Shown: piece after piece, positions 1 through 64,000 of the stretch
Position numbering within the stretch: position 1 is the stretch's first letter
Layout of the letters: every line of letters starts with the position of its first letter
NCBI GenBank assembly: GCA_016188155.1
Contig: JACPIH010000002.1
Span: forward strand, 68,655-132,654
Source: Candidatus Woesearchaeota archaeon
GTDB taxonomy: Archaea; Nanobdellota; Nanobdellia; Woesearchaeales; UBA10216
Direction of reading: 5' to 3'
DNA length: 64,000 bases
Notes under the pieces: generated by a model
Databases searched by the model: none
Seen by the model: only the letters and a program-made list of their open reading frames with translations
Told to the model about the DNA's origin: nothing
Position numbers and translations under genes: made by a program

Positions 1-288
1 ATAGCTGCTGCAGCGAGCGAAAGGGCAAACGGCGAAGCCTTCAACGTAGCAACAGGGAAAGGGACAAGCTTTCTTGAACTGGCAAAGGAAGTGATTAGGG
101 CAAACGGCGGAGGCAGCAGCAGATTCGTGCCATATCCCAAAGAAACAAAACAGCTCGAGCCTGGCGACTTTGTTGCAGACATCCGTAAGGTTAAGAAGCT
201 GCTGGAGTGGGAGCCAAAAACAGGGCTTGCAGAAGGCCTGAAGGCAACAATCAATTTTTATAGGAAAAATAAAAGCCGCTATTGGTGA
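1..288 (+). CDS. NAD-dependent epimerase/dehydratase family protein, C-terminal fragment (gene starts upstream of window)
   Basis: Open frame from window start; C-terminal region typical of extended SDR epimerases (…AEGLKATINFY…); followed by glycan genes. Confidence 0.5.
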   Translation: MAAAASERANGEAFNVATGKGTSFLELAKEVIRANGGGSSRFVPYPKETKQLEPGDFVADIRKVKKLLEWEPKTGLAEGLKATINFYRKNKSRYW

Positions 289-295
289 CCTGAAA

Positions 296-1384
296 ATGAA
301 AAGAATCCTGATAGGCAGCAGCGGAGGAGTGCCGTCAATAAATTTTGAACGCTCACTCAGAGACGCAAAAGAGCAGTACTACCTCATAGGAATGGACTCG
401 CATGAATACAACATATTCAGGGCAGAGGTTGACGAGTCCCACCTCATTACACTGGCCGCAGACCCCCTGTACATTCCCCTCCTGCAAGAACTGATCGAAC
501 GCGCAAAGCCTGACTTCCTGCACACGCAAAACGACTACTCAGAACTAAAAAAAATCTCTGACAACCGCCACAAGCTAAACACGCTGTTATTTATCCCCAG
601 CGATAGGACAATAAAAATCTGCATAGACAAAAACGCCTCTTACAGGGAGTGGAGCAAAGCTGGCCTGAACGTGCCCCACACAATCCTGGTCAAAACCGAG
701 GATGACCTGCTACAAGCGATAAAGCTCCATGGAACAGTCTGGCTCAGGTACAAAGAAGGCGGATTTGGGTATGGCTCACTGCACACGGGCGACTTCGAAT
801 TTGCGAAGAAATGGATAGACTACTTCAAAGGCTGGGGCAAGTTCACAGCGGCAGAATACCTGAGCGAGCACAGCGTAACATGGATGGCGCTGTACAAGGA
901 AGGCGAGCTGGTAGTTGCCCAAGGCAGGAAAAGGCTTTACTGGGAATTCGCAAGCAGAACAGTCTCAGGGGTAACCGGGGTAACAGGCACAGGCGTCACA
1001 GTAAGCGACCCTGTCCTGGACAAAATCGCGCAGGACGCAATCTACGCCATTGACAAGGAACCGCACGGGGTATTCAGCGTCGACCTGACATACAACTCAA
1101 AAGGCATCCCTACACCTACAGAGATAAACATAGGAAGGTTCTTCACAACGAGCTACTTCTACACCAAAGCAGGCCTGAACATGGCAGAGCTGTACGTCAA
1201 GCTCGCCTTCGGAGAGAAAATCCCACGGATAGAAAAGAAAATCAACCCCCTGCCGGAAGGGCTGGCATGGGTAAGGGGCATGGACGTTCTGCCCGTCCTA
1301 ACAACAGTAAAAGCCATAGAAGCGAAAAAGGCAGACCTGACGCGAAGGATACAAAATGCGCAAAGTCTCACCGGAAAAAAATAA
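296..1384 (+). CDS. ATP-grasp domain protein (carboxylate-amine ligase-like) within sugar-modification operon
   Basis: 362 aa; ATP-grasp-like layout (KTEDDLLQAIKLHG…WLRYKEGGFGYG…EYL…GELVV…, C-terminal …VDLTY…PTPTEINIGRF); internal GVTGVTGTGVTV repeat. Confidence 0.55.
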   Translation: MKRILIGSSGGVPSINFERSLRDAKEQYYLIGMDSHEYNIFRAEVDESHLITLAADPLYIPLLQELIERAKPDFLHTQNDYSELKKISDNRHKLNTLLFIPSDRTIKICIDKNASYREWSKAGLNVPHTILVKTEDDLLQAIKLHGTVWLRYKEGGFGYGSLHTGDFEFAKKWIDYFKGWGKFTAAEYLSEHSVTWMALYKEGELVVAQGRKRLYWEFASRTVSGVTGVTGTGVTVSDPVLDKIAQDAIYAIDKEPHGVFSVDLTYNSKGIPTPTEINIGRFFTTSYFYTKAGLNMAELYVKLAFGEKIPRIEKKINPLPEGLAWVRGMDVLPVLTTVKAIEAKKADLTRRIQNAQSLTGKK

Positions 1385-2309
1385 AGGGCTGATCCTCATC
1401 ACCGGAGGAACGGGCTTTATCGGAAAGCACCTGCTCAACCAGCTAGCAGCATCAGGGCGAAGAAGTATTTGCGTTCTCACAAGGCAGCATCGGCAGCAAG
1501 AATGTTACGAGGGCTTTTCATGCGTAAAAGGCGACCTCACCAAGCCGGAAACGCTTAAAAGCCTCTCTAAACTAAACATCCACACCGCAATTCATCTCGC
1601 AGCGCTAATACCAAACCAGGAAAACCGCAACAACGCGCAAGAGCACATGCGCCAAAACCTCGAAGGAACAATAAACCTGTTCCTTGCGCTCCCGCCAACA
1701 GTAAAGCACTTCATATTCATGAGCACAGCCGACGTTTATGGAACACCAGCCAAGCTTCCGGTAAGCGAAAGCCACCCCACCAAACCAATAAGCTACTATG
1801 CCGTAAGCAAGCTGGCAAGCGAACACTTCCTCAGAGCAGCGTGCCCAAAACGAAACATAACGCTCACCATACTCAGATTAAGCCACGTATATGGGCCAGG
1901 GGAGCCCGTCATCAAAGCAATACCCACGTTCATTTCCAGCTTCCTGGGAGGAAAGGCACCAACTCTCTACAGCAGCCCGAAAGAAGCCAGGGACTACGTG
2001 TACGTAGGCGATGTTGCCACGGCGATTAGGCTTGCAGCAGAATCGGAAAAAGGCGGCATATACAACATTGCAAGCGGAAAACCGCACAGAATAGGCAAGG
2101 TAATGGCAGAAATAAGGGCACAGATTAAAAGCCCGATAAACCCGGCAATAACTGGGCAGGGCAAAAGGCAGAAACCGCTTGTGCTTTACTTCAGCATCAG
2201 TGCGGCAAAACGCAAGCTCGGATACGAGCCGAAAACCCCTTTCGCCAAAGGCATAAGCCATGAAATAGAGTGGTTCAAAAATGCGAACAAGGCACACAAT
2301 CTACGCTGA
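1356..2309 (+). CDS. NAD-dependent epimerase/dehydratase (extended SDR, UDP-glucose 4-epimerase-like)
   Basis: GGTGFIGKHL Rossmann motif near N-terminus; YxxSK (YYAVSKLASE); 317 aa. Confidence 0.75.
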   Translation: MRKVSPEKNKGLILITGGTGFIGKHLLNQLAASGRRSICVLTRQHRQQECYEGFSCVKGDLTKPETLKSLSKLNIHTAIHLAALIPNQENRNNAQEHMRQNLEGTINLFLALPPTVKHFIFMSTADVYGTPAKLPVSESHPTKPISYYAVSKLASEHFLRAACPKRNITLTILRLSHVYGPGEPVIKAIPTFISSFLGGKAPTLYSSPKEARDYVYVGDVATAIRLAAESEKGGIYNIASGKPHRIGKVMAEIRAQIKSPINPAITGQGKRQKPLVLYFSISAAKRKLGYEPKTPFAKGISHEIEWFKNANKAHNLR

Positions 2310-2940
2310 CCTAGACGGAACAATACTGGACACGAAGAAGCGCCACTACACTGTTTACAGCAGCATTCTACGAAAACACGGCTACAAGCCCCTAAACATC
2401 TCTGATTACTGGCGGCTTAAAACAGCAGGCAGAAATAATAAAGAAATCCTGGGCAGGTCCAAAGCGCAGCGCCTCACAAACCGGTTCACGGCAGAGTGGC
2501 TGCATAACATAGAAAAAAAGGAATACCTTGCCCTTGACTTGCTGCAGCGCAGCGCAAAAAAAAGCCTTACAGCGCTCCTCTCTTTCAGGCTGGTACTGGT
2601 AACCCTCCGCCGAAAACGCAGAAACCTGATATGGCAACTAGAACGCTTAGGCATAAAGGAACACTTCAGCGCAATTCTCAGCGCACCACCTTCGCGGCAG
2701 CCGCATAAACAAAAGGCAAGCCTCATCAAAAAAGACAGCCAAAACAACCACAAGGGGATTTTTATTATGGGAGATACGGAAGCGGACATTGCAGCAGCAA
2801 AAGCGCTCAAAATACCTGCAATAGCGGTAACCAGCGGAATCCGCAACAGCAAACAGCTGCTGAAGCTCAAGCCTGAGTTCACAGCCCAGCAACTAAGCGA
2901 CGCTGTGCAAATCATCAAAAAGCAAAGCGCCAGAAGGTAA
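2281..2940 (+). CDS. HAD-superfamily hydrolase/phosphatase
   Basis: N-terminal DLDGTILDT (DxDGT) motif; C-terminal GDTEADIAAA motif IV-like. Confidence 0.55.
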   Translation: MRTRHTIYADLDGTILDTKKRHYTVYSSILRKHGYKPLNISDYWRLKTAGRNNKEILGRSKAQRLTNRFTAEWLHNIEKKEYLALDLLQRSAKKSLTALLSFRLVLVTLRRKRRNLIWQLERLGIKEHFSAILSAPPSRQPHKQKASLIKKDSQNNHKGIFIMGDTEADIAAAKALKIPAIAVTSGIRNSKQLLKLKPEFTAQQLSDAVQIIKKQSARR

Positions 2941-2943
2941 ACG

Positions 2944-3120
2944 ATGCCCATGATTTTTGGACTAACAAGACAGTGTAGGGGAATAAAAGCAGAAATAGAT
3001 GCTGCAATAAGCGATACATTGGAGAAAGGCAGGTTCATTCTTGGGGAAAAGGTTGGGCAGTTTGAAAGGGCATTTGCAAAATACTGCAGGGCAAAACGCA
3101 GTTTTCAGCCAGCTGATTGA
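2944..3120 (+). pseudogene. 5' fragment of a DegT/DnrJ/EryC1/StrS-family aminotransferase gene (first about 55 codons, then premature stop)
   Basis: MPMIFGLTRQCRGIKAEIDAAISDTLEKGRFILGEKVGQFERAFAKYCRAK matches conserved DegT N-terminus; frame ends at TGA 3118-3120 before the PLP-binding core; downstream sequence is unrelated. Confidence 0.6.
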
Positions 3121-3347
3121 CACGAACAACATAACAGGCCTTGATATTGGCTTTGACAAGGCCTACTATGAGCAGCAGGCCTGGCAGCACCTCTACACGT
3201 TCTACTATTCTGGAAACTACTATTACACTGTTTACGGCGGCGTTGAGATGACACTGTGAAAATTTTGAAATCACCGACGGAAAAACTACGGGATTTGACA
3301 GAAAGGTTTAAATAACATCAAATATCGGCACCGACTGGGGTTAAAAA

Positions 3348-4013
3348 GTGGGAAAAAGGGGTTCATTTGCTATTAAGAAGAACAAGGTAGTTGTCCTATT
3401 TTTAGTTTTGTTATTCACCTCCTCACTTAGTTACCTTATTTTTGCTAATGCTGCCGAAGTTCAAGAAATTGTCAAGAGTGTGATTAATGGCAATTCCGCA
3501 AGTGTAGAAGCCAGTCCAGCACATATAAATTATGAGGAGAGTATGAAAAATTTCAGAGGTGCTCTTCTATCTTTAAATGTAACAAGTTCACACAGCTTTG
3601 AAAAAACAGTTGATTCTGAAAAACACGAGCTTTCAGTAGAGCTTATCGAACCTGTAACAAGACAAGGGGCTCATTTGAAAGTAAACAACGAGAATGTTTT
3701 TCTTCCATCTGGCGGTACCAGTTATATAGATGGTTGGCTTATCAGGAACAGGGGAAATATCAAAGATCCAAATGGCATAATCAGTTCAAACATAGATTCT
3801 TTTTACATAGGCACCGATGGCGACTGCAGCCTTGCAGACCATTACGAATGCATTGATGGGAATTTGCACTGGTTTTATTGCAATGGCACGGACTATGGCA
3901 TGGTGGAAGAGTGCGATTCGTGCCAAGATAATGAATGTGTAAAAAAAGGAACTTTTGCCCGCTGGGAGCGAATAAAGGTACTTAGGCAAAATGTTAGTGT
4001 TGCAAGTGAATAA
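3348..4013 (+). CDS. secreted/membrane-anchored Cys-rich hypothetical protein (GTG start)
   Basis: N-terminal hydrophobic signal/anchor (VVVLFLVLLFTSSLSYLIFANA); Cys-rich C-terminus; 2-nt gap to next gene. Confidence 0.5.
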   Translation: MGKRGSFAIKKNKVVVLFLVLLFTSSLSYLIFANAAEVQEIVKSVINGNSASVEASPAHINYEESMKNFRGALLSLNVTSSHSFEKTVDSEKHELSVELIEPVTRQGAHLKVNNENVFLPSGGTSYIDGWLIRNRGNIKDPNGIISSNIDSFYIGTDGDCSLADHYECIDGNLHWFYCNGTDYGMVEECDSCQDNECVKKGTFARWERIKVLRQNVSVASE

Positions 4014-4015
4014 AT

Positions 4016-7000
4016 ATGAACAAGAATTTATTGGTAATTTTGGCAATCATTTTAGCTGCAGTTCTGTTACCGATATTGGTTGAAGCTTTGCCAGTGATAG
4101 ATTCTGATGAGAGTTGGAACGTTAATGGCGGGACTATATTTGACAATGTTATCTGGACTGATGATAACATAGACTTCGAAGTAAATGGGATTAATGATGG
4201 CTCAGCAGACTTTGTTTGTGTGGATTGGAACAACGATGGAACTTTCGATAATTGCTATTACGATTCTAATGGCTGTACTTCAAGTTGCGGGGTAAATGAT
4301 TGCGATTTTTTCCCTATTCCTCAAAACATGAATGATGCCAATAAGGAAAGTTGCGATATTGAAGGAAGCTGTAAGGAAGGAGTTGACGTTGCACAAAGAG
4401 TATGTGATGGGTGTAGTGCGGTAGACACGTCCAATATTCAGAACACATACGTCAATGCTACTGTATACTACGATTGTGATAACTCGCAGAGTAACAGGCA
4501 CTCAGATTCACTGGCTAAGGTTGGTTTTTGGGTCATCAATCCCCAAAAGTTTGATTGTGATGCTGACGGTACCGAGGAAGCCGACAATTATAAGGCTGGT
4601 ACAGCTTATTACGACCTTGAAGGAAAGAACGGTAGCGGCAGCACGGATTGGAAAAACGTAAAAAGCGATTTAGGGTGCCCAGCATACAGGATTTGTGATC
4701 CTACCAGCAGCCATACAAATCATGATGATGAAGAAGTTACAACGAGAACAGGGATAATTCTGTCACCTTGCTCGCTTGAAGATGGCTCGACACTAAATCA
4801 CGTCTGCACTCAAAACGCCGATTGCTATTCCGGAAACTGCGGCGGCTGGGCTACTGATGAGAAACATGTATGCGTAACGGATGGAAGCAACAATTACTAC
4901 CAACAGTTTAAGTATACCAACAGGACTTGCGGAGGAGCAGGCTATACTGATGGCATATTTTATACTAATGCCACGCTTTCGTGCGCTGTAAAGGCAGGAC
5001 CAAGCTACGTCTGTGACTCAGACCATGATGAAAATGTCACAACAAACCCAACCACTCCTGCTTTACCATGCAAAAAAGCAGTTGGCCAACCTTGCTCCCA
5101 AGACAGCGACTGCTGGAACGACGATGGTGGTGTCTTATGCACATCAGGTTATTGCAAAGGGCTGCCAACTTACTGCACTGGCTCGATAGAAGTTCTTACC
5201 GAGGACAGCAGCGGCGCGCCCCTTTCCGGCTTAAGCGTTTACTGGAACGCTACATACAACGGCACCACGGATAGTCTTGGGCAAAGGATACTAAACCTTA
5301 ACGTCACATGCGGCTCTGACCAGAACGTTACGGTAAAGTGCTCCAATAACAGCACTGTTTGCGATACCAAGCTGACACAGATTGACAGCAGCGGCGACAT
5401 AGACTTCCTGTACTTTGAGTGCACAAAGTGCAGCCCGAAGAAGGACCTTTACGTTACGCAAAGTGATGTTTACGTTAACATAACAAGTAAGAGTGTGAAC
5501 GTTACAGTTCATTCTTCCAGCATAACGTCTAATGTGCAAGTTACGGTTTATAGACTGGACGAAGAAGGTGTCACAAAGGAAAGCAGTTCAACAACTATAT
5601 CACTGACTGCGGGTTCAGAAAAGAATGCCTCATTCACTTTAAGCAGTATCGCATCAACTGATTTCCTGCACATATACGTGGACTCCAATAACGCAGTAAA
5701 AGAGGACGACGAGACAAACAACTACGTTTTCAGGGCGGCAGTAAAACCGATTAAGGCCTATATTGACGTTAAGCTTGACCCTTCTTTCTCCATTCTGAAC
5801 GAGCTGGTAAAGGAATACATTGGCACTTTCGTGGAACCTTCAAGTTCTTCCCAAGCAGATGTCATAATCATTGTCGGGCACCCAAAAGTGTCCAATTCTG
5901 AGCCGTTCAATATAACTGGCACAATTATTGGCGGCGGTAAATCCATGCAGAAAGCATACGCTGGAGTTGTTAAAAAGGCTCCGGATTTTGTGAATAGTTA
6001 TTCTGGGAAGCCTGAAATATTAGTGTACGGCAACCAAATCCAGGGCGATATCGCTGCTGTGAAGCGCTTAATCAGTGCCAGAAGCATCTTTTTGGATAAA
6101 GGAACAAGCAGCAAATCGTATACCGTTTTTATTGATGACTACGACTCGTTAGGTATTTCCGTGATGGACCTTATGAGTAGGAACGAGACTAAAAAGCACA
6201 TGAAAAACAACAACATTACGTTAGCTAACGATGTTAGGAAGATTCTTTATGATAACAATTTTGAGGTTGCCGTGAAGCCTGTGAAGACGCTGAGCACCAC
6301 TTCGTATGGTAATTCGAGCATATTACGGGTCAAGAATGTAAATACTGATTTTTCTGTAAGTTATAAAGATGCTGTTGGTATCAGTAACTTTCCAGTAGTT
6401 TTTAGCGGTGGACTTTTTAGCCATTTAACTGCATGGGAAGGCAATGGTAAAGGGTTAGCCAAACAGATGGCCGGGGAAGGTTGGGACGTATGGGAAATAG
6501 AAATGACAGGAGGTCCCGATACCGATTGTAGTGTTTCAGATGTTGACACTTGTCCTAATTACGCTTACAGCGATTTGACAACGTACTTTTGGCCTGCACT
6601 AATTGCTGGAATTCAAAAATACTCGGGAAAAGGTCAGGTTGATTATGTGGGGCATAGTAATGGCTGCTTGGCGGCGCTAAGTGCGTTGAATAATTATTCC
6701 TTGTCTGGTAAAAATAATACTGGCTACTACTTTAACTATAACACGGGACAGTACTTATTCGTGAATCTCTCCTCAAACCCTGTGAGGAAGTTTGTAGGAG
6801 TGGCATGCCCCTCAGTTTTAGACGACAGCACAGCATATACGACTCTGGCAAGATTAAACAGCAAGTTTGGTAGTGGAACAGCCGGCGATGTGGCTATGAA
6901 TAAACTCGCTGGCAAAAAGCACGTAACAATGGGACAATACGCACAATACCTCGTTCCTAGCACACCCACCAAACTTGACGACTACGCCAGTTTCATACTA

Positions 7001-7300
7001 GCATTTGCAGGCGGGAAAAAAATCTCCTACAACCTTATGGACTTCTACAATGATTTGGCGGTAAGTAATTCAGATTCTATAAATTTGAGCGGACTAAACG
7101 TAAGCAAACTTTACCTGTTGGCAACAAATCCGGACGATTTCATAGTGTCCTACGACGATCAGCTTGAAATAAATGGTAGCGCTACAGCTCTAACAGCACC
7201 TAATAAAGAGATAATAACCTATCAGGGCATAACATTTAATCATATAGCGATTAAAGATAGGCCGACAGTAAAAGAAAAAATAAAAGAGAAATTAAAATGA
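4016..7300 (+). CDS. giant secreted surface protein with Cys-rich N-terminal region, CARDB-like domain(s) and a C-terminal alpha/beta-hydrolase (lipase/esterase-like, GHSNG) module
   Basis: Signal peptide; numerous N-X-S/T sequons; E..DETNN CARDB-like motif (DDETNNYVF); GHSNGC nucleophile-elbow-like motif (VDYVGHSNGCLAAL), later DDFIV and FNHIA (candidate Asp/His). Confidence 0.6.
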   Translation: MNKNLLVILAIILAAVLLPILVEALPVIDSDESWNVNGGTIFDNVIWTDDNIDFEVNGINDGSADFVCVDWNNDGTFDNCYYDSNGCTSSCGVNDCDFFPIPQNMNDANKESCDIEGSCKEGVDVAQRVCDGCSAVDTSNIQNTYVNATVYYDCDNSQSNRHSDSLAKVGFWVINPQKFDCDADGTEEADNYKAGTAYYDLEGKNGSGSTDWKNVKSDLGCPAYRICDPTSSHTNHDDEEVTTRTGIILSPCSLEDGSTLNHVCTQNADCYSGNCGGWATDEKHVCVTDGSNNYYQQFKYTNRTCGGAGYTDGIFYTNATLSCAVKAGPSYVCDSDHDENVTTNPTTPALPCKKAVGQPCSQDSDCWNDDGGVLCTSGYCKGLPTYCTGSIEVLTEDSSGAPLSGLSVYWNATYNGTTDSLGQRILNLNVTCGSDQNVTVKCSNNSTVCDTKLTQIDSSGDIDFLYFECTKCSPKKDLYVTQSDVYVNITSKSVNVTVHSSSITSNVQVTVYRLDEEGVTKESSSTTISLTAGSEKNASFTLSSIASTDFLHIYVDSNNAVKEDDETNNYVFRAAVKPIKAYIDVKLDPSFSILNELVKEYIGTFVEPSSSSQADVIIIVGHPKVSNSEPFNITGTIIGGGKSMQKAYAGVVKKAPDFVNSYSGKPEILVYGNQIQGDIAAVKRLISARSIFLDKGTSSKSYTVFIDDYDSLGISVMDLMSRNETKKHMKNNNITLANDVRKILYDNNFEVAVKPVKTLSTTSYGNSSILRVKNVNTDFSVSYKDAVGISNFPVVFSGGLFSHLTAWEGNGKGLAKQMAGEGWDVWEIEMTGGPDTDCSVSDVDTCPNYAYSDLTTYFWPALIAGIQKYSGKGQVDYVGHSNGCLAALSALNNYSLSGKNNTGYYFNYNTGQYLFVNLSSNPVRKFVGVACPSVLDDSTAYTTLARLNSKFGSGTAGDVAMNKLAGKKHVTMGQYAQYLVPSTPTKLDDYASFILAFAGGKKISYNLMDFYNDLAVSNSDSINLSGLNVSKLYLLATNPDDFIVSYDDQLEINGSATALTAPNKEIITYQGITFNHIAIKDRPTVKEKIKEKLK

Positions 7301-7896
7301 AAATTACTAAAAATCATTTACTCACAGCATTACATCTGTTACTAGCTACGATAACTGGTGGCTTTTTTGCCGGACTGCAATCTATTATACACCCAAGTGA
7401 CGCAACAATTTTTGCTCCGATATATTTTATTGCACTAAATTCGTTATTGTTTACGCCAGCCATACTTTTTTCACTTTTTTATATTTTTATGGCAAGTAAA
7501 ATTTTAAAAAACGATTTTAAACCTTCACGTGGTTTGTGGACTGGAACGATTGCTGGATTACTGTTGGCAAGCGTATTATTGACGTATTTATTAAACGTTG
7601 AAATAACAGAATCCTATAAAGTTGAAGGTGGCGCTATAAATGAAGATTTTAAAGGTACGGCCACAGGATTAGAAAAATTGTCATTAACTTCATTCTATTC
7701 ATTTTTGATTTTATTTTCTATCCTTACTCCACTAATAGATTTTTTCGATTTTAAAAGAAGAAAAACAAGAATTGACACAAAAAATTTCTTTTTACTTTTA
7801 GGATTGTCTATTGGTTATTATGTTCTGATTTTCCTTTGGAGAATTGTATTATTTTATGCCGTTAACATATTTTTATTTTTCGCATTATGGAGCTAA
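7297..7896 (+). CDS. small polytopic membrane protein (candidate immunity/partner protein of upstream hydrolase module)
   Basis: 199 aa, 5-6 predicted TM helices, very AT-rich; start overlaps upstream stop (ATGA). Confidence 0.5.
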   Translation: MKITKNHLLTALHLLLATITGGFFAGLQSIIHPSDATIFAPIYFIALNSLLFTPAILFSLFYIFMASKILKNDFKPSRGLWTGTIAGLLLASVLLTYLLNVEITESYKVEGGAINEDFKGTATGLEKLSLTSFYSFLILFSILTPLIDFFDFKRRKTRIDTKNFFLLLGLSIGYYVLIFLWRIVLFYAVNIFLFFALWS

Positions 7897-9140
7897 AAAT
7901 GATTCGAAAACAATTAGCTGCTGTGAAGCGTTTAATCAGCGCACGAAATATCTTTTTGGATAAAGGGACTGGCAGTAAGTCGTACACGGTGTATATTGAT
8001 GATTTTGATTCTCTTGGTATTTCTGTGATGGATTTGATGAGTAGGAATGAGACTAAGCTGCATCTTAAAAACAACAACATTACATTAGCCAATGACGTTA
8101 GGAAAATCCTGTTTGACAACAACTTTGAAGTGGCTGTAAAGCCTGTGAAGACGCTGAGCACAACTTCTTATAACAATTATTCGATTTTAAGAGTAAAGAA
8201 TGTTAATTCTGATTTTTCTGTAAGTTATAAAGATGCTGTTGGTATCAGTAACTTTCCAGTCGTGTTTAGCGGTGGACTTTTTAGTAACTTGATTGCTTGG
8301 GAAGGTGATAATGGTAAGGGTTTAGCCAAGCAAATGGCTGGTGAGGGCTGGGATGTCTGGGAGATTGAAATTACTGGAGGGCCTGAAACTGATTGCAGTA
8401 GTTCAGAAATAGATACTTGTCCTAACTATACGTACAGCGACTTAACCGACTTCTACTGGCCAGCTTCGATTGCAGGGGTTCAAAAATATTCAGGAAAAAA
8501 TCAGATTGACTATGTGGGGCATAGTAATGGTTGTAGGGCAGCTTTAAGCTCACTAAATAGCTACTCTACTTCCGGTAAGAATAATTCAGGTTATTATTTT
8601 AATTACAACACGGGGCAGTATTTTCTCGTAAATCTGTCTACAAATCCCGTCAGGAAGTTTATCGGCGTCGCGTGCCCAACAACTTTAAATGACGTATCGG
8701 ATATCTCTGTGATAGCCAGAGAATTAAAGGGAGGGGTATCAAAAGGAGACCTAGCAATAAGAGCTCTTTATAATGATAAAATTCAGCATATAAAACGCCA
8801 ATCTTATGCTGGGAGGTTGGATGCAAAAGCCTGGTTTGTAGCAAGAAGTGATTACAAAATATCTACTGCTTTGATGAAGTTTTATAATGACATAAGCATC
8901 GAGACAAATACACAATTCGCTGTTTCACCAAATATTGCTAACAGAACATATTTATTTGCCGGAACAGAAGGCTATTTTGGTTTAAAACATTACGAAGGAG
9001 ATGGAGTTGTGCCTCTGAGTGATATGCTTATGCTCAACAATTCCTTAGATAATTCTGTTTTATATCTTATTAAAGAAAATCATGGCGGGATACTATCCAA
9101 TCCATTATTTATTGGCACTATCAAGGAGGCTGTAAAATGA
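7887..9140 (+). CDS. orphan alpha/beta-hydrolase (GHSNG) cassette, paralog of C-terminal module of 4016..7300, no signal peptide
   Basis: Roughly 80-85 percent nt identity to 6040..6800 with perfect tracts; GHSNGCRAAL, GDGVVP, ENHGG motifs (Ser-Asp-His order); overlaps upstream gene by 10 nt. Confidence 0.55.
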   Translation: MELKMIRKQLAAVKRLISARNIFLDKGTGSKSYTVYIDDFDSLGISVMDLMSRNETKLHLKNNNITLANDVRKILFDNNFEVAVKPVKTLSTTSYNNYSILRVKNVNSDFSVSYKDAVGISNFPVVFSGGLFSNLIAWEGDNGKGLAKQMAGEGWDVWEIEITGGPETDCSSSEIDTCPNYTYSDLTDFYWPASIAGVQKYSGKNQIDYVGHSNGCRAALSSLNSYSTSGKNNSGYYFNYNTGQYFLVNLSTNPVRKFIGVACPTTLNDVSDISVIARELKGGVSKGDLAIRALYNDKIQHIKRQSYAGRLDAKAWFVARSDYKISTALMKFYNDISIETNTQFAVSPNIANRTYLFAGTEGYFGLKHYEGDGVVPLSDMLMLNNSLDNSVLYLIKENHGGILSNPLFIGTIKEAVK

Positions 9141-9553
9141 ACAAGAAACTAATTTACAGAATACTGATAAATAACTTTTTGTTTATATTTTTTGAGATTA
9201 TCTTTTTGGGTTTGATATTGTTGGGTGTTTTTGATGGTTTGATGCCTTCAAATTATGGAGCCTGGATATCCTACGAGGGTTATGGAGTAGTAATCGCAGG
9301 AACTATGGCGGTTATAATCTGCTCCTACGTCTTAGCATATAAAAGATATAACAGTTCAGATACTACGCTTAAGTCTCTTATGAAATATTATAACCTATCC
9401 TTTATTTTAATGATGATCTTTTTGATAAAACTGTTAACTTTGCCTGCCTTTTCACCAGTCATGATTATTGCGTCGCTTTTTGCATTTTTCTTTTTGCTAA
9501 GTTTTTTTGCTTCAATACTGCATCGGATACAAAGCAGAGGTTCAGAAAAATGA
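9137..9553 (+). CDS. small polytopic membrane protein (second candidate immunity/partner protein)
   Basis: 138 aa, about 4 TM helices; ATGA overlap with upstream and downstream genes. Confidence 0.5.
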   Translation: MNKKLIYRILINNFLFIFFEIIFLGLILLGVFDGLMPSNYGAWISYEGYGVVIAGTMAVIICSYVLAYKRYNSSDTTLKSLMKYYNLSFILMMIFLIKLLTLPAFSPVMIIASLFAFFFLLSFFASILHRIQSRGSEK

Positions 9554-10284
9554 GCCAGAAACAATTTATTATAAAACAGATGGCAAAGTTTGTTCAAAAT
9601 AGCTTACTTAGAGCATCCAATGCTAACGTCATAATCATTGTCGGGCACCCAAGGGTATCTAACTCTGAGCCGTTCAATATCACAGGAACAATCCGTAGTG
9701 GAGTAAAATCAATGCTGAAGCCTTATGCTGGAGTTGTTAAAAAGGCCACAGATTTTGTGAACAGCTACTCAGGAAAACCAGAAATTTTAGCGTATGGTAA
9801 TGGTATTCAGGGTGATGTGGCTGCAGTTAAACGCCTTATTAACGCTCGCAGTATTTTCTTGGATAAGGGCACTAACAGCAAATCGTATACCGTTTTTATT
9901 GATGACTACGACTCGTTAGGTATTTCCGTGATGGACTTAATGACGAGGAATGAGACTAAGCTGCATTTGAAGAATAATAATATCACGCTCGCGAATGACG
10001 TTAGGAAGATTCTTTTTGACAACAACTTCGAAGTGGCGGTAAAGCCTGTAAAAACTCTTAGCACAACTTCTTATGGTAATTCAACCATTTTGAGAGTTAA
10101 GAATGTCAACAGTGACTTTAGCAGAGGCTATAGGGATGTTGCCGGTATAAGTGATAAGCCTGTAGTTTTGTCAAGAGGTATTCACAGTAATCTCTTCAGC
10201 TGGCAGGATTTTGCAAGAGAATTGACCGGCGAGGGTTTTGACGCGTGGCTCATTGAAAGTGCAGCAGGGGCAGAGAATGACTAA
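9550..10284 (+). CDS. truncated orphan cassette homologous to the region upstream of the hydrolase core (possible pseudogene/donor cassette)
   Basis: ANVIIIVGHPRVSNSEPFNITGTI… aligns with 5860..6500 of the large gene (61-nt perfect tract); diverges and stops before the GHSNG segment. Confidence 0.45.
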   Translation: MSQKQFIIKQMAKFVQNSLLRASNANVIIIVGHPRVSNSEPFNITGTIRSGVKSMLKPYAGVVKKATDFVNSYSGKPEILAYGNGIQGDVAAVKRLINARSIFLDKGTNSKSYTVFIDDYDSLGISVMDLMTRNETKLHLKNNNITLANDVRKILFDNNFEVAVKPVKTLSTTSYGNSTILRVKNVNSDFSRGYRDVAGISDKPVVLSRGIHSNLFSWQDFARELTGEGFDAWLIESAAGAEND

Positions 10285-12601
10285 GGAACTTATAGAAAAA
10301 ATGTTCGTGTACCTGATTTGCCTGCTTGCAGGCTCATCTGCCGTGTTAGCTGCGAATATGACAGTTGACAAGCTTATCGATTCTTACGACTACGATTTCG
10401 ATACGGGCGTTATTAATGTAACCACATTTAGCGATTATATGATAGACCAGAACAGCAACGGGTTGAACGATACGCTTGTAATCAACTTGACTACTAATGC
10501 CTTGAACAGTTCGACGTACCTATTCATAGTGAGTCTGAATGAGAAAACAGGCTTACTGAAAAATTATACAAATGCTACTGTTAATTCCACTAGCCAGAGT
10601 GCACTAGTACTTTTTGACACCAAACTATTGAACCTTAACCAGTACAATTATTCGGTTGAAGTGCGAGGCCAAGATTACGGGCTGGTTTTCACAAAATACA
10701 AGGTCCAGACAAACAGTTATCAAAGTTATGAAAAAGGAGTTAACATAACTTTAATATCAGATGCTGCTGTTAACAATAACCTGCTCAGGATTACATTGAG
10801 CTTGAACGTCACAGAAAATAAGACCACGAGCATTACGGTTTATTTGAAGTACAATAATCAGAGCATTTCTTCCACAAAGGAAGTTACTTTAACAACGCCA
10901 TCGCAAATGGTCGATGTTGACTTTGATAATGAAACGATTAAATCAATTCACTATGTTGGCAATTACAGCATAGGAGAAGTAAAGATTGGAGAGAAATTAC
11001 TCGCTGTTAGTTATAATACGTCCTCTTACAACTATGCTGATTTTGCTAAGAGTTCTTACATCAAAAGCGTCGTAAGCGGAGCTTTTGACAATAACTCAAA
11101 CAACCTTTCAGATGCGTTGCAGGTGAATTTCACATTGAATGTTACAGAGGCGGGGGATTTCACTTTAGAGGCGCCTCTTTACACAGCCGAAGGAGAGTAT
11201 GTGACGGCAATTGCCAAGAACGTCACACTGAGCGCTGGCTTGCAGACTGTAATCACAGAAGTAGCTGGAAAGAACATATATTTGACTTACTACAATGGAG
11301 TTTTTGAGCTTTCATTTGCAAAATTGTCTTCAGGAAATAACACGAGGGATATACTTTATGATGCGCATGCGACTAATTCGACTTTTTATACTGACTTTGA
11401 AAGGCCGTCATTGCCTGACCTGAAAGTCAATATCTCAATAAATTTTTCCTCGGTTACTAACGTTACAAATATTACTGTAAACCTTAGCAATATTGGAAAT
11501 GCTCCAGCATTCAACATAATGATTAATGTTTTGGACAATGTTAGTTATGAAAATGAGTCATCGCTTTCTTACTTGAATTTAAGCGATTCTCAAGTTTTTT
11601 ACTTCACAGCCCAAAATACAACGAATGACTCGCTTTTTATAGCCATAGCTGATTTTGAAAATCTTGTTGATGAGAGTAATGAATCAAATAATTTCATTGA
11701 TACATCTCCACCACCGCCACTGCCCGTAGTTTCGCTCAAAATTGTCAGTTTATCTCAGCTTTACTCCTTAGCAACCCACAAAGTGTTCGAATTTGTTATT
11801 GAGAATAACGGCTCATCTGCAGTTAACAATGTTACTTGGAAGCTCAACCTCGGGGATGGCACCGTTATAAACAGCACCCGGAATACAAGTCTGGCCATAA
11901 ATGAAACAATACGTGTACATTTCGAATACAATTACAGTTCCGAAAGCGATTACACCGTTACAGCTAACGCTACCGCTATTGCTGAGGGCGTAACGGCCAC
12001 TAAGACACTGGTTATTAGTTCGGCTGGCACGCTTTCCCTCAGCAACTTAAAAGTGCTTTATTCTAATTTATCGGAAAGAGTGTTCGAGTTTACCATTAAC
12101 AACAGCGGCGATAACAACCTTAGCGCTAATTGGACACTCAACTTGGGAGACGGCAATGTCGTAAGTAGCACGCAAAATGCTAACCTTAACTCCAGCAAAT
12201 CCTTGCTAGTGTACGTTCAGCATGATTATTCCGCCCAAGGCGACTACTCGGTTACCGCTACTGCGCAGGGCGGCGGTCTTACGGCATCTTCCAGTATTCC
12301 TGCAGAAGTTGAGTATCTTGGAGTTAGCAACTTTTCCGTTATTAACAGCAGCGGCTCTTTGAGAACATTTGAGGCTTACGTCAAGAACTACATGGCAGTC
12401 GCAATGTCTAACGTAAGCTGGAGCCTCAATACAGGCAATGGCATTGTGAGCAGCACATCGCCAATTACCCTACAGCCTCAGGAAACCGCTTTTGTTTTTG
12501 CAAAATACAACTATACAGCAACTGGCACTTTTGCTGCCAATTTCACAGCTGTCAACAGCTCATGGAATGATTTGGAAGCATTGAACGTCACAATCACGTA
12601 A
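10277..12601 (+). CDS. secreted CARDB-repeat surface protein, heavily N-glycosylation-sequon-rich
   Basis: Signal peptide MTKELIEKMFVYLICLLAGSSAVLA; FENLVDESNESNNF CARDB signature; about 4 internal roughly 90-aa repeats (…NLGDGTVINST…DYTVTA…); dozens of N-X-S/T. Confidence 0.55.
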   Translation: MTKELIEKMFVYLICLLAGSSAVLAANMTVDKLIDSYDYDFDTGVINVTTFSDYMIDQNSNGLNDTLVINLTTNALNSSTYLFIVSLNEKTGLLKNYTNATVNSTSQSALVLFDTKLLNLNQYNYSVEVRGQDYGLVFTKYKVQTNSYQSYEKGVNITLISDAAVNNNLLRITLSLNVTENKTTSITVYLKYNNQSISSTKEVTLTTPSQMVDVDFDNETIKSIHYVGNYSIGEVKIGEKLLAVSYNTSSYNYADFAKSSYIKSVVSGAFDNNSNNLSDALQVNFTLNVTEAGDFTLEAPLYTAEGEYVTAIAKNVTLSAGLQTVITEVAGKNIYLTYYNGVFELSFAKLSSGNNTRDILYDAHATNSTFYTDFERPSLPDLKVNISINFSSVTNVTNITVNLSNIGNAPAFNIMINVLDNVSYENESSLSYLNLSDSQVFYFTAQNTTNDSLFIAIADFENLVDESNESNNFIDTSPPPPLPVVSLKIVSLSQLYSLATHKVFEFVIENNGSSAVNNVTWKLNLGDGTVINSTRNTSLAINETIRVHFEYNYSSESDYTVTANATAIAEGVTATKTLVISSAGTLSLSNLKVLYSNLSERVFEFTINNSGDNNLSANWTLNLGDGNVVSSTQNANLNSSKSLLVYVQHDYSAQGDYSVTATAQGGGLTASSSIPAEVEYLGVSNFSVINSSGSLRTFEAYVKNYMAVAMSNVSWSLNTGNGIVSSTSPITLQPQETAFVFAKYNYTATGTFAANFTAVNSSWNDLEALNVTIT

Positions 12602-12638
12602 AAAGCTTTAAAACTGAACGATTGAGAGGTGGTTTGGA

Positions 12639-14705
12639 ATGAGAAAAATCAGGGAAGCGGCAAAAGCTGGTTTGAGAAGTAACTTAGGCACAAGAGCCCT
12701 TCTGATATTTACTGTATTGGTTATTTCACTATTGCTGCTGCAGGTTGGTAGCGTGAGCTCTGCAGAACCCCAGACAGGGGCTGCTCGCGGAGGAGTTAGC
12801 GTTTGGCACGAAGTCTCAGGGGTGGGGCTCCTCAACATAACTCCGGAAGTAGCTAAGGTTGGCGAAACCGTACTGTACAACTACACTGCTTACGCCCCTT
12901 TTAATCTCGGCTTAAACCTAACGATAAAGTTTGAAAACGACGAAGGATACTTGGATTACGTAGAAGTTTTCAAGAACGTCCAGAAGACAGCCACGCTGGC
13001 TAACGTTTCAACCGAGCAGCTTTTCAACCCCTCAAACGCTTCCTTCTACAACGTAACAACAGTAAACACCAGCATACTAACAACCTTCGTAAAAGAATGG
13101 GTCGCAACGCCAACAGTCAAATACGGCATAGGCAGCGATTATTACTACACTGCAAAATTCGTTACCGGAGAGCAAGTAAGGTACAAACCGAAAGCTAAGG
13201 TTTACGGAGGCATAATCAAGTACGACGCAATCCTTCACCCTTCCAACCTTAACGCAACTCAGCCAATAAGAATAGAAATAGACCCAGTACTTAACGCCAC
13301 GGCAGCCAACATAACAAGCAACTCAGACCTGAACCTGTCAGCATCAACGGCAAGGTTCGTCCCGCCAACAAACAACCTCATACTGGGGGCGGGCAATGGC
13401 AGCAACTTGACAGAATTTGACACTTTTTCCGACAGCAACTTTAACGGCTGGACAACTTTTAATAGAAGCGCTTCGGGAAATGGGTGCGGCTCAACAACAA
13501 GAGTCGGCGTGAACAAAGGAAGCTTAAACATAACAAGCGAACAAGTAGGAACTTCTAACTGTTTCGCAACAGCTTGGATACTCACCAACCACAGCATCAA
13601 TAAGCTCGGCGGAGTTGTGGTAACTGCAAAAATCAACACAAGCAACGTGCCTTCTACAGGTCAAGTGATGATGTGCTACGCTAACCAGTATGATAAGCTT
13701 GCCAACAGCACAAGTGGCAACCCTCCTTCTTGTTACGGCAGCGCAAACTCCGGATACGACGGATTAGTAGCGTATTTTGATGGAGACTCAACATACCATT
13801 TGGCTTCAATAGTGGACGCTGGTGTTGTTTCGGTAAGCGCATCTTACGGGACAAGCAGCAGGAACAGTGTTGAAACGTGGAGGGTGTATGTTGACTGCAT
13901 TACCCCTCAAGCGCAGCTTACGATTAACGAAGTTTCTGGCGAAGGCACAGCAATAGAAGGAGCAGTTTACACCCCAAACGCAGCTGCAGACCTTTGCTCC
14001 GGAGGAGCTTTCGGAATCCAAGCGGCAGACAACGGTGCTGGCGTAAACACGATATACGTGGATAATTACAGCATCGCTAACGCTTCCGTTTTCGGAAGCC
14101 CATTCAACCTTACGCCTGCAAGATTCCAAACCAACGTCCTGAACAGCACAATAACTACGACTTCTGTGAAGATAACCAACATCACAGCATCTTATGCTAA
14201 CACGGCAGCAAATTTTTACGTTTTTGATGCTAATCACGCTAATTTGCAAAGCGTCACGGAAGGCAGCTTCAACACCATAAACAGCATCACAGGCATCGGC
14301 ATTAACGCAACATTCGTACCAGCAGACATCAATACCGTAACAGAACTCACAAGCATACTTTTGGAGTGGTCAACGGCAGGAGGAGGCGGTCCTTCAAACG
14401 CGAACGAAGCAGAAGGCGACACAGCCATTGAGTTGGGCATCAACAGCTCACTCGCATCAGCTACAAAGTACAGCGAACAACAAGTATACGTCAGAAACCT
14501 AAGCAACAACCAAACCCTTGGCACGTTCGACCGGGTAGCAAGCTTCGGCAGCCAGAGGTGGCTGCTTAACTACGTCACAAGTGGAGAGAGCTACGTCAAC
14601 GCGCCGAATTTGACTACTGCGGTTTACGTGCTGGAAATCACGAATAAGACCTCTGCACAGATAACTGACGAAGTGAGCAGGCACATCAATGCTACGAAAA
14701 GCTGA
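12639..14705 (+). CDS. secreted surface (S-layer-like) glycoprotein candidate
   Basis: Signal peptide/TM (ALLIFTVLVISLLLLQVGSVSSA); 688 aa, Asn/Thr/Ser-rich with very many N-X-S/T sequons. Confidence 0.5.
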   Translation: MRKIREAAKAGLRSNLGTRALLIFTVLVISLLLLQVGSVSSAEPQTGAARGGVSVWHEVSGVGLLNITPEVAKVGETVLYNYTAYAPFNLGLNLTIKFENDEGYLDYVEVFKNVQKTATLANVSTEQLFNPSNASFYNVTTVNTSILTTFVKEWVATPTVKYGIGSDYYYTAKFVTGEQVRYKPKAKVYGGIIKYDAILHPSNLNATQPIRIEIDPVLNATAANITSNSDLNLSASTARFVPPTNNLILGAGNGSNLTEFDTFSDSNFNGWTTFNRSASGNGCGSTTRVGVNKGSLNITSEQVGTSNCFATAWILTNHSINKLGGVVVTAKINTSNVPSTGQVMMCYANQYDKLANSTSGNPPSCYGSANSGYDGLVAYFDGDSTYHLASIVDAGVVSVSASYGTSSRNSVETWRVYVDCITPQAQLTINEVSGEGTAIEGAVYTPNAAADLCSGGAFGIQAADNGAGVNTIYVDNYSIANASVFGSPFNLTPARFQTNVLNSTITTTSVKITNITASYANTAANFYVFDANHANLQSVTEGSFNTINSITGIGINATFVPADINTVTELTSILLEWSTAGGGGPSNANEAEGDTAIELGINSSLASATKYSEQQVYVRNLSNNQTLGTFDRVASFGSQRWLLNYVTSGESYVNAPNLTTAVYVLEITNKTSAQITDEVSRHINATKS

Positions 14706-14735
14706 AGGTTAAAAGCTAAAAGTTGAGACGGAAAA

Positions 14736-16205
14736 ATGACAACAACCAGAAACGCCGCATATGTCTTGTCAGCACAGGTTGTGCTGCTTTTATCAGGCAC
14801 AATAATAAGCCTGGGCCTTGGCAGGCTGCTCGGGCCCGAGCTTTACGGCAGATATGGCGTAGTATTCGCGATAGCCACAGTCATGAATATCCTGCTCGTG
14901 CCAGGAATGATGCAGGCAGTTTCTAAGTTCGTTGCCGAAAGAAAAGACAAGCCGGAAGCCGGGGCTGTTGCAAGGGCAGTTCTCAAAAAACAGCTTTTGA
15001 CAGGAGCAATCATCGCAGCTGCATACTTCTTCCTCGCGATACCATTGTCAGAAGCTTTGAGGGACAAGTCGCTGCTGCACCTTTTCCAAATAATAACGCC
15101 AATGGCAATCATATACGGCGTATCAGCCGTGTACGGAGGCTACCTCACGGGAACAGGCAGGTTCCTGGAGCAGTCAAAGCAGCTGATTCTCTACTCAACC
15201 AGCAGGCTTGTGCTGACATTCCTCCTTGCATACCTATTCTCACTGGCAGGAGCAATAATTGCGCTGCCGGTCTCAGCCATGATAGCCTTGGCCTACAATG
15301 CAAGAGTTGCAAGGCTCGGGCTAAAAAGTGAGGCACAACCAGCTGCAAGAACAGCTCAGGCAGCAGCTACAGCGGAAGTGTACAAGTTCGCACTGCCGCT
15401 GACGCTATTTTCGGTGCTAATCACGCTTTTTATGAACACAGACCTGCTGCTTGTCCAGGCGCTTCTCAACAATCCACAGGCAACAGGCTACTATACCGCC
15501 GCAAGCGCCACAGCAAGGATACCTTACTTCGTATTGACAGCACTAGCTGCACTGGTGCTTCCTGCAGTCGCTGGAAAGCTGATGGTTTCTGCCAAGGAAG
15601 CGCAGGGGTTTGTCAAGGAAACACTGAGGTACGTGCTCATCCTCCTGCTGCCGGCAACAGCTGTGTTTGCCGCAACAGCCAAGCCTTTGATGATGCTGCT
15701 CTACCGGTCAGAATACGCCCAGGCAGCAGAGCCGGCAGCCATACTGGCAATCGGGACAGCAGCGCTGACATTGGCTTATCTGCTTGCGACAGTGATAAAC
15801 GCTTCAGGAAAAACACGCGCAACAGTCGCTGTGGCGGCAGCTATGCTCATCATAAGCGTATTGGCAAATTTGGCAGTAATACCGAAGTACGGGCTTAAAG
15901 GCGCAGCCCTAGTCGTAATGTCAACATCATTAGTTGCGGTGGCTGTTTTAGCAGCTGTTGCTTACAAAAAAATAGGCAGCTTTGTCAGCTACAGGAGCCT
16001 AATCAAAATCTTGGCCTCAACTGCAGTGATTTTTGCAGTGGCAAATACTGTGCAGCTCCAAAACAAGTTCCTCCTGCCTGCAGAATACATATTCCTGGGA
16101 ATTGCTTACCTGATTCTGCTCGTACTGTTCAGGGAAATAAAAAAAGAGGACATCAAGAAAATAAAATCGCTGATACCGCTGGGAATTAAAGTGAATCAAG
16201 CTTAG
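14736..16205 (+). CDS. polysaccharide biosynthesis protein / oligosaccharide flippase (Wzx-like, MOP superfamily)
   Basis: 489 aa, about 12-14 TM helices, Wzx-like hydrophobicity pattern; located in glycan cluster. Confidence 0.65.
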   Translation: MTTTRNAAYVLSAQVVLLLSGTIISLGLGRLLGPELYGRYGVVFAIATVMNILLVPGMMQAVSKFVAERKDKPEAGAVARAVLKKQLLTGAIIAAAYFFLAIPLSEALRDKSLLHLFQIITPMAIIYGVSAVYGGYLTGTGRFLEQSKQLILYSTSRLVLTFLLAYLFSLAGAIIALPVSAMIALAYNARVARLGLKSEAQPAARTAQAAATAEVYKFALPLTLFSVLITLFMNTDLLLVQALLNNPQATGYYTAASATARIPYFVLTALAALVLPAVAGKLMVSAKEAQGFVKETLRYVLILLLPATAVFAATAKPLMMLLYRSEYAQAAEPAAILAIGTAALTLAYLLATVINASGKTRATVAVAAAMLIISVLANLAVIPKYGLKGAALVVMSTSLVAVAVLAAVAYKKIGSFVSYRSLIKILASTAVIFAVANTVQLQNKFLLPAEYIFLGIAYLILLVLFREIKKEDIKKIKSLIPLGIKVNQA

Positions 16206-16232
16206 CCATTTGCTATTATTTGTTATTATTTG

Positions 16233-16964
16233 CTATTTCTTGTTTTTTAGGCTGTTTTCCCTAACTATGGCGTTGGCCTCAAACCATGACTCCAGCGTTC
16301 CAGCGTCAGTCCAGTAGCCCTTAAGCATGCTCCAAGAAAGCCTGCCAGAGCTCAAGTAATGGGTAACCACGTCAACAATCTCCACCTCGCCACGCTTAGA
16401 TGGCTTCAACGCAGGAATCACGCCGAAAACAGTGCTGTCAAACATGTAAACGCCTGTCACGCAAAGGCTGCTTGGCGGATTAGCCGGCTTTTCGTGAATA
16501 GCAACAATTTTATCCCCTTTTAACTCAACAACGCCGTAGCGCTGCGGGTCATGGACTTCCTTAAGGAACAAGTGCGCACCGTGGCTGCTATCCTTTTCAA
16601 ACTTCACAGCATCCTCTTTCAGACTTTCCTCCATAACATTGTCACCAAGAACAACCATAACCTTGCTACCGTCAGCGAACTCCCGGGCAAGGGCAAGGGC
16701 TACTGGAATGCCCTCAGCGCCCTCTTGGCAACGATAAGTCAAATTAACGCCAAAATCCTCGCCGCTGCCAAGCAGCCTAAGAAAATCGCCAATGCTCTCG
16801 CCGCCAACAATAATAAGGATGTCCTTAATCCCAGCCGCTGCCAAGGTCCTGATAGGGTAGTAAATCATGGGCTCGTTGTAAATGGGAAGAAGGTGCTTGT
16901 TAGTGACCTTTGTCAAAGGCAGCATCCTTGTCCCCTTACCCCCAGCAAGAATCACGCCTTTCAT
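16233..16964 (-). CDS. rmlA: glucose-1-phosphate thymidylyltransferase-like sugar nucleotidyltransferase
   Basis: MKGVILAGGKGTRMLPLT signature; start ATG 16964 overlaps rmlB stop (ATGA). Confidence 0.7.
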   Translation of the reverse strand: MKGVILAGGKGTRMLPLTKVTNKHLLPIYNEPMIYYPIRTLAAAGIKDILIIVGGESIGDFLRLLGSGEDFGVNLTYRCQEGAEGIPVALALAREFADGSKVMVVLGDNVMEESLKEDAVKFEKDSSHGAHLFLKEVHDPQRYGVVELKGDKIVAIHEKPANPPSSLCVTGVYMFDSTVFGVIPALKPSKRGEVEIVDVVTHYLSSGRLSWSMLKGYWTDAGTLESWFEANAIVRENSLKNKK

Positions 16965-17929
16965 TTCTTTAACGGCCTCCACCACCACTCATTATCCTTA
17001 TACCATTCAACAGTTGCCTTAAGCGCATCCTCAAACCCGTGGCTGGGCTTCCAGCCAAGCTTTTTAATCTTTGCGCTCCCGATGGCATACCTGCGGTCAT
17101 GCCCTGGCCTGTCAGCAACGTGGGTTATGAGCGACTTCGGCTTCCTAAGCAGCGCAAGAACAGCATTAGTGACTTCAAGATTAGCCTTTTCATTGCCACC
17201 GCCAATATTGTAAATTTCACCAGGCTTCCCCTTCTCCATAACCAAAGCAATTGCCTCGCAGTTATCCTCAACAAAAAGCCAGTCGCGCCTGTAAAGCCCG
17301 TCACCGTAAACCGGCAGGGGCTTGTCCTCCAGCGCGTTGGTGATGAAAAGCGGGATGAGCTTTTCAGGATACTGGTAAGGCCCAAAATTGTTCGAGCTTC
17401 TGGCAACAGAAACAGGAAACCTGTGCGTCTTGAAATACGAAAGGGCAAGCAGGTCGGCTGCCGCTTTCGTTGCAGAATACGGGCTGCTGGGATTAAGCAT
17501 GGCGTCTTCCGTAAAATGGCCAGACCCGCGGCTGCCGTAAGCCTCATCAGTGCTTACTTGCACAAATTTCCTGATGCCAAGCTTTCTCGCAACTTCAATC
17601 ATCACATAAGTGCCTGTAAAATTTGTGCGGATAAAAGGCTGGGCGTCGGTGATGGACCTGTCAACATGGCTTTCTGCAGCGAAGTTAACAGCAGCATCGC
17701 AGCCGCTCATTGCTTTCTCAACAGCAAAAGCATCGCAAATATCGCCCTTTACGAATTTATAACGATTTTTGAAGCGGCTGCTGCCGGAAACGTCCCTAAG
17801 GCTGTTAAGGTTGCCGGCATAAGTCAGCTTATCAAAATTCACAACCTCAAAATCGCTGCCGCTTTCAAGCAGGCATCTGACAAAGTTGCTGCCTATGAAG
17901 CCCGCTCCCCCAGTGACCAAAACCCTCAT
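16961..17929 (-). CDS. rmlB: dTDP-glucose 4,6-dehydratase
   Basis: [17 protein letters not shown]…; YxxxK; length 322 aa typical RmlB. Confidence 0.8.
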   Translation of the reverse strand: MRVLVTGGAGFIGSNFVRCLLESGSDFEVVNFDKLTYAGNLNSLRDVSGSSRFKNRYKFVKGDICDAFAVEKAMSGCDAAVNFAAESHVDRSITDAQPFIRTNFTGTYVMIEVARKLGIRKFVQVSTDEAYGSRGSGHFTEDAMLNPSSPYSATKAAADLLALSYFKTHRFPVSVARSSNNFGPYQYPEKLIPLFITNALEDKPLPVYGDGLYRRDWLFVEDNCEAIALVMEKGKPGEIYNIGGGNEKANLEVTNAVLALLRKPKSLITHVADRPGHDRRYAIGSAKIKKLGWKPSHGFEDALKATVEWYKDNEWWWRPLKK

Positions 17930-17956
17930 AACAGCCAGGCATGTTAGGAAGACTTA

Positions 17957-19225
17957 TTAAAAGGTTTTGCTCTCCGAGGCAACAGTTGCAAAAAGCGCAT
18001 AAAACCTGTTCGCCAAGGCGTCCCAAGAAAAGCTCCTGGCAACATGGCTTTTTGCGGCTGCAGACAATTTTTTTCTCATTTGCGGATTTTTTAACAGCAG
18101 GGCAATCGCTGTTGCCAGCCGCTGGCGGTTTTTCTGCTCAACTAGCAAGCCTGTCTTGCCGTTAATGACTATGTCAGGTATCCCCCCGATATTGCTCGCA
18201 ACAACAGGGGTGCCTGCTGCAATTGCTTCAAGGAGCACTACGCCAAGCCCTTCAGTGTCGCCTTTCCTGTCAACGATGGAAGGCAAAACAAAAACGTCAG
18301 CAGCCCTGTAAAACGACGGCAGCGCATTGTTCGGAACGCTGCCTGCGAAAACAACATTTTCAGACAGCCCGAGCTGCTGCGATTGCCGAACCAACGCCGG
18401 TTTTTCAGGACCATCCCCAACAATAACGAGCTTGCAGCCCGGATTTTTTTTGATAATTTCAGCCATCGCCGCAATTAGATGGGTGACACCCTTCTTTTCA
18501 GCCAGTCTGCCAACAAAAAGAATCATTTTACCATCTCTTCCGCCGATGCCACATCTTTTCCTTACCGCCTCGGCCGCAGCAGGTGAAGACGAAGAAAATA
18601 GTTTCAAGTCAACGCCCATTGGAATTATGCTGATGTCCTTTCTGCCGGATATTTTCTCAACGGCAGCCCTAGTATAGATGCTATTGACGGTAACAGCAGC
18701 TGCTGACCTGACCGAAAACCTTGACAGGATTCGGAAAAAAGGTTTGTTAAGTGGAAAAACGTCACCGGCATGCGCCGTAACAACAACAGGAATCTTCAGC
18801 AGTTTGCCGATTACTGCCGCAACAAGACCCTGCGGAAGAATCCAGTGGGCATGAATAATGTCCGGGTGTTCCTTCTTTGCGGCTTTCCAGAGCGAAAAAA
18901 ACTCGGCAGCAACGAGAAAAGGCAGCTGCAGCCTTGCAAGAAAGCTTTTTTTCATATTCGGCAGGATTCCACCATCGTAGCAAAGCCTCTCAAGGCTGCT
19001 TGGCAGGAAGTAGCGGAAACGGTAAACACTCATTCCGCCAACTGTTTCATATGTTTTTGAGCCGGGATGATGCGGCATTAGGACTGAAACTTCAATGCCT
19101 TTGCTGCAAAGCCTTTTGGAAAGGTCATAAACAAAAACAGGAATGTTGTCGTTGGCCCACCTGGGAAAGGCGCTGCTGCCGGCAACGAGCACTTTCAGCC
19201 TGCTTCTCATTCTACCCTCCTCCAA
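17957..19225 (-). CDS. glycosyltransferase family 4 (GT1/GT4 fold)
   Basis: EGLGVVLLEAIAAGTPVVASNIGGIPDIV (E-x7-E region) typical of GT4. Confidence 0.75.
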   Translation of the reverse strand: MEEGRMRSRLKVLVAGSSAFPRWANDNIPVFVYDLSKRLCSKGIEVSVLMPHHPGSKTYETVGGMSVYRFRYFLPSSLERLCYDGGILPNMKKSFLARLQLPFLVAAEFFSLWKAAKKEHPDIIHAHWILPQGLVAAVIGKLLKIPVVVTAHAGDVFPLNKPFFRILSRFSVRSAAAVTVNSIYTRAAVEKISGRKDISIIPMGVDLKLFSSSSPAAAEAVRKRCGIGGRDGKMILFVGRLAEKKGVTHLIAAMAEIIKKNPGCKLVIVGDGPEKPALVRQSQQLGLSENVVFAGSVPNNALPSFYRAADVFVLPSIVDRKGDTEGLGVVLLEAIAAGTPVVASNIGGIPDIVINGKTGLLVEQKNRQRLATAIALLLKNPQMRKKLSAAAKSHVARSFSWDALANRFYALFATVASESKTF

Positions 19226-20136
19226 TAATCCAGCAGGTCAGAAAGTGTCTGGTCAAAGCCAATCACAGGCTTCCATCCTGTTGCGGCCATAAGCTTTGAG
19301 TTGTCACCGTGAAGGACAGGCACAGTCTTCCCCATAACCCTGGAAGAGTCCTGCTCAATTTTGACTTTTAAGCCGCTGATTTCAATCAGCTTGGCAAGAA
19401 CCTCGCCAATTGTGCAGGCCTTGCCGCTGCAGACGTTGTAAACATCGCCAAAAGAGCCCTTCATAAGCAGAAGAAGATAAGCATTAACAACATCCCTAAC
19501 ATCTGCAAAGTCCCTCTTCACAGTGAGGTCACCAACCTTCACAGCAGGCTGTTGCTTGCTTTTTTCTATATCAGCAAGCTGCTTCGCAAAGTTCGAGCAG
19601 ACGAGCTCCGAAGGCTGGCCAGGGCCGGTATGGTTGAAGCTTCTGGTAATTACTATCCGCACCCCCCTTCGGGAATGCTCCAGCGCAACTTTCTCCTGCT
19701 CCACTCTTGACTCGCCGTAAGGGCTGACTGGCTGCAAAGGGTGATTCTCGGCTGTCGGGAATTTCTTTGCAACGCCATACACCTCTGCAGATGAAACTAT
19801 CAGAATTTTCGGGTTAATCCCAGAGGCGGCAACGGCTTCGAGAAGGTTTTTCGTGCCGCCAACATTAACCTTCCTTGTGAGCTCAGGCTCCTTCCAGCTA
19901 AGCGCAACAGAGCTCTGGCCTGCAAGGTGAAAAACAAGGTCCGGCAGAACTTTTTCCACAGCTGAAGCAACAGCCGCAGCGCGGGTTATATCGCATTGAA
20001 TAACATCACAGCCATCAGCCTTGCTGCCTTTCCTGTCAAGACCGAAGACCTCAAAGCCGTTTTTTGCAAGATGCCGGCTTAGGTAAGGGCCGACAAAGCC
20101 GCCAACACCGGTAATAAGCGCTTTCATCAGCAGCAA
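19207..20136 (-). CDS. rmd: GDP-4-dehydro-6-deoxy-D-mannose reductase-like (Rmd-type extended SDR)
   Basis: MKALITGVGGFVGPYL…, about 310 aa, directly downstream of gmd; pattern resembles Rmd rather than Fcl. Confidence 0.6.
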   Translation of the reverse strand: MLLMKALITGVGGFVGPYLSRHLAKNGFEVFGLDRKGSKADGCDVIQCDITRAAAVASAVEKVLPDLVFHLAGQSSVALSWKEPELTRKVNVGGTKNLLEAVAASGINPKILIVSSAEVYGVAKKFPTAENHPLQPVSPYGESRVEQEKVALEHSRRGVRIVITRSFNHTGPGQPSELVCSNFAKQLADIEKSKQQPAVKVGDLTVKRDFADVRDVVNAYLLLLMKGSFGDVYNVCSGKACTIGEVLAKLIEISGLKVKIEQDSSRVMGKTVPVLHGDNSKLMAATGWKPVIGFDQTLSDLLDYWRRVE

Positions 20137-20153
20137 AGAGAAAGAAGGGCTAT

Positions 20154-21221
<1,068 letters not shown>

Positions 21222-21224
21222 TTA

Positions 21225-22286
21225 TCAAGAGAGAAAGCCAACTGCTGCGGGCACGCTGTGATGGACGCTGTACGGCCTCAGGGAGCTTAAGGCATTTATT
21301 GCTCCAACAGTTGTTCTTTGCATTCTGGCCAGTGGCACACTGTAAAGCCGTGTGTGTTCTTCTCTAGCTCCGGGGCTGGCAAGGCACTCCTTGGCAATGT
21401 TTTCAAAACTCCTTTTAGAGTTCACTGTAACGAAAAAGGCAGGCTGGCCGTTAGTCAGGTCCCTTACAAACCAGACTTTACCAATCTCATAGTCTGGTTG
21501 TGCCAACGTGAGTTCGTCCGAAAGCTCCTTTGCCACATCCTTTCTGATGACATTAGCTGTGTCTTCATCCCACCCTGGCGTGCTTCCCGGAAGGCAAATT
21601 GTTCCGCCAGCTACTGCAAGTCCCCTTCCCTTTTTCACAAGTAGTAATTCCTTGCTGTTGTTTAGCAGAACCATGTAGGCTATCCCGATGCGGTTTGCCA
21701 TCGCAGAATCGCGAGGATGCATCATTCTCCCGTTTTGTGTTTCATAGTCCCTTAGGGTTTTTTCCTCGCCAAAAGCAGGATCAAACTGGCTCAGACGGGC
21801 ATCCATTGCCAAGTTTGACCACATAAAATCGAAGTAGCCCGTTTTTCTTACGTCAAGGGTGAGCCTGCCTCTTTTACCAAACTCATAATCTGCAAGTCCT
21901 ATTCCTTGACCATTCCGCGCAGTTGGGCTTAACCGGGCGTTCAAATACTCTTTGGCGAATTGCTTAAACCGCTCAGGTATGGAATAAGGCTGGTCAAGTG
22001 CTTGCACAATAACCTGTTCAATGCCATCAACTCTTTCAATGGCAGCAACTGGAATAACGCTCCCGTTCACTCTAACAAGTCCTTCCTCATTCCGATAAAG
22101 CTGTCCGTAATTGACAGCCTTGCGCCTAATTACTGGCGCCTTGTTGCCGGCTCTGATTGTTTGTATCAATTCAGGAGAGTCTTCAGCCTGCAGGACAACC
22201 TCATCGATAGTTAGCCCATTCAGCTTTAAGTGATTGATCTCCATTTCATTTGGGGTTTCAGTTCCCGCTTTATAAATATTTCTCAT
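21225..22286 (-). CDS. hypothetical protein (no recognisable family by eye)
   Basis: 353-aa ORF, codon usage consistent with neighbours, sits between gmd and HAD/HIT genes. Confidence 0.4.
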   Translation of the reverse strand: MRNIYKAGTETPNEMEINHLKLNGLTIDEVVLQAEDSPELIQTIRAGNKAPVIRRKAVNYGQLYRNEEGLVRVNGSVIPVAAIERVDGIEQVIVQALDQPYSIPERFKQFAKEYLNARLSPTARNGQGIGLADYEFGKRGRLTLDVRKTGYFDFMWSNLAMDARLSQFDPAFGEEKTLRDYETQNGRMMHPRDSAMANRIGIAYMVLLNNSKELLLVKKGRGLAVAGGTICLPGSTPGWDEDTANVIRKDVAKELSDELTLAQPDYEIGKVWFVRDLTNGQPAFFVTVNSKRSFENIAKECLASPGAREEHTRLYSVPLARMQRTTVGAINALSSLRPYSVHHSVPAAVGFLS

Positions 22287-22344
22287 CTTTTACAACTTTA
22301 CGGGGATAACAATGTTTTAATACTGTGGTTGCTGCCGTGCCCGT

Positions 22345-22983
22345 ATGGATGAAATCAGGGTTATTTTATGGGACATTGGAGGCGTGATTCAGCCTGATGA
22401 CAGGCTTCCCCCAAAAATCCTTGGCATCTCACCAGAAAAGTATGCAAGGCTGGTGGATAAGGAAGAATACCAGCTCTACTTTAAGGGCCTTCGCAGCATT
22501 GAGGAAATGCCCCCTTTTGCACTCCGTTATCTTGGCAGTGAAATAACTCCAGCAAATATTCGGCAAGTAAAGGCTGCCATCTTGGCAACGTGGGAGCCTC
22601 CGAGGCCTGACGTGGTTGCCCTAATCAAGAAAATTCCAGACAGGTTCAGGAAGATGGTTCTTTCTACTGTACCTTATGACATGGAAATCTTTGCCAGGGA
22701 AGCCCATGAAAAAGGGCTTTACCCACCAGAACAGCAGTATCTCCAACTGTTCCGGGATGGTGACATGCTTTTTTCAAACCGGATACATGCGACTAAGAAG
22801 GAAAAAGCGGCATTTGCTGCTGTGTACGATGTTTGCCGCATAGACCCAAAGTATTGGTTATTTATAGATGACCGCCAGCCAAACCTGAGTGTTGCGAAAG
22901 AGTTCGGGGTTGGCCATGTCCTGCTTTACACAACAACCGCTAAGCTGGAAAAGGAGCTGACTATGCTTGGCGTATTGGCATAG
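22345..22983 (+). CDS. HAD-like hydrolase (variant motif I)
   Basis: ILWDIGGVI (DxGGV-type motif I variant), C-terminal FIDDRQ motif. Confidence 0.5.
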   Translation: MDEIRVILWDIGGVIQPDDRLPPKILGISPEKYARLVDKEEYQLYFKGLRSIEEMPPFALRYLGSEITPANIRQVKAAILATWEPPRPDVVALIKKIPDRFRKMVLSTVPYDMEIFAREAHEKGLYPPEQQYLQLFRDGDMLFSNRIHATKKEKAAFAAVYDVCRIDPKYWLFIDDRQPNLSVAKEFGVGHVLLYTTTAKLEKELTMLGVLA

Positions 22984-23043
22984 CCTTAAAAACCCCTAGT
23001 ATGTGTAGAAATTCTTTTATATGAGCTTAGCTGGTTTTGCGGC

Positions 23044-23481
23044 ATGCGCTGCATTTTTTGCGATTTCGTGTCAGGAAAAAGAAAGAGGCACAAAAACCGG
23101 TTTCCGTTCAAAAAGCTTCACGAAACAAGAAACGTTGTTGCGTTCTTGTCAGTCGATTTTCCAGCAACCGAAAACGGCCACACCATTGTTATCCCGAAGA
23201 GGCATTTTAAGCTGCTGGAGAGTGTTCCTGATGGGATTCTCGCTGAGCTAATCGGGGAAATAAAGCTGATTTCAAAGGTTCTTAGGAGAAGCAATGAGGG
23301 AACAAACGTATTGCTGAATAACGGCAGATGCGCCGGGCAGAAAGTGCCCCATGTGCACTTTCACGTGATACCGAGAAACCCCCGGGACCATATCGACGTT
23401 GAACACTTCAGGCGCAAGAAAATGTCTCTGGTTGACTTTGAAAGGCTGCATAAAGAGTTGAGAAAGAGATTTGTTAGCTGA
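23044..23481 (+). CDS. HIT-family (histidine triad) nucleotide hydrolase/transferase
   Basis: HVHFHVIPR histidine-triad motif. Confidence 0.75.
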   Translation: MRCIFCDFVSGKRKRHKNRFPFKKLHETRNVVAFLSVDFPATENGHTIVIPKRHFKLLESVPDGILAELIGEIKLISKVLRRSNEGTNVLLNNGRCAGQKVPHVHFHVIPRNPRDHIDVEHFRRKKMSLVDFERLHKELRKRFVS

Positions 23482-23500
23482 GGTGTTGCCTAGCCGCATC

Positions 23501-24607
23501 TTATTTAAGCTTTAGCTCCTGCATCAGCTTTATGTTATGGTATAATGGGTTGTTAAGCGGGTCTTTCAGAAGCCCTTTCTTGAACGCCTCCACAAGCGTT
23601 TCCACAGCCTCTTCTACTGTGTACTTTGCAGTGAAGCCAAGAACTCTTTTTATCTTGTCTGAGTTGATATGGTAGGACCTGTTGTCATTAGTTGGCACAA
23701 CCTCCAGGTCAACTTCTATTCCAATGCCCTTCTTGACTATCCTCTTTACAAGCATCGCTATCTCGCTGACTGTGAGGTTTTGGTAGCCTGCGTTGAAGGT
23801 TTGGTGCCTCAGCTTTTCCCAGGGCGCTGCCAGCAGCAGCTCGTATGCCCTTACCATATCCTTGATATTCAAGTTAGGCCTTAGCTGGTTCCCTCCGAAA
23901 ATCTTGATTTTCTTGTTCACGAGCGCGTTTATGGTTAGTATGTTCACAACAAGGTCCAGCCTGAGCCTTGGGGCGTAGCCGCACACAGTTGCCGGCCTTA
24001 TAGTGACCCATTCAATGCCTTCCCCTTCCTCTTTCAGAACCCGCTCGCATTCTGCCTTGTATTTTGAGTAGTCGGTCAGGGGCTCAAGCGTTGCCTCTTC
24101 CACGACGTTCTTTTCAGACTTAAGGCCATAAACGCTGGAAGTGCTTGCATAAATAAGCCGTTTTGCATTGTTTGCCCTTGCCGCTTCCATAACATTGTAG
24201 AATGCGTCGAAGTTGATTGACTTCCCAAGGCCTGGATCGAGTTCAAAGCTGGGGTCATTGGAGATGCACGCAAGGTGGATGATGGCATCGGAGCCTTTCG
24301 CTGCCGCCACTAGTTTTCCCCTGTCCCTTATGTCCCCTTTTATTTCTGTCAGCTTTGGGTTTTTTATGCCCTTGAAAACATCGCCGTAGATGTAGAGGTC
24401 GTAAACAACTACCTCATAGCCCCCCGCCAGCAGGCTTTGGACTAGTGCAGAGCCAACATAACCGGCGCCGCCTGTGATAAGGACTTTTTTTATGCCAACA
24501 GGATTAATTTTTATCACCTTTGCCTTTCCCGAGGTATTTGAACCATTTCTCGGTTGCCTGTCCGATTGATTTCTCATCCCAGAGAGGGGCGTCTTTCCAG
24601 TAATCAA
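23501..24607 (-). CDS. NAD-dependent epimerase/dehydratase (extended SDR); true start probably internal
   Basis: KKVLITGGAGYVGSAL; ORF N-terminus overlaps upstream gene by about 100 nt so a downstream start (for example GTG near 24535) is likely. Confidence 0.7.
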   Translation of the reverse strand: MITGKTPLSGMRNQSDRQPRNGSNTSGKAKVIKINPVGIKKVLITGGAGYVGSALVQSLLAGGYEVVVYDLYIYGDVFKGIKNPKLTEIKGDIRDRGKLVAAAKGSDAIIHLACISNDPSFELDPGLGKSINFDAFYNVMEAARANNAKRLIYASTSSVYGLKSEKNVVEEATLEPLTDYSKYKAECERVLKEEGEGIEWVTIRPATVCGYAPRLRLDLVVNILTINALVNKKIKIFGGNQLRPNLNIKDMVRAYELLLAAPWEKLRHQTFNAGYQNLTVSEIAMLVKRIVKKGIGIEVDLEVVPTNDNRSYHINSDKIKRVLGFTAKYTVEEAVETLVEAFKKGLLKDPLNNPLYHNIKLMQELKLK

Positions 24608-25526
24608 TGTTATCCAGCATAATTTTTACGCCTTCTTCAAACGACACTTCAGGTTCCCATTTAAGAAGCTTTCGAGCCTTTGTGATATCCGCGTGGGTGC
24701 TGTCAGGCTCACCAGGCCGTTTTGGAATGTGTAGTGTTTTGCCGCCTATTAATCTGGCGAGGTGGTTGACTGACTGCGGTTTTCCGGTGCCGATGTTGAT
24801 AATTTCGCCAACAACGTCAGATTCTGCAGCGATGAGGGTTGCTTTTGCAACATCGGTTACATAAGTGAAGTCTCTCGTTTGGGTTCCATCCCCAACAATG
24901 GTAAGCGGCCGATTATGCAATTTCTGTGCAAGGAAGACCTTGAAAACAGCTCCGTATGTGTCATTCGTTCTGGCTCGTGTTCCGTATGCGTTGAAGTACC
25001 TCAATGATACTACAGGAAGACCGTAGAGCTTGTGCCAGAACATCACGTAAAGCTCTCCAACGTACTTGGTGAAGGCGTACGGGTATTGCGGCCTTATCTC
25101 GGCAGTTTCAGGCGTGGGAAACTGGTCTGGTATGCCGTAGCAGGAGGAAGAGGCGCTGTAAACGAGTTTTTTAATGCCATATTTCCTGCACGCTTCCAGC
25201 ACTTTGATTGTGCCTGTTACGTTTACTTCGTGGTATCTTTGCGGCTGCTCAATGGATGGAACAATGTCGGCAAGGGCCGCCATGTGAAAGACGTAAGTTG
25301 CGCCCTTAAACAAGGAATCATCGAATTCCCCTGACAGGTCAATCCTGTGAAACTCATAGTTCTGGTTGCCTTTGAACAAGTCAATGTTGTCCTGCTGGCC
25401 GTTGGACATGTCATCAATGGCAACCACGCGGTAGCCTTTGCTGAGAAGCAGTTCAGTCAGGTGCGAGCCGATAAAGCCTGCGCCACCAGTTACAATGGCT
25501 TTTTTCCCGTCTTTCATGTATGCCAT
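24504..25526 (-). CDS. NAD-dependent epimerase/dehydratase (UDP-sugar 4-epimerase-like)
   Basis: [17 protein letters not shown]…; YxxxK. Confidence 0.75.
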   Translation of the reverse strand: MAYMKDGKKAIVTGGAGFIGSHLTELLLSKGYRVVAIDDMSNGQQDNIDLFKGNQNYEFHRIDLSGEFDDSLFKGATYVFHMAALADIVPSIEQPQRYHEVNVTGTIKVLEACRKYGIKKLVYSASSSCYGIPDQFPTPETAEIRPQYPYAFTKYVGELYVMFWHKLYGLPVVSLRYFNAYGTRARTNDTYGAVFKVFLAQKLHNRPLTIVGDGTQTRDFTYVTDVAKATLIAAESDVVGEIINIGTGKPQSVNHLARLIGGKTLHIPKRPGEPDSTHADITKARKLLKWEPEVSFEEGVKIMLDNIDYWKDAPLWDEKSIGQATEKWFKYLGKGKGDKN

Positions 25527-25591
25527 ATTATCAGAAGGGTTGACTGTGCGACTTCTTTAAATTTTCCATTTAATGGTATTCAATGGGGCAG

Positions 25592-26284
25592 TCAAATTGG
25601 TTGTTGCAGCTTTTCCGCTGCCACAGAATTTGCCGATTGGGGTTCGCTGACTTCTTTAATCCTCTCATGCAAATATGATGCTATGAGATGGTGCACCATG
25701 AGGTGGCAGCTCTCTACCCTGCCATAATGGTTTGATTTCACAAGGACCGTATGGTCTGCTATGTTCATTAACTTTCCGCCATCAAAGCCGAGCAAGGCAA
25801 TGGTCTTGGCCCCAAACTTCTTGGCAAGCTCAACTCCCTTAATTACGTTTGGGGAATTGCCGCTTCCGCTAATGGCAATGACAACATCACCCTTATTTAC
25901 ATAATGGTTGAGCTGCTGGGAAAACATGTCATCATACGAAAGGTCATTTGCAAAAGCCGTCATTAAGGCAACGTTATCGGTCAGGGATATGACGCGAAAG
26001 CGCTTTTCCGTGTGGTCATAGACCCTTTGCAAAGTGCCTTTTGCTATGTCACAGGCGAAATGGGAGGCTGTTGAGGCACTCCCGCCATTCCCGAAGATAA
26101 AGACCTGCTTGCCTTCTTTCCATGCGTCGAACAGTACATCTACAACGTGCTTTACATCTTCAGGACGTATCGAGTCCATGTCTTTTTTCTCTTGTTCGAT
26201 GTAGTTCCTTATGTATTGGACCATTTTTGTCAGGCAGCTGGCAGCAGGGGCATGTTTAAAAATTTTGTGATAGCCAAGCCGCAC
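25592..26284 (-). CDS. gmhA: SIS-domain sedoheptulose-7-phosphate isomerase-like (GmhA-type)
   Basis: VFIFGNGGSASTASHFACD…ISGSGNSPNV…LLGFDGG…CHLMVHH matches short GmhA pattern. Confidence 0.7.
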   Translation of the reverse strand: MRLGYHKIFKHAPAASCLTKMVQYIRNYIEQEKKDMDSIRPEDVKHVVDVLFDAWKEGKQVFIFGNGGSASTASHFACDIAKGTLQRVYDHTEKRFRVISLTDNVALMTAFANDLSYDDMFSQQLNHYVNKGDVVIAISGSGNSPNVIKGVELAKKFGAKTIALLGFDGGKLMNIADHTVLVKSNHYGRVESCHLMVHHLIASYLHERIKEVSEPQSANSVAAEKLQQPI

Positions 26285-26335
26285 CGCCGCATCCCTGAGC
26301 TATTAGTAACTTAATAGTGGTCAAATATGGAAAGG

Positions 26336-26343
26336 TTTATAAA
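26336..26343 (+). promoter_or_regulatory. archaeal-type TATA box (TTTATAAA) about 27 nt upstream of ATG 26367
   Basis: Sequence and spacing; implies leaderless transcript. Confidence 0.4.
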
Positions 26344-26366
26344 GCGTGGTTGATGCTTCAGTTTTG

Positions 26367-27563
26367 ATGGGTATGACTTTAGACTTGTGCGTTGTTGGAG
26401 CTGGGGAATGCTACGAAAAATATTTCTTGCCAGCCGACAGGCTTCTCAGGGAGCATGGTATCGCGGCCATCCGAACAGTTATTGACGTGAAAGACCCTGC
26501 AGGTGTCCGCCTCCCTACTGGCGCAGCTTATCTCAAACGCCGGGAACCGCAGCAGCCACTTGACCAATTATTAACAGGTACAAAAAACGATATTGTAGTT
26601 CTTGCACATTCAAATGATTTCCATACGCCTGACGCAGAAGAACTCGTCCGCCACGGTTACAAGGTTGTTGTCGAAAAGCCTTACTCAGTTAACTTAGGGG
26701 AATTATCAAGGTTGCAAGCTTTGGTACAAAGCGGAAATCTCGGTCTCATCGAATATTACTTGTTTGGAAAGACGCCACAGCTCCACATACTTTCAGGAAC
26801 AATCCCTCCAGATTCCTTTTTTCTTACCACGCCAGGCCTGTTGAAAGGCGATGTTGCAGAATTAAGACAAAATGCTGGGCGATTGCAGGACATAGTTGGC
26901 AAAGTAAACTATGTTCAAATACAGTTCTTGGAAGGCGCAAACGACACTGGCAGCCTAATGCATCGGCATGACAGCACAAGCATTGCAAGCTTAGGCGGCG
27001 GTACAATTAGCGATGATGCAATCCATTGCTTTGCAATTGTCACGTCACTGGAGCACGTAATGGGCAAGATAACAGAACTAAACTCTGTCAAGGCTGCCGT
27101 GTGCCAGGAGCATCAGCAGCATTTTATGGGAAAAGGTTACAAGGCCGTGGATGTTGCTGAAACATACGCGAGCATTCGGCTAAGCGCTGGCGATGTCCCC
27201 ATCAGCTTTACCGTCGGCAAATACGTCCTTGGGTGGCCTAACAATGGCAGGAACCATCGCAACCTCCTAATAGTTGGCACTAACGGGAAGATAGATGTTG
27301 ACCTTTCAAGTTGCACCATGGCAGTCTATGAAGGCGATTCGGTAGAGCCGCGATGGAAAGTTGGCGTTGAACGCGAGCAGTTCCCAAGATACTACGCTGT
27401 TGTCCGGGCGGCGATAGAAGGGTTTGATGGCAAATTCAAAAGCCTCACGCCAACAATTCTGGAAGCCCAGGCCCATGTGCTTGAATCAGTTGATGTTGCG
27501 AAGCGCCAATACGGCAATATGCCTGCATACCCGGCAGGCGCAGAAGCACACGAAATTCAATAA
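26367..27563 (+). CDS. Gfo/Idh/MocA-like NAD(P)-dependent oxidoreductase (possible sugar oxidoreductase)
   Basis: VVVEKPYSVNLGEL motif; ATG 26367 preferred over GTG 26346 because TATA box 26336-26343 lies about 27 nt upstream. Confidence 0.5.
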   Translation: MGMTLDLCVVGAGECYEKYFLPADRLLREHGIAAIRTVIDVKDPAGVRLPTGAAYLKRREPQQPLDQLLTGTKNDIVVLAHSNDFHTPDAEELVRHGYKVVVEKPYSVNLGELSRLQALVQSGNLGLIEYYLFGKTPQLHILSGTIPPDSFFLTTPGLLKGDVAELRQNAGRLQDIVGKVNYVQIQFLEGANDTGSLMHRHDSTSIASLGGGTISDDAIHCFAIVTSLEHVMGKITELNSVKAAVCQEHQQHFMGKGYKAVDVAETYASIRLSAGDVPISFTVGKYVLGWPNNGRNHRNLLIVGTNGKIDVDLSSCTMAVYEGDSVEPRWKVGVEREQFPRYYAVVRAAIEGFDGKFKSLTPTILEAQAHVLESVDVAKRQYGNMPAYPAGAEAHEIQ

Positions 27564-27668
27564 ACAGCGGAAGGCAGGGCTATAAGTTCTGGGTTATCGC
27601 GCAGAAAGCGAAATGAGAACAGTTTTGGAAGCGCAAACTTTATAAAATCCGGTGAAAATGGCTTTTTC

Positions 27669-28322
27669 ATGATGGAAGTAAATCTTTTGGATTTGTATCC
27701 AAAAACCAAGCGTAATCCGGACGAACGTGCCGAAACTATAAATGATGAAGACAAGAGAATTGCAAAACAGTTTGGCAAGGAATTTTTTGATGGCTCCAGA
27801 AATACGGGTTACGGGGGCTACAGGTATGATGGCCGGTGGGTTCCGGTAGTTGAGCGCTTTGCCCAGCACTACGGCTTAACCGCAGGCAGCTCAGTTCTTG
27901 ACGTTGGCTGCGCAAAGGGGTTTATGCTGCACGACTTTCAGAAGGCAGTCCCGGGCATTACCGTCGAGGGCATTGACATTTCCCAGTATGCGATTGACAA
28001 TGCTATGGAGGGCGTTAAGCCGTTTCTTCACGTTGGTAATGCAAAGGACCTTTCCAGCTATGGCGATAAGTCTTTTACCCTGGTGGTCTCAATTACCACG
28101 GTTCACAATCTCAGGCTTGCAGACTGCAAAATGGCCTTAAGGGAAATCCAGCGTGTTGGCAAGCATGCCTTCATAACCGTAGATGCGTGGCGCAATCCTG
28201 AAGAGGAAGCCAGGATGAAGAAGTGGAACATCACGGCAGAGACTTTCATGCATGTTGATGACTGGAAAAGGCTATTTGATGAGGTTGGCTATACGGGGGA
28301 TTACTACTGGTTTATTCCCTGA
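27669..28322 (+). CDS. class I SAM-dependent methyltransferase
   Basis: VLDVGCAKGFML…EGIDIS motif I/II. Confidence 0.7.
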   Translation: MMEVNLLDLYPKTKRNPDERAETINDEDKRIAKQFGKEFFDGSRNTGYGGYRYDGRWVPVVERFAQHYGLTAGSSVLDVGCAKGFMLHDFQKAVPGITVEGIDISQYAIDNAMEGVKPFLHVGNAKDLSSYGDKSFTLVVSITTVHNLRLADCKMALREIQRVGKHAFITVDAWRNPEEEARMKKWNITAETFMHVDDWKRLFDEVGYTGDYYWFIP

Positions 28323-28350
28323 ATAAATTCTTGAATAAACGTGAAGCAAG

Positions 28351-29412
28351 ATGAGATTTAAAGCAGCTGTTCTTTACGAACAAAACAAGCCTTTGGTAAT
28401 TGAGGAGCTTGAAACGCAAGCGCTTGGGCACGGCCAGGTACTGGTGAAAATTCTCTACAGCGGCATTTGCCAAACGCAGGTTAACGAAGTAAAGGGCATA
28501 AAGGGCCCTGACAAGTACATACCTCACTGCCTTGGCCACGAAGCGTCAGGCATAGTTCATGAAATCGGCCCCGGCGTAACCCGTATCAGGCCGGGTGATT
28601 ACGTTGTTCTGTCATGGATAAAGGGCCCGGGCCTTGAAGTCCCATCAATGCAATATTTGCGGGGCGCCTCTAAAATAAACGCTGGCGCAGTAACCACATT
28701 TAACACGTTTTCCGTGGTTTCGGAAAACCGCATTACTAAAATTCCAAAACAGGTTCCAGCTGACGTTGCTGCGCTGCTTGGCTGCGCTGTCCCTACCGGT
28801 GCGGGAATGGTGAAGAATACCCTAAAAGCAGAGCCTGGCAGCAGCATTGCAATTTTCGGGCTTGGCGGTGTTGGGCTGAGTGCCGTATTGTTCGCAAGTG
28901 CGGTTGGCTGTGCCAAAATTATTGCTGTTGATATTCACGACTCAAAACTGGAGCTTGCGAAAAAGCTTGGTGCGACACATGTCATAAACAGCGCCAATGA
29001 GCAGGCTCTGGAAAAAATAAGGGCACTCACCGGGGGACTTATTGGGTCCGGTGCCGATTATGCAATTGAATCTTCTGGAGTAAGAGAGGTAATGGAGCTG
29101 GCATTCGAAGCCGTAAGATTCGGCGGCACCGCTGTGCTTGCAGGCAATATACGAAAGGGAGACAAGATTGCCATTGACCCGTACGCCCTTATACACGGGA
29201 AAAAGATTATTGGGACATGGGGCGGCGAAACTCGTACCGATGAGGACATACCTTTCTATGCCGAACAGTACTTGCAGGGCAAATTGAAAATTGACCAGCT
29301 AATTACGCACCGCTACAAACTTGAGGATATTAATGCGGCATTTACAGAACTTAAAGATGGCACTATGGGCAGGGCGCTGATAAAGCTTGGCGAAAAGCCT
29401 GATGAAGCGTAG
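28351..29412 (+). CDS. zinc-dependent alcohol dehydrogenase-family (MDR) oxidoreductase
   Basis: CLGHEASGIVHEIGPGVT…; GLGGVGL Rossmann. Confidence 0.75.
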   Translation: MRFKAAVLYEQNKPLVIEELETQALGHGQVLVKILYSGICQTQVNEVKGIKGPDKYIPHCLGHEASGIVHEIGPGVTRIRPGDYVVLSWIKGPGLEVPSMQYLRGASKINAGAVTTFNTFSVVSENRITKIPKQVPADVAALLGCAVPTGAGMVKNTLKAEPGSSIAIFGLGGVGLSAVLFASAVGCAKIIAVDIHDSKLELAKKLGATHVINSANEQALEKIRALTGGLIGSGADYAIESSGVREVMELAFEAVRFGGTAVLAGNIRKGDKIAIDPYALIHGKKIIGTWGGETRTDEDIPFYAEQYLQGKLKIDQLITHRYKLEDINAAFTELKDGTMGRALIKLGEKPDEA

Positions 29413-29445
29413 CTAGCGTGGTTGCTTAGGAAGTATAACGAGAAT

Positions 29446-30291
29446 TTACGGTGCGTTCCTGTGCCTTCTCAACTTGTACATGTTGCTGTCGGACTTAAGC
29501 TCGGCAGCCAATAAGCTGCTTTCTGCGCCTTTCCACTTGTCGTGAACTACTGAAAAGTTCCTGCCGCTTGCTACGCCTCTCCCTTGGGCTTGCAGCCAAT
29601 TGATGCACCCGTAAATGTCATCCATACTTGTGCCTCCACCCTCCTGCTTCATAAACTCAACAGTTTTTTGGTAATTAATGGCACCAGCCCTTTCCTCGCC
29701 AGCCTCAAGCGTTTGGTAATGCGTTTTGCTCTTTGTCCAGCCAGGCCCCACAATGAATACGTTAAGGTCTTTTGCTTCATCATCCAACAGTTCGCACATT
29801 TTTATTAACATTATTTTTGAAGCCACATAAGCGGAGTAATTCGTGAATGGGTTATTAGCTCCAGGACCGGCAAAGAAGACAGCAGCGGCGCCTGTTTTAT
29901 TTCTATACGGGTAAAGGCCGTGCAGCACGCGCAGCTGTTCTATCGCGTTTACATGAACAGACTCGCTCCAATAGTCAAAATCAATGTCAAAGAATTTGCC
30001 TATCGGGTTTGGGGTGCCGGCACACGAAATAAAAATGTCCCAAGGAAGGTTCAGGGCAGCATACGCCTTCAAAAACGCTGATACCTGCTCTTTTTTGGCA
30101 ATATCACAAGGGAACAAACGGCAGTTCGGCAGCTTTTTAAGGCCATTGAGATGCTCTTCAGAGCGGTAAGTTCCTATTATCGCATACCCGTCTCTAGCGT
30201 ACCTAAATGCCAGTTCCCTGCCTATGTCACTGCTAATGGAGCTTAAAACTACAACCTTAATGGTAGACATGCTAGCCATGTTTGGAGACAA
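29446..30291 (-). CDS. short-chain dehydrogenase/reductase-like protein
   Basis: YSAYVASK (YxxxK) active-site motif; degenerate N-terminal Gly motif. Confidence 0.5.
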   Translation of the reverse strand: MSPNMASMSTIKVVVLSSISSDIGRELAFRYARDGYAIIGTYRSEEHLNGLKKLPNCRLFPCDIAKKEQVSAFLKAYAALNLPWDIFISCAGTPNPIGKFFDIDFDYWSESVHVNAIEQLRVLHGLYPYRNKTGAAAVFFAGPGANNPFTNYSAYVASKIMLIKMCELLDDEAKDLNVFIVGPGWTKSKTHYQTLEAGEERAGAINYQKTVEFMKQEGGGTSMDDIYGCINWLQAQGRGVASGRNFSVVHDKWKGAESSLLAAELKSDSNMYKLRRHRNAP

Positions 30292-30292
30292 T

Positions 30293-30973
30293 TTAAATCA
30301 GCCCTCCCCTTCTTGAAAGTTCTTGAAAGTCGTTAACATCTATTTTTGAAAGGCTGTCAACGATTTTGTCAGCAATGGAAACATCCTGGTTCTTTGTGTG
30401 CTCTGTGAGCAGGGCTATGCACACCATGCCAGCATTTTTCGCTGCCAAAATGCCTGTTTCGGAGTCTTCTACTACAACGCATTCGTCTGGCTTCAGCTTA
30501 AGCCTTCCCGCAACCTCGAGGTAGATGTCTGGCGCAGGCTTGGTTTTTGTTACGTCCGAGCCCGTGACTACAGTCACGAATGTGTTTCCCAGCTTCAGAA
30601 AGTTCAGGACATTCCACACCTTTGTTTTTGAGCTGCTTGAAGCCAGGGCAACAATGTAGTTGTTAGCTCTCAGCTTTGCAACGAGCTCGTGGAAGCCAGG
30701 GTTTGGCTTAAGGTTGAGTTCCTCTATGGCTTTTTTGATGTACTCCTCGCGTTTTGCCACGAGCGCTTCAAGGTCGGCTGTGACCCCGTGCTGTTTTAAA
30801 ATTTCGTCGTAAATCTGCCTTCCAGGCTTGCCTGTGTGCTTTAGGTATTCGCCTTTGCTGATGTTCAGACCAACGCTGTTCAGCACCTTTGAGTCAGCGA
30901 CGAAGTTGAGCTGCGCAGTGTCTACAACAACCCCATCCATGTCAAAGATTACGGTTTTTATCATGCTAATCAC
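30293..30973 (-). CDS. HAD-IA hydrolase (beta-phosphoglucomutase/phosphatase family)
   Basis: VIFDMDGVVVDT motif I; 226 aa. Confidence 0.8.
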   Translation of the reverse strand: MISMIKTVIFDMDGVVVDTAQLNFVADSKVLNSVGLNISKGEYLKHTGKPGRQIYDEILKQHGVTADLEALVAKREEYIKKAIEELNLKPNPGFHELVAKLRANNYIVALASSSSKTKVWNVLNFLKLGNTFVTVVTGSDVTKTKPAPDIYLEVAGRLKLKPDECVVVEDSETGILAAKNAGMVCIALLTEHTKNQDVSIADKIVDSLSKIDVNDFQELSRRGGLI

Positions 30974-31155
30974 TTCGGTTCCGGTTTCTGTGGCAGTATA
31001 TAAATTTTATTTTGTTTACATATTGGCCATGCGCTGTTTAAAGGCAGCTTAAGGGATATTTTGGGTGAAGGCGTCGCAACCGAAAACTTTAAGTATGATT
31101 GCTTAGGGCTCTTTATTAGCCATTTTTCGGATAATCATATATTGCGTTTTTGTAA

Positions 31156-32262
31156 GTGGTGGGTGAAGTCTGCGTGAGGAAACTGTTTATCCCTGGGCCT
31201 GTTCAGGTGAGCAGGCGAGTTCTGGAGGAAATGGCCAGGCCGATGATGCACCACAGGTCTGCAGAATGCATAGCAATCATCAAAGAAATTAAGGGGTTGC
31301 TGTCGGATTTCCTTTATACCAACAATGATATTTTTCTGCTGACGTGCTCTTCGACAGGTGCTATGGAAGCCAGTATGCGAAGCTGCGTGGTTGGGAGCGT
31401 GTTGTGCGTCGCGAATGGCGAATTCGGAAGAAGGTGGCATTCCATAGCTGTTTCAAACGGCAAAGAGGCAAAGCTTTTGGATTTCGGTGATGGTAAATTA
31501 ATTGATTACAGCTTGGTAGCCGAGGAGTTAAGGAAAGGCGGTTTTGACGCGGTTGCTTTTGTAGTCAATGAAACCTCTACAGGCATGGAAAACGATTCTA
31601 AAGCGCTCAAAAAGGCTGTTCAGTCTGTTTCGAAAGACATCATTATCTTGGCGGATGGCGTTTCAGCCGTGTTCGGAACTATGCTTGACATAGACGACTA
31701 CGATGTACTCCTGTTTGCAACTCAGAAGGCACTCGCATTGCCTCCTGGCATGGCTATCATAATCGCGAATGACAAGGCAATTGAGCGTTCGAAGGCTGTT
31801 AAGGACAGGGGGTATTACTTTGACTTTCTTAACCTGAAAAAGCGGAGCGACGAGAACATGACCATAACAACGCCAGCCCTGCCCATAATTTACGCCCTAA
31901 GGTATCGCCTGCAAGAGATAAAGAAGCACGGCATTAACAGCTACATTGAGAACCACAATGCCAAGGCTGAGCTTGTCCGCAAGGAAATTCGCAAAATGGG
32001 CTTCGGGCTTTTCGTGCCAAGCAGCTATTCAAACACAGTCACTGTTATTTCCAACAACCTTGGCATTGACGTTGAGAAACTGATCAGGCTTCTTGGCGAA
32101 AAAGGATTCGCTATAGAAAACGGCTATGGCCCGTTGAAGAACAAAACATTCCGCATAAGCCACATGGGCGATATCACTTCCGAAGATACTAAGCAGTTGT
32201 TAAAAGAAATGGGAAAAATAATCAAAACTCTAACGTCTGAGCATAAGCATGAAACAGGTTAA
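31156..32262 (+). CDS. class V (PLP) aminotransferase, serine-pyruvate/alanine-glyoxylate family
   Basis: LFIPGPVQVSRRVLEEMARPMMHHRS N-terminus typical of class V AT. Confidence 0.65.
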   Translation: MVGEVCVRKLFIPGPVQVSRRVLEEMARPMMHHRSAECIAIIKEIKGLLSDFLYTNNDIFLLTCSSTGAMEASMRSCVVGSVLCVANGEFGRRWHSIAVSNGKEAKLLDFGDGKLIDYSLVAEELRKGGFDAVAFVVNETSTGMENDSKALKKAVQSVSKDIIILADGVSAVFGTMLDIDDYDVLLFATQKALALPPGMAIIIANDKAIERSKAVKDRGYYFDFLNLKKRSDENMTITTPALPIIYALRYRLQEIKKHGINSYIENHNAKAELVRKEIRKMGFGLFVPSSYSNTVTVISNNLGIDVEKLIRLLGEKGFAIENGYGPLKNKTFRISHMGDITSEDTKQLLKEMGKIIKTLTSEHKHETG

Positions 32263-33316
32263 GGTTTTTGCACCTGCGACTATAGCAAATATTGGTCCAG
32301 GGTTTGACATATTTGGGGTCGCGCTTTATAATATCGGCGACGTTGTAGAAGCAAGGTTAACTGATTCTTTTAAAGGCGTTAGGCTGGCAGAGGTAACGGT
32401 TGCGTCTGACAGCGCAGGCGTTAAAGACATGCCTAAGGATGAAGGCAACCTTGTTTTTCCTGTTGCCAAGCTCATCTACGAGGCAATTGGCAATCATGAA
32501 GTTGGGGTTGAAATCAGGCTTGTCAAGAGGATGGGCATAGGAACAGGGCTTGGCAGCAGCGCCTCAAGCTCTGTTGCTTCTGCTGTTGCAGTTAACGAGG
32601 TGCTTGGCGGTATTTTAGCCCGTGATAGCGTGAAGATGCTGGCTGCTGTTATTGAGGGCGAGTACATTGCTTGCGGCTCAAGGCACGCTGATAATGTTTT
32701 TCCAAGCCTGCTCGGCGGTTTAGTCTTTGTTGAAGACGCTGCCTCTTTTAAGTTCAAAAAATTCGGGGTTGGAAAGGACGCGTTCTTTGTCATTGCCTCT
32801 CCCGACTTGGTTGTGAGCACTCGAGAAGCCAGGGAAGCCCTGAAGGCTTCGCCTTACAACATTAAGGAGCTTGTAAGGTTTTCAAGCTCAACTGTAAAGC
32901 GCTTCATTGAATCTGGTACAGGCAGCCGCTTTAATGCCCAGATACCGGATTCTGTAGTGGGCAGCGGCTCAAGAAGCGTTGTCAAGGCCTACATTGAGGG
33001 AACTCTGGATGTTTTAAGCGGGCTGCTTAATAATGATGTTGAAGCGCTAGGCAGGGGCACGCTGAAGGATGGCATTGTGACGCCTGTGCGTGCCAAACTG
33101 ATTCCGGGTTATGATGCAGTTAAGGAGGCTGCACTTGGGGTAGGTGCCAAGGGCTTCTCTATATCCGGCTCAGGCCCTTCTGTTTTCGCAGTTGCTTACA
33201 AGGAAGACTGTGAGAAAGTGAAAAATGCCATGTTGGGCGCTTTTGAAAGGCACAAGATAACGGCAAAAGGGCACATTTCTGCAGTGAACAACAACGGCGC
33301 CTTGGTTGTTGAGTAA
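32249..33316 (+). CDS. GHMP-family kinase (homoserine-kinase-like N-terminal motif)
   Basis: VFAPATIANIGPGFD and MGIGTGLGSSASS GHMP motifs. Confidence 0.6.
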   Translation: MKQVKVFAPATIANIGPGFDIFGVALYNIGDVVEARLTDSFKGVRLAEVTVASDSAGVKDMPKDEGNLVFPVAKLIYEAIGNHEVGVEIRLVKRMGIGTGLGSSASSSVASAVAVNEVLGGILARDSVKMLAAVIEGEYIACGSRHADNVFPSLLGGLVFVEDAASFKFKKFGVGKDAFFVIASPDLVVSTREAREALKASPYNIKELVRFSSSTVKRFIESGTGSRFNAQIPDSVVGSGSRSVVKAYIEGTLDVLSGLLNNDVEALGRGTLKDGIVTPVRAKLIPGYDAVKEAALGVGAKGFSISGSGPSVFAVAYKEDCEKVKNAMLGAFERHKITAKGHISAVNNNGALVVE

Positions 33317-33445
33317 AGGAATAACGTCTGCTTTGAAACTTTGAAATCTTGCTGTCCCTGTTTGTTGTTGCTGTTTTCATACGTAGAAATATATTTAAAG
33401 AAAGGCTTTTAGCTGCATTCTCAGCTGTAGATTATCAGGTTAAAA

Positions 33446-35218
33446 ATGAAGCTGTCTGACTATGTCATAGAGTTTTTGGTGCAGCGTGGCGTTAGGCACG
33501 TTTTTCTTATATCCGGAGGAGCGGTTGCGCACCTTGTTGATTCTGCTGCCAGGAACCCAAAAATTACGTATGTTTGCCCAGAGCACGAGCAGAATGCCGG
33601 AGCAGCTGCTGACGCTTATTCAAGAATTACGGAGAACTTAGGCGCCGTCCTTACCACGAGCGGGCCTGGTGCCACTAACCTTGTGACGAGCGTTTGCAAT
33701 TCCTATTTTGACTCAATTCCTGTTATTTTCATCACAGGCCAGGTTGCAACATTTCGCATAAGACCCAACGAGAGGCTTCGCCAGAAGGGTTTTCAGGAAA
33801 CTGATGTTATTTCAATATTTAAGTCAATCACTAAGTACGCAACACAGCTTAGGAAGGCAGAGGACATTAAATGTGTCCTTCAGGAAGCAGTCTATGCAGC
33901 CACGTCAGGGCGCATGGGCCCTGTCCTAGTTGATATTCCAGATGACATTCAACGCGCCGAGATTGACCCTGATAAGCTACGTGAATTTGTTCCCCCCTCT
34001 GCTCACGCTAACAGCGATTTTTCGGCTGTTAAGGACATTTTTGCGGCAATAAGGTCTGCAAAAAGGCCTGTCCTGATTCTCGGAGCCGGCGTGAGGCTTT
34101 CTGGAACAATCCTTGAAGCTTTGAAGTTTGCAGAATACTTCCGAATTCCTCTCCTGCTTACCTGGGGAGCGACGGACATCGCAGAATACAGCCATGAGCT
34201 CAACATGGGCGGTCTTGGGGTTTGCGGCCCAAGAGGGGGTAACTTTGCAGCCCAGACATCAGACCTTGTTGTTGCACTTGGAACAAGGCTTTCACAGATG
34301 ATCACAGGCGGTAAGCAGAACCTTTTTGCACCTAACGCTAAGAAAATCATGGCAGACATTGATCCTGAAGAGCTTAACAAGTTCGGTCCGAATGATGTTG
34401 TTCTCGACTTGAAGATTCAGTGTGACTTGAGGGAGTTCTTTGCGGAGTGTGAAAGGCTCTACACCCCTGGCGAGAAGGACAGATTTATGGAATGGAGGCA
34501 GCAGATTAATGAATGGCGGAGAATATACCCAACCTGTCCTCAATCAAACTATGAAAAGAAGGAAGGTGTTGACGCCTATGTCTTCGTAAAGGAGCTTTCT
34601 AAGGCCGCAAATGAGGGGGATATGATATTTACCGATGCGGGCGGCAACCTGAGCCAGACCATGCAGGCCTTTGAGGTCAAGAAAAGGCAGCGGCTCATCT
34701 CCGCCTGGAACCACTCACCCATGGGCTATTCACTTCCTGCATGCATCGGTGCCGCATTTGCCCTCAGCAAGGACAGCAGCAATAACATCCTTTGCATCAT
34801 TGGCGATGGCGGTCTGATGCTGTGCCTCGAGGAGCTTTCCGTAATTGTGAAGCACAAGCTGCCGATCAAGATATTTATTTTCAACAACCACGGCCACGGA
34901 ATCCAGAAGCAGACTCTTGACACGTGGCTGAACTCTCACTACGTGGCTGTAGACGAAGCTTCTGGCCTCGCCTTTGCTGATTTTGACAAAATAGGCCCAG
35001 CTTTCGGACTTCCGACCGTTATCATAAGAAACCACGAAGAACTTAAGGCAAAACTCGACCAGGTTCTTGACATGAGAGGGCCTGTTTTGTGCAACGTTAA
35101 AATTGCTGTTGACCAGAGGATTGTGCCCATGCTCAAGTTTGGCGCAGGGCTCGAGGACCTTGACCCGAAGTTGCCAAGGGAGGATATAGAGTCTATCATG
35201 GCGATTGTTAAGGGTTAA
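33446..35218 (+). CDS. thiamine-diphosphate-dependent enzyme, acetolactate-synthase-large-subunit-like
   Basis: 590 aa; N-terminal TPP_enzyme_N pattern (GGAVAHLVDSAA…TSGPGATNLVT…), C-terminal GDGG…NN TPP-binding. Confidence 0.75.
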   Translation: MKLSDYVIEFLVQRGVRHVFLISGGAVAHLVDSAARNPKITYVCPEHEQNAGAAADAYSRITENLGAVLTTSGPGATNLVTSVCNSYFDSIPVIFITGQVATFRIRPNERLRQKGFQETDVISIFKSITKYATQLRKAEDIKCVLQEAVYAATSGRMGPVLVDIPDDIQRAEIDPDKLREFVPPSAHANSDFSAVKDIFAAIRSAKRPVLILGAGVRLSGTILEALKFAEYFRIPLLLTWGATDIAEYSHELNMGGLGVCGPRGGNFAAQTSDLVVALGTRLSQMITGGKQNLFAPNAKKIMADIDPEELNKFGPNDVVLDLKIQCDLREFFAECERLYTPGEKDRFMEWRQQINEWRRIYPTCPQSNYEKKEGVDAYVFVKELSKAANEGDMIFTDAGGNLSQTMQAFEVKKRQRLISAWNHSPMGYSLPACIGAAFALSKDSSNNILCIIGDGGLMLCLEELSVIVKHKLPIKIFIFNNHGHGIQKQTLDTWLNSHYVAVDEASGLAFADFDKIGPAFGLPTVIIRNHEELKAKLDQVLDMRGPVLCNVKIAVDQRIVPMLKFGAGLEDLDPKLPREDIESIMAIVKG

Positions 35219-35330
35219 CTGGGCTTACCGCAAACAATATAAATTTATAAAGTCAGTTCAATGTGTAATTCAATGTGTAATGATAAGCTGATGCTGTAAG
35301 CTAAGGCTAAGTTGTGAATGGGCTGCTGGG

Positions 35331-36473
35331 ATGGATTTACTTGTTGCGAAGGGAAGGGACCTTAAGAAGGAGGAGTTTCATGACAAGCATGAGGCTTTTA
35401 CCGACAAGGCATACGCGGATGGCGACCTGCTGCCTGACAGGTATGTGTTTGTGCTCACCAACCTCTGCAACCTAAGGTGCAGTTTCTGCTTTCAGAAAAA
35501 GGACCCCAGGAAAGATGCCATGACTACCGAGGGCTGGATTAGCCTTGCAAAGCAGCTTCCTGAATACGCCAGGGTGACAATGACAGGCGGGGAGCCGTTG
35601 GCGTTTCGCGGCTTTAAAGAAGTGTTTTCCTACGTGGCTGAGCGTTTTGACTGCAACATGGTTTCAAACGGGTTGCTCTGGAAGGAGGAATTGGTTGATT
35701 TTGTCCTCTCGTATCCAAAATTCAGGGTGCTTTCCATTTCGATAGACAACATTGGCAACACGCTGAGGGACGTGAGCCCCAACCAGTGGAAGCGAGCTGA
35801 AGAGATGATGAGGTACTTTGTTAAAAAGCGGGATGAGCTCAATTCCGGCTGCGTGCTGGAGGCCAAAACAGTAGTGCTGGATGATAATGCCGAGGATTTG
35901 CTTGCAATTCACAAATACTGCATTGAAGAGCTTGGCTGCGACCACCACTCCTTCCAGTTTCTGAAGGGCTCGCCAATCCAGCACGCTGATTTTATGTTCC
36001 AATTTGAGGATATTTTGAAAGAGTCCCATGCCGTTACTTACAAAAAATTTGATATCATAAAGCAGCAGTTGGATCTGGTAAGAAAGTACAACCTTAAAAC
36101 AGGAAAGGTTGCCTTCTCGCACCCCATCATCGGCTCGTTGATGTCAGAAAATCCCCTTCCGAACATTTCATACCTGAATGAGAGCAGGCACATTAAGGGA
36201 AATTACATGCCCTGCAAATTTCCGTGGTCAAGCGTGCATATTAATGTTGACGGAAACCTTTTTCCGTGCATGGCAGTTTCAATGGGAAATGTTAAGGAAA
36301 CTCCCCTTCGTGACATAATATTTGGCGAGCAGTTTACGAGGTTTAAGCGGCTTATAAGGGACGAGGGCACTGTTGAGGGGTGTAACCGCTGTGGCTGGCT
36401 AAGGCCAATTCCGAACCTGCGGCAGCAGGAGCCGGAAAAGCAGGTGCAAGTGGCTGTGTCGGAAAGTGAATGA
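35331..36473 (+). CDS. radical SAM protein with SPASM/twitch-like C-terminal Cys cluster
   Basis: CNLRCSFC (CxxxCxxC); C-terminal CKFPW…CMAV…GCNRCGW. Confidence 0.75.
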   Translation: MDLLVAKGRDLKKEEFHDKHEAFTDKAYADGDLLPDRYVFVLTNLCNLRCSFCFQKKDPRKDAMTTEGWISLAKQLPEYARVTMTGGEPLAFRGFKEVFSYVAERFDCNMVSNGLLWKEELVDFVLSYPKFRVLSISIDNIGNTLRDVSPNQWKRAEEMMRYFVKKRDELNSGCVLEAKTVVLDDNAEDLLAIHKYCIEELGCDHHSFQFLKGSPIQHADFMFQFEDILKESHAVTYKKFDIIKQQLDLVRKYNLKTGKVAFSHPIIGSLMSENPLPNISYLNESRHIKGNYMPCKFPWSSVHINVDGNLFPCMAVSMGNVKETPLRDIIFGEQFTRFKRLIRDEGTVEGCNRCGWLRPIPNLRQQEPEKQVQVAVSESE

Positions 36474-36476
36474 TTT

Positions 36477-37379
36477 ATGCCAAAGAAAGTTGTTATTCTT
36501 GGCGCGTCTGGATTCGTCGGCGGCTGGCTGCTGAAGCGGTTCCTGTCAGATTCGCCGTATACGGCGGTTGGTTACTCATCTGCGGATTGCAACCTGCTCT
36601 CCCCGGGCTCGATTCGCAAAGCACTGTCATCTGTCACTTCAGAAGACGTTATCGTTATGCTGTCGTGCATTACACGCCTTAGGGAAAATTCGTTTGAGTC
36701 CATGCTTAAAAACATCAAGATGGCAGACAACATTGCCTGTTTTGTCGAGAGCCATCCTGTGTCCCATTTTATTTACTTTAACACTGTTGACGTTTATGGG
36801 CTGATTCCGGAGGGGACTGTTATAAGTGAGAGTCTTCCGCCAAATCCGCATGATTACTACTCAATTTCCAAGCTTACAAGCGAGTTTATTCTTAAAAAGG
36901 CGTTATCGGAGAAGAATATACCTTTCCTTTCGCTGAGGTTTTCCGGAATTTACTGCCCTGGCGATGAGGGAAAAAGTACTATCAACGCCTTGTTATATTC
37001 CCTTTTTGACACAGGAAAAATCACAATCTTCGGTGACGGGAAGAGTACCAGGGATTTTGTATACGTTGATGACGCTTACAGGATAGTGGAAGAGGCTGTC
37101 AAGCGGCCATTGAACGCAACTGTGAACGTAGCTACCGGGAAAAGTTATTCAATTCTTGAAGTAATAGAAACCATTAAGTCATTAATCGATAAAAAATTCA
37201 CTATCGAGTTCAAGCCAATAGACTCCAAAGCCGAGAAAAGGCAAGGGAATATGGTGCATGATATTTCCCTCTTTCAGAAGTTGTTTCCCAATTTCGTTTT
37301 TACAAGCCTTAAAGCAGGACTGTCCCGGAACATCAAGCACATTACAAGCATTACGAGCATTACAAGCAAAAAAGATTAA
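36477..37379 (+). CDS. NAD-dependent epimerase/dehydratase family protein
   Basis: KVVILGASGFVGGWL; YYSISK; C-terminal ITSITSITS encoded by 9-bp tandem repeat. Confidence 0.65.
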   Translation: MPKKVVILGASGFVGGWLLKRFLSDSPYTAVGYSSADCNLLSPGSIRKALSSVTSEDVIVMLSCITRLRENSFESMLKNIKMADNIACFVESHPVSHFIYFNTVDVYGLIPEGTVISESLPPNPHDYYSISKLTSEFILKKALSEKNIPFLSLRFSGIYCPGDEGKSTINALLYSLFDTGKITIFGDGKSTRDFVYVDDAYRIVEEAVKRPLNATVNVATGKSYSILEVIETIKSLIDKKFTIEFKPIDSKAEKRQGNMVHDISLFQKLFPNFVFTSLKAGLSRNIKHITSITSITSKKD

Positions 37380-38533
37380 ATCCTGTCAAATTCCTTTTTC
37401 AGTTCTGCGTAATTTTTGCATGTAACGTCAATGTATGCGGCACCAACATTTTTTGCAAACAACGCATCATCTTCGCTATCGCCTATTATGACGACCTTGT
37501 CAAAATCGCTGATGCTTATTCGCAACTCTTGAAGAGCATGGAGGAGCATACTAGGGCTGGGCTTCCTTCTCGTTTTTTTCTTTACAAAATCCGGATTGAA
37601 TTTAACTTCTTTTCGCAGGGCAGCATAGCTTGCATCAGCATCTGGGCAGTACTGCCAGCTGTCTATTGCAATCCCTTCTTCTTTCAATAACTTGCCTATG
37701 TGCCTGTTTACTTTTTCCACAGTTTCTGTGCCAAAATAGCCCCGCGCAACCCCTTGCTGGTTTGAAATTACCACCTTGACCGTGTCGTATTTTGTTTGTA
37801 CATAGCTGATAAGGTTGGTAACGTCTTTTTTTAGCCTTATCTGCTTTTCCCATAGCTTCTCTTTGCCGAGGAATGGCACATTTTCTATCAGGGTTCCGTC
37901 CCTGTCTATTCCCAACAGGAGCTTTTCCCGCTTTACTTTTTCCTGTATGTACCTGATTACATCTGTTGTCGACAGCTTCTCGTCATTTGTGTACCTGATT
38001 TCACCGCCTGCTGAGGTTATAGCCTCCCTCTCTGCGGTAATTCCTGGCGTTGTCTTGCCTATGAAATCTGGGCCTTTTATGTAATAAGACGGCTTCAGCT
38101 TTTCTATTACCTCAGTTGCACGCTCGAGGTCGCTGATAAACACGTAATCGACATACTCAATGCTTGCAACAGAGTAGGCCCGCAGTTTCTCTGAAAAGAT
38201 TGGCCTGCCGCTGCCTTTCCTTGCCGCCACGAATCTGTCCGAAGTCACAGATACGAAAAGACAGTCACACAGTTTTTTTGCTGACTCAAAGTGTTTAATG
38301 TGACCCGGATGCAAAAAGTCAAAGCCGCCGGCGCAAAGGCCTGCTTTTTTGTTTTGCCTCTTCAATTCAGAAATCCTCTTGGCCGCCGTGCCTATATCCA
38401 CTATTTTCTCAGACTTGAATTCATCAGTGTTTGCTTTCATAGTCTCCCAATCATCTTTCCTTGTCACTTTTGGCCGCCACCGCTTCAGCTTCCGAAATAA
38501 GCTCTGAAGAACATCTTCGGTATTGCTATGCAA
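37376..38533 (-). CDS. bifunctional protein: N-terminal cytidylyltransferase-like nucleotidyltransferase (RfaE/HldE domain II-like) fused to C-terminal HAD-IIIA GmhB-like heptose-bisphosphate phosphatase
   Basis: GGFDFLHPGHIKHFESAKKLCDCLFVSVTSD (HxGH nucleotidyltransferase); LLGIDRDGTLIEN, RKPSPSML, IGDSEDD (HAD-IIIA/GmhB); alternative start ATG at 38440 avoids overlap with upstream gene. Confidence 0.65.
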   Translation of the reverse strand: MHSNTEDVLQSLFRKLKRWRPKVTRKDDWETMKANTDEFKSEKIVDIGTAAKRISELKRQNKKAGLCAGGFDFLHPGHIKHFESAKKLCDCLFVSVTSDRFVAARKGSGRPIFSEKLRAYSVASIEYVDYVFISDLERATEVIEKLKPSYYIKGPDFIGKTTPGITAEREAITSAGGEIRYTNDEKLSTTDVIRYIQEKVKREKLLLGIDRDGTLIENVPFLGKEKLWEKQIRLKKDVTNLISYVQTKYDTVKVVISNQQGVARGYFGTETVEKVNRHIGKLLKEEGIAIDSWQYCPDADASYAALRKEVKFNPDFVKKKTRRKPSPSMLLHALQELRISISDFDKVVIIGDSEDDALFAKNVGAAYIDVTCKNYAELKKEFDRI

Positions 38534-39195
38534 ACCCCAATAATGTTCTTTACCCTGAAAATGTTTGTCGCCGAGCCCTCCTCCTCCTGAATCAGCACTG
38601 GCACCTCAAGGTAAGAATGCTTCTGCTTGCTCTTAAGCAACTGAAGTAATACCTCTGCATGAAAAGCAAAGCTGCTTGTTGTTATTTTAACCTGCCTGGC
38701 CAGGCTGAGCTTATAAAGTGCCAGGCCGTTATAGTACTTTACGTTCAGGCCAAATAGTAAATTCAGCATGGTTGTATAAAGGGTTGAAACAAGTCTCCTT
38801 ACAATTGGCCTTACTTCAGGATTCATAGTATAGGAATTCAGAATGTCGGCATCACCTATCCTTCCAAGCATCCGCGCAATAGATTCTGCCGGTATTCCGT
38901 TATCGCCTGTCAGCAACATAATGTATTCTTTAGTGGCAAGCCTTATGGCTTCCCTGTACACCGCACCCGGCCCGCGGTTCGTTTTAAAATGAACTACCCT
39001 TATTCTTGGGTTCCTTTTGGCAAAATCTTCTGCAATTGCGCCTGAACTGTCCCTGCTACCGTCGTCAATTACGATTAGCTCATAATCAGCAACAAAGCGT
39101 TTTACAGTGTCATTTATAGTTGTAATTGAGTTGCCTAAGTTACGCTCCTCGTTGTAGGCTGGTACTATCAGGGTTATTGATGCCGCTTTTTTCAT
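38485..39195 (-). CDS. glycosyltransferase family 2, dolichyl/polyprenyl-phosphate sugar synthase-like (Dpm1/ArnC-type)
   Basis: ITLIVPAYNEERNL…LIVIDDGSRD…; 236 aa; paralog of 47754..48536. Confidence 0.75.
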   Translation of the reverse strand: MKKAASITLIVPAYNEERNLGNSITTINDTVKRFVADYELIVIDDGSRDSSGAIAEDFAKRNPRIRVVHFKTNRGPGAVYREAIRLATKEYIMLLTGDNGIPAESIARMLGRIGDADILNSYTMNPEVRPIVRRLVSTLYTTMLNLLFGLNVKYYNGLALYKLSLARQVKITTSSFAFHAEVLLQLLKSKQKHSYLEVPVLIQEEEGSATNIFRVKNIIGVCIAIPKMFFRAYFGS

Positions 39196-39307
39196 GCTTG
39201 CCCAATCTCAGAATGATTTTGCGAAGCTTTAAAAACTTTTTTGTGGCATTTGCCACGTTAAAAAGGCCTTTCCAGCTTCTTATTATTATGCTGTCACATA
39301 GTCATAG

Positions 39308-41191
39308 TCATATTTTGTATATCCTTATTCTGTTCCTATGGTACAGCAGATTGGCTTGAGCTTCGTCCTCTGTCAGGTTGTGCACCAACGTAATGGCTTT
39401 GCTGCCATTAATGGTGTTTCTGTATATGTCAAATAAGTCATCATTAATTAGGATGTGACTGATGTTGAGATCCTTCAGCCGCCTTAATAAGTCTGTAGTA
39501 TTGCTCATGCTCCAGTAGTCGATGTAATTCTGGTGGGGTGAGCTTATAACGTATTCCCTGTTTAGGAAATAGCCCCTTGGCTCGTTAAACAGCAGCACTA
39601 CAGAATCTGGTGTTGTGTTGGCATTTATCCAGGAAGCTGCGCCGTGAGCGTTGTAGTCTTTAAGCTGGTCATAGTATTCACCTTCACTTTCTCCAGACAA
39701 AAAGTAGTTGACACTCTTCGCGTTTATACCATACCATATTGCGGCATTAAATGCTAGCGAAACTATAAGCATCAAGAAAATGGCTGCTTTTAGTATCCTA
39801 TACTTGGACATTGAATCAATAACCATGGCTGTGGCCGCGCTTAACAAGGCTATTCCTGGGAACATGTACCTCAGCACAGGGTGGACCCAGAACTGTACCA
39901 TAAGGATGGCCGTGGCCATTACAAAGATTATGCTCCACGCTCTTATGTCCTTAACACCCTTGTAAAAGAAAATCAGCAGGGGTATTATCATGATGAAGAA
40001 TGGCGTGAGACCGATAACGGTGCCAAACGGCTTGCTGTTGAAGGTTATGTTCCAGTGCACAAGCAGGACGTTGGCCATGTTTTTGCCAAGGCCGACATAC
40101 TTATGATACGCTTCGTACGCGATGTCGTGCGAGGGCAAAAGGTAGTTCCCGCCAAAGATGCTGTGGCCTAAGGGGTAAACAGGGTTGCCTGTGTGAATGT
40201 AGCTTCTTGCGAGCCAGGGCATAGTGAGAAGCAGCACAACAGCAGCCAGCAGGAAAATCTCGATGCACGCTTGTTTTACGTTGACCTCTTTCTTGTACAG
40301 CAGCCTCGACAGCACCATGCCTATTACAAAGGCAAAGGCAACAAAGACGCCTGTCAGCTTTACAGCCGTTGCTAATCCTATCAGAATTCCGCATAACAGC
40401 GTCAGCAAAATTCTTCGGCGGCTGTCACTTTCATGGGCGTACTTGAACAGGACCAGGACAGCTGCGAGGAAGAAGTAAGCCACGCTTATGTCAACCATTG
40501 TCTGCGGCAAGCGCTCAATCATCACAGGCGCTGTAAAAAAAAGCAGAACCCCTGTTATCGCTGCTGATTCTGAGCTTTTTTTCCTGATAAGCGCGTATAT
40601 CGCGAGGCTAGCGAGGATGCCGAACGAGTAAGCTATGAGGGGCGAAAGATTTGGCGTTGAGAAAAGCTCTGAGATTGTGTACAGCATCGTCATGCCTTGT
40701 GGCATCGTTGTGTACATCTGGCTTGGCTGGTAAACGAGGCTGTGGCTACCGGCGTACACTTTCGCAAACGCGAGATGGTAAACCATTGAGTCAAACTCGT
40801 ACACTGGCGAAAGGGCGGGGATAAAGTTGATAAGTACGAAAAATATGCACGCGAGGAGCAGCACGCCAGCCAGGGTTGGCTTTAGCGTTTGCCTAATGTA
40901 TTTGCCAAGCAACATGGCAAGCTGGCAGAAGCGCTTTACTTCTTTGAAAAAAAGCACAACAGCTACTACGGCCATTGCGATGTAAAATCCACTGTAAAGC
41001 AGCTTGAACGTGCCTAGCAGGATTGTCAGGTTCATTATAACGCCTGCCCCTAATGCAACGCTGATGAGAAATTCCTCAAGTTTGCCAAGGTCTGTTTTGA
41101 ATATTGCAAGTATTCTCCTGCCGATGCTAAAAGTAACCACTAAAAATATGAGCAGCATGGTAAGGCTTACAATGGAAATTAGCAAAGACAA
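39308..41191 (-). CDS. GT-C fold membrane glycosyltransferase (ArnT/PMT-like, GT39/GT83-type), TTG start in current frame
   Basis: 627 aa, about 12 TM helices then about 180-aa C-terminal soluble domain; no WWDYG (not STT3/AglB). Confidence 0.55.
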   Translation of the reverse strand: MSLLISIVSLTMLLIFLVVTFSIGRRILAIFKTDLGKLEEFLISVALGAGVIMNLTILLGTFKLLYSGFYIAMAVVAVVLFFKEVKRFCQLAMLLGKYIRQTLKPTLAGVLLLACIFFVLINFIPALSPVYEFDSMVYHLAFAKVYAGSHSLVYQPSQMYTTMPQGMTMLYTISELFSTPNLSPLIAYSFGILASLAIYALIRKKSSESAAITGVLLFFTAPVMIERLPQTMVDISVAYFFLAAVLVLFKYAHESDSRRRILLTLLCGILIGLATAVKLTGVFVAFAFVIGMVLSRLLYKKEVNVKQACIEIFLLAAVVLLLTMPWLARSYIHTGNPVYPLGHSIFGGNYLLPSHDIAYEAYHKYVGLGKNMANVLLVHWNITFNSKPFGTVIGLTPFFIMIIPLLIFFYKGVKDIRAWSIIFVMATAILMVQFWVHPVLRYMFPGIALLSAATAMVIDSMSKYRILKAAIFLMLIVSLAFNAAIWYGINAKSVNYFLSGESEGEYYDQLKDYNAHGAASWINANTTPDSVVLLFNEPRGYFLNREYVISSPHQNYIDYWSMSNTTDLLRRLKDLNISHILINDDLFDIYRNTINGSKAITLVHNLTEDEAQANLLYHRNRIRIYKI

Positions 41192-41197
41192 AGGCAG

Positions 41198-41302
41198 TCA
41201 CCTCAGGTAGTATGCAATTATTTCAAATGCCTTCACCCAGTAGTAGGCGAGAAAAACAATAACCATCCATAACAACGCAAGAACTAAGCCAGCCCTTTTC
41301 AT
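41198..41302 (-). CDS. 34-codon hydrophobic micro-ORF in frame with downstream GT-C gene (separated by single TGA)
   Basis: ATG 41302 … MKRAGLVLALLWMVIVFLAYYWVKAFEIIAYYLR, TGA 41200-41198, then CTG CCT TTG(start of GT-C); TATA box about 27 nt upstream. Confidence 0.3.
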   Translation of the reverse strand: MKRAGLVLALLWMVIVFLAYYWVKAFEIIAYYLR

Positions 41303-41323
41303 TTCGCCTTTGGCAAGAACGGG

Positions 41324-41333
41324 CTTATATAAA
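41324..41333 (-). promoter_or_regulatory. TATA box (TTTATATAAG on minus strand) about 27 nt upstream of micro-ORF ATG 41302
   Basis: Sequence and spacing. Confidence 0.4.
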
Positions 41334-41411
41334 CTTAATGCTCAACTTAACGCCTGCCCGCAAAGGCAAAGGCACAAATAACTCTTTCAAGCAAGCCGGC
41401 AAAATAAATAG

Positions 41412-41421
41412 CTTTAAAAAG
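41412..41421 (+). promoter_or_regulatory. TATA box (CTTTAAAAAG) about 29 nt upstream of PfkB kinase ATG 41445
   Basis: Sequence and spacing. Confidence 0.35.
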
Positions 41422-41444
41422 AAAAGTATTGTTCCTTTTTTGAA

Positions 41445-42494
41445 ATGGATAGGGCGAAAGCAGAAGCTATTGAAAGAATAAGGTCACAGTATTCACTCGA
41501 GCGTTTAAAACAAATGCTTGATAAATTTAGAAATTTGAAAATCCTGGTGATTGGCGATGCCATCATAGACGAGTATCATTTCACTACCCCGAAAGGCAGG
41601 GCAGTAAAGGACCCTATCCTTTCTGTCGACTACATTAAGCACGAGGCCTATGCAGGTGGAGTGTTTGCCATAGCAAACCACTTGAGTGATTTTGCAGATA
41701 GCGTTACTTTGCTTACAATGCTTGGAGACAGGGACGACAGGAAAGATTTTATTGCCAACGCACTCAACAAGAATATAGTTACTAAATTTTTTGTCAAACA
41801 AAATTCTCCTACGACAGTTAAAAAGCGGTATTTGAATGCCCTTCGAAATGAAAAGCTGTTCAAGGTCGAATACCTAAACGATGCCCCCATATCGGAGGAA
41901 CTTGAAAGAAGCATACTCAACTTCTTGATTGAGGAACTGCCTAAATTTGACTTGGTCGTGGTAGGTGATTTTGGCCACAGCCTCATTACAGAAAACATGA
42001 TAAACGTGTTGGAGGGAAAATCAAATTACATCACCGTAAACGTCCAATCCAATAGTGCAAATCTCGGTTTTAACTTTGTTACAAAGTATAAATCCCCAAA
42101 TTACGTCACTATGGACATACCTGAGCTTCAATATGCCGTGTCTGACAGATTCAACGAAGTGCCTGTGCTGGCTGCAAAGCTTTATGCCAAGACGCGTTTC
42201 AAAAAATTTTTGGTAACAATGGGCGGGGCCGGCGCTGGCTACTTCAATGCGGGCAGACCAACATTTTTCCCTGCATTTGCGAGCAGGCCGCTGGACGTTG
42301 TTGGCGCTGGCGATGCGGTTTTTTCCATTACCTCACTGCTCGCTTACTGCAATTACGATGAGCTAATACCATTTATTGCCAATTGTGTTGGCGGCATTGC
42401 CGTTTCCTACATGGGAAACAAGGAGTACATAACAAAAAAGAAGCTGCTTGACTTTATTGAGCAAGTTTACAACGGGGATGTTCATATGCAGTAA
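41445..42494 (+). CDS. PfkB-family carbohydrate kinase, RfaE/HldE domain I-like (candidate heptose-7-phosphate kinase)
   Basis: ILVIGDAIIDEYHF…AYAGGVFAIANHL…; C-terminal VVGAGDAVFS (GAGDA PfkB motif). Confidence 0.6.
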   Translation: MDRAKAEAIERIRSQYSLERLKQMLDKFRNLKILVIGDAIIDEYHFTTPKGRAVKDPILSVDYIKHEAYAGGVFAIANHLSDFADSVTLLTMLGDRDDRKDFIANALNKNIVTKFFVKQNSPTTVKKRYLNALRNEKLFKVEYLNDAPISEELERSILNFLIEELPKFDLVVVGDFGHSLITENMINVLEGKSNYITVNVQSNSANLGFNFVTKYKSPNYVTMDIPELQYAVSDRFNEVPVLAAKLYAKTRFKKFLVTMGGAGAGYFNAGRPTFFPAFASRPLDVVGAGDAVFSITSLLAYCNYDELIPFIANCVGGIAVSYMGNKEYITKKKLLDFIEQVYNGDVHMQ

Positions 42495-42531
42495 AATATG
42501 CAGTAAACAGAACGTTATCAACTGCTTGGTT

Positions 42532-43623
42532 TCAGAAAGGCCCTGTGAAGCTCGGGTCTGGCACGTCCAGATATTTTGGCTCTTTTTTCTCTTCTTCTTC
42601 AATAAGCTCCCCTGCTTTGTCGCGTTTTCCAACCATTTCGCAGGCTGTTTTTATGACATCGGTGTGCCTCGGATAATAGTAGTTGGCAAGTGCCGGCGTG
42701 GATGGCGTTGGTATGTCGGGGGATGTGATTCTGCGGGGAGCGACAATCATATGGTCAAACGCCTCTTCTGAAACTCGCGCTACGACATCTCCTGCAAGGC
42801 CTACAGAGTAATAGCCCGAGTCTGCAACTAGCAAGCGCCCTGTTTTTTTGACTGATTCAATGATTTTTCCGTAATCAAGCGGCTTTACAGTTCGGATGTC
42901 TATGACCTCTGCTGATATCCCTGCTTTTTCCAAAACGGTTGCAGCCCTCAAAGCCTCCACAGCCATGTAGGAGGTTGCCGCTATTGTAATGTCGGTTCCT
43001 TTTCGTATCACGCTTGCCGCACCAAGAGGGACTGTGTAGGGCTCCTGAGGCACATACCCTGTCATGCTGTGCAGCCACCTGTGCTCTATGAATATTACCG
43101 GGTTGTTGTCCTGTATGCTTGCCATTAATAGGCCTTTGGCATCGTGTGCCGTGCTTGGCATCACTACCTTTAATCCTGGTATGTGGGCCAGAATGGCTTG
43201 CAGGTTTTGCGAGTGCTGGGCTCCCTGTCCCCAGCCCCTTCCGATTACTGCCCTGATTACCAAGGGGACCTTCATTTGGCCGCCAAACATGTAGTGCCAC
43301 TTTGCAGCGTTATTGACAAGCTGGTCCATCGCCAGCAGCAAGAAGTCAATGCGCTGGTGCACCATTATGGGCCTCATGCCCTGAATTGCAGCTCCTATGC
43401 AAACGCCGGTGACTCCCCCTTCTGATAGCGGCATGTCCAGCACCCTCATTTTGCCGTACTTTTCGCGCAGGCCCTTGGTTGTGCCGAAAACGTGTTTCGG
43501 GTCGGGAACGCCCTCGCCGATAATGAAAACAGAAGGATCCTCTTCCATGCTTTGGTCTATTGCTTCCTGTATCGCTGCAGCATAAGTTATTTCTCTTGTC
43601 CGCTCAACGTCTCTTTCAGCCAT
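42532..43623 (-). CDS. TPP-dependent 2-oxoacid dehydrogenase E1 component beta subunit (transketolase-like C-terminal)
   Basis: E1-beta-like pattern (…MPLSEGGVTGVCIGAAIQGMRPI…); acidic C-terminal tail. Confidence 0.75.
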   Translation of the reverse strand: MAERDVERTREITYAAAIQEAIDQSMEEDPSVFIIGEGVPDPKHVFGTTKGLREKYGKMRVLDMPLSEGGVTGVCIGAAIQGMRPIMVHQRIDFLLLAMDQLVNNAAKWHYMFGGQMKVPLVIRAVIGRGWGQGAQHSQNLQAILAHIPGLKVVMPSTAHDAKGLLMASIQDNNPVIFIEHRWLHSMTGYVPQEPYTVPLGAASVIRKGTDITIAATSYMAVEALRAATVLEKAGISAEVIDIRTVKPLDYGKIIESVKKTGRLLVADSGYYSVGLAGDVVARVSEEAFDHMIVAPRRITSPDIPTPSTPALANYYYPRHTDVIKTACEMVGKRDKAGELIEEEEKKEPKYLDVPDPSFTGPF

Positions 43624-43662
43624 TTTCCAAAACTTTAATGTATGTTGCTTGTGGTTGTTTGC

Positions 43663-44640
43663 TCAATCGGCATAAAGGTACTCGTGAAGGGCGCGTTTTT
43701 CCGGGAAGGGGCTTTTTTTGGCGAATGCTACGGCCTCTTCAACCTCTCGCATGATTTCCAAGTCTAGCTTTTCTAGCTCTTCCCCTGTTGCTACCTTTTT
43801 CGTGAGCATGGCTTCTTTAAATCTTTTAATTGGGCATTTCTCCATCCACTCCAGAATTTCCCTTTCAGAGCGGTAACCAAGGTCTTTGTCTTCGTTTGGG
43901 CCACAATGCTCCAGCCACCTGTAAGTTGAGAATTCTATAAATGCCGGGCCGGTGCCTGATCTTATGTTTGCAATGGCTTTTTTTGTAGTTTCATATACCG
44001 CAATGACATCATTGCCGTCTGCCCGATAAGTTTGTATGGCGTGGGCCTCTGCCAGTTTGCCTATTTCCCTGTTAGGCTGCCTTTCTGGCAGGGAGGTTTG
44101 GCAGGCGTAGAGGTTATTTTCGCATACAAACAACACAGGCAGTTTGTGCAGCGAAGAAAAATTTAGGGCTTCGTGGAATACCCCCTCCTCCACTGCCGAG
44201 TCTCCAAAAAAGGCGACTGAAATGCCTGGCTTGTTTTGCGCTTTCAATGCGAAAGCAATTCCCACGGCAACTGGTATTGTGCCGGCAACCAATGGGGTCG
44301 CGGCTATGAAATTCACAGCCAGGTCTATCAGGTGCATTGAGCCTCCTCTTCCCTTTGAACAGCCTGTTGCTTTTCCGTAAAGTTCAGCAAGCATGCCTTT
44401 CAGGCTTCCCCCTTTTGCAAGGTAATGCCCATGGGCGCGGTGGTTCGAAAAGACACAGTCTTCCTTGACCAAGTTTAGGCATACCCCTGCGGAAACGGCT
44501 TCCTGCCCTATGCACAGGTGAGTTGGGCACCTCATCTCCTGTTCATGATAAAGCTCAACAATTTTCTCTTCTGCTCTTCTGATCAAAAGCATACTTTTGT
44601 AAAGTTCAATCAGAGTATCGTTGGAGAACTGATTTTCCAT
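43663..44640 (-). CDS. TPP-dependent dehydrogenase E1 component alpha subunit
   Basis: FFGDSAVEEGVFHEALNFSSLHKLPVLFVCENNLYA TPP-binding signature. Confidence 0.75.
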   Translation of the reverse strand: MENQFSNDTLIELYKSMLLIRRAEEKIVELYHEQEMRCPTHLCIGQEAVSAGVCLNLVKEDCVFSNHRAHGHYLAKGGSLKGMLAELYGKATGCSKGRGGSMHLIDLAVNFIAATPLVAGTIPVAVGIAFALKAQNKPGISVAFFGDSAVEEGVFHEALNFSSLHKLPVLFVCENNLYACQTSLPERQPNREIGKLAEAHAIQTYRADGNDVIAVYETTKKAIANIRSGTGPAFIEFSTYRWLEHCGPNEDKDLGYRSEREILEWMEKCPIKRFKEAMLTKKVATGEELEKLDLEIMREVEEAVAFAKKSPFPEKRALHEYLYAD

Positions 44641-44705
44641 TTTGCTGTCGGCACGGCATAGTCTTTAAAAATCTTGTGCTGGTGCAACAATGAGATTGGC
44701 AGGGC

Positions 44706-45098
44706 TTAAACAGTTGAATAAGCCAGGAGACTTACGCCCAGAATTATGCTTGAAATGCCAAGCCACTTGAACCTGTTCATCCTTTCCCTGAGGAACTTCA
44801 TTGAAAGCAGAGAGACCCAGATGTAAGTAAGGGAGGTAATCGGATAAACCAAGGAAAGGCTCGCATTCTTCAAGGCCCACAGGTAAACAGGGGTTGGAGC
44901 TGCGTAAAGGAACACGCCAACAAGAAGGTTTGTATTTTTTATAATGCCTCGCAGTTGCTTAAGAATATCAATGGAAAGCGAAAACTCTGAAGCGCCTTTC
45001 TTAAAGAACAAGGCCCCAAACGCTGCTGTAACCGTAAAGACAGCTACAATCCCCGCAACCACTATTGTTTCAACCATGCTCAGCACCGTAACCAACAA
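44706..45098 (-). CDS. small 4-TM SMR/EamA-like membrane protein (ArnE/ArnF-like half-transporter)
   Basis: 130 aa; …SLVYPITSLTYIWVSLLS…GISSIILGVSLLAY pattern; paired with similar neighbour. Confidence 0.5.
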   Translation of the reverse strand: MLVTVLSMVETIVVAGIVAVFTVTAAFGALFFKKGASEFSLSIDILKQLRGIIKNTNLLVGVFLYAAPTPVYLWALKNASLSLVYPITSLTYIWVSLLSMKFLRERMNRFKWLGISSIILGVSLLAYSTV

Positions 45099-45429
45099 GG
45101 CTCACTCCAAGAACTATAAAGCCAACTCCAGCCCAGCTTATCAGCGGCAGCCTCTCGCTAAAAAAGAAAAAAGCTACAAGAGCAACCCATATGTAGCTTA
45201 AACCAATGAAAGGGTAAACAACTGAAAGTTCTGCGCGCTTCAAGGCACACATGAGCAGGATTGCCGCTATGAGGTAAAAAAACAATCCAATAAGAACAGG
45301 ATAGTTTGTAATAAGAGCTAAAGGCTCAAGCCTCAGCGAACCAGCGCCAAGCTTGTACAGGTACTGCCCTGCTGTTGAAAAAACGGTGAACAGAACCATT
45401 AACACAATGGCAAAAGACCTTGTTTTCAT
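45070..45429 (-). CDS. small 4-TM SMR/EamA-like membrane protein (ArnE/ArnF-like partner)
   Basis: 119 aa; …SVVYPFIGLSYIWVALVAFFFFSERL…GFIVLGVSLVGYG. Confidence 0.5.
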   Translation of the reverse strand: MKTRSFAIVLMVLFTVFSTAGQYLYKLGAGSLRLEPLALITNYPVLIGLFFYLIAAILLMCALKRAELSVVYPFIGLSYIWVALVAFFFFSERLPLISWAGVGFIVLGVSLVGYGAEHG

Positions 45430-45441
45430 ATAGCACCAAAT

Positions 45442-46548
45442 TCATGTAAGGCCGGAATAGAAGCTCCTTACTGCGTCGCATACAACTTCAAGCTCCTCAT
45501 CCGACAATTCCGGATAAATGGGGAGGCTCAATATTCTCTTAGCCTGAGCTTCTGCTACGGGAAAATTCCCCTCCTTGTACCCCAGCAGAGAGGCAGCCTC
45601 CTGCAAGTGGATAGGAATAGGATAATGCACCTTAGTTTCAACACCCAGCTTTAACAGGTGCTGCATCATCTCATTCCGCCTTTCGCACTGCACAATAAAC
45701 GTGTGGTACACTGGCTCTTCACCTTGCGCATCAACAGGAACCTTCACAACACCGTGCAATCTTTCCCTATACATGGCCGCCATTTCCCTTTTTCTCCTAT
45801 TCCAGCCATCGAGGTACCTAAGTTTAACGTTGAGGATAGCAGCCTGCAGATTATCCAGCCTTGAATTATAACCCCACATCTCGCATTCATCCCTGTTTTT
45901 CAATCCGTGGTTCCTGATTTTCACCAACTTTTCATAAAGGGCTGTATCGTTTGTGGTTATAGCGCCTCCGTCCCCGTATGCGTTAAGCGTTTTCAGGGGA
46001 TGAAAACTGAAACATCCGGCAATCCCAAAAGAGCCTGCCTTTTTGCCATTATATGAAGCCCCTACTGACTGCGCCGCATCTTCGATGACGTAAAGGCCAT
46101 GCCGCTTTGCAATATCCAGTATGGCACTCATGTCTGCCGGCCTTCCGGTAAGGTGAACAGGCATTATTGCCTTCGTCCTTCCCGTAATAGCCTCTTCTAT
46201 TTTATTCGGATCTATATTGTAATCATCCCTGACGTCGGCAAAAACAGGCTTTGCACCAGCGGCAATTATTGCCCCAGCAGTTGCCAGAAAAGAATTAGGT
46301 GCGGTTATCACCTCATCACCGCGGCCAATGCCTAACGCCTTCATAACCAGAAACAAGGCATCTGTTCCGTTAGCAACGCCAACTGCGTATCTGCAGCCGC
46401 AGTAGCTGGCGAAATTTTGTTCGAACTCTTTCAGCTCATTCCCGAGAATAAAGCTTCCAGATTGACAAACGTCATCTATTTTTTTGAGAATTTCATCCCT
46501 CAGCGAGTTAAACTGGGCCGCTATATTTACAAATTTAACTGTTTTCAT
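45442..46548 (-). CDS. DegT/DnrJ/EryC1/StrS-family PLP sugar aminotransferase
   Basis: …GVANGTDAL…GCFSFHPLKTLNAYGDGGAITTND…. Confidence 0.85.
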   Translation of the reverse strand: MKTVKFVNIAAQFNSLRDEILKKIDDVCQSGSFILGNELKEFEQNFASYCGCRYAVGVANGTDALFLVMKALGIGRGDEVITAPNSFLATAGAIIAAGAKPVFADVRDDYNIDPNKIEEAITGRTKAIMPVHLTGRPADMSAILDIAKRHGLYVIEDAAQSVGASYNGKKAGSFGIAGCFSFHPLKTLNAYGDGGAITTNDTALYEKLVKIRNHGLKNRDECEMWGYNSRLDNLQAAILNVKLRYLDGWNRRKREMAAMYRERLHGVVKVPVDAQGEEPVYHTFIVQCERRNEMMQHLLKLGVETKVHYPIPIHLQEAASLLGYKEGNFPVAEAQAKRILSLPIYPELSDEELEVVCDAVRSFYSGLT

Positions 46549-47642
46549 CTGAAAAACTCCTTCACTTTTTGAATGACGTACTCCTTCTGTTCGCCAGTAA
46601 GATGCTGATGGACAGGCAGCGAAATAATGTGGTCTGCCTGGTATTCTGTTGCTGGAAAGTCTCCTTTGACATAACCGAGGTATTCGCTTGCTTTTTGCAA
46701 ATGAAGCGGAATTGGGTAATGAACCTTAGCATCTATTCCTTGTTCCATAAGAAATTTAAGCAGCTTATCCCTATTTTTCACCATAATCACGTAATTATGA
46801 AACACATTTTTGTAACCCTTCCTTCTTGGAGGAATGGTAATGTCCGGTATCTTTGAAAATTCGTCATCATATAGCTTGGCATTTTCAATCTTGGCATTTA
46901 TAATCCAGTCAACATGCCTGATAAGGTGGTTGCCAACAACAGCATGAAGGGTGTCCAGCCTGCTATTGTAGGCATAAAACTCGCATTCGTCACGGCTTAT
47001 CAGCCCGTGGTTTCTAAGAAGCAACAATTTACCCCTCATCTTTTCCGAGCTTGTTACGACCATACCTCCATCTCCCCAAACGTTTATCGGTTTAAGGGGA
47101 TGAAAACTGAAGCAGCCTGTCACTCCAAAAGAGCCAACCTTCTTGCCATTTACCTCGGCGCCAATTGCCTGACATGCATCCTCTACCACAGGAATGGCAT
47201 GCTTTTTAGAAAGCAGCATTATCTTTTCCATGTCTGCAGGGCACCCATTTAAATGCACCGGGATAATTGCCTTGGTTTCCCCAGTTATTGCCGCTTCAAT
47301 AAGGCCGGCATTTAGTGTGTAGTTATCATCTACATCAACAAAAACAGGTCTTGCACCAACAGTCGCGATTGCTCCAGCCGTAGCATAAAAAGAATTTGCA
47401 GCAGTAATAATCTCATCGCCTGAACCAACTCCCAACGCGATTAGCGAAAGCCTCAGCGCATCAGTGCCGCTACCAACACCAACGCCGTACTTTGTTTGAA
47501 TCACCGCAGAAAAATTTTCCTCGAATTTTTCAAGTTCCCTGCCAAGGGTAAAATCACCGCTTTTAACAAGTTTTCTTATGTCACTAAGTATCAAATCCGG
47601 ATTATTAAACTGCTCCTTAAGGTACGAATAGCCAACCTCCAT
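46545..47642 (-). CDS. DegT/DnrJ/EryC1/StrS-family PLP sugar aminotransferase (tandem paralog)
   Basis: …GVGSGTDAL…GCFSFHPLKPINVWGDGGMVVTS…; 4-nt overlap with downstream paralog. Confidence 0.85.
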   Translation of the reverse strand: MEVGYSYLKEQFNNPDLILSDIRKLVKSGDFTLGRELEKFEENFSAVIQTKYGVGVGSGTDALRLSLIALGVGSGDEIITAANSFYATAGAIATVGARPVFVDVDDNYTLNAGLIEAAITGETKAIIPVHLNGCPADMEKIMLLSKKHAIPVVEDACQAIGAEVNGKKVGSFGVTGCFSFHPLKPINVWGDGGMVVTSSEKMRGKLLLLRNHGLISRDECEFYAYNSRLDTLHAVVGNHLIRHVDWIINAKIENAKLYDDEFSKIPDITIPPRRKGYKNVFHNYVIMVKNRDKLLKFLMEQGIDAKVHYPIPLHLQKASEYLGYVKGDFPATEYQADHIISLPVHQHLTGEQKEYVIQKVKEFFR

Positions 47643-47753
47643 CGGTTACGGGCGATTACGCTTCGTATATTAATCTTTTGGTTAGCATTGGAAAAAACAA
47701 AAGCTTTTAATAAGATAATTTGGCGAACATGCCCAAATGGAAAGGGGGCATTT

Positions 47754-48536
47754 ATGAAGAAATCAAAAATAGCATCGGTAGCGACAGATGCGCGTAGAGG
47801 CAGCAAGGCTGCCTCTAAATCGTTGTCCGTCATTATCCCAGTATACAATGAAGAAAAAAACTTGGCAAATGCTGCTAAGACGATAAACTCAGCAGTGAAG
47901 AAGTTCTTCTATGATTACGAACTAATAATCCTCAATGACGCAAGCACAGATAAAACGGCAGCAATCGCAACCGCATTAGCCAAAAAGGATTCAAAAATAA
48001 GATTTGTTGATTTTAAAATAAATCGTGGATTCGGAGCAATGTATAGGGAAGGCGTTACACGGGCAAAAAAGGAGTACCTTATGATGGTTCCGGGTGATAA
48101 CGAGATTCTTGGCGAGTCGATAGAAAACATACTGTCACACACTGGAGAAGCCGACGTAGTGCTCTCCTACACGGTAAACAAGGAAGCAAGACCACTGTTA
48201 AGGCAGGTAGTGTCCACTTTTTTTACTAGCCTCCTAAATTTTTTATTCGGCTTCAAGCTTAAATACTACATAGGCATGGTCTTATATAAAACAGCCCTTG
48301 TACAAAATGTGAAAATGACAACGAACAGCTTTGCATTTCAGGCGGAGATCCTGATTCGCCTGCTTAAAAGCGGCTATTCGTACAAAGAGGTTCCCATGAT
48401 GATAAGGCAATATAAAGGTTCACTGAAAAACCTTTTTCGGATTAAGAACTTAATTGGCGTGTTAGTGACTGTATTGCGGCTGCTTTTTGACGTATACATC
48501 CGCAAGGAAACAACATTGGGAAAAACTCAGCTTTAA
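47754..48536 (+). CDS. glycosyltransferase family 2, polyprenyl-phosphate sugar synthase-like (Dpm1/ArnC-type)
   Basis: LSVIIPVYNEEKNL…LIILNDASTD…; paralog of 38485..39195; start 47754 chosen because upstream part of ORF-track frame overlaps DegT gene. Confidence 0.75.
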   Translation: MKKSKIASVATDARRGSKAASKSLSVIIPVYNEEKNLANAAKTINSAVKKFFYDYELIILNDASTDKTAAIATALAKKDSKIRFVDFKINRGFGAMYREGVTRAKKEYLMMVPGDNEILGESIENILSHTGEADVVLSYTVNKEARPLLRQVVSTFFTSLLNFLFGFKLKYYIGMVLYKTALVQNVKMTTNSFAFQAEILIRLLKSGYSYKEVPMMIRQYKGSLKNLFRIKNLIGVLVTVLRLLFDVYIRKETTLGKTQL

Positions 48537-48543
48537 ACTGAAT

Positions 48544-49476
48544 TTAATTATGCCTAAACCATTCAATCGTGCGCTTCAGGCCAGCGTCAACGCTTACCTT
48601 CGGCTGCCAGTTAAGCAGTTTCTTTGCCTTGGAAATGTCAGGGCATCTTGTCTTAGGGTCATCAACAGGCAAAGGCTTGAATGTTATCTTGCTGCCGCTG
48701 CCGGTAAGTTTCAAAATCTTCCCTGCAAACTCCAAAACAGTGTACTCATCAGGATTGCCAAGGTTAATAGGCTCACTAGCCTTTGACAGCATCAGCCGGT
48801 AAATACCCTCAACAAGATCGGTCACGTAACAAAAGCTTCTGGTCTGGGAGCCGTCACCAAAAACAGTAAGTGGCTTTCCTGAAAGGGCCTGCGTAATGAA
48901 AGCGGGAACAACACGGCCATCATTTTTGCGCATGCACTCACCATAAGTGTTGAAAATCCTGGCTATTTTCGTGTCCGTTTTATGAACGCGGTGGTAAGCC
49001 ATTGTGAGCGCCTCTGCAAACCTCTTTGCCTCATCGTAAACACCCCTGGGCCCGATAGGGTTAACATTGCCCCAGTAGCTTTCAGGCTGGGGATGAACAA
49101 GAGGATCACCGTAGACCTCTGAGGTTGAAGCAAGAAGAAAAACAGCCTTCTTAACCTTTGCCAAGCCAAGCATGTTATGAGTTCCCAAACTCCCAACTTT
49201 CAGCGTCTGGATAGGAAAAGCCGCATAATCAAAAGGCGATGCAGGACTAGCAAAATGAAGCACGTAATGAACAGGCTCTGGTATCTCAATGGGCTTCGTA
49301 ACATCATGGTTAATGAAAACAAAATCGCTGTTGCCCTTAAATTCAGTTATGTTCCTGCCGCTCCCGGTAAGGAAATTGTCAACGCAGACAACCCTGAAGC
49401 CCTTATCCAAAAGAAACCTGCACAAATGGCTGCCAATAAAACCGGCTCCGCCAGTAACGAGAACAGTTTTCTTCAT
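48544..49476 (-). CDS. UDP-glucuronate decarboxylase (UDP-xylose synthase / ArnA-C-terminal-like)
   Basis: [39 protein letters not shown]…YDEAKR typical UXS. Confidence 0.8.
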
Positions 49477-49529
49477 TTTTGTTTTATTTATTCGTATGTT
49501 TTTAACCTTTGCTACTGCAGCTTATTCTG

Positions 49530-50282
49530 CTAAGGCTCAAACTCCTTCCTCGCCGCTTCAAGCGCCTCAATCCAGCCTATGTCAAACCACTTTTCAGTGT
49601 AAACGTGGCCAAGGACCTTCTCAAGCTTCATAAGCCACACAAGGAAAAAGCCCATCTTGTCAGGGCTGTTCTTTTCCGCAATGTATTTTTTAACCAAGTT
49701 AAGCTTTTGCTGCGGAAAAAAATAAATGCCCAAAGAGATCAAAGTGGATTTTGGCATAGGAGATTTTTCCATAAACTCAACAAACTCGTTAGTCAGCTCA
49801 TCAATCACGACGCTTCCAGATTCTCTCGCAGCCTTGTAAGATTTTGACTCATACAGCGGATTCAATATCTGCTTCTGCCGCATGAAAACATTGTAAGCAG
49901 GAAGAAGAGAGAAATTGAACAAGTTGTCTCCAGCAACAACAAGAAGGCCATCATCGATACCTTCCCTTTCCATAACGAAATGTATGTCCCCAACCTGGCC
50001 AAGGCGGTCATCATTGGATGCTGTGCCATCATTAACCAGCTTGATTGGAACTGGAAAGTTCGCCTTTATCTCAACCAGCCAGTCCTCAAACAAGGGATAA
50101 AACTTTGCATTTGTGACAATAAAGATTTCATCAACCTCAGGAATCTCGGAAATCTTTCCAACAATGTGCTCAACAATTGGCTTCCCCTTAACCTCAAGAA
50201 GCGGCTTCGGGATGTCTTTGGTCAATGGCCACAAGCGGGAGGCATAACCGGCAGCTGTAATTATTGCTTTGATACAAATCAC
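49530..50282 (-). CDS. sugar-phosphate nucleotidyltransferase
   Basis: AIITAAGYASRLWPLT…LLVVAGDNLF. Confidence 0.6.
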   Translation of the reverse strand: MICIKAIITAAGYASRLWPLTKDIPKPLLEVKGKPIVEHIVGKISEIPEVDEIFIVTNAKFYPLFEDWLVEIKANFPVPIKLVNDGTASNDDRLGQVGDIHFVMEREGIDDGLLVVAGDNLFNFSLLPAYNVFMRQKQILNPLYESKSYKAARESGSVVIDELTNEFVEFMEKSPMPKSTLISLGIYFFPQQKLNLVKKYIAEKNSPDKMGFFLVWLMKLEKVLGHVYTEKWFDIGWIEALEAARKEFEP

Positions 50283-50289
50283 CCCTCAT

Positions 50290-51591
50290 TTAGCCCCGGC
50301 CAATCCCAGCATAATTGAAGCCCAGGCTCCGCATTTCCTCTGGCTCGTAAATGTTGCGGCCATCAACGACATTAGGCTCGGCCATAAGCTGCTTCATCCT
50401 GCCCTTATCCAGTTCGCGGAACAAATCCCACTCAGTAACAACAACAAGGCAGCTTGCACCTTCCAAGGCACCCAGAGGCGTATCAGCGTAATGAACTCCA
50501 TTGAGAACCTGCCGGGCATTCCTCTCCGAAACAGGGTCAAAGGCATACACCTCGGCGCCAAGCTTCTGCAGCTCCCTTATTATGACAATTGAAGGGGCTT
50601 CCCTCATGTCATCAGTCTTTGGCTTGAAAGAAAGGCCCCAGACAGTAACCTTCCTGCCCTTCAAATCAGGCACGAGCCTCTGGACTTTTTGAATGACAGA
50701 AGACTTCTGCAATTCATTAATGCCGTCCACAGACTCCAAAAGCCTTGAGTTGCAGCCATGCGCCTTCATCAATTGAATCAGGGCCCTCACATCCTTAGGG
50801 AAACAGCTTCCGCCGTAACCAATGCCTGCCTGAAGGAACCTTGGGCCTATCCTGCTATCAAGGCCGATGCCTTTAGCGATTGTCTTCACATCGGCACCGA
50901 CCTTCTCACACAAATAGGAAATCTCGTTCATAAAGGAGATTCTTGTGGCAAGCATCGCATTGCTTGCGTACTTGATAAGCTCAGAGCTCTTGACATCGGT
51001 AATCATAATAGGCCTTCCGGTTCGCTCAATAGGCCTGTAAATGGAAAGCATAACGTCTTTTGCCTTGCCATTGTCAACGCCAATGACAACCCTGTCCGGA
51101 ATCATAAAGTCGTTAACAGCCTCGCCCTCCCTAAGGAACTCGGGATTTGAGACAACATCAAACTCAACGGCCTTCCTAAGCTTCTCCCTTATCAATTCCC
51201 GGACCTTGTGGCAGGTTCCAACAGGAACCGTGCTTTTGACTATGATAACCTTGTAAGAGCCCATAAACCTGGCAATCTGCTCGGCAACAGCAAAAACAGA
51301 AGACATGTCAGCGCTGCCATCAGAGCTGGAAGGGGTGCCAACAGCAATAAAGACAACATCAGAATTCTTAATGGCAATCTCAGAGTCTGTCGTAAACATA
51401 AGGCGCTTCTGGGCAAGGTTCATCTCAACCATGTCCCTAAGGCCGGGCTCGAAAAACGGGATAACGCCCCTCCTGAGAGCAGAGACCTTCTCGTCATCAA
51501 TGTCAACGCAGATAACGTCATTGCCAAGGTTAGCAAGGCAGGCGCCTGTCACAAGGCCAACGTAGCCACAACCAATAACAGCAATCTTCAT
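50290..51591 (-). CDS. ugd: UDP-glucose 6-dehydrogenase
   Basis: MKIAVIGCGYVGLVTGACLA…; GGSCFPKD catalytic Cys motif; ATG 51591 with TATA about 26 nt upstream. Confidence 0.85.
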   Translation of the reverse strand: MKIAVIGCGYVGLVTGACLANLGNDVICVDIDDEKVSALRRGVIPFFEPGLRDMVEMNLAQKRLMFTTDSEIAIKNSDVVFIAVGTPSSSDGSADMSSVFAVAEQIARFMGSYKVIIVKSTVPVGTCHKVRELIREKLRKAVEFDVVSNPEFLREGEAVNDFMIPDRVVIGVDNGKAKDVMLSIYRPIERTGRPIMITDVKSSELIKYASNAMLATRISFMNEISYLCEKVGADVKTIAKGIGLDSRIGPRFLQAGIGYGGSCFPKDVRALIQLMKAHGCNSRLLESVDGINELQKSSVIQKVQRLVPDLKGRKVTVWGLSFKPKTDDMREAPSIVIIRELQKLGAEVYAFDPVSERNARQVLNGVHYADTPLGALEGASCLVVVTEWDLFRELDKGRMKQLMAEPNVVDGRNIYEPEEMRSLGFNYAGIGRG

Positions 51592-51612
51592 ACTGCTGCC
51601 GAACACCAAACA

Positions 51613-51620
51613 CATATAAA
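51613..51620 (-). promoter_or_regulatory. TATA box (TTTATATG on minus strand) about 26 nt upstream of ugd ATG 51591
   Basis: Sequence and spacing in divergent ugd / RHH-regulator intergenic region. Confidence 0.4.
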
Positions 51621-51652
51621 TATCTTACCATTATCCTACCTTATCCGATACA

Positions 51653-51660
51653 TTTATATA
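51653..51660 (+). promoter_or_regulatory. TATA box (TTTATATA) upstream of RHH-nucleotidyltransferase gene 51711
   Basis: Sequence; about 50 nt before ATG. Confidence 0.35.
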
Positions 51661-51710
51661 TTCAAACGGTTAAGTCACAACACAATCACAGCAGCAGCTG
51701 CTGAACGAAA

Positions 51711-52511
51711 ATGAAGCGCAAAATCAGCATAACCATTGAGGACAGCCTACTGAAGGGAATAGACTCCGTCGTCGATAACGTCTTCATCAGGAACAGGTCG
51801 CAGGCCATCGAGTTTCTGACAAAGACGGCCCTGGGTGAGCACAAGCAGGCAGTCATACTGGCAGGGGGGCCCGATGAGAAGCTGAAGATTTCCGAGGCAG
51901 AATACAGAATAACGGCGAGGGTTAAAAACACGACAGTCGTTGAGAAAGCGGTAAAAAAGCTCAGGGAGAACGGCTTCAAGGACATCTACATCGTAGCGAG
52001 GCACAACGTCCTCACAAAGGTGTTTGACATTATGAAAGACGGCAGCAGCCACAACGTCAAGGTCACCTACATTGAGGAAAAGGAAAGCGACGGAAGCGCA
52101 GACACCCTGCGGCTGCTTAAAGGGAAGATAAGCACCAACTTTCTGGCAGTTTATGGGCACATAATATTTGACAAGGTAAACATAGAGGAGCTGTGGAACC
52201 AACATATAAAACAAGGCACGGCAGTAGCAACCCTTATACTGACAACAGCACCAAACCCGAGCGAGAAAGGTACAGTAAAAGTGGAAGGCAACCGCATACT
52301 GGAATTCATACAGAAACCGAGGAAAACCGACGTTTACCTTGTTTTCTCACCCATCTTTGTCGCAACTCCTGAAATATTCAACACAGAAGGCAGCAGCCTA
52401 GAGTACGACGTTTTTCCTAAGCTGGCAGAGCAAGGGCTCCTCTTTGGACACACATCAGCAGAGAAAGAGCAGCACATACACACGGCCGCAGACGCGAAAA
52501 CAATCAGGTAG
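51711..52511 (+). CDS. ribbon-helix-helix (CopG/NikR-like) DNA-binding domain fused to a degenerate sugar-nucleotidyltransferase-like domain (candidate ligand-sensing regulator)
   Basis: KISITIEDSLLKGIDSVV…NRSQAIEFL RHH pattern; then AVILAGGPDEKL…GSADTL NTP-transferase-like but lacking the GxGTRL phosphate-binding residues. Confidence 0.55.
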   Translation: MKRKISITIEDSLLKGIDSVVDNVFIRNRSQAIEFLTKTALGEHKQAVILAGGPDEKLKISEAEYRITARVKNTTVVEKAVKKLRENGFKDIYIVARHNVLTKVFDIMKDGSSHNVKVTYIEEKESDGSADTLRLLKGKISTNFLAVYGHIIFDKVNIEELWNQHIKQGTAVATLILTTAPNPSEKGTVKVEGNRILEFIQKPRKTDVYLVFSPIFVATPEIFNTEGSSLEYDVFPKLAEQGLLFGHTSAEKEQHIHTAADAKTIR

Positions 52512-52535
52512 CTTGAGCCGCAAGCCGCAGCAAAC

Positions 52536-52543
52536 TTTATAAA
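52536..52543 (+). promoter_or_regulatory. TATA box (TTTATAAA) about 24 nt upstream of 5S rRNA 5' end
   Basis: Sequence and spacing. Confidence 0.45.
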
Positions 52544-52561
52544 CCACCACCTCATTCTAAG

Positions 52562-52684
52562 CGTCGTGAACGGCCATGGCCGCCCGGTAATACCTGATCC
52601 CATTTCGAACTCAGAAGTCAAGCGGGCGCACGTTCCTGCCAGTACTGCACGTCGTGCGGAAACGTAGGATCGCTGTTCACACTT
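52562..52684 (+). rRNA. rrf: 5S ribosomal RNA
   Basis: …CCCAUUUCGAACUCAGAAGUCAAGCGGGCGCACG… matches conserved 5S loop C/helix III core; 5' GUGAACGGC pairs with 3' GCUGUUCAC (helix I); TATA upstream, T5 tract downstream. Confidence 0.8.
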
Positions 52685-52688
52685 AACC

Positions 52689-52693
52689 TTTTT
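52689..52693 (+). terminator. T5 tract immediately after 5S rRNA 3' end (archaeal oligo-T terminator candidate)
   Basis: CACACTTAACCTTTTTG following helix I 3' strand. Confidence 0.3.
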
Positions 52694-52725
52694 GCGAAAA
52701 AGGTTAACCAAAAACGTTCACACTT

Positions 52726-53193
52726 TTATTTTTCTGAGTGGTTTAGGCAAGAAATAGTGTAGCTGTAACTAACCTGTCGCCTGGGCACAAGGCCAAGGAA
52801 CCTGTAGCGCTGATCAACAACGTCAGCCCTAACATAAAAGCGCAGCTGGCCGTTACGGTTATCCTTTTTAATGTGAAGCTGCCCGTCGAGTGATGCAATA
52901 GACACTTCGGTTGTTGAATTATCTTCAGAGTGCACAGCAACCCTCTGCTCCAGAAGCATAGCCGAAATTTCTGCGCCTGTTCCCTTTGCGTGAACAGAAG
53001 GCTTTTCCCTTTGCATTCTAGGAAAGACAGGAACGCCAGCATAGCTAAGAGTCACGCCTAACAGTTCTGCCTCAGGTAGCTCGGCAATTTGAGCGCATGC
53101 ATCTTGAAGACTAAGCTTTTGTAACATAAGGATACCAAAGAGCTGAAAAAAAGGCTTATTTAAAAAGGATTTGGCTGCACACGGCTTCAACAC
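52726..53193 (-). CDS. single-domain diaminopimelate-epimerase-fold (DapF/PhzF-like) protein, probably non-catalytic; start may be internal ATG near 53127
   Basis: Aligns by eye to DapF C-terminal domain (VTLSY…RMQRE…AKGTGAEISAML…LDGQLHI…) with catalytic Cys position occupied by Lys. Confidence 0.35.
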   Translation of the reverse strand: MLKPCAAKSFLNKPFFQLFGILMLQKLSLQDACAQIAELPEAELLGVTLSYAGVPVFPRMQREKPSVHAKGTGAEISAMLLEQRVAVHSEDNSTTEVSIASLDGQLHIKKDNRNGQLRFYVRADVVDQRYRFLGLVPRRQVSYSYTISCLNHSEK

Positions 53194-53259
53194 GCTTCAA
53201 TATACTGGTATATGATACCAAAACCTTTATGTATCACCTAGTGCCTAAACCGTATTGGC

Positions 53260-53817
53260 ATGGTTTTCATAAGAATCAAGCGGATTTCCGGGAAAGAGTA
53301 CGGCTACCTTGTTGCCAACAGCTGGACAGGCTCAGGACCGAGGCAGAAGGTGTCAAAATACCTTGGAAGGCTGATAAGGCCTGAAAAGGCAAAAAGTGAG
53401 CCCTTAGCGCAGTTCCTGGGGCTTGCAGGCGAGCCTGCCATTACTGAATGGGTAAAGAAGAGCAGTTTCAAGGAGATTGCTGCTGCGCTGATAAAATGGG
53501 AGCTTAACAATCACAACATTGCAGAGAGCAGCTACGGAATCAGTGCAGAAAAGGCCGAACTTCTCGACTGTAAAGGCAAGCCGGTTGCCATTGCGCTGAA
53601 TGACGGGTTCCTGTGCGGCCACACAGCCAAAAAGCTGCTGGAATACGACGCAGCAGCCGACTACTCAGGCTATAATCTGGCAGACGCCTTAACAGCTGCC
53701 GGGATAGCTATTGAGAAAGAAGTCTTCATAACACTGTTCGGGAAGATGCAGGCAATGACAGGAGCCGGAAAGCAGGAAGCTGCGGCAAAAGAGACATTGA
53801 AGGACTTCTACTACTGA
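53260..53817 (+). CDS. hypothetical protein
   Basis: 185-aa ORF, no recognisable motif. Confidence 0.4.
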   Translation: MVFIRIKRISGKEYGYLVANSWTGSGPRQKVSKYLGRLIRPEKAKSEPLAQFLGLAGEPAITEWVKKSSFKEIAAALIKWELNNHNIAESSYGISAEKAELLDCKGKPVAIALNDGFLCGHTAKKLLEYDAAADYSGYNLADALTAAGIAIEKEVFITLFGKMQAMTGAGKQEAAAKETLKDFYY

Positions 53818-54881
53818 GAATTGCCATTAATCTCAAGCGTAATTTGACCAGTTTTCTCGTCGATGGATCTGATAAGCTTGTTGCTGCCGAAGTACTCCCT
53901 AAGCTGGTCTGGCGTGAAGGTCTTCCTGAGCGTGTTATAGTCGTCAAGGATGCGCTTAACGTCCTGGTAATGCTCATAGATGAGCTTTGCAGCCTTGGTA
54001 GCTTCCTCAGCAACCCTTGCAAACTCCGCAACTGCCGAATTCTGCTGCCCAATAGCTATTTCAAGCTCATTTATTCGCATTGAAAAAGCGGCAGTTTTCG
54101 GCGACACGGAAGCTGCGGTAAGCTGTGCCGTGGCGTTTGCCTCTAAAGTTGCGTTTATTGGCTGCTTCCTAGACAGCAGCTGCTGCAGTGATGAGTAAAG
54201 CTTCTGAAGTTCTAGTTGGGATAGCTTGGATGGTTTCTTGGACTTATCAACAGCGGCAGCAGAACAGAGCTGTTCAGCATATGTGCCGGAAAGGCCAAGG
54301 TCAACAGCCAAAGCCTTTACCACAGAGTCCTTTTCCGACGACAAAACAGCTTTTTGGAACTGCCCTTCATTCATCGCTGCAAAATCGGCAGTTGCCGGGG
54401 GAAGCGCGTAAGCGAATCCAGGCCTTACTGTGCGGTCCCTCCATGCCTGATGCTCAGCACAGCCAAGAATAACCCCTTTCTCATCAACCAGGATTACGTT
54501 GCCCTTGCTGAACAACTCGATAATGAGCCTGAAATGCAGCTGCTGTCTCGACGAGAAAACAAGCTCAAGGATGCGCTCTGAACCAGGCTGCAAGACCGAA
54601 GCCAGCCTTGCATTGCCCAAATGGTGCCTCAGAAAGCTGCAAAAGCCGCCAGGCTTCTCTGCAGTTGCCGGTTTCTTAGACGAGAAAAACAGTGAGGAAG
54701 GCGCAAGGCAGACAAGAAACCTTTTACCCTCACTTGTGTTCAGCTGCAGCACAATCGACTTCCCCGGCTTCGCTGCGGCTGGCTGCTGAAGCTCATAAAC
54801 CTGGTCCAGCCAAGAGCCTTCAAGCTGCTTAAGCTCACTCACAAGCGTCCTAAGCTCTATTGCAGCAATCTGGTTTCTCAT
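53811..54881 (-). CDS. NFACT-N domain protein (Rqc2/NEMF/FbpA-like N-terminal domain plus coiled coil)
   Basis: …RILELVFSSRQQLHFRLIIELFSKGNVILVDEKGVILGC… resembles NFACT-N core; coiled-coil C-terminus; shorter (356 aa) than full NEMF homologs. Confidence 0.45.
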   Translation of the reverse strand: MRNQIAAIELRTLVSELKQLEGSWLDQVYELQQPAAAKPGKSIVLQLNTSEGKRFLVCLAPSSLFFSSKKPATAEKPGGFCSFLRHHLGNARLASVLQPGSERILELVFSSRQQLHFRLIIELFSKGNVILVDEKGVILGCAEHQAWRDRTVRPGFAYALPPATADFAAMNEGQFQKAVLSSEKDSVVKALAVDLGLSGTYAEQLCSAAAVDKSKKPSKLSQLELQKLYSSLQQLLSRKQPINATLEANATAQLTAASVSPKTAAFSMRINELEIAIGQQNSAVAEFARVAEEATKAAKLIYEHYQDVKRILDDYNTLRKTFTPDQLREYFGSNKLIRSIDEKTGQITLEINGNSQ

Positions 54882-54988
54882 AAATCCTCACTTTTGTAGT
54901 TTTATGCGAACTTTTTTAGCTAATTTTGGCTGTTTTCATTCATTGAGTAAAGTATTTAAATAGGTTTCCCATTAAAACGGTTTCAAAA

Positions 54989-55690
54989 ATGGGGTTTTTG
55001 GGCTTCTTATTCGGCAGCAGCACGAAACCCAAGTCGACGGCGGTCGACTGGGCACAGTCGCGGCAGCGACTTGTGAGTGAGAAGAGCGTGCGGCAGGTGC
55101 AGCCATCGGAAATCTCACTTTCACCCTTTGCAGTCATAGAAGGCAAGGTAATATCCGCGTTCTCCAAGGTAAAGCAGGACATCACACTCGTAAGCTCCTG
55201 GCTCAAGTACCTCAGGCACAAGGACCTGCTGCATGAGCAAAGGCACACAAAAACGCACAGGGAGCTGGGGGAGCACAAAGTAAGGATTGAAAGGCTGCAA
55301 GCAGAAATGGTAGAGCTCAAAGCAGCCCTAAATGAGGCCAAAACTGCTGCCCAAACAGGTTCGTTTCCGAACCTAGTCCGGACTAAATCCGAACCTAAAG
55401 CGGACCTAAAACGAACCCAGTTTGAAAACAGGGTTGTAAGCACGCTTAGGAGCAGAAGAAAGGACTATGTTTTGAAGCAAATCCTTGAATTGGCAGCGAA
55501 AGAAACGCACTCAACAAGCGAAATAGAGCAAATTGTCGTCGGAGAAAAGGCTTTGTGCGGAAGGACCGCATTCTACGATTACATTCGCGAGCTTAAGCAC
55601 AAAAGGATGATAAGACCCAGTGAAAAGGGCTCGAAAAAGGTTGTTGTTGCCGAAAAAGCTGGTTTGGAGCAGGTTCGTTTCCGAACCTAA
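54989..55690 (+). CDS. coiled-coil protein with C-terminal winged-helix-like domain (putative DNA-binding/regulatory protein)
   Basis: 233 aa; central heptad-rich segment; C-terminal …YDYIRELKHKRMIRPSEKGSKK… wHTH-like; contains duplicated 44-bp element. Confidence 0.4.
   Translation: MGFLGFLFGSSTKPKSTAVDWAQSRQRLVSEKSVRQVQPSEISLSPFAVIEGKVISAFSKVKQDITLVSSWLKYLRHKDLLHEQRHTKTHRELGEHKVRIERLQAEMVELKAALNEAKTAAQTGSFPNLVRTKSEPKADLKRTQFENRVVSTLRSRRKDYVLKQILELAAKETHSTSEIEQIVVGEKALCGRTAFYDYIRELKHKRMIRPSEKGSKKVVVAEKAGLEQVRFRT
55356..55417 (+). repeat. copy 1 of about 44-bp palindrome-containing element (CAGGTTCGTTTCCGAACCTAgTCCGGACTAAATCCGAACCTA…)
   Basis: Near-identical to 55670..55723 (1 mismatch over about 44 nt); contains GGTTCG-TTTC-CGAACC hairpin and AGTCCGGACT palindrome. 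Confidence 0.6.
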
Positions 55691-55723
55691 TCCGGACTAA
55701 ATCCGAACCTAGTCCGGACCTAC
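55670..55723 (+). repeat. copy 2 of about 44-bp palindrome-containing element, spanning stop codon of 54989..55690 and convergent intergenic region
   Basis: See copy 1. Confidence 0.6.
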
Positions 55724-56244
55724 GTCAGCAGCTTCCTGATTTTGGCCGCAAATGCCTTGACATCGGCTGTTTTTGCTGTTGTGGTGTCAAAGGCAACAAT
55801 CCTGTGACCCATTTCCTTGGCTTCAGAGAGGCAGGTGTCAAAGATCTCGGCATTGAGGTTTTCCCTTACCTTTGCCTGGCTGTAGCCTTTCCTTCTTAGC
55901 CGGTGCTGGAGGGTTTTTAAGCTGCAGCGGGCAACGAGGCACAAATCAGCGTACTTTTTGGGGAGATAGTGAGACATGTGTGAGTCGAGAATAATGCCTT
56001 TCCTGCCTCCTCTAAGGGCTTTTTGCCTCACTTTTATGCGTGAGCGGGCCAGTTTTGCCTCGTCTACAACGTAAGTATGCCTTTTCCGGTCGTAGCTGCT
56101 GTAAATGTGAGCATTCTTCACGAAAGAACCAACGTCAAAGTGCGTATAACTCAGCAAAAGTGAGAGCTTTTTGGCCAAGGTTGTCTTGCCAGTGCCCGGA
56201 GTGCCTGTGACAATCAGGGTTACGAAGCGAGTCGTCATCGCCAA
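55720..56244 (-). CDS. P-loop kinase of the adenylate-kinase-6/Fap7 family
   Basis: IVTGTPGTGKTTLAKKLS Walker A at N-terminus; about 170 aa. Confidence 0.6.
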   Translation of the reverse strand: MAMTTRFVTLIVTGTPGTGKTTLAKKLSLLLSYTHFDVGSFVKNAHIYSSYDRKRHTYVVDEAKLARSRIKVRQKALRGGRKGIILDSHMSHYLPKKYADLCLVARCSLKTLQHRLRRKGYSQAKVRENLNAEIFDTCLSEAKEMGHRIVAFDTTTAKTADVKAFAAKIRKLLT

Positions 56245-56427
56245 ACCACCTGTCTTTTAGGCACTAGGCTGAAAAGTGAGCTTAAGACGCTTAGTTTCAG
56301 TGCTAGGATAGAATAAAACAGGGATTTGCGCATTGCTGAAGCAGTTACCAATGGCAGTATAAAAGGATAACTGAAGTTTACAGCGAACTGCAAAAGAATT
56401 TTAAACCTGAATTCCCTGACCAAGGCC

Positions 56428-56772
56428 ATGAAGGTGGGTTTCTTTTTCATCATTGTGGCAGTTTTAGCTGCGGTAGTCATGTTTGCAGGGTGTAAAACGC
56501 AAACTGACGGCAAACAACCACCGCTGCAGCCGCAGCCGCCAAAAGAAAACGTAACAGTGGAGTGCTCCTCTGACTCTGACTGCGGCGTTGGAGGCTGCTC
56601 AGGGCAGGTATGCACAGCAGCCTCTGAGGCTGCTGGGGTAATAACGACGTGTGAGTACCGGGCAGAGTATGACTGCCTGAAGCTGACGAGCTGCGGCTGC
56701 GTGGAAGGCAAATGCGCTTGGAAAGAAACAGCAGGGTATATGGGTTGTTTGGATAAGCTTAACTCGCAATAG
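56428..56772 (+). CDS. small secreted Cys-rich protein/lipoprotein
   Basis: Signal peptide with Cys after hydrophobic core (VVMFAGC); 10 Cys in mature part. Confidence 0.45.
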   Translation: MKVGFFFIIVAVLAAVVMFAGCKTQTDGKQPPLQPQPPKENVTVECSSDSDCGVGGCSGQVCTAASEAAGVITTCEYRAEYDCLKLTSCGCVEGKCAWKETAGYMGCLDKLNSQ

Positions 56773-56844
56773 CGGCAGTAGCAGCGATAAAAATAAAAAG
56801 CCGCTGCATAAAGGAAAACAGGGTCTAAAAAAGGTAGTTCTGGA

Positions 56845-57324
56845 ATGGATTGTGACATGTGCGGGAGGGAGCAGGCCACCCTTAAGGCAGCTGTGGAAGG
56901 CAGCGTGCTGAGCCTGTGCGACGGCTGCAGCAAATTTGGGAAGGTTGTTGGCAGGGTGGCTACAGCTGCGGCTGCTGCTAAGAAAAAAGAGGGGAAAACT
57001 GCGGCTATTGCCGAAGACGATACCGAACTCATTGTTGCCAACTTTGGCCAGCTCCTAAAGCAGAAGAGGGAAGAGCTTGGCAGGAAGCAGGAAGACGGGT
57101 TCATGAAACTGGAGGACTTTGCCAAGATGATTAACGTGAAGGAGTCTGTGCTTCACAAGATGGAAACCGGGGCTTTAAAGCCGAGCGTTGAGGAAGCGAA
57201 AAGGATAGGGAAGGCCCTGGGAATAAAGCTTGTGGAAAAAGCTGAGGCTGTGGAAGATATAGTGCCGCAGCCGAAAAAGGACCAGCTCACGCTGGGAGAT
57301 TTGATAAAGATTAAGAAGAAGTAG
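56845..57324 (+). CDS. mbf1: MBF1-type transcription cofactor (N-terminal Zn-ribbon plus C-terminal HTH_XRE)
   Basis: CDMCGRE…CDGC zinc ribbon; …DFAKMINVKESVLHKMETGALKPSVEEAKRIGKALGIKL HTH cro/C1-type. Confidence 0.65.
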   Translation: MDCDMCGREQATLKAAVEGSVLSLCDGCSKFGKVVGRVATAAAAAKKKEGKTAAIAEDDTELIVANFGQLLKQKREELGRKQEDGFMKLEDFAKMINVKESVLHKMETGALKPSVEEAKRIGKALGIKLVEKAEAVEDIVPQPKKDQLTLGDLIKIKKK

Positions 57325-58864
57325 CCTGGCTGTTAAAAGACTCGTTAACAAAGAGGTAGTAGCTTATCCCGCCTTCATATGTCTCGTTGAACAGCAGCTT
57401 ATACGAGGAGTTTATGGTCGTGAACAACTCTTCCTTATCAGAATAGCATTCCAAATCGCCGTAAGGGCAAAAGAAATTCTCAGGCGAATAAATCACTGCC
57501 TCAAATGGCTTATTCCTCTCCCAATCGTTTGATGGCTTTGGCTCTTTCGGGATGCCTATTGAAGAGTCATAGTAGTGGAAGAAGCGGTTGTCATTGTAAG
57601 CTGCAAAAACAGGATCAGATGTGAGTACCGGACCCGAGATTCCAAACCTGGAGAGAGAGCCGTAAAGCCCGTCAGCTGCGGCTTTGCCGGAATCGCTGTT
57701 CCACAGGTAAAAATGGTAATCCACAAATGCGGCAACAGCAAATGACAGAAGCAGCAGGGAAAAGGCAGCAACCAGTGCAAACCGGCAGGCTAACCGGTAA
57801 GCCGTTGCTGAGCGTGATGCGGCAATGAAACCGAAAAGGTAATTCGCAGACTCGAAAAAAGCAGCCGCTGCAAAAATGCATATTACGGGCAGGAAAATAA
57901 GCAGGAAGCGCTCATCCTTGTTTGGAATATAGGAGAAGTGAATGAGAAAGACTGCAAGAACCGTGCCAAGCAGCAGCTTCCTGCTGTCGGCGAACCACCT
58001 GTTCTTCCAAAAGAAAAATGCCGCAACAAGGGCAAACACAAAGGCAAAATGCTGCCTGAATGCCTGAATGAGGTAAAAGGCATAGTTGGAAACCAGCCCT
58101 TCTATTGCCTTTGCAGGGTTAAACTGGTGCCAGGAGGCAAGCACGAAAGGGCGGAAAGCTGCAGCAAGGTAGCTGGTTGCGTATTGCCTGTAAGAAAGCC
58201 AGTTGGCAAAAAGAAAAGGAAAAACGGGAATGGCGAATGACGCGGCAACCTTAAGCAACGGCTTGATTAAGGATGCCAAGGACACAAAGTTTCCTTTCCT
58301 GGATTTCTCTGCAAGGTAATGAATCACCATTGTTGCCGCTATCGCCGCAAGAATGAGGCCGCTTGTAAACTTGAAAAGCAAGGCAATGGCTGCTGCCACG
58401 CCACAAAGGAAGTATCTCCTGCTAATGAAAAAATAAATTGAGGCCAGCACAAAAAAAGCCGAGGGAATGTCTGAAAGAGCAAAAGAGGAGTAGCGAAAAA
58501 ACACCGGTGCTGAAGCCAGAAGCGCTGCCGAAAGTAAAGCAGCCCCTTTCCCAAAAACCTTGTTCGCAATGGCGAAAGTCAGCAGGATGCTGCCAATGCC
58601 AAACAAAACCGAAATGACCTTGGAAAAAAGCACAAAAGGAAGCCCAGCCTTCCAGACCCAGCCAATAAGCAAAGGAAGCCCTGGAGGCCTTATCATCTCC
58701 CACAAGCCTGAACCACCAAGGGAGTAAAGGTACTTGCCAATGCCAAGATAGACTGCCTCATCCCAGAAAAGCTGCCGCTGGCCCAATATAAAAGGCAGCT
58801 GAAGCAGCGCAAACAATATTGCAATTGCAAATAGCATCTTATGATGAATTGAGGGCTTCAGCAT
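57311..58864 (-). CDS. GT-C fold membrane glycosyltransferase, ArnT/PMT-like (GT39/GT83 family)
   Basis: LFWDEAVYLGIGKYL… motif near first loop (DE motif), SAFFVLASIYFF; about 12 TM helices. Confidence 0.7.
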   Translation of the reverse strand: MLKPSIHHKMLFAIAILFALLQLPFILGQRQLFWDEAVYLGIGKYLYSLGGSGLWEMIRPPGLPLLIGWVWKAGLPFVLFSKVISVLFGIGSILLTFAIANKVFGKGAALLSAALLASAPVFFRYSSFALSDIPSAFFVLASIYFFISRRYFLCGVAAAIALLFKFTSGLILAAIAATMVIHYLAEKSRKGNFVSLASLIKPLLKVAASFAIPVFPFLFANWLSYRQYATSYLAAAFRPFVLASWHQFNPAKAIEGLVSNYAFYLIQAFRQHFAFVFALVAAFFFWKNRWFADSRKLLLGTVLAVFLIHFSYIPNKDERFLLIFLPVICIFAAAAFFESANYLFGFIAASRSATAYRLACRFALVAAFSLLLLSFAVAAFVDYHFYLWNSDSGKAAADGLYGSLSRFGISGPVLTSDPVFAAYNDNRFFHYYDSSIGIPKEPKPSNDWERNKPFEAVIYSPENFFCPYGDLECYSDKEELFTTINSSYKLLFNETYEGGISYYLFVNESFNSQATSS

Positions 58865-58881
58865 ATCCTGTCAACACCATT

Positions 58882-59226
58882 TCACAGAAGCCTGTAACGC
58901 TTCATGACCAAAAAGAGCAACAGCAGCATTGTAGTCGGCACGAAAATGATTGCATTAGCCAGCAGCGTTTTGGAAACATGCAATACGTTGCTTAGCAAGT
59001 TAATAATGCCAAAGTAGTAGGGAACCAAGCCAAGGACAATCCCGCTTAGGGCAAAAAACCTGCCTGGGCGTTTACCATTTGCATCCCTGATGTCCATCAA
59101 TGCCTTAAAGCCAAAATAGACTGCCCCAAGGCAGATGAAATAATTAAGCAAAGGCATCCAGAAGGATAAGGAGAGGATAAAAGAAAGAACTGCAGTGCCG
59201 CTCCTGGATTTTTGGCCATCAGGCAT
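58882..59226 (-). CDS. small membrane protein
   Basis: 114 aa, 3 hydrophobic helices; immediately downstream of GT2 synthases. Confidence 0.4.
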   Translation of the reverse strand: MPDGQKSRSGTAVLSFILSLSFWMPLLNYFICLGAVYFGFKALMDIRDANGKRPGRFFALSGIVLGLVPYYFGIINLLSNVLHVSKTLLANAIIFVPTTMLLLLFLVMKRYRLL

Positions 59227-59261
59227 TTAACACACCCAACACACATGCCATGCTAACCATG

Positions 59262-60623
59262 CTAATTGCGGCTGTTGCCCTGCTTGTTAAGCAAAAACCA
59301 CTCCATCGGCTTCCCTGCCAAAACCTTGAAGATTCCAACATTAACATAGTAAGTGACGATGAGCCCGTAGCTGACTGACGAAACCAGCATCTGGCCAATC
59401 TTTCTCGCGTTGCCGCTTTTCACCATGGCATACACGCCAGTAAGGAGCAAACCACTAGTCACAAGGATATTCCGCCCTGTCTCAAAAAAGAACCTTGCAA
59501 AGTCCACAGGCTCAGGTTTGTGTGTGATAATGCTGGCAACGCCCAGCAGAAGAACTGCAAGAAGAGCCAAACTGAAAAGATAACCGGAAAAAACGTAGCC
59601 AAGCAGGAACTTGTCCTCTGCAGTAAGCTTTTTGCTTGAGACAAGGTCCTTTAAGTGGACTTTCACTGCAGAAATAACTCCGTAAGCCCAGCGCATCTGC
59701 TGCCTGTATAAATCCCGGGGCCTGAAAGGCACCTCGCTGGCACACTCAAGCTCAGACAGGTACTGTATCCTGTGGCCGTTTTTCAAAAGGCGAAGGGTGT
59801 ACTCAATATCCTCGGTAAGGCTGCCATGCTGCCAGCCTCCCATACCCTCAAGCACGCTCTTCCTGACAGCCTCAGCTGAGCCGCAAAGGATGGACAATCT
59901 TCTCCTCTTGTTGAAAAAAGGAAGGGCAACGTGATGGACAGAAGCCACAATTGCAGCGCCAAGCACAGAAACCATGTTCTGCTCTGCATTGAAAAACTTC
60001 CAGCGCGCCTGCACTCCGGCTATATTTTGGTCGTGAACCATTGGAGCGATGATGCGCCTGAGGAAATCAGGCTTGGGGATGAAATCAGAGTCAAACAGCA
60101 CAAGAAACTCGCCCTTTGAATGGGGAAGCATGTTGTTAAGGTTGCCAGCCTTATAACCTGAGTTGCTTTGCCTTTTCAGGACCTTAACCATTGCACTGTT
60201 CTCAGCAGCAAAAGCTGCTATCCTGCCTGAAAAAACAGGATTATCACTGTCATCGCCTATCAGAATCTCATACTTGTCCTTGGGGTAATCAAAAGCCAGG
60301 CAATGCTCAGCGCACCTTAGGGCGGCAAGCTCGTTCCTTGTAGGAATCTGCACTGTAACAAGGGGAAGCTCAGAACCAGAAAGTGGCTTCTCAAGATAAG
60401 GCTCCTTTTTCCTGAACATAACATATAAGGTGGCGATTATGTAGACTAAAGAAACAAGGCTTAGAAGGAACAGCGCTGCATAGAAGAGATTCTGGAAGAT
60501 TACGTGCATAAAGTCAAGGAAGGGCCTGCCAAGCTCATTGTACTTCTGGAAGAAAAAATCGCCTTTCTCAGCCAAACCGTTCACTAGTGCTTGCGGTACA
60601 ATGCTCATGCCCATTTTGGTCAC
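59262..60623 (-). CDS. membrane-embedded processive GT2 glycosyltransferase (cellulose/chitin/hyaluronan-synthase-like)
   Basis: N- and C-terminal TM segments; DDS/DSD motifs; Q-x-x-R-W (YRQQMRWAYG). Confidence 0.7.
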   Translation of the reverse strand: MTKMGMSIVPQALVNGLAEKGDFFFQKYNELGRPFLDFMHVIFQNLFYAALFLLSLVSLVYIIATLYVMFRKKEPYLEKPLSGSELPLVTVQIPTRNELAALRCAEHCLAFDYPKDKYEILIGDDSDNPVFSGRIAAFAAENSAMVKVLKRQSNSGYKAGNLNNMLPHSKGEFLVLFDSDFIPKPDFLRRIIAPMVHDQNIAGVQARWKFFNAEQNMVSVLGAAIVASVHHVALPFFNKRRRLSILCGSAEAVRKSVLEGMGGWQHGSLTEDIEYTLRLLKNGHRIQYLSELECASEVPFRPRDLYRQQMRWAYGVISAVKVHLKDLVSSKKLTAEDKFLLGYVFSGYLFSLALLAVLLLGVASIITHKPEPVDFARFFFETGRNILVTSGLLLTGVYAMVKSGNARKIGQMLVSSVSYGLIVTYYVNVGIFKVLAGKPMEWFLLNKQGNSRN

Positions 60624-61864
60624 TACTTAATGAAAAACCTTGTTCGTAAGCTTCTGAAACGCAGCAAACTTATAAATGTTACCAAATTGATGACTATGGT
60701 GTAAGGGAAATAAAAGAACAGGGCAAAAAGGTTCCTAATGTGCAACTTATCCTTAAAAAGCCTTATACTGGAAAGGATCATGAAGGCGCTGATAAGCCCG
60801 CCCAGAACTCCAAAGAAGCTGTAATAAGAAAGGCCCCACTGCGGAACCTTGTAAACAACATAAGTAGGCCCGGCAAGGCTGAACCACCTGAAAAGGTAGC
60901 CGAAAACGCTTGCGATGCTTTGGGAGTTGTAGGGCAGCCAGTAAAAAACCTGATATATGATCAGGGGAAGGGAGACGAAGGAATAGAAAGACCACCAGAA
61001 CTGGTTAATGTAAAGGAAAAGGACTGAAGGGGAGGACTTAAGCGAGAAAAGCTGCCTGTTCCTGACAAGTGCCTGCAAAGTGCCAAGCCACCACCTGCTC
61101 CTCTGGCTGTAAAAGCCCAAGATAGTATCGGGCACAATGGTGAATGAAACAGCATCCTTAACGCTATAAGTCCTGTAGCCCTCTTTTCTAAGCTCAAGGA
61201 CAATATCCATGTCCTCGGCAAGGGTGTGAGGCTTAAAATAGCCAACCTTGGCAAGGGCTGCCTTGCGGTAACAGGCCAAAGCGCCAAAAAACCAGATGCC
61301 GTTGTTGAACACAACGGAAAAGCTGTTCTTAATCAGGTTATTATAGTGGTACTCGATGTTCTGAAACATGCCAAGAAGCGATGAGCGGTTTTTCACCTTG
61401 CACATTCCGGTAACAGCGCCAATGTACTGGTCAGTAAGGGGCTTAATAAGATGCCTGATGCATTCCTTCTCCAAAAAAGTATCGGCATCAATTGTAAGCA
61501 CAAAGCCATGCCTTGCGGCCTTTGCCCCGACAGTAAGGGCAACTGCTTTCCCGCTGTGCGGCGCCGAAACGCACTTCACAGACTTGTATGATTTGGCAAT
61601 TTTCACTGTGGAATCTGTTGAGCCGTCATCAACAACAATGACCTCAATCTTGTCCGGAGCATAGTCGCTGGCGAAAACAGAATCAAGGCATGCCGCAATG
61701 TTCTTTTCCTCATTAAAAGCAGGGATAACAACGCTAATGCCGGGCTCAAAATCAGGAAAACTCCTCCTGACAAACAAGGAAACAGCGTAAACTACAAAAA
61801 CGAACATAAGGAAAACGAACAAAACAAAAAACATCACTCCGCCAGCAACCATTACAACATCCAT
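60623..61864 (-). CDS. membrane-embedded processive GT2 glycosyltransferase (second synthase-type)
   Basis: ISVVIPAFNEEKNI…VVDDGSTD…; Q-x-x-R-W (SQRSRWWLG); multiple TM helices. Confidence 0.7.
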   Translation of the reverse strand: MDVVMVAGGVMFFVLFVFLMFVFVVYAVSLFVRRSFPDFEPGISVVIPAFNEEKNIAACLDSVFASDYAPDKIEVIVVDDGSTDSTVKIAKSYKSVKCVSAPHSGKAVALTVGAKAARHGFVLTIDADTFLEKECIRHLIKPLTDQYIGAVTGMCKVKNRSSLLGMFQNIEYHYNNLIKNSFSVVFNNGIWFFGALACYRKAALAKVGYFKPHTLAEDMDIVLELRKEGYRTYSVKDAVSFTIVPDTILGFYSQRSRWWLGTLQALVRNRQLFSLKSSPSVLFLYINQFWWSFYSFVSLPLIIYQVFYWLPYNSQSIASVFGYLFRWFSLAGPTYVVYKVPQWGLSYYSFFGVLGGLISAFMILSSIRLFKDKLHIRNLFALFFYFPYTIVINLVTFISLLRFRSLRTRFFIK

Positions 61865-61914
61865 GCACTCTTTAAGCGCTGGGGGCTACTTAAACTTTTG
61901 CATGAACACGGGAC

Positions 61915-62880
61915 TCACCTGGAAAAGGACACCAGCTCAAGCTCTTGGCTGCCAAGCCAGAATTTCCTGAGCACTTTTGGCTTGAACTTGTAATTTGAAG
62001 CTGCAGCGGCAACATTATTCCAGCCTTTCTTAAGCAGCAGCACCACCTCACCACTGTCTTTGAGGAAGAGATCAGCCTGGTAGAAAAAATTCTTGTACAT
62101 TTTCTGCAGCTTTTCATTTTCAGCAACTGCAAAATCGTCATTGCCACCCCTGAATTGCGGAGGGTAGCTCACAACCAAATCAACAGACTGCTCATCAAGC
62201 TTTGCATCAAGCCACTCAATGTCCAGGCGGCTGAACCTTATGAGCTTGTTGACCCCTGCTATTTTGGCGTTTTTCTCTGCAAAGCGCACGTTCTGCATTG
62301 ACTGCGAAGATGAAAGTATTTGCGGTTTTGCTCCTTTAATCCTCCTTTTCGCGGCAGCTGCGGCTTCTTTTTCTGCTGTGGCAAAAAAATCGCTAAAATC
62401 GGATTTTGAAAATGGTTGCTGCTTAGAAAAAGCCGAAGCCAAAGAATCCTTCCGGTAATGGTTGACCGGAAATCCTGAGCTGAAAAGGGCTGCTTCAATT
62501 ACGATTGCCCCAGAACGGGTGAAAGGGTCAAAAAGGAATTCCCTGCCGGTGTAGCCAGAGGCTCTCAACATAAGGTAGGAAAGGCTTCCGCTGATTCCGC
62601 CATTGTCGCCAAAGACTTCGTATTCCCTTTTACTCATTTCAAACGGGTTAATAGGGGCTTTTTGCGGCAAAAGAAAAACAGAATTCGAAGACTGCGACAA
62701 GTAGCAGAGCTTGCACAAGTCAAGCGGGTTCCGGGCTCGGAACTTAACAATGCCTGCTTCAGCTGTTGTTGCTTTTGCGCCGATAAGCTCACTGACCTCT
62801 AAAGCCGCGATGTCCTCAAAGCCAGGATAAGTTACAACTGCAGCTTCAAGCTGGGGCTTCGCTGCCACCATTGCCACCAC
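61915..62880 (-). CDS. THUMP-domain class I SAM-dependent RNA methyltransferase (tRNA m2G Trm14/TrmN-like)
   Basis: N-terminal THUMP-like region; LFDPFTRSGAIVIEAAL; VSYPPQF (N/D/S-PP-Y/F-like) motif. Confidence 0.6.
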   Translation of the reverse strand: MVAMVAAKPQLEAAVVTYPGFEDIAALEVSELIGAKATTAEAGIVKFRARNPLDLCKLCYLSQSSNSVFLLPQKAPINPFEMSKREYEVFGDNGGISGSLSYLMLRASGYTGREFLFDPFTRSGAIVIEAALFSSGFPVNHYRKDSLASAFSKQQPFSKSDFSDFFATAEKEAAAAAKRRIKGAKPQILSSSQSMQNVRFAEKNAKIAGVNKLIRFSRLDIEWLDAKLDEQSVDLVVSYPPQFRGGNDDFAVAENEKLQKMYKNFFYQADLFLKDSGEVVLLLKKGWNNVAAAASNYKFKPKVLRKFWLGSQELELVSFSR

Positions 62881-64000
62881 CGTTAGTGCTGTCCCGGGGA
62901 ACCTTGGCTATTGACACAACCTCATCACCAGCGTCAAGCCTCATAAGCCTTACTCCTTGCGTGTTCCTGCTTATTATGGAGATGTCCTTTGCTGCCATGC
63001 GTATTATGTTTCCCTTGCTGCTGACAACTATCATGTCATCATTATCGGTTGCCGAAGCGATTGCAGCCACAGGGCCATTTCGGTCATTAGCCTGGATGTT
63101 TATGACGCCAGAGCCTCCCCTGGAGATAAGCCTGTAGTCGCTTACCGGGCTGCGCTTTCCATAGCCATTGGCGGTTATTGTGAAAAGTGCCTCCTGCTCG
63201 TTAGCAACGACCATGCCAACAACGGCATCTTTCTCCCTGAGCCTAATTGCCCTAACGCCCTTGGCAGACCTTCCAACAGCTCTGACGTCCTGCTCGTTAA
63301 ACCTGACTGCCAAGCCATTCTTGGTAGCAACGATGAGCTGCTGGTTCCCTGATGTCAAGGCAACAGTGATAAGCTCATCATTATCCTCAAGGGTAATGCC
63401 TATAATGCCGCCCCTCCTCGGATTGGAGTACTCTGAAAGCCCGGTCTTTTTTATGGTGCCGCCCCTTGTAACCATAACGAGGTTGCCAGCGAATTCATTA
63501 ACTGGAATGAATGCGTTAATCTTCTCGTTATCGCGGAGATGCAGCAGGTTAACAATTGCCTTTCCGGAAGCATACCTTGATGCCTCAGGAACCCCATAAA
63601 CCTTCAGCCAGTGAACAATGCCAAGGTTTGTAAAGAAAAGAAGGTAGGAATGCGTGTTGGCAACAAATATGCTTTCAACAAAGTCCCCTTCCCTGGTTGT
63701 TGCAGCAATAACGCCCTTACCCCCCCTTCTCTGCTGCCTGTACGCATCAACTGATATGCGCTTGATATAACCGGCATGGGTTACTGTGACAACAACATCT
63801 TCGGGCTTTATTGTGTCCTCGGCAACAAACTCCTCGCCAGACTCAACAATCTCTGTCCTCCTGCCGTCGCCAAACTTCTGTGAAATCTCGGAGATTTCTG
63901 AAATTATAATCTTAGACACCCTGGACTCTGAAGCCAGGATGCCCCGGTAATCGGCAATGTCCTTAAGCAGCCCAGCATGCTCATCCCTGATGCCCTGCTG
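62846..64000 (-). CDS. gyrA: DNA gyrase subunit A, C-terminal portion (N-terminal part lies beyond window end)
   Basis: Repeated GyrA-CTD beta-pinwheel blades (…GGKGV…, …RGGIIGI…, …SAKGVRAI…, …GGSGVINI…, …NTQGVRLM…); acidic/Gly-rich tail; frame open to position 64000. Confidence 0.8.
   Translation of the reverse strand, partial: QQGIRDEHAGLLKDIADYRGILASESRVSKIIISEISEISQKFGDGRRTEIVESGEEFVAEDTIKPEDVVVTVTHAGYIKRISVDAYRQQRRGGKGVIAATTREGDFVESIFVANTHSYLLFFTNLGIVHWLKVYGVPEASRYASGKAIVNLLHLRDNEKINAFIPVNEFAGNLVMVTRGGTIKKTGLSEYSNPRRGGIIGITLEDNDELITVALTSGNQQLIVATKNGLAVRFNEQDVRAVGRSAKGVRAIRLREKDAVVGMVVANEQEALFTITANGYGKRSPVSDYRLISRGGSGVINIQANDRNGPVAAIASATDNDDMIVVSSKGNIIRMAAKDISIISRNTQGVRLMRLDAGDEVVSIAKVPRDSTNGGGNGGSEAPA

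Follow-up and report, generated by a model that had tools for sequence, protein, structure and literature searches.

To our knowledge, toxin/antidote cassette loci are rare in archaea. Immunity proteins of the Tli type are lipoproteins or soluble proteins of the periplasm rather than polytopic membrane proteins, and the immunity proteins of pore-forming colicins are small, carry 3-4 transmembrane (TM) segments and neutralise a membrane-acting toxin. Polymorphic toxin systems are known to include lipase-like alpha/beta-hydrolase toxin domains, and subtilisin is known as a releasing protease (PMC3482391). The VARTIG modules of Thermococcales have been compared to polymorphic toxin systems by their authors (Makarova et al. 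2021, PMC8416519). We analysed a locus of a tiny symbiotic archaeon, represented by a Candidatus Woesearchaeota MAG; the locus lies in a stretch of 64,000 nt (the window), and its layout recalls bacterial toxin/antidote cassette loci. We put the probability that it is a polymorphic-toxin-like effector/partner cassette system, with putative toxicity and immunity, at about 0.5.

The initial annotation had described five ORFs (A to E) as a single operon, and all five were found where it placed them, among the following features.

3348 to 4013, + strand: secreted Cys-rich protein of 221 aa, an ORF with an N-terminal hydrophobic segment
4016 to 7300, + strand: ORF A, secreted giant of 1094 aa with a hydrophobic N-terminal leader
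5783 to 6265, + strand: N-domain of the module (A aa ~590-750), conserved, source of the homology common to the three copies
6264 to 7297, + strand: alpha/beta hydrolase domain of A (aa ~750-1094), acid-lipase-like
7297 to 7896, + strand: ORF B, predicted polytopic membrane protein of 199 aa with about 5 TM, partner of the hydrolase tail of A
7887 to 9140, + strand: ORF C, stand-alone 5'-truncated module copy of 417 aa, no TM and no leader
9137 to 9553, + strand: ORF D, predicted membrane protein of 138 aa with 3-4 TM, partner of C
9550 to 10284, + strand: ORF E, 3'-truncated module copy of 244 aa (N-domain and first hydrolase strands, without the nucleophile)
10277 to 12601, + strand: ORF F, secreted protein of about 775 aa with CARDB and PKD domains (Pfam PKD 1.3e-12, CARDB 2.2e-8)
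12639 to 14705, + strand: ORF G, secreted protein of 688 aa, from the ORF listing

Successive overlaps within A-E measured 4, 10, 4 and 4 nt, in agreement with the reported 4-10 nt, and an AAAATGA context was common to all four junctions (A/B, B/C, C/D and D/E). These packed, translationally coupled genes can thus be read as one operon, as proposed. The accompanying claim that a membrane protein gene follows each copy held for A (followed by B) and C (followed by D), but E adjoins the large gene F. Short contigs from four other sequencing runs were 100% identical over the tail of A, B and the start of C (6530-8238), as were the two compared, from two runs, over C, D and E (8231-9905). The same junctions were thus assembled in other runs, which rules out an artefact of assembly.

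ORF A, the representative of cluster P0050, consists of a leader, a Cys-rich region, a CARDB-like domain (aa 487-570), the N-domain and the hydrolase. It had been called a giant CARDB surface protein; it is a secreted giant, and its CARDB match was borderline (22.6 bits, cut-off 22.7). The gene at 3348-4013 probably belongs to the same gene cluster; its product is 62% identical to that of the syntenic gene in locus L001 and had no match in Pfam or NCBIfam. ORF F, for which ATG 10277 is the likely start (the mechanical ORF begins at TTG 10238), has homologues in 36 fetched loci, a few of which are duplicates of one contig. In most loci the homologue directly follows the last module or partner gene, which makes it a conserved downstream neighbour of the array. 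The C-terminal ~100 aa of ORF G recur in a gene adjoining the giant at other loci.

The region from 5.8 to 10.3 kb of the window contains three old copies of one module, namely the C-terminus of A, C and E, and no further copy was found in the whole 64 kb. The copies are 73-79% identical in DNA over 300-nt stretches and 66-72% identical in protein. E is homologous to A from A aa 596 (nt 5801) on, and C from A aa 674 (nt 6035) on; the conserved module measures about 500-580 aa, not the roughly 480 aa first estimated. ORF C, identical to NCBI HYV83_00490, comprises a partial N-domain and a complete hydrolase with an intact triad. Relative to A its core is 86% and its tail 29% identical (pN 0.057, pS 0.69), which bears out the description of a divergent tail with retained motifs. 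ORF E covers positions 87-325 of the module HMM and ends before the nucleophile, so the reported loss of the GHSNG core is correct. Its core is of a different type ('type II'), resembling L1_giant, L1_505 and L2_633 at aa 780-840 rather than A or C. E is not the C-terminal orphan cassette that had been supposed; it is a 3'-decayed remnant, and remnants of this kind precede the F homologue in at least nine loci.

Structure prediction gave an alpha/beta hydrolase fold for the last ~345 aa of the module (AF2 model, pLDDT 81.8), with gastric and lysosomal acid lipases as closest matches, and the module profile matched gastric and lysosomal acid lipase sequences with E values of 1.6e-7 and 1.1e-6. 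Landmarks in A include beta2 (LRVKNVN, 6323-6343) and the oxyanion strand (PVVFSGG, 6392-6412). The motifs noted initially were present both in A (GHSNGC 6650-6667, DDFIV 7133-7147 and FNHIA 7235-7249) and in C (GHSNGC 8517-8534, GDGVVP 8997-9014 and ENHGG 9075-9089). They align to the Ser, Asp and His columns that are invariant in a 34-sequence alignment and correspond in A to Ser881 (codon 6656-6658), Asp1041 (7136-7138) and His1076 (7241-7243). Structure prediction, profile matches and the conserved triad agree on a genuine Ser-Asp-His alpha/beta hydrolase, as the initial annotation had proposed. Of 53 giants, 52 had an intact triad; among 36 stand-alone copies 33 did, and the other three are fragments at contig edges.

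Woese-, Pace- and Nanoarchaeota have this arrangement lineage-wide. A small membrane ORF (≤260 aa, ≥2 TM) followed 81 of the 89 modules with a complete C-terminus, usually overlapping by 4, 8 or 11 nt. Many genomes carry the module unit as a single copy adjoining the conserved CARDB/PKD gene, and one genome can have several loci with the module (three in JBBSWH01, for example). Peptidase_S8 is present in many giants with the acid-lipase-like module. Extra 5'-truncated copies occur in about 24 of 65 loci. These extra copies are under strong purifying selection (pN/pS of about 0.05-0.15); with their AAAATGA-coupled starts they are probably translated, and they lack an export signal. The partners are extremely diverse. 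In a search of 5.8 billion proteins B had a single homologue, which is the partner of the L002 giant; the tail of that giant is 84% identical to that of A. The same search with D returned only D itself, and its single weak relative is the partner of the L013 giant.

Variation within the unit is concentrated at its 3' end. The hydrolase core is conserved. Hypervariability sets in with the cap/C-terminal third, at about aa 930-975, and extends to the membrane partner; between species, cores are 80-95% and tails 35-55% identical. In the 106 pairs whose cores had an identity of 0.75 or more, the similarity of the partners correlated with tail identity (Spearman 0.63) and not with core identity (0.02). 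As tail and partner gene are adjacent, this joint variation could reflect linkage in a recombination block rather than protein-protein interaction. Exchange of cassettes, suggested earlier, was found among strains as well as among copies. In the near-identical strains L003 and L004 the flanks are 98.7-99.6% identical, with a block of 2.6-3 kb replaced between them; the breakpoint lies inside the 3' half of the module, the tails are 47% identical and the two partners have no detectable similarity to each other. Read from these alignments, the difference is a swapped tail-plus-partner block. A itself is a mosaic, resembling the L001 giant to about aa 760 and the L002 giant from aa 780 on, and B is common to its locus and that of the L002 giant. 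Between L057 and L058, pS was 0.40 in the tail and 0.71-0.77 in the rest of the gene.

These data bear on several explanations. The giant might be a surface enzyme whose partner is a dedicated membrane dock or steric chaperone, holding or folding the hydrolase at the cell surface as in lipase-Lif or SlaA-SlaB pairs; the extra copies would then be expressed isoenzymes, each with its own dock, and the variability would result from host or virus pressure on an exposed interface. The C-terminus of A has neither a TM segment nor a sorting signal, the pairing is kept at loci with one module only, within a conserved operon of other surface proteins, and the extra copies retain triad, constraint and coupled starts, all as this explanation expects. 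However, stand-alone copies without a signal peptide would not reach the surface, and the partners are predicted to be almost wholly transmembrane, with hardly any soluble part to embrace or fold an enzyme. Three copies at L019 begin past the oxyanion strand and, lacking the first strands, are unlikely to be autonomous enzymes or isoenzymes. Moreover, the 78 partners fall into 48 BLAST groups, and such diversity, together with a block swap between 99%-identical strains, would be unusual for a structural anchor. We regard the explanation as credible but unlikely. Very improbable, in our view, is that the membrane proteins are holin-like pores or insertion devices that export the leaderless hydrolases (compare holin/endolysin and holin-dependent secretion). 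Their small size, 2-5 TM, diversity and overlap with the hydrolase gene are holin traits, and in arrays a membrane gene directly precedes each stand-alone copy; but the Sec-exported giant also has a partner, even at loci without a leaderless copy, the partner co-varies with the tail of the upstream module, and no phage context was seen.

Alternatively, the giant alone could be expressed, with untranslated downstream donors converting its C-terminus for antigenic or host-range variation, as in pilE/pilS and vlsE. The mosaic structure of A relative to copies in related genomes is consistent with this, as are the scattered 5' ends of the extra copies (HMM positions 55-338, regardless of domain borders) and two copies within L003 that share an 856-nt stretch of about 99% identity and then have divergent tails. 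This alternative, raised in the initial annotation as equally plausible, nevertheless fits poorly and is improbable: every junction has an ATG in the same overlap context as bona fide genes, the triad is kept in every scorable stand-alone copy, and intact membrane-protein genes, which silent-cassette systems lack, lie between the cassettes. With synonymous sites saturated and pN of 0.06-0.16, the copies are old and individually constrained. The same age and constraint argue against the view that the 3' portion of a surface-protein gene was simply duplicated in tandem and its copies are decaying, as do the recurrence of the architecture, with ORFs and triads intact, in about 24 species-level loci and the replacement of tail and partner as a block. 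Although E is clearly a truncated remnant with counterparts at other loci, and DPANN genomes are deletion-prone, this already disfavoured explanation is extremely improbable.

In the effector/partner cassette reading, the locus is one case of a two-gene unit of Woese-, Pace- and Nanoarchaeota. The first gene supplies an acid-lipase-like alpha/beta serine hydrolase, which forms the very end of a giant surface protein exported by Sec, and the second, overlapping gene a small polytopic membrane protein. The strongly conserved N-domain and first half of the hydrolase serve as a recombination platform, while cap, C-terminal third and membrane protein are inherited and exchanged jointly; C and D form a complete but leaderless cassette, and E is a 3'-decayed remnant. 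For the A hydrolase and its partner we infer substrate, toxicity and immunity as follows. The exported hydrolase would be an effector cleaving an ester-linked component of the membrane or envelope of a neighbour or host cell, and at the membrane of the producing cell itself the cognate membrane protein would recognise the enzyme by its variable cap and neutralise it, as immunity proteins do. Stored cassettes would permit allele switching by homologous recombination, and leaderless copies may act as proteins or solely as a recombination reservoir.

The polymorphic-toxin-like layout proposed earlier is upheld by a variable tail that co-varies with the adjoining gene, by truncated copies with partners and by block exchange, but one fold and triad recur in every cassette, whereas classical polymorphic toxins swap unrelated domains. 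Further points count against a toxin-like reading. The unit is often single-copy in a conserved CARDB/PKD operon, and in this it resembles a permanent surface apparatus more than an accessory weapon; coupled starts and purifying selection mark the extra copies, which yet lack an export signal; and the partners match no known immunity family in Pfam or NCBIfam. Nor is it obvious what a classical lipase would attack in an archaeal cell, given that the membrane lipids of archaea are ether-linked.

Gastric and lysosomal acid lipases (PDB 1hlg, 1k8q, 6v7n) are the best structural and profile match, sharing core, cap domain and Ser-Asp-His triad; identity is only 14-19%, the sequence match is confined to the segment around the nucleophile, and the biological context is entirely different. 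Like T6SS Tle1-5/Tli pairs and Tox-ABhydrolase-1/2/3 (Zhang et al. 2012), the module is a lipase-resembling GxSxG serine hydrolase beside a cognate, putatively protective gene, but membership by sequence was not significant (Pfam Tle3 13.1 bits, cut-off 27) and no T6SS context was seen. LipA-Lif operons of Pseudomonas and Burkholderia likewise place a gene for a cognate membrane-bound partner after a secreted lipase, although Lif combines one TM segment with a large periplasmic domain. The immunity proteins of pore-forming colicins are small and polytopic, as are the partners here, but guard against pore formers rather than hydrolases; no sequence relationship of the partners to Lif or to colicin immunity proteins was detected in Pfam or NCBIfam. 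VARTIG (PMC8416519) likewise is a locus specific to an archaeal lineage and encodes a large secreted Ig-domain protein whose C-terminal region is made hypervariable by recombination, with variable genes downstream; there the hypervariable part is an Ig domain rather than an enzyme, and no alternating repeat of enzyme and membrane protein occurs. With CdiA-CT/CdiI, Rhs-CT/RhsI and MafB/MafI loci (PMC3482391) the locus shares a large secreted multidomain protein with a variable C-terminal part and an adjoining small cognate gene, downstream 5'-truncated copies that retain a conserved stretch and each have a small gene, recombinational replacement between strains, and several loci per genome. It differs from them in its archaeal (DPANN) host, with export apparently by Sec only, in confining variation to the cap and last strands of a single conserved enzyme instead of swapping unrelated toxin folds, and in a polytopic membrane partner outside known immunity families. 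It has no demarcation of the VENN or PxxxxDPxGL type, the conserved LRVKNVNSDFS strand being the candidate junction; its extra copies carry coupled start codons, and the unit is part of a conserved operon that includes a CARDB/PKD protein.

The five open reading frames reported by the initial annotation were all present in the window at the coordinates claimed, and the overlaps, claimed as 4-10 nt, measured 4, 10, 4 and 4 nt. The genes of this array are as follows.

4016..7300: A, a giant secreted protein of 1094 aa with a hydrophobic leader, ending in the hydrolase module
7297..7896: B, a membrane protein of 199 aa with about five transmembrane (TM) segments
7887..9140: C, a module copy of 417 aa without a leader
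9137..9553: D, a membrane protein of 138 aa with three to four TM segments
9550..10284: E, a truncated module copy of 244 aa

C is identical to NCBI protein HYV83_00490 (Candidatus Woesearchaeota MAG). The four internal junctions (7285-7312, 7875-7905, 9125-9150 and 9538-9565) had an AAAATGA context in common, which suggests termination-reinitiation coupling along the whole array. A second possible start of C lies at 7899, 2 nt past the stop of B. Fusion of a membrane-protein gene with the next module by frameshift was considered and rejected, the overlaps being ordinary ATGA-type stop/start arrangements. Contigs from four other sequencing runs were 100% identical over the A/B/C junctions, as were contigs from other sequencing over the C/D/E junctions (two runs compared), and mis-assembly of the layout was therefore excluded. 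The runs with identical contigs belong to the SRR121133xx and SRR121134xx series, sequenced from the groundwater that was the source. The three module copies shared 73-79% identity in DNA and 66-72% in protein; a fourth was sought throughout the 64-kb window and not found. The array is AT-rich, at 31-39% GC where its flanks have 45-50%. In finer detail (window 7000-11999), the membrane-protein genes fall to 31-35%, and C, E and the beginning of the downstream surface-protein gene F lie at 36-42%. Cassettes imported from relatives of lower GC would be compatible with this, as would the base composition that goes with coding for membrane proteins.

The module, an N-domain followed by an alpha/beta hydrolase, had been proposed as a Ser-Asp-His enzyme from motifs alone, and both fold and residues bore this out. 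An AlphaFold2 model of A aa 590-1094 had a mean pLDDT of 81.8; its C-terminal ~345 residues matched alpha/beta hydrolases, and the best Foldseek matches were human and dog gastric lipase and lysosomal acid lipase. The nucleophile elbow G-x-S-x-G and the conserved Asp and His were present in canonical order, and Ser292, Asp452 and His487 (Ser881, Asp1041 and His1076 of A) were invariant in a 34-sequence alignment. The HMM searches suggested for this claim gave a divided answer. Pfam Abhydrolase_1 scored 13.7 bits, under its cut-off of 25.8, and Tle family membership was likewise unsupported (Tle3, E 0.069, 13.1 bits, cut-off 27), but the family sequence profile reached two PDB lipases, gastric lipase at E 1.6e-7 and lysosomal acid lipase at E 1.1e-6. 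The homology thus rests on the profile-to-PDB match at E 1.6e-7 and the fold rather than on a Pfam threshold. All 89 complete modules compared were the same alpha/beta hydrolase, with the triad in every copy that can be scored. Pfam and NCBIfam gave no significant match for B, C, D, E or G, the second downstream surface-protein gene. Sub-threshold matches of B to Anthrone_oxy and DUF4293 were not used, and one of C to PhaZ7 was taken as a lipase hint only. For CARDB, A scored 22.6 bits against a gathering score of 22.7; F lay above the cut-off (34.6 bits) and related giants above or close to it.

Module representatives formed 294 clusters at 50% identity, and the module was found at no fewer than 65 loci in species-representative genomes. 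These genomes are labelled Woese-, Pace- or Nanoarchaeota, together with some 'uncultured Methanosarcinales' MAGs (L013, L014, L024, L035, L048, L052, L055, L059, L060, L062, L066 and L072). The latter labels probably reflect taxonomic mislabelling or bin contamination; if genuine, they would bear on host range. Typically the module forms the C-terminal end (~570 aa) of a secreted protein that is 1000-1750 aa long. Giants of related loci begin, like A, with a hydrophobic N-terminal leader, followed by a variable part (Peptidase_S8, FG-GAP, NosD/beta-helix or, in the window, Cys-rich) and then a CARDB-like domain.

We next considered the small membrane protein, or partner, encoded after the module. 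An open reading frame of at most 260 aa with two or more predicted TM segments directly followed 81 of the 89 modules with a complete C-terminus, usually overlapping by 4, 8 or 11 nt; modules without one stood mostly at contig ends, and the rule held in single-module loci as well. The partners themselves are extremely diverse: 78 of them fell into 48 BLAST groups, 39 being singletons, and among 5.8 billion proteins B had one homologue and D none. Within the module, the tail (cap and C-terminal third) was 29-55% identical where the conserved core was 80-100% identical (35-55% against 80-95% between species). For A and C the identities are 86% (core) and 29% (tail), in agreement with the divergent C tail described initially, and their partners B and D are unrelated. 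Partner similarity was compared over the 106 module pairs whose core identity is 0.75 or higher: it correlated with tail identity (Spearman 0.63) and not with core identity (0.02). At the level of sequence this shows that tail and partner are co-inherited as one block, rather than that they interact, because the two are adjacent and physical linkage could also give the correlation. That tail and partner would also interact physically is something we infer.

Exchange of such blocks was seen in the Woesearchaeota loci L003 and L004, whose flanks were 98.7-99.6% identical around a differing central 2.6-3 kb. The central block encodes modules of 525 and 440 aa with TM proteins of 126, 123 and 175 aa in L003 (525, TM126, 440, TM123, TM175), and 530 aa, TM128, 378 aa, TM171 and TM102 in L004. 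Divergence starts within the 3' half of the module gene, and no similarity was detectable between the exchanged partners. A is itself mosaic. Up to about aa 760 it is nearest to the giant of L001; from aa 780 it is 80-97% identical to that of L002 and only 20-60% to that of L001, and B is common to the window and L002 only. Region-wise substitution counts agree with this picture of recombination: pN between A and the L002 giant was 0.315 upstream and 0.085 in the tail, and pS between L057 and L058 was 0.40 in the tail and 0.71-0.77 elsewhere in the gene. E carries at aa 780-840 (A numbering) a second core type, found in the main gene of L001. Two stand-alone copies in L003 (8313-9168 and 10010-10865) are ~99% identical over 856 nt and are followed by tails of 48% identity, which points to recent gene conversion or duplication restricted to the conserved part. 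The 378-aa copy of L004 (11969-13105) has a Cys-rich motif, CEEGEYQC...CDSGYCEQVPTYVTC, joined directly to the second hydrolase part; the motif resembles CSQDSDCW...CTSGYCKGLPTYCTG of A (aa ~380-410, positioned by eye), and the copy looks like an internal-deletion variant in which CARDB domain, N-domain and first strands are all missing.

More than one module was present in about 24 of the 65 loci. Stand-alone copies were 5'-truncated at scattered points (HMM positions 55-338), each with its own partner gene, and the triad was kept in 33 of 36, the remaining three being cut by contig ends. Three copies in L019 start past the oxyanion strand and are unlikely to fold as autonomous enzymes. Between the window copies pS was 0.69-0.82 (saturated) and pN 0.06-0.16, which indicates that they are old and constrained, under purifying selection; with synonymous saturation extending to every pair of copies (pS 0.6-0.9), tests for positive selection or dating fail. 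Fragments like E, truncated at the 3' end, occurred in at least nine loci and always directly abutted the start of the F-type CARDB/PKD gene (window 10225-10310; L001 ~12460-12560; L002 ~13060-13100; also L007, L012, L014, L018, L028 and L032). They reach as far as the ATG of the F homologue and the G-rich ribosome-binding stretch before it, and their truncation points in the module differ (HMM end positions 87-350). A search for a conserved DNA site at this junction gave only the Shine-Dalgarno-like G-rich stretch before the ATG of F. We take these fragments to be remnants that are decaying within a compact operon. The tight junction would be compatible with a recombination hot spot or with deletion creep, and our guess is the latter.

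An F-type CARDB/PKD protein of about 770 aa followed the array in most loci of sufficient extent. Since neighbours of the F and G types recur, the module/partner unit is one element of a conserved surface-protein set. In G, the last ~100 aa (aa ~588-688, window 14400-14705) have 46-55% identical counterparts in other loci, where they end the gene that directly precedes the giant (L007 4646-4942; L018 4513-4809; L028 4867-5163; L024 4877-5173); this stretch may serve the cluster as a common domain for assembly or anchoring. In the window genome and L001 the locus lies inside a surface-glycan biosynthesis region, flanked by genes for sugar-nucleotide epimerase/dehydratase, glycosyltransferases and a Polysacc_synt flippase (window 91-2940 and 14736-22300; L001 1-5168 and 16914-21518, with an aminotransferase in L001). 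Other lineages have unrelated flanks, such as tRNA endonuclease and ribosomal proteins. The surroundings of the array showed no tRNA, integrase-like or phage context. A tRNA gene was found nowhere in the 64 kb, and the 5S rRNA gene at 52566-52681 (Rfam 66.6 bits) stands alone.

By analogy, we give a probability of about one half to the reading that the locus works like a polymorphic effector/partner cassette system, of which it is not a demonstrated member. An enzyme displayed at the surface, with its cognate membrane protein as dock or chaperone, is a possible but doubtful alternative. Silent-cassette variation of the pilS or vls type, which the initial annotation had considered equally open, now appears improbable. 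Donor cassettes of those systems lack translation starts, whereas C and E each have an ATG start that is placed, like those of B and D, in an AAAATGA overlap, and the coupled starts together with low pN against saturated pS argue against purely silent cassettes. Export of the leaderless copies by holin-like partners is hardly easier to credit, and meaningless duplication is the least probable account.

The archaea that carry the family are regarded as obligate symbionts whose genomes are minimal, and DPANN symbionts are lipid-auxotrophic and dependent on the host cell. A locus of 6-10 kb kept in many minimal genomes therefore likely matters for cell-cell interaction. Returning to the effector/partner reading, the family joins a predicted lipase-like enzyme with an intact catalytic triad to an obligate, extremely fast-evolving membrane partner and to cassette exchange. 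We speculate, with the odds clearly against it, that this could be a DPANN-specific host-interaction device: the surface enzyme would open or remodel the host membrane or envelope, the cognate membrane protein would shield the symbiont's host-derived membrane, and swapping of cassettes would readjust the pair in an arms race against hosts or competing strains. Such a device, if real, would amount to a polymorphic effector/immunity system in archaea, made of a hydrolase and an integral-membrane protector, and would give a concrete candidate for the way in which DPANN archaea breach host cells. Cognate and non-cognate enzyme/partner combinations with an S881A control offer tractable pairs, and L003 and L004 are a natural strain pair for asking about archaeal effector/immunity logic and substrate.

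Archaea rarely carry systems of the polymorphic-toxin type (PMC3482391), and the archaeal ones were predictions without experimental characterisation as of 2021 (PMC8416519). In the literature searched, which did not extend to the main archaeal survey (Makarova et al. 2019, mBio), no description of the module family was found. With polymorphic toxin systems (Zhang et al. 2012) the locus shares a secreted multidomain carrier, a C-terminal part varying over a conserved upstream part (the L003/L004 swap and mosaic A), an adjacent small gene co-varying with that part, orphan cassettes downstream (C and D in the window) and replacement by recombination. The proposed likeness in layout thus stands for the leader, the variable C-terminus, the co-varying small gene and the orphan cassettes, but not for the toxin itself: those systems have unrelated toxin folds, and the module family has only one. 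The locus also differs in its polytopic membrane partners and the coupled start codons of its extra copies, and it is often single-copy in a conserved operon. Polymorphic toxin systems are known to include toxins of the lipase-like alpha/beta-hydrolase kind, and releasing proteases of the subtilisin type (PMC3482391). The closest archaeal analogue found was VARTIG of the Thermococcales (PMC8416519), in which the variable part is an Ig domain.

Follow-up and report, generated by a model that had tools for sequence, protein, structure and literature searches.

In the pilE/pilS system of Neisseria, at vlsE of Borrelia and at msp2 of Anaplasma, antigenic variation arises as segments are copied from partial donor cassettes by gene conversion. 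In Thermococcales, the VARTIG system comprises a large secreted Ig-domain protein with a variable, recombining C-terminus (Makarova et al., 2021; PMC8416519), and its authors noted a layout like that of polymorphic toxins and detected no module of close similarity beyond this group. Polymorphic toxins such as CdiA-CT/CdiI, Rhs and MafB (Zhang et al., 2012; PMC3482391) join a conserved N-terminal carrier to a variable C-terminus. GENECONV-type conversion in tandem gene families is recognised by short, pair-specific perfect tracts that include silent sites in old paralogs, by incongruent trees of adjacent segments and by junctions in conserved blocks. All these marks of tandem-family conversion are present at the locus described here, which shows no essential difference from that process and has as its setting a surface-protein operon of a DPANN archaeon. 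We conclude that the perfect tracts of this locus are, with high probability, best explained by interparalog gene conversion in tandem hydrolase paralogs, an ordinary recombination process acting here in an undescribed, recombination-prone locus of Woesearchaeota. A literature search returned no relevant paper on conversion in DPANN surface-protein operons or on block sharing across genomes or positions.

The window, a stretch of 64,000 nucleotides from a Candidatus Woesearchaeota archaeon (GCA_016188155.1, JACPIH010000002.1:68655-132654), contains on its plus strand the co-oriented gene string A-M1-B-M2-C, in which neighbours overlap by 4-10 nt, with ATGA at three junctions, and which we infer to be co-expressed as one operon. 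Gene A (4016-7300; HYV83_00480; 1094 aa; identical to NCBI protein MBI2549641.1) is an ORF composed of a hydrophobic N-terminal signal or anchor (residues 1-31), a Cys-rich region, a weak CARDB domain (Pfam, E = 1.2e-4, just under the cut-off) and, as its C-terminal half, cassette copy A (5846-7297), for which alignments and an AF2 model (pLDDT 79) indicate an N-domain and a type-I alpha/beta hydrolase with the motif GHSNG. M1 (7297-7896), whose start shares an ATGA overlap with the stop codon of gene A, is judging by ORF and hydrophobicity a 199-aa polytopic membrane protein with 5-6 hydrophobic segments, and it is 66% identical to its counterpart in the related locus L002. The ORF of copy B (7887-9140; HYV83_00490; 417 aa), which is without a signal peptide, encodes a 5'-truncated N-domain and a type-I hydrolase whose C-terminal ~150 aa are unique. 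M2 (9137-9553), assigned in the same way as M1, is a polytopic membrane protein of 138 aa, flanked by ATGA overlaps on either side and only ~23% identical to M1. Copy C (9550-10284; HYV83_00500), a 244-aa ORF according to ORF search and alignments, is truncated at both ends; it holds the full N-domain and the opening ~80 aa of a type-II hydrolase, ends before the catalytic Ser, and has a stop codon that overlaps the beginning of the gene that follows. This next gene of the same apparent operon (10277-12601) encodes, by ORF and Pfam, a CARDB/PKD surface protein with a signal peptide; its ORF is listed from a TTG at 10238 and likely starts with the ATG at 10277. ORFs and alignments thus bear out the three cassette copies reported by the first-pass annotation. 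Behind each full hydrolase comes a small polytopic membrane protein that diverges fast; variability in the locus is highest in this protein and in the C-terminal ~150 aa of the hydrolase.

The cassette module consists of an N-domain of ~170 aa followed by a lipase-like alpha/beta hydrolase. The AF2 model of copy B is confident for residues 82-417, and in a Foldseek comparison with the PDB its best matches were lysosomal acid and gastric lipases and esterases (E~1e-9). Residues G211, S213 and G215 of the nucleophile elbow GxSxG are invariant, and D372, D379 and H399 are conserved in at least 90% of the sequences. The models predict that the module has an alpha/beta hydrolase fold of the lipase/esterase kind. 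In profile searches of Pfam and NCBIfam, scores stayed below the thresholds of named families, with 15-21 bits for Abhydrolase_1 (cut-off 25.8), 14.6 for Tle3 (27; E = 0.024) and 20 for PhaZ7 (450), and no pre-toxin motif, secretion motif or toxin family was found above threshold.

Like VARTIG, the locus has a large secreted protein whose Ig-like domains (here weak CARDB) are combined with a variable, recombining C-terminal region, and smaller downstream genes align to the C-terminal part of this protein. It differs from VARTIG in its lineage, in a variable module that is an N-domain plus alpha/beta hydrolase instead of Ig, in the interleaved polytopic membrane proteins and in the recombination detected within the locus, none having been reported in the VARTIG paper (PMC8416519). 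Membership in VARTIG, which is marked by a hypervariable C-terminal Ig domain in a large arCOG07710 protein of Thermococcales, was rejected, since the variable module is a hydrolase and the organism belongs to Woesearchaeota. With polymorphic toxins, the locus has in common a secreted carrier that is conserved in its N-terminal part and varies in its C-terminal domain, a small variable gene directly 3' of it, downstream 5'-truncated orphan copies that keep the conserved pre-CT region, and strains that differ by cassette replacement. Unrelated toxin folds and a recognised pre-toxin or secretion motif were not found; in contrast to polymorphic toxins, a single hydrolase family is present and the downstream copies appear translated. 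By analogy, a hydrolase and its downstream membrane ORF would be a putative toxin/immunity pair. As in antigenic variation systems, one full-length gene with an export signal stands beside partial copies, short mosaic segments lie between conserved blocks, and the sole polarity that can be deduced runs from a partial copy to the full gene. Unlike those systems, there are only two partial copies, both with start codons and upstream overlaps, and no population heterogeneity was seen in five sequencing runs over 6530-9905, a span outside which the tract regions of gene A lie.

Such likenesses raise the possibility of a dedicated cassette-exchange locus. Short-patch conversion and the replacement of whole modules would there re-assort the hydrolase module of secreted gene A, with the two partial copies further along the string and other strains as sources; every variable C-terminal hydrolase half would have its own matching hypervariable membrane protein, and gene conversion would be the working mechanism and not a by-product. 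We consider this rather unlikely. The similar organisation of VARTIG (PMC8416519), the signal peptide in A only, the starts of B and C at variable internal points of A and the concentration of variability in the hydrolase C-terminal ~150 aa and the membrane protein speak for it, whereas all C-terminal domains belong to one alpha/beta-hydrolase family and not to diverse toxins, the nearest approach to a toxin family being the subthreshold match to Tle3. Also, B and C possess start codons and overlap slightly with the preceding genes, and therefore look expressed rather than silent. If true, such a locus would give DPANN archaea an equivalent of the self/non-self modules known from polymorphic toxin/immunity systems or VARTIG, and might act on host membranes.

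The nucleotide identities of the three copies amount to 77% for A-B, 72.5% for A-C and 70% for B-C, so that the background of 80-85% proposed earlier was too high. Silent sites are saturated in every pair, truncated C included (pS 0.75-0.93 versus pN 0.08-0.19), and all copies are under purifying selection with conserved amino acids. Mismatches among the copies are spread over all four bases, with 64-73% of them at third codon positions. Diversity-generating retroelements, in which a template repeat directs mutagenesis of variable repeats, have reportedly been found in DPANN and CPR genomes. Their involvement here has a practically negligible probability, given that the mismatches are not adenine-specific and that the copies are 0.7-1.5 kb long, unlike repeats of ~100 nt. 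The patchy identity noted in the first reading was confirmed, as 45-nt windows gave 64-82% in the flanks and 96-100% in the tracts, and the site pattern along the copies changes from AC|B to BC|A and then to AB|C. Within each tract, identity is specific to one pair and includes every silent site, against a saturated silent divergence, and 26-29% of positions, mostly silent ones, are different in the third window copy.

A perfect tract of 61 nt in A (6109-6169), encoding SKSYTVFIDDYDSLGISVMD, equals C 9876-9936 exactly as first described, with mismatches directly at either end. No exact direct repeat in the 64-kb window is longer than this tract and the A/B tract, the next-longest measuring 25 and 23 nt and lying inside the cassettes; an exact match of 25 nt between A 5861-5885 and C 9628-9652 is situated within an 89%-identical 45-nt window. 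For the A/C tract, a free-shuffle test gave P<5e-5, the synonymous-codon run of 19-20 codons gave P<2e-4 (0/5,000 permutations), and a Sawyer-type test with three sequences gave a global P<=1e-4. With nine sequences, namely the window copies wA, wB and wC and those of the syntenic loci L001 (L1A-C) and L002 (L2A-C), the wA-wC pair retained 35 concordant polymorphic sites at a global P<3e-4 (36 pairs). Chance is excluded for this tract. The run test for B-C showed no significant run of synonymous codons. On the C side, the tract is part of a ~85-nt haplotype common to L1B, and the haplotype that wC has in common with L1B is longer than that of wA with L1B, which points to a transfer from C to A. 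On the gene-conversion explanation the tract is a conversion patch, with copying of C into A as the most parsimonious direction; such a direction also fits a cassette-exchange locus.

The tract between A and B likewise exists, although it spans 52 nt, at A 6345-6396 and B 8209-8260, and not the 49 nt first claimed. Its A side sits at the start of type-I-specific sequence, just ahead of the oxyanion-loop strand. Against the average A-B divergence, free shuffling gave P=1e-4, the A-B run of 17 synonymous codons P=4e-4 and the three-sequence Sawyer-type test a global P<=1e-4. Within the type-I trio wA/L2A/wB, the tract spans just 5 polymorphic sites (pairwise P=0.06), all type-I sequences are 86-93% similar in this block, and the (wA,wB) clade reached 67% bootstrap there. 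Local conservation could therefore explain part of the A/B tract, which is weaker evidence for exchange than the A/C tract but is probably another conversion patch. That the tracts were kept identical by nucleotide-level constraint, such as RNA structure, a binding site or an overlapping element, or arose by chance, is improbable. In keeping with constraint, folding of the A/B tract came out slightly more favourable than that of shuffled sequences (z = -1.9 and -1.8), and its block is conserved among all type-I sequences. The A/C tract gave no structural signal (z = -0.3 and +0.4) and an Rfam search of the tract region found nothing; the pair-specific identity, the divergence of the third window copy and the permutation results all argue against this explanation, which for the A/C tract is largely refuted.

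Under gene conversion, three old paralogous module copies would have been overwritten in blocks of ~50-90 nt by short-patch, non-reciprocal homologous recombination, presumably of the RadA type between direct repeats 1.9-3.8 kb apart. The junctions lie in blocks that every copy has conserved, such as GGTATTTCCGTGATGGA (encoding GISVMD).

Both L001 and L002 are Woesearchaeota loci with the same three-copy layout as the window, and comparison with them, like the Sawyer-type tests, lends good support to homologous exchange between the paralogs. In neighbour-joining trees and identity matrices of neighbouring ~70-nt segments, whose boundaries were set post hoc after the data had been seen, conflicting clades obtained 83-100% bootstrap: (wA,wC) 83%, (wA,L1C) 96%, (wA,wC,L1B) 100%, (wC,L1A) 98%, (L2A,L2B) 99-100%, (L2A,L2C) 100% and (wA,wB,L2A) 100%. 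Copy A matches L1C exactly over 47 nt (6029-6075; L001 12173-12219), and a segment of C (9931-10025) is nearly identical to L1A (L001 8122-8216), with exact runs of 35 and 54 nt. The A and B copies of L002 have tracts of 47, 45, 41 and 32 nt in common, and the L2A-L2B signal was significant; the signal within L001 was marginal (L1A-L1B, global P=0.033). The position of a given sequence block (A, B or C) changes from genome to genome, hydrolase type I or II is independent of gene position, and whole types are swapped between genomes. As a qualification to a purely three-copy account, exchange therein seems to go further, with blocks and whole hydrolase types apparently moved across positions and genomes. 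Some long silent-identical runs were also seen between window and L001 orthologs outside the cassettes, so that uneven divergence occurs beyond the paralogs too, and the blocks shared across genomes could stem from something other than paralog conversion.

Several of these comparisons bear on a dedicated exchange of cassettes. At the protein level, wA and L1A share 85% identity as far as the pre-hydrolase region; beyond it the hydrolase type changes, and their downstream membrane proteins are unrelated, as expected for cassette exchange. Copies B and C are 5'-truncated in the window, L001, L002 and L009, with partial copies in L004-L006, and in every genome they begin at differing internal points of the A sequence. 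The layout, a large secreted protein's C-terminus plus two partial copies downstream, recurs in distant Woesearchaeota with a Peptidase_S8 protein as carrier, which again favours exchange. In contrast, the hydrolases of L1A and L1B are 82% identical and their membrane partners only 25%, so that the pairing is not strict, and the conserved synteny would fit a conserved surface complex equally well.

The genome is metagenome-assembled, L001 stems from an 'NC_groundwater' sample that suggests a common study, and three Logan contigs begin at one position, 7012, hinting at a graph branch; chimeric joins or consensus merging of paralogs or co-occurring strains could in principle have produced such tracts. 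We judge this to be very improbable. Independent Logan assemblies of five SRA runs reproduce 6530-9905 at 100% identity. Logan contigs stop or start 30 nt inside the tracts (end 8238, start 8231, end 9905), as is expected of true repeats in a de Bruijn graph of k=31, a value of k that we infer, and they cover both junctions of unique flank to tract in B and the left junction of C. Matches in five runs and breaks exactly at the tracts make an assembly artefact unlikely. Furthermore, a mis-join would give long switches and not a patch of 50-60 nt between flanks of 65-80% identity, and a similar mosaic occurs in other independent assemblies, including the 1.54-Mb CP-accession contig of L004.

Gene conversion had been called ongoing by the first-pass annotation. 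Homologous exchange stands, but 'ongoing' goes beyond the data for this lineage, as a single haplotype and no recombinant variants were seen for 6530-9905 in the five runs; the single haplotype also speaks against a dedicated cassette exchange. No close relatives of this genome were found in the databases searched. All that the tracts show is that exchange took place recently in comparison with the great age of the paralogs. Among distant relatives, the strain pair L004/L005 shows no difference over 6.5 kb of one flank and 5 differences in 5,610 nt of the other, and the two strains carry rearranged or replaced cassettes despite these near-identical flanks. That such near-identical strains differ only by cassette replacement is the pattern that a cassette-exchange locus would produce. 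Copy 2 of L005 is a perfect chimera of copies 2 and 3 of L004.

The genes at 4,016-10,284 in this Candidatus Woesearchaeota metagenome-assembled genome, on a contig of 142,958 nt, are all co-oriented, and neighbours overlap by 4-10 nt, with ATGA at three junctions. Gene A (HYV83_00480; 4016-7300; 1094 aa), which has an N-terminal hydrophobic signal and a weak CARDB domain, is followed by M1 (HYV83_00485; 7297-7896; 199 aa), copy B (HYV83_00490; 7887-9140; 417 aa), M2 (HYV83_00495; 9137-9553; 138 aa) and copy C (HYV83_00500; 9550-10284; 244 aa), M1 and M2 both encoding polytopic membrane proteins. A gene for a CARDB/PKD surface protein follows copy C and extends to 12601. The repeated module comprises 5846-7297 of gene A, the whole of B, and C. 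In the NCBI annotation copy C has 234 aa; when read from the ATG at 9550, the ORF has 244 aa and its start overlaps the stop codon of M2 as ATGA. The protein collection searched contained no exact match to the 244-aa product. The surface-protein operon (3000-12000) forms a low-G+C island (33-46% versus about 50% in the flanks) with its minimum at 7-10 kb, and the flanks of this island harbor genes for glycan biosynthesis (sugar-nucleotide epimerases, GT4 glycosyltransferases, an NTP transferase and a flippase-like polysaccharide synthase).

In the module, an alpha/beta hydrolase is preceded by an N-domain of about 170 aa. Its AlphaFold models reached a pLDDT of 79, and their top Foldseek matches in the PDB were lysosomal acid and gastric lipases and esterases (E of about 1e-9). 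Across 33 homologues, no variation occurs at G211, S213 and G215 of the GxSxG elbow, and conservation reaches at least 90% at D372, D379 and H399. None of the curated Pfam or NCBIfam families scored above its threshold with the module proteins. An export signal is present in A alone among the three copies; the other two, B and C, begin inside the A sequence, and C ends ahead of the catalytic serine. The most variable parts are the hydrolase C-terminus of about 150 aa, past an ACPxxLN motif, and the downstream membrane proteins.

The first-pass annotation had described mosaic perfect tracts among the three copies. A tract of 61 nt is indeed perfectly identical between A (6109-6169) and C (9876-9936), and the tract reported for A and B exists as well, but it measures 52 nt rather than 49 nt (A 6345-6396, B 8209-8260). 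They are the two longest exact repeats of the 64-kb window. The background identity of 80-85% assumed earlier was too high, as overall identities amount to 77% for A-B, 72.5% for A-C and 70% for B-C. Measured in windows of 45 nt, identity is 64-82% in the flanks and rises to a maximum of 100% within the tracts. Proportional synonymous difference among the copies is saturated (0.75-0.93) and non-synonymous difference is only 0.08-0.19, the truncated C included; therefore, all copies are old and under purifying selection. Within the tracts, there are zero substitutions over about 20 codons each; they are young relative to the silent-saturated paralogs.

When mismatches were shuffled freely, P was <5e-5 for A/C and 1e-4 for A/B. 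The longest runs of identical synonymous codons were 19-20 codons for A/C (P<2e-4; 0/5,000) and 17 codons for A/B (P=4e-4), and no significant run was found for the B-C pair. A Sawyer-type test on the three window copies gave a global P<=1e-4 for either tract, and P=5e-4 (A/C) and P=2e-3 (A/B) when restricted to third positions. Extended to nine sequences (36 pairs), with the copies of the two syntenic relative loci L001 and L002 included, it gave 35 concordant polymorphic sites for A/C (global P<3e-4); this version leaves out the A/B tract, which lies beyond the region common to all nine. For the trio of A and B of the window with the first copy of L002 (L2A), the A/B tract offered 5 polymorphic sites and a pairwise P of 0.06. 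The A/B tract is weaker evidence than the A/C tract, because it sits in a stretch where these three sequences, all of type I, resemble each other (86-93%) and the bootstrap for a clade of A and B is 67%.

Other origins of the tracts were considered. Activity of a DGR is ruled out by the substitution spectrum, as 64-73% of the differences among the copies fall on third positions and they show no adenine bias. A constraint by RNA structure is not supported by folding z-scores (-0.3 and +0.4 for A/C; -1.9 and -1.8, which is weak, for A/B), and an Rfam search of the tract region found nothing; moreover, each tract is identical in one specific pair of copies, evidence against a shared constraint at the nucleotide level. 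Look-ups with the exact M1 and M2 proteins led to short Logan contigs from five SRA runs, all 100% identical to the window, namely L010 (6530-8238), L011 (7012-8238), L012 (7012-8063), L013 (7012-8042), L014 (8231-9905) and L015 (8231-9890). L010 and L011 stop 30 nt inside the B-side tract, L014 and L015 begin 30 nt ahead of its end, and L014 stops 30 nt inside the C-side tract. This pattern matches a k=31 graph (k value inferred) at true repeats; an artefact is therefore unlikely and is rejected as far as these independent assemblies allow. L011, L012 and L013, from three different runs, share their start at 7012, in the hypervariable C-terminal part of gene A, and sequence from a fourth run continues across it; the shared start may reflect a branch in the de Bruijn graph, caused by a co-occurring variant upstream of 7012.

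Loci L001 (GCA_016180085.1) and L002 (GCA_053533775.1) are syntenic with the window, show the same layout of three copies with interleaved membrane-protein genes, and have flanking genes about 73-79% identical to those of the window. In the alignment of all nine copies (wA-wC, L1A-L1C and L2A-L2C for window, L001 and L002), the nearest neighbour shifts every 70 nt or so. Bootstrap support was 83% for (wA,wC) and 100% for (L2A,L2B) in columns 113-165, 96% for (wA,L1C) in columns 176-205, 100% for (wA,wC,L1B) and 99% for (L2A,L2B) in columns 206-228, 98% for (wC,L1A) and 100% for (L2A,L2C) in columns 229-250, 100% for (wA,wB,L2A) in columns 286-345, and 100% for (wA,L2A) in columns 346-455. Several junctions coincide at a universally conserved block, GGTATTTCCGTGATGGA. 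Within L002, L2A and L2B share a near-identical stretch with exact runs of 47, 45, 41 and 32 nt. A common haplotype of about 85 nt in wC and L1B contains the A/C tract and reaches 5' of it, and wA has the 61 nt only; because wC shares the longer haplotype with L1B, transfer of the patch from C into A would be the more parsimonious direction.

Orthologs of window and L001 fall short of full saturation (same-amino-acid codon identity 0.48-0.70), and the genes at 4016-5800 and 10238-12601 contain identical-synonymous runs of 32 codons (P<3e-4) and 22 codons (P=0.01), with exact matches of up to 46-53 nt in surface-protein orthologs. Such long silent-identical runs show that divergence is heterogeneous along the entire surface locus. 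Lateral transfer between species was considered for the cross-genome tracts, and no claim is made since these orthologs are not fully saturated and some carry long silent runs.

Past the N-domain two types of hydrolase occur. Type I (GGLFS...GHSNGC) is found in wA, wB and L2A, and type II (SRGIHS...GFSLGC) in L1A, L1B and L2B; wC and L2C retain remnants of type II. Type does not track gene position in the three loci. Strict co-variation of the C-terminal hydrolase half with the membrane protein is not supported: the pair wA/L2A fits (membrane proteins 66% identical) and L1A/L1B fails (25%). An uncalled 185-aa ORF for a polytopic membrane protein lies immediately after copy B of L001 (11515-12072, plus strand). 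Counting this ORF, each full hydrolase copy in window, L001 and L002 precedes a polytopic membrane-protein gene.

In three distant Woesearchaeota loci of about 35-45% protein identity, L004 (CP060218.1), L005 (JACJVU010000001.1) and L006, the module forms the C-terminus of a large secreted protein with a Peptidase_S8 domain. Downstream of it are two more copies, full or partial, together with small ORFs, and in L006 a CARDB/PKD protein comes next. L004 and L005 belong to near-identical strains, with 0 mismatches in 6.5 kb of one flank and 5 in 5.6 kb of the other, and only about 3 kb with the downstream hydrolase copies are replaced or rearranged (about 7100-10510 in L004, about 9100-11984 in L005). 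Copy 2 of L005 matches the 5' part of L004 copy 2 (0 mismatches in 500 nt) and continues as the middle of L004 copy 3 (0 in 600 nt), which makes it a perfect chimera of the two up to a 3' end that differs from both. Homologues were also sought with the first 590 aa of gene A; the search, with at least two matches, was uninformative in itself and pointed to L009 (Logan ERR2108713), a relative of L002. The C-like copy of L009 (1712-2974; 420 aa) has the same 3' truncation point as L2C; on the 5' side it is longer by about 230 aa and reaches into homology with the CARDB region of gene A.

The best-supported reading, and probably the correct one, is short-patch gene conversion between tandem paralogs that are old and kept by selection, with replacement of whole modules now and then. 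Exchange between paralogs, as suggested earlier, is thus supported; that it is ongoing is unproven here, because the five-run Logan contigs (6530-9905) contain a single haplotype and no relative of the source genome closer than about 65-80% protein identity was found in the protein database, in genome and metagenome contigs or by exact cluster look-up. A locus dedicated to cassette exchange seems rather improbable. The layout seen here resembles that of polymorphic-toxin loci with orphan cassettes and that of VARTIG, a module of archaea (PMC8416519). In the literature searched VARTIG was the only archaeal module found to be comparable, and it was reported to have no close counterpart outside Thermococcales (PMC8416519). 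However, all C-termini belong to one hydrolase family, no toxin or pre-toxin motif was found, the downstream copies B and C look translated, and hydrolases and membrane proteins are not strictly paired. As several defining features of the polymorphic-toxin and VARTIG families are not evident here, conversion and module replacement remain our preferred reading.

Gene conversion between tandem paralogs is a textbook process, and the finding as stated is therefore ordinary, a process of a known kind in a locus that is undescribed and of moderate interest. Three features of its setting deserve mention: the proteins are unannotated and above no curated family threshold, distant Woesearchaeota share the arrangement in which one full module sits on a secreted carrier, with two partial copies besides and variable membrane proteins in between, and near-identical strains differ in this part of the locus only. 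As DPANN archaea are thought to be host-attached, a recombining, surface-associated lipase-like module is a candidate locus for host interaction or conflict.

Elsewhere in the 64-kb window, a 5S rRNA gene was detected at 52566-52681 (66.6 bits), and no tRNA or other rRNA genes. Two near-identical blocks of about 40 nt (55356-55397 and 55670-55711), without an Rfam match, are made of CCGAACCTA- and CCGGAC-like units; they are spaced 314 nt apart, with part of a 233-aa ORF between them.

Follow-up and report, generated by a model that had tools for sequence, protein, structure and literature searches.

The stretch of DNA analysed here, hereafter the window (64,000 nt of Candidatus Woesearchaeota archaeon, JACPIH010000002.1:68655-132654, from GCA_016188155.1), very probably encodes a complete four-step pathway, predicted from its proteins, leading from sedoheptulose-7-phosphate (S7P) to nucleotide-activated D-glycero-β-D-manno-heptose. 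The region studied (25592-42494) contains the three loci concerned:

25592..26224, minus strand: GmhA-like SIS isomerase, 210 aa as deposited (maximal ORF to 26284)
37376..38467, minus strand: nucleotidyltransferase (NTase)::HAD fusion, 363 aa, GTG start at 38467 (ORF 37376..38533); residues ~40-180 HldC-like NTase, residues ~185-363 GmhB-like HAD-IIIA phosphatase
41445..42494, plus strand: HldA-like PfkB kinase, 349 aa, identical to the deposited protein

The SIS protein would convert S7P into D-glycero-D-manno-heptose-7-phosphate, and the PfkB kinase would phosphorylate C1 of this product to give heptose-β-1,7-bisphosphate. The HAD-IIIA half of the fusion would strip the 7-phosphate and its NTase half would join heptose-1-phosphate to some NTP. 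PfkB-type HldA/HldE kinases yield the β-anomer, and the β-configuration is assigned because the window kinase is of this type. That three loci supply all four predicted steps had been claimed in a preliminary description and is supported by five independent lines of evidence, namely profiles, PDB sequences, predicted fold, neighbourhood and domain fusions. When E. coli HldE, GmhA and GmhB were compared with the 64 kb window by tblastn, each matched these three loci only, so that no confusing paralogues are present in the window. Neither a GT9 heptosyltransferase nor an S7P-supplying transketolase was found in the 64-kb window.

The SIS protein carries Pfam SIS_2/SIS domains and its top NCBIfam match is gmhA TIGR00441 (1e-34, versus 6e-10 for HxlB; 119.8 bits, under the curated cut-off of 209). 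The ORF 25592..26284 first reported as GmhA-like is thus present, with the gene start at 26224. In a search of PDB sequences, phosphoheptose isomerases made up 12 of the top 13 distinct sequences (1tk9 at 5e-26), two DiaA entries ranking 13 and 14, and the protein does not group with KpsF. It is 31% identical to E. coli GmhA over its full length and keeps the GNGGS and SGNS substrate loops. At the metal/catalytic positions it has H, D, E, H, against H, E, Q, H in E. coli GmhA; these replacements of the catalytic Glu by Asp and of Gln by Glu are clade-wide. The kinase contains VVGAGDAV, confirming the GAGDA motif noticed earlier, and GAGD is kept in 119 of 120 kinase homologues. Its top NCBIfam match is rfaE_dom_I (5e-35, versus 7e-6 for ribokinase; 121 bits, under the curated cut-off of 345), its best PDB match is Burkholderia HldA (4e84, 1.5e-14; runner-up 5.5e-5), and it does not group with ribokinase. 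Like the fusion with GmhB and the SIS protein with GmhA, it aligns over its full length with its E. coli counterpart, domain I of HldE.

The fusion protein, also read correctly in the preliminary description, matches HldC and GmhB by profile and by predicted fold. Its N-terminal half is a CTP_transf_like domain whose top NCBIfam match is rfaE_dom_II (3e-30, versus 3e-9 for TagD; 104.9 bits, under the cut-off of 181.5). The C-terminal half is a HAD-IIIA domain that scores above the subfamily cut-offs for TIGR01656 and TIGR01662; it further matches the GmhB equivalog models (52-61 bits, under cut-offs of 150-178) and GmhB in the PDB search. The AlphaFold model has a pLDDT of 90.5, and Foldseek assigned its N-terminal domain to HldC (5xf2) and its C-terminal domain to GmhB (2gmw/3l8e). 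The motifs HxGH, DRDGT, NQxGxARG and RKP are kept in 117-120 of 120 homologues, and HxGH, D[RK]DG[TV] and RKP, together with the GAGD of the kinase, in 119-120 of 120 family members. Of the Cys/His loop that binds Zn in E. coli GmhB, a single Cys remains. In the NTase half the (F/L)xxGxSTT motif reads NDEKLSTT, and Leu replaces the STTR5 Arg that marks promiscuous enzymes; 105 of 109 relatives have L, F or M at this site. Equivalog profile scores all lie below curated cut-offs, which points to a divergent subfamily.

Scores under the equivalog cut-offs would also be expected if the three genes were unrelated housekeeping enzymes brought together by chance: a PHI/KpsF-type SIS protein, a ribokinase- or nucleoside-kinase-like PfkB, a glycerol-3-phosphate/ethanolamine-phosphate cytidylyltransferase (ECT) or FAD synthetase, and a histidinol-phosphatase. 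Human ECT indeed came first overall in the PDB search with the fusion when its two matching stretches were summed, and the HAD domain has HisB-N among its close structural neighbours. We nevertheless judge chance assembly very unlikely, as HldC outscores ECT on a single domain (46.4 versus 32.1 bits), heptose models lead the alternatives by about 25 orders of magnitude in E-value, and the neighbourhood is kept in dozens of genomes, where three kinds of fusion join the four domains. Among 80 loci fetched via the NTase domain, 60 have a PfkB homologue immediately next to the NTase and 26 have a SIS gene there. The kinase maps within 10 kb of the fusion in nine of the ten related DPANN genomes having enough context, and the gene neighbourhood is kept across DPANN archaea and many bacterial phyla. 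The SIS gene of the window is 11 kb away from the kinase and fusion genes, whereas in locus L093 a window-type SIS gene, two SDR genes, E1α/β, the fusion and the PfkB gene form one 8 kb array. Of the 120 homologues closest to the kinase, 35 are PfkB::SIS fusions, and L096 has an NTase::PfkB fusion; with NTase::HAD, these fusions link all four activities of the heptose pathway.

We then considered the origin of the DNA. A single contig of 142,958 bp, which NCBI labels Candidatus Woesearchaeota, is the source of the deposited isomerase, kinase and fusion proteins; the best models for neighbouring genes are archaeal (RqcH_arch, Trm14_Arch and the PRK03839 Fap7-type kinase); every close homologue of the fusion or kinase that carries an organism name belongs to Woesearchaeota or Nanoarchaeota; and independent Logan assemblies reproduce the gene order. 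GyrA and many sugar genes do have close bacterial relatives, and the SIS protein shares ~60% identity with certain CPR and Fusobacteriaceae proteins, but in view of the foregoing a bacterial or chimeric contig, with an artefactual archaeal setting, is extremely improbable. The host is a DPANN archaeon whose heptose genes sit inside a surface-glycan gene island. The archaeal setting, the Trm14 and Fap7 neighbours and the placing of NDP-heptose genes, with predicted activities, in an archaeal glycan island had thus been recognized correctly, unlike an MBF1 neighbour, for which the candidate ORFs gave no family match; the heptose finding is unaffected. The enzyme set is divergent and conserved across the Woesearchaeota/Nanoarchaeota lineage, and is not a recent bacterial insert. 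In an unbootstrapped NJ tree the DPANN kinases form a single clade nested among bacterial sequences, which is compatible with the inter-domain transfer suggested earlier for these genes without proving it.

Several neighbouring genes recur with the heptose genes, some of them as candidates for tailoring the product:

23501..24607 and 24504..25526, minus strand: two SDR epimerase/dehydratase genes, directly downstream of the SIS gene
27669..28322, plus strand: MetW-like SAM methyltransferase (Pfam)
28351..29412, plus strand: Zn-dependent MDR dehydrogenase (Zn-ADH; Pfam)
36477..37379, plus strand: NAD-dependent epimerase/dehydratase (Pfam Epimerase), convergent with the fusion gene with a 4-nt overlap
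42532..43623 (β) and 43663..44640 (α), minus strand: PDH-E1-like TPP enzyme (Pfam and NCBIfam)
45442..47642, minus strand: two DegT/ArnB-type sugar aminotransferases (Pfam DegT, 352-414 bits)

The SDR pair (Pfam Epimerase/GDP_Man_Dehyd, with no specific NCBIfam assignment) is a candidate for NDP-heptose tailoring: the SIS-SDR-SDR order is shared with L092 and L093 (62-85% identity) and in L093 continues directly as E1a-E1b-NT_HAD-PfkB. Homologues of the methyltransferase and Zn-ADH occur within 10 kb of heptose genes in L088, L089, L091, L095, L096 and the P0099 locus, the former also near those of L007 and L092 and the latter near those of Thermoplasmatales L050. The epimerase at 36477..37379 has tied and weak NCBIfam matches (dTDP-glucose dehydratase, 55.9 bits; ADP-heptose 6-epimerase, 55.6 bits), and its homologues adjoin PfkB/SIS in L089, L091 and L095; an HldD-like role is possible. 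The DegT proteins are 29-33% identical to E. coli ArnB, with homologues beside PfkB in L007 and within the L091 cassette, and may act on a keto-heptose or serve a separate Ara4N-like route. The earlier proposal that the surrounding oxidoreductases, methyltransferase, SDRs and epimerases modify heptose therefore has synteny on its side for the methyltransferase, Zn-ADH, the 36477..37379 epimerase and the two SDRs, and none for the other neighbours.

The TPP enzyme, which occurs in the window without E2/E3 and adjoins the fusion gene in L088, L093 and L096 (50-86% identity), raises the question of the substrate. The lincomycin GDP-octose pathway is a precedent for the same four-enzyme logic on another sugar, and recurrent TPP enzymes might make another ketose phosphate (octulose, or a higher or modified sugar phosphate) for the window enzymes. 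PDH-E1-like or split-transketolase-like pairs and an ALS-like TPP enzyme do recur beside the fusion or kinase (window, L088, L093, L095, L096 and the P0099 locus), all four enzymes are divergent and below curated cut-offs, and the SIS protein departs from GmhA at active-site positions. This substrate is unlikely, however: split transketolases could merely supply S7P, the cassettes of L007, L089 and L091 are without TPP enzymes, which therefore look accessory, heptose enzymes are the best matches at every level, and JGI labels homologues as S7P isomerase and ADP-heptose synthase. Heptose remains the preferred product.

Its use may be indicated by the following genes:

38485..39195, minus strand: small soluble GT2 glycosyltransferase, 236 aa (Pfam Glycos_transf_2)
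39308..41191, minus strand: GT-C-type membrane glycosyltransferase, PMT_2/ArnT-like, 627 aa (Pfam PMT_2)
44706..45429, minus strand: two overlapping half-size EamA-type membrane proteins, 130 and 119 aa

The GT2 gene ends 17 nt upstream of the fusion gene on the same strand, and the kinase is divergently transcribed from this GT-C/GT2/fusion operon. The GT2 protein has no TM-like segment; its top-scoring matches are generic GT-A domains, and only AglJ, PpgS and haloarchaeal Dol-P-hexose transferase models align over nearly its full length. In 6 of 11 genomes (window, L006, L088, L089, L091 and L095) its gene immediately precedes that of the fusion. The GT-C protein has 12 hydrophobic, TM-like segments, scores 34.2 bits against PMT_2 (cut-off 26.1) and was assigned DUF8201 on the identical gene in L001; membrane proteins of 624-628 aa hold the equivalent position in L089, L091 and L095, where EamA genes adjoin them. 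Of the EamA pair, the first protein matches ArnE alone in NCBIfam, and the second has two matches, of which ArnE scores higher (37.8 bits for either protein, cut-off 92); they have 3-4 TM-like segments and 30-36% identity to E. coli ArnE. In L095 the contiguous order is EamA-EamA, GT-C, methyltransferase, GT2, fusion, SIS, PfkB, and in L091 one called EamA gene is followed by GT-C, GT2, fusion, SIS and PfkB. GT-C enzymes take lipid-phosphate donors, and this tight coupling with heptose genes suggests a dolichyl-phosphate-heptose route, which we put forward tentatively. NDP-heptose, possibly after modification by recurrent enzymes of the cassette (SDR, Zn-ADH, methyltransferase, aminotransferase), would be used by the 236-aa GT2, a proposed dolichyl-phosphate sugar synthase, to load heptose onto dolichyl phosphate; the EamA pair, a candidate ArnE/ArnF-like flippase for lipid-phosphate sugar, would flip the product, and the GT-C enzyme would pass heptose to a surface protein or glycan.

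It is also quite possible, though short of probable, that the pathway is real and a cytoplasmic glycosyltransferase uses NDP-heptose directly to build a lipid-linked oligosaccharide in the manner of ordinary archaeal N-glycosylation, with the GT2, GT-C and ArnE/F-like genes serving another sugar, e.g. a 4-amino-pentose. The window has a GT4 gene, several more GT2 genes and a Wzx-type flippase, as well as an Arn-like set (Ugd, an ArnA-C-like SDR, the two ArnB-like DegT and a paralogous ArnC-like GT2 with a TM-like segment at 47496..48536) with which the ArnE/F-like pair and the DegT proteins could form an Ara4N-like route. On the other hand, the position of the 236-aa GT2 gene immediately upstream of the fusion in six genomes and its contiguity with GT-C, EamA and heptose genes in L091 and L095 favour dolichyl-phosphate-heptose.

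The pathway has been described before, also from archaea. Tang et al. (2024, Science) report that archaea such as Methanococcus maripaludis encode functional NDP-heptose isomerase, kinase, phosphatase and NTase (PMC11461863, PMC11573728), active in vitro (PMC11461863), so that the basic idea is not new; the label bacterial-type given to the window genes is dated by these reports. NTase specificity can reach CTP and UTP, and the architectures listed in the commentaries are single-domain, kinase/NTase and isomerase/kinase/NTase (PMC11461863, PMC11573728). The NTase::phosphatase of the window and the kinase::isomerase of its relatives fall outside these three, and the STTR5 arginine is Leu in the window NTase. 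A heptose is also contained in a Thermoplasma N-glycan (PMC11407970). We found no published description of the NTase–phosphatase architecture, the lineage-wide cassette or the coupling to GT2, GT-C and ArnE/F-like genes. With the Gram-negative ADP-L/D-glycero-β-D-manno-heptose pathway (GmhA, HldE or HldA+HldC, GmhB), the window shares four chemistries and four folds; these enzymes are its best profile, PDB and fold matches and have HxGH, GAGD, DxDGT and RKP in common with it. Identity is nevertheless only 23-31%, no score reaches its equivalog cut-off, the NTase shares its chain with the phosphatase instead of the kinase, the SIS metal site (H/D/E/H) and the missing GmhB Zn loop differ, and the window has neither a GT9 heptosyltransferase nor a clear HldD, in an archaeon without LPS. 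Like the GDP-D-glycero-α-D-manno-heptose pathway (GmhA, HddA, GmhB, HddC), the window system would provide heptose for surface glycans, not LPS. Relatives L092 and L093 carry a set of that type (SIS, GHMP kinase, 164-aa HAD, NTP_transferase). The GHMP kinase of the island was rejected as HddA, because it scores above the curated cut-off as a ThrB-type homoserine kinase, and the window NTP_transferase genes reach 42-45 bits against HddC (cut-off 300); the α-route is thus not present in the window. The Arn (Ara4N) system of ArnC, ArnE/F and ArnT resembles the window in its clustered small GT2, two half-size EamA proteins and PMT_2-family GT-C; the proposed sugar differs, being heptose, and similarity to ArnC/ArnE is 25-36% over partial lengths, below cut-offs. 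To our knowledge, heptose has not been described as the sugar of an Arn-like lipid-carrier system, of which PpgS/Rv3779 and Dpm1/PMT are further analogues. The two-in-one enzyme and the proposed delivery on a lipid carrier are what set this system apart from the known heptose pathways.

The preliminary description of this stretch had proposed that three loci together supply the isomerase, kinase, phosphatase and nucleotidyltransferase (NTase) of NDP-heptose synthesis. The SIS, PfkB and fusion open reading frames were all recovered where it had placed them:

25592..26284, minus strand: SIS open reading frame, a GmhA-like isomerase (step 1); the deposited protein starts at 26224 and has 210 residues
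41445..42494, plus strand: PfkB kinase, HldA-like (step 2), 349 residues
37376..38533, minus strand: open reading frame of the fusion, an N-terminal HldC-like NTase (step 4) joined to a C-terminal GmhB-like HAD-IIIA phosphatase (step 3); gene callers start at GTG 38467, giving 363 residues

The NTase half of the fusion was best matched by rfaE domain II (TIGR02199; 104.9 bits, 3e-30, not reaching the cut-off of 181.5), with glycerol-3-phosphate cytidylyltransferase as the best NCBIfam alternative (3e-9). The GmhB models TIGR00213 and NF006506 gave 52.2 and 60.8 bits, both below their cut-offs (149.6 and 178), while the parent HAD-IIIA models were passed (TIGR01656, 86.9 against 84.15; TIGR01662, 71.9 against 44.6). 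Human ethanolamine-phosphate cytidylyltransferase came first overall in a PDB sequence search, two stretches being summed; scored by single domains, HldC led for the N-terminal half, and the C-terminal half was matched by GmhB-type phosphatases. The fusion was modelled with AlphaFold from 20 homologues, at a mean pLDDT of 90.5. When this model was compared with the PDB using Foldseek, the top three matches of the N-terminal domain were Burkholderia pseudomallei HldC (5xf2; E = 7e-11, target-normalised TM-score 0.77-0.80) and the best matches of the C-terminal domain were 2gmw, 3l8e and 3l8h (E from 8e-10 to 1e-8), led by E. coli GmhB. HldC and GmhB outranked HisB-N, choline-phosphate cytidylyltransferases and TagD. 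The nucleotidyltransferase HxGH motif (HPGH in the window) and the phosphatase D[RK]DG[TV] motif are present in all 120 closest homologues, and RKP in 119; the HAD motifs of the window protein (DRDGT, SNQQGVARG, RKP and GDSEDD) are invariant or nearly so in the alignment that carries them. The family also departs from the reference enzymes. The (F/L)xxGxSTT motif reads NDEKLSTT, with STT retained and Gly replaced by Lys, a family-wide change. Of 109 relatives, 105 have Leu, Phe or Met at the position of the STTR5 arginine, which Tang et al. (2024), as described in two commentaries (PMC11461863, PMC11573728), tie to CTP/UTP promiscuity; this arginine is absent from the window fusion. Only the first Cys of the GmhB zinc loop CxH...CxC is kept ('YCPD...RRKP') and CxC is missing throughout the family; since the structural neighbour 2o2x is also devoid of the zinc loop, this loop may not define the whole GmhB family.

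GmhA (TIGR00441) was the first of 22 NCBIfam families matched by the SIS protein, with 119.8 bits and an E-value of 1e-34, under the equivalog cut-off of 209.45. The runner-up was 6-phospho-3-hexuloisomerase (6e-10), and KpsF was not among the NCBIfam matches. Phosphoheptose isomerases accounted for 12 of the top 13 distinct PDB sequences, DiaA appearing as two entries at ranks 13 and 14. Residues His61, Glu65, Gln172 and His180 of GmhA (E. coli numbering) correspond to H, D, E and H in the window protein, a set that would be chemically compatible with metal binding. The Asp and Glu replacements are near-invariant across the clade, SIS domains fused to PfkB included. A five-residue insert after GmhA position 65 is likewise family-wide, and the phosphate- and sugar-binding loops GNGGS (G51-S55) and (T/S)SGNS (S121-S124) are invariant. 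The kinase was best matched by rfaE domain I (TIGR02198; 121.1 bits, 5e-35, cut-off of 345 not reached), ribokinase, the best alternative, trailing by 29 orders of magnitude in E-value (7e-6). Burkholderia HldA was its sole strong PDB match (1.5e-14, the next at 5.5e-5). Its 'VVGAGDAV' aligns with 'VTGAGDTV' of E. coli HldE, and its 'LVIGDAIIDEY' with 'MVVGDVMLDRY', the (V/I)xGDxxxD motif; among the closest 120 homologues, the anion-hole/catalytic GAGD motif of PfkB is found in 119 and the N-terminal motif in 98. The protein is annotated as 'hypothetical protein' at NCBI, and the JGI pipeline labels homologues of the window proteins 'rfaE' and 'D-sedoheptulose 7-phosphate isomerase'. With the heptose models this far ahead and KpsF unmatched, the SIS and PfkB proteins do not group with KpsF or ribokinase, the non-heptose families that would have spoken against the proposal.

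All four equivalog scores lie well under the curated cut-offs, which makes these proteins divergent relatives and not textbook orthologues. Pairwise alignments with E. coli HldE, GmhB and GmhA nevertheless span the full domains, at 23-31% identity, and in tblastn searches of the 64-kb window each E. coli protein matched only the SIS, kinase and fusion loci, without any paralogue. Because the SIS gene lies 11 kb from the fusion, linkage was examined in other genomes. Through the NTase domain, 80 loci were fetched from genome contigs of many bacterial phyla, Thermoplasmatota and DPANN; a homologue of the window kinase directly adjoins the NTase in 60 of them, and a SIS gene is also present in 26. 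Bacterial NTase domains dominate the matches listed in the underlying contig search, which include at least two full-length fusions. DPANN gene contexts were collected by exact-protein look-ups, yielding 11 independent genomes for the fusion. The kinase lies within 10 kb of the fusion in nine of the ten genomes with enough context, and six genomes have a SIS gene within the same distance. In L093 (loci of other genomes, mostly DPANN relatives, bear such handles), the relative with context that is closest, with a fusion 70% identical to that of the window, a single 8 kb array contains a window-type SIS gene with its two downstream SDRs, another epimerase, E1α and E1β, then the fusion and the kinase. 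Kinase and isomerase are themselves fused (PfkB::SIS, 540-557 aa) in 35 of the 120 closest kinase homologues. Examples of the fusions in relatives are:

L089, 14915..16588: PfkB::SIS, kinase::isomerase, 557 residues
L096, 11119..12660: NTase::PfkB, NTase::kinase, 513 residues, in the reverse domain order of HldE and beside an NTase::HAD fusion

Three different fusions within one lineage thus join the four activities pairwise. Heptose enzymes head the curated profiles, and linkage and fusions agree with them, so the predicted assignment of the four activities to the three loci stood. We consider it probable that the four-step NDP-heptose pathway, with its predicted chemistry, is established as far as sequence analysis reaches.

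The contig had been described as apparently archaeal, and this proved correct. Exact-sequence look-ups placed the SIS, kinase and fusion genes on one 142,958-bp contig labelled Candidatus Woesearchaeota archaeon at NCBI, the local gene order was reproduced in independent Logan assemblies of five sequencing runs, neighbouring genes best matched RqcH_arch, Trm14_Arch and the Fap7-type kinase PRK03839, and the named close homologues of the fusion and the kinase were all from Woesearchaeota or Nanoarchaeota. The 64-kb window contains a lone 5S rRNA (52566..52681) and no 16S rRNA, 23S rRNA or tRNA gene. gyrA only seemed to be cut short at the edge of the window; its reading frame continues past that edge. 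In a neighbour-joining tree of the kinases, which carries no support values and whose sampling is skewed by how the loci were fetched, all split-type kinases are far from E. coli HldE domain I. Eight DPANN kinases form one clade, sister to a Phycisphaerae and Thermoplasmatales pair; this whole group is nested among bacterial kinases, and one more Nanoarchaeota sequence falls elsewhere. The topology agrees with an ancient inter-domain transfer, after which the gene would have been inherited vertically within Woesearchaeota. The transfer put forward in the preliminary description is thus compatible with the tree, which proves neither the transfer nor its direction. Outside Woesearchaeota, proteins with the labels Fusobacteriaceae, Parcubacteria, Magasanikbacteria (CPR) and Aenigmarchaeota share about 54-62% identity with the window-type SIS protein, a pattern that suggests exchange of this gene among small-genome lineages.

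Surrounding genes had also been proposed to encode heptose-modifying enzymes, and gene order bore this out in part. The MetW-like methyltransferase and Zn-ADH (27669..29412), the epimerase at 36477..37379 and the two SDRs after the SIS gene are found again next to heptose genes in between six and eight DPANN genomes; in a Thermoplasmatales locus, the Zn-ADH and an epimerase are placed likewise. The NCBIfam matches of these candidates are weak and tied: the epimerase scored 55.6 bits with the HldD model (cut-off 274.6), level with dTDP-glucose dehydratase, and the other SDRs did no better as HldD. The GHMP kinase (32249..33316) did not hold as a heptose enzyme, being a ThrB-type homoserine kinase (252 bits against a cut-off of 194). 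Since it is not HddA, the GDP-α-heptose route of HddA and HddC is absent from the window, where none of the three NTP_transferase genes matched HddC. Two related Woesearchaeota (L092 1..3400 and L093 3925..5533) have, in addition to the PfkB-type genes, another set, of the GDP-α-heptose type, with SIS and GHMP kinase genes; L092 adds an NTP_transferase and a HAD of 164 aa. It may be that some DPANN genomes produce two heptoses that differ in their activation.

Inside the glycan island, at 30293..35218, the ThrB-type homoserine kinase, an amino-acid-type kinase within the sugar cluster of a reduced genome, is grouped with a class-V aminotransferase (PhnW/BhcA-like), an acetolactate-synthase-like TPP enzyme and a β-phosphoglucomutase-like HAD-IA hydrolase; this set, kept at 69-82% identity in another Woesearchaeota genome (L088 12154..19310), may produce a decoration that is not a sugar. 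A PDH-E1-like α/β TPP enzyme without E2/E3 (42532..44640) adjoins the heptose genes here and in L088, L093 and L096; in its place, the cassettes of L092, L095 and the P0099 locus of another genome have a split pair resembling transketolase. These enzymes could provide sedoheptulose-7-phosphate, or they could attach a two-carbon branch to a keto-sugar. An Arn-like set (44706..51615) comprises a UDP-glucose 6-dehydrogenase (50290..51615), an ArnA-C-terminal-like SDR (48544..49476), two ArnB-like DegT aminotransferases, an ArnE/F-like pair and an ArnC-like GT2 (47496..48536) that has a TM-like segment and is paralogous to the GT2 at 38485; the composition of the set suggests a lipid-linked 4-amino-pentose route in an archaeon. 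Between 16233 and 21179 lie an RmlA-like thymidylyltransferase (under its cut-off), a dTDP-glucose 4,6-dehydratase and a GDP-mannose 4,6-dehydratase (both over their NCBIfam cut-offs), accompanied by a Wzx-type flippase (14736..16205) and a glycosyltransferase of family GT4, so that the island would make several deoxy-sugars besides heptose. A radical SAM/SPASM protein (35331..36473) sits inside the sugar cluster, and B12-binding radical SAM enzymes and Methyltransf_13/14 C-methyltransferases are similarly placed in L089, L091, L093 and L095, an arrangement hinting at sugars that are C-methylated or unusual in some other way. Large CARDB and PKD proteins (4016..7300 and 10238..12601) are encoded in a low-GC stretch (0.37-0.39, against about 0.48 elsewhere) and are flanked by several open reading frames without family match; they are probably secreted or surface proteins and candidate acceptors of the island glycans.

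No GT9 heptosyltransferase was found among the window open reading frames scanned. The glycosyltransferases and small membrane proteins close to the heptose genes are:

38485..39195, minus strand: soluble GT2, 236 residues
39308..41191, minus strand: GT-C, 627 residues, about 12 TM-like segments
44706..45429, minus strand: pair of half-size EamA proteins, 130 and 119 residues, 3-4 TM-like segments

The fusion gene starts 17 nt downstream of the GT2, the GT-C lying further upstream, and the GT2 is directly upstream of the fusion in six genomes. The order in L095 is EamA, EamA, GT-C, methyltransferase, GT2, fusion, SIS, kinase; L091 shares this arrangement, except that only one EamA gene is called and GT-C and GT2 are not separated by a methyltransferase gene. 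The highest-scoring profile matches of the GT2 are generic and cover its N-terminal half only. Its sole near full-length alignments, all weak, are with lipid-phosphate-charging enzymes, namely AglJ (41.8 bits), PpgS (34.0) and the haloarchaeal Dol-P-hexose transferase (32.9). ArnC, DPMS and GtrB were matched in the PDB search, not at the top, and the pLDDT of a single-sequence AlphaFold model (47.8) is too low to place the GT2 in the Dpm1/ArnC class. The GT-C passed Pfam PMT_2 (34.2 bits, gathering threshold 26.1) and had no match in the PDB sequence search. Each EamA protein scored 37.8 bits with ArnE (below the cut-off of 92), which was the sole NCBIfam match of the first protein and outscored one other model in the second, with 30-36% identity to E. 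coli ArnE over about 58 aa. GT-C enzymes take lipid-phosphate-linked donors; on this basis, and given the lipid-phosphate-type alignments of the GT2, we propose an Arn-like route. The GT2 would load NDP-heptose onto dolichyl phosphate, the ArnE/F-like pair would flip the resulting Dol-P-heptose, and the PMT_2/ArnT-like GT-C would transfer heptose to an acceptor outside the cell. We advance this delivery scheme tentatively, at somewhat less than even likelihood. The flippase and the aminotransferases could instead belong to the Ara4N-like set of the same window, with its Ugd, ArnA-C-like SDR, DegT genes and paralogous GT2, while the gene order in L095 and L091 places EamA genes in one array with the GT-C, GT2 and heptose genes. 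Returning to Dol-P-heptose, a wider version seems to us slightly more doubtful: heptose, or an aminated, methylated or deoxygenated derivative, would bypass a cytoplasmic heptosyltransferase altogether and pass from the GT2 through the ArnE/F-like flippase to the GT-C, fed by an NTase::phosphatase enzyme that would be peculiar to DPANN archaea. The recurrent TPP enzymes raise the possibility that the true substrate is a non-canonical higher-carbon sugar.

The pairwise fusions offer an assayable minimal set, two or three proteins for four steps, which could serve NDP-heptose production and show which nucleotide archaea use. NDP-heptoses are immune agonists of ALPK1. Should the lipid-carrier step be true, the Arn/Dpm1-type delivery logic would extend to heptoses; a lipid-phosphate-heptose route combining heptose with GT-C and polyprenyl was not found described in the searchable literature, which likewise held no relevant description of a GmhB/HldC fusion and nothing relevant on heptose in Woesearchaeota or DPANN. 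With their tiny genomes, DPANN archaea are believed to be host-attached, so that a large, conserved investment in surface glycans with heptose would point to molecules of cell-cell contact. A heptose is present in the N-glycan of Thermoplasma acidophilum (PMC11407970), and functional NDP-heptose isomerases, kinases, phosphatases and NTases were reported in 2024 from archaea, viruses and eukaryotes, according to two commentaries (PMC11461863, PMC11573728). Archaeal NDP-heptose synthesis being already published, the gain is incremental and not conceptual. It lies in the architecture: Tang et al. (2024), according to the same commentaries, describe three NTase architectures, none fused to a phosphatase (PMC11461863, PMC11573728), and the NTase::phosphatase fusion of the window is not among them. 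The pathway of the window is thus a known one in a new architecture, and it lies in a lineage for which we could find no earlier discussion of it.
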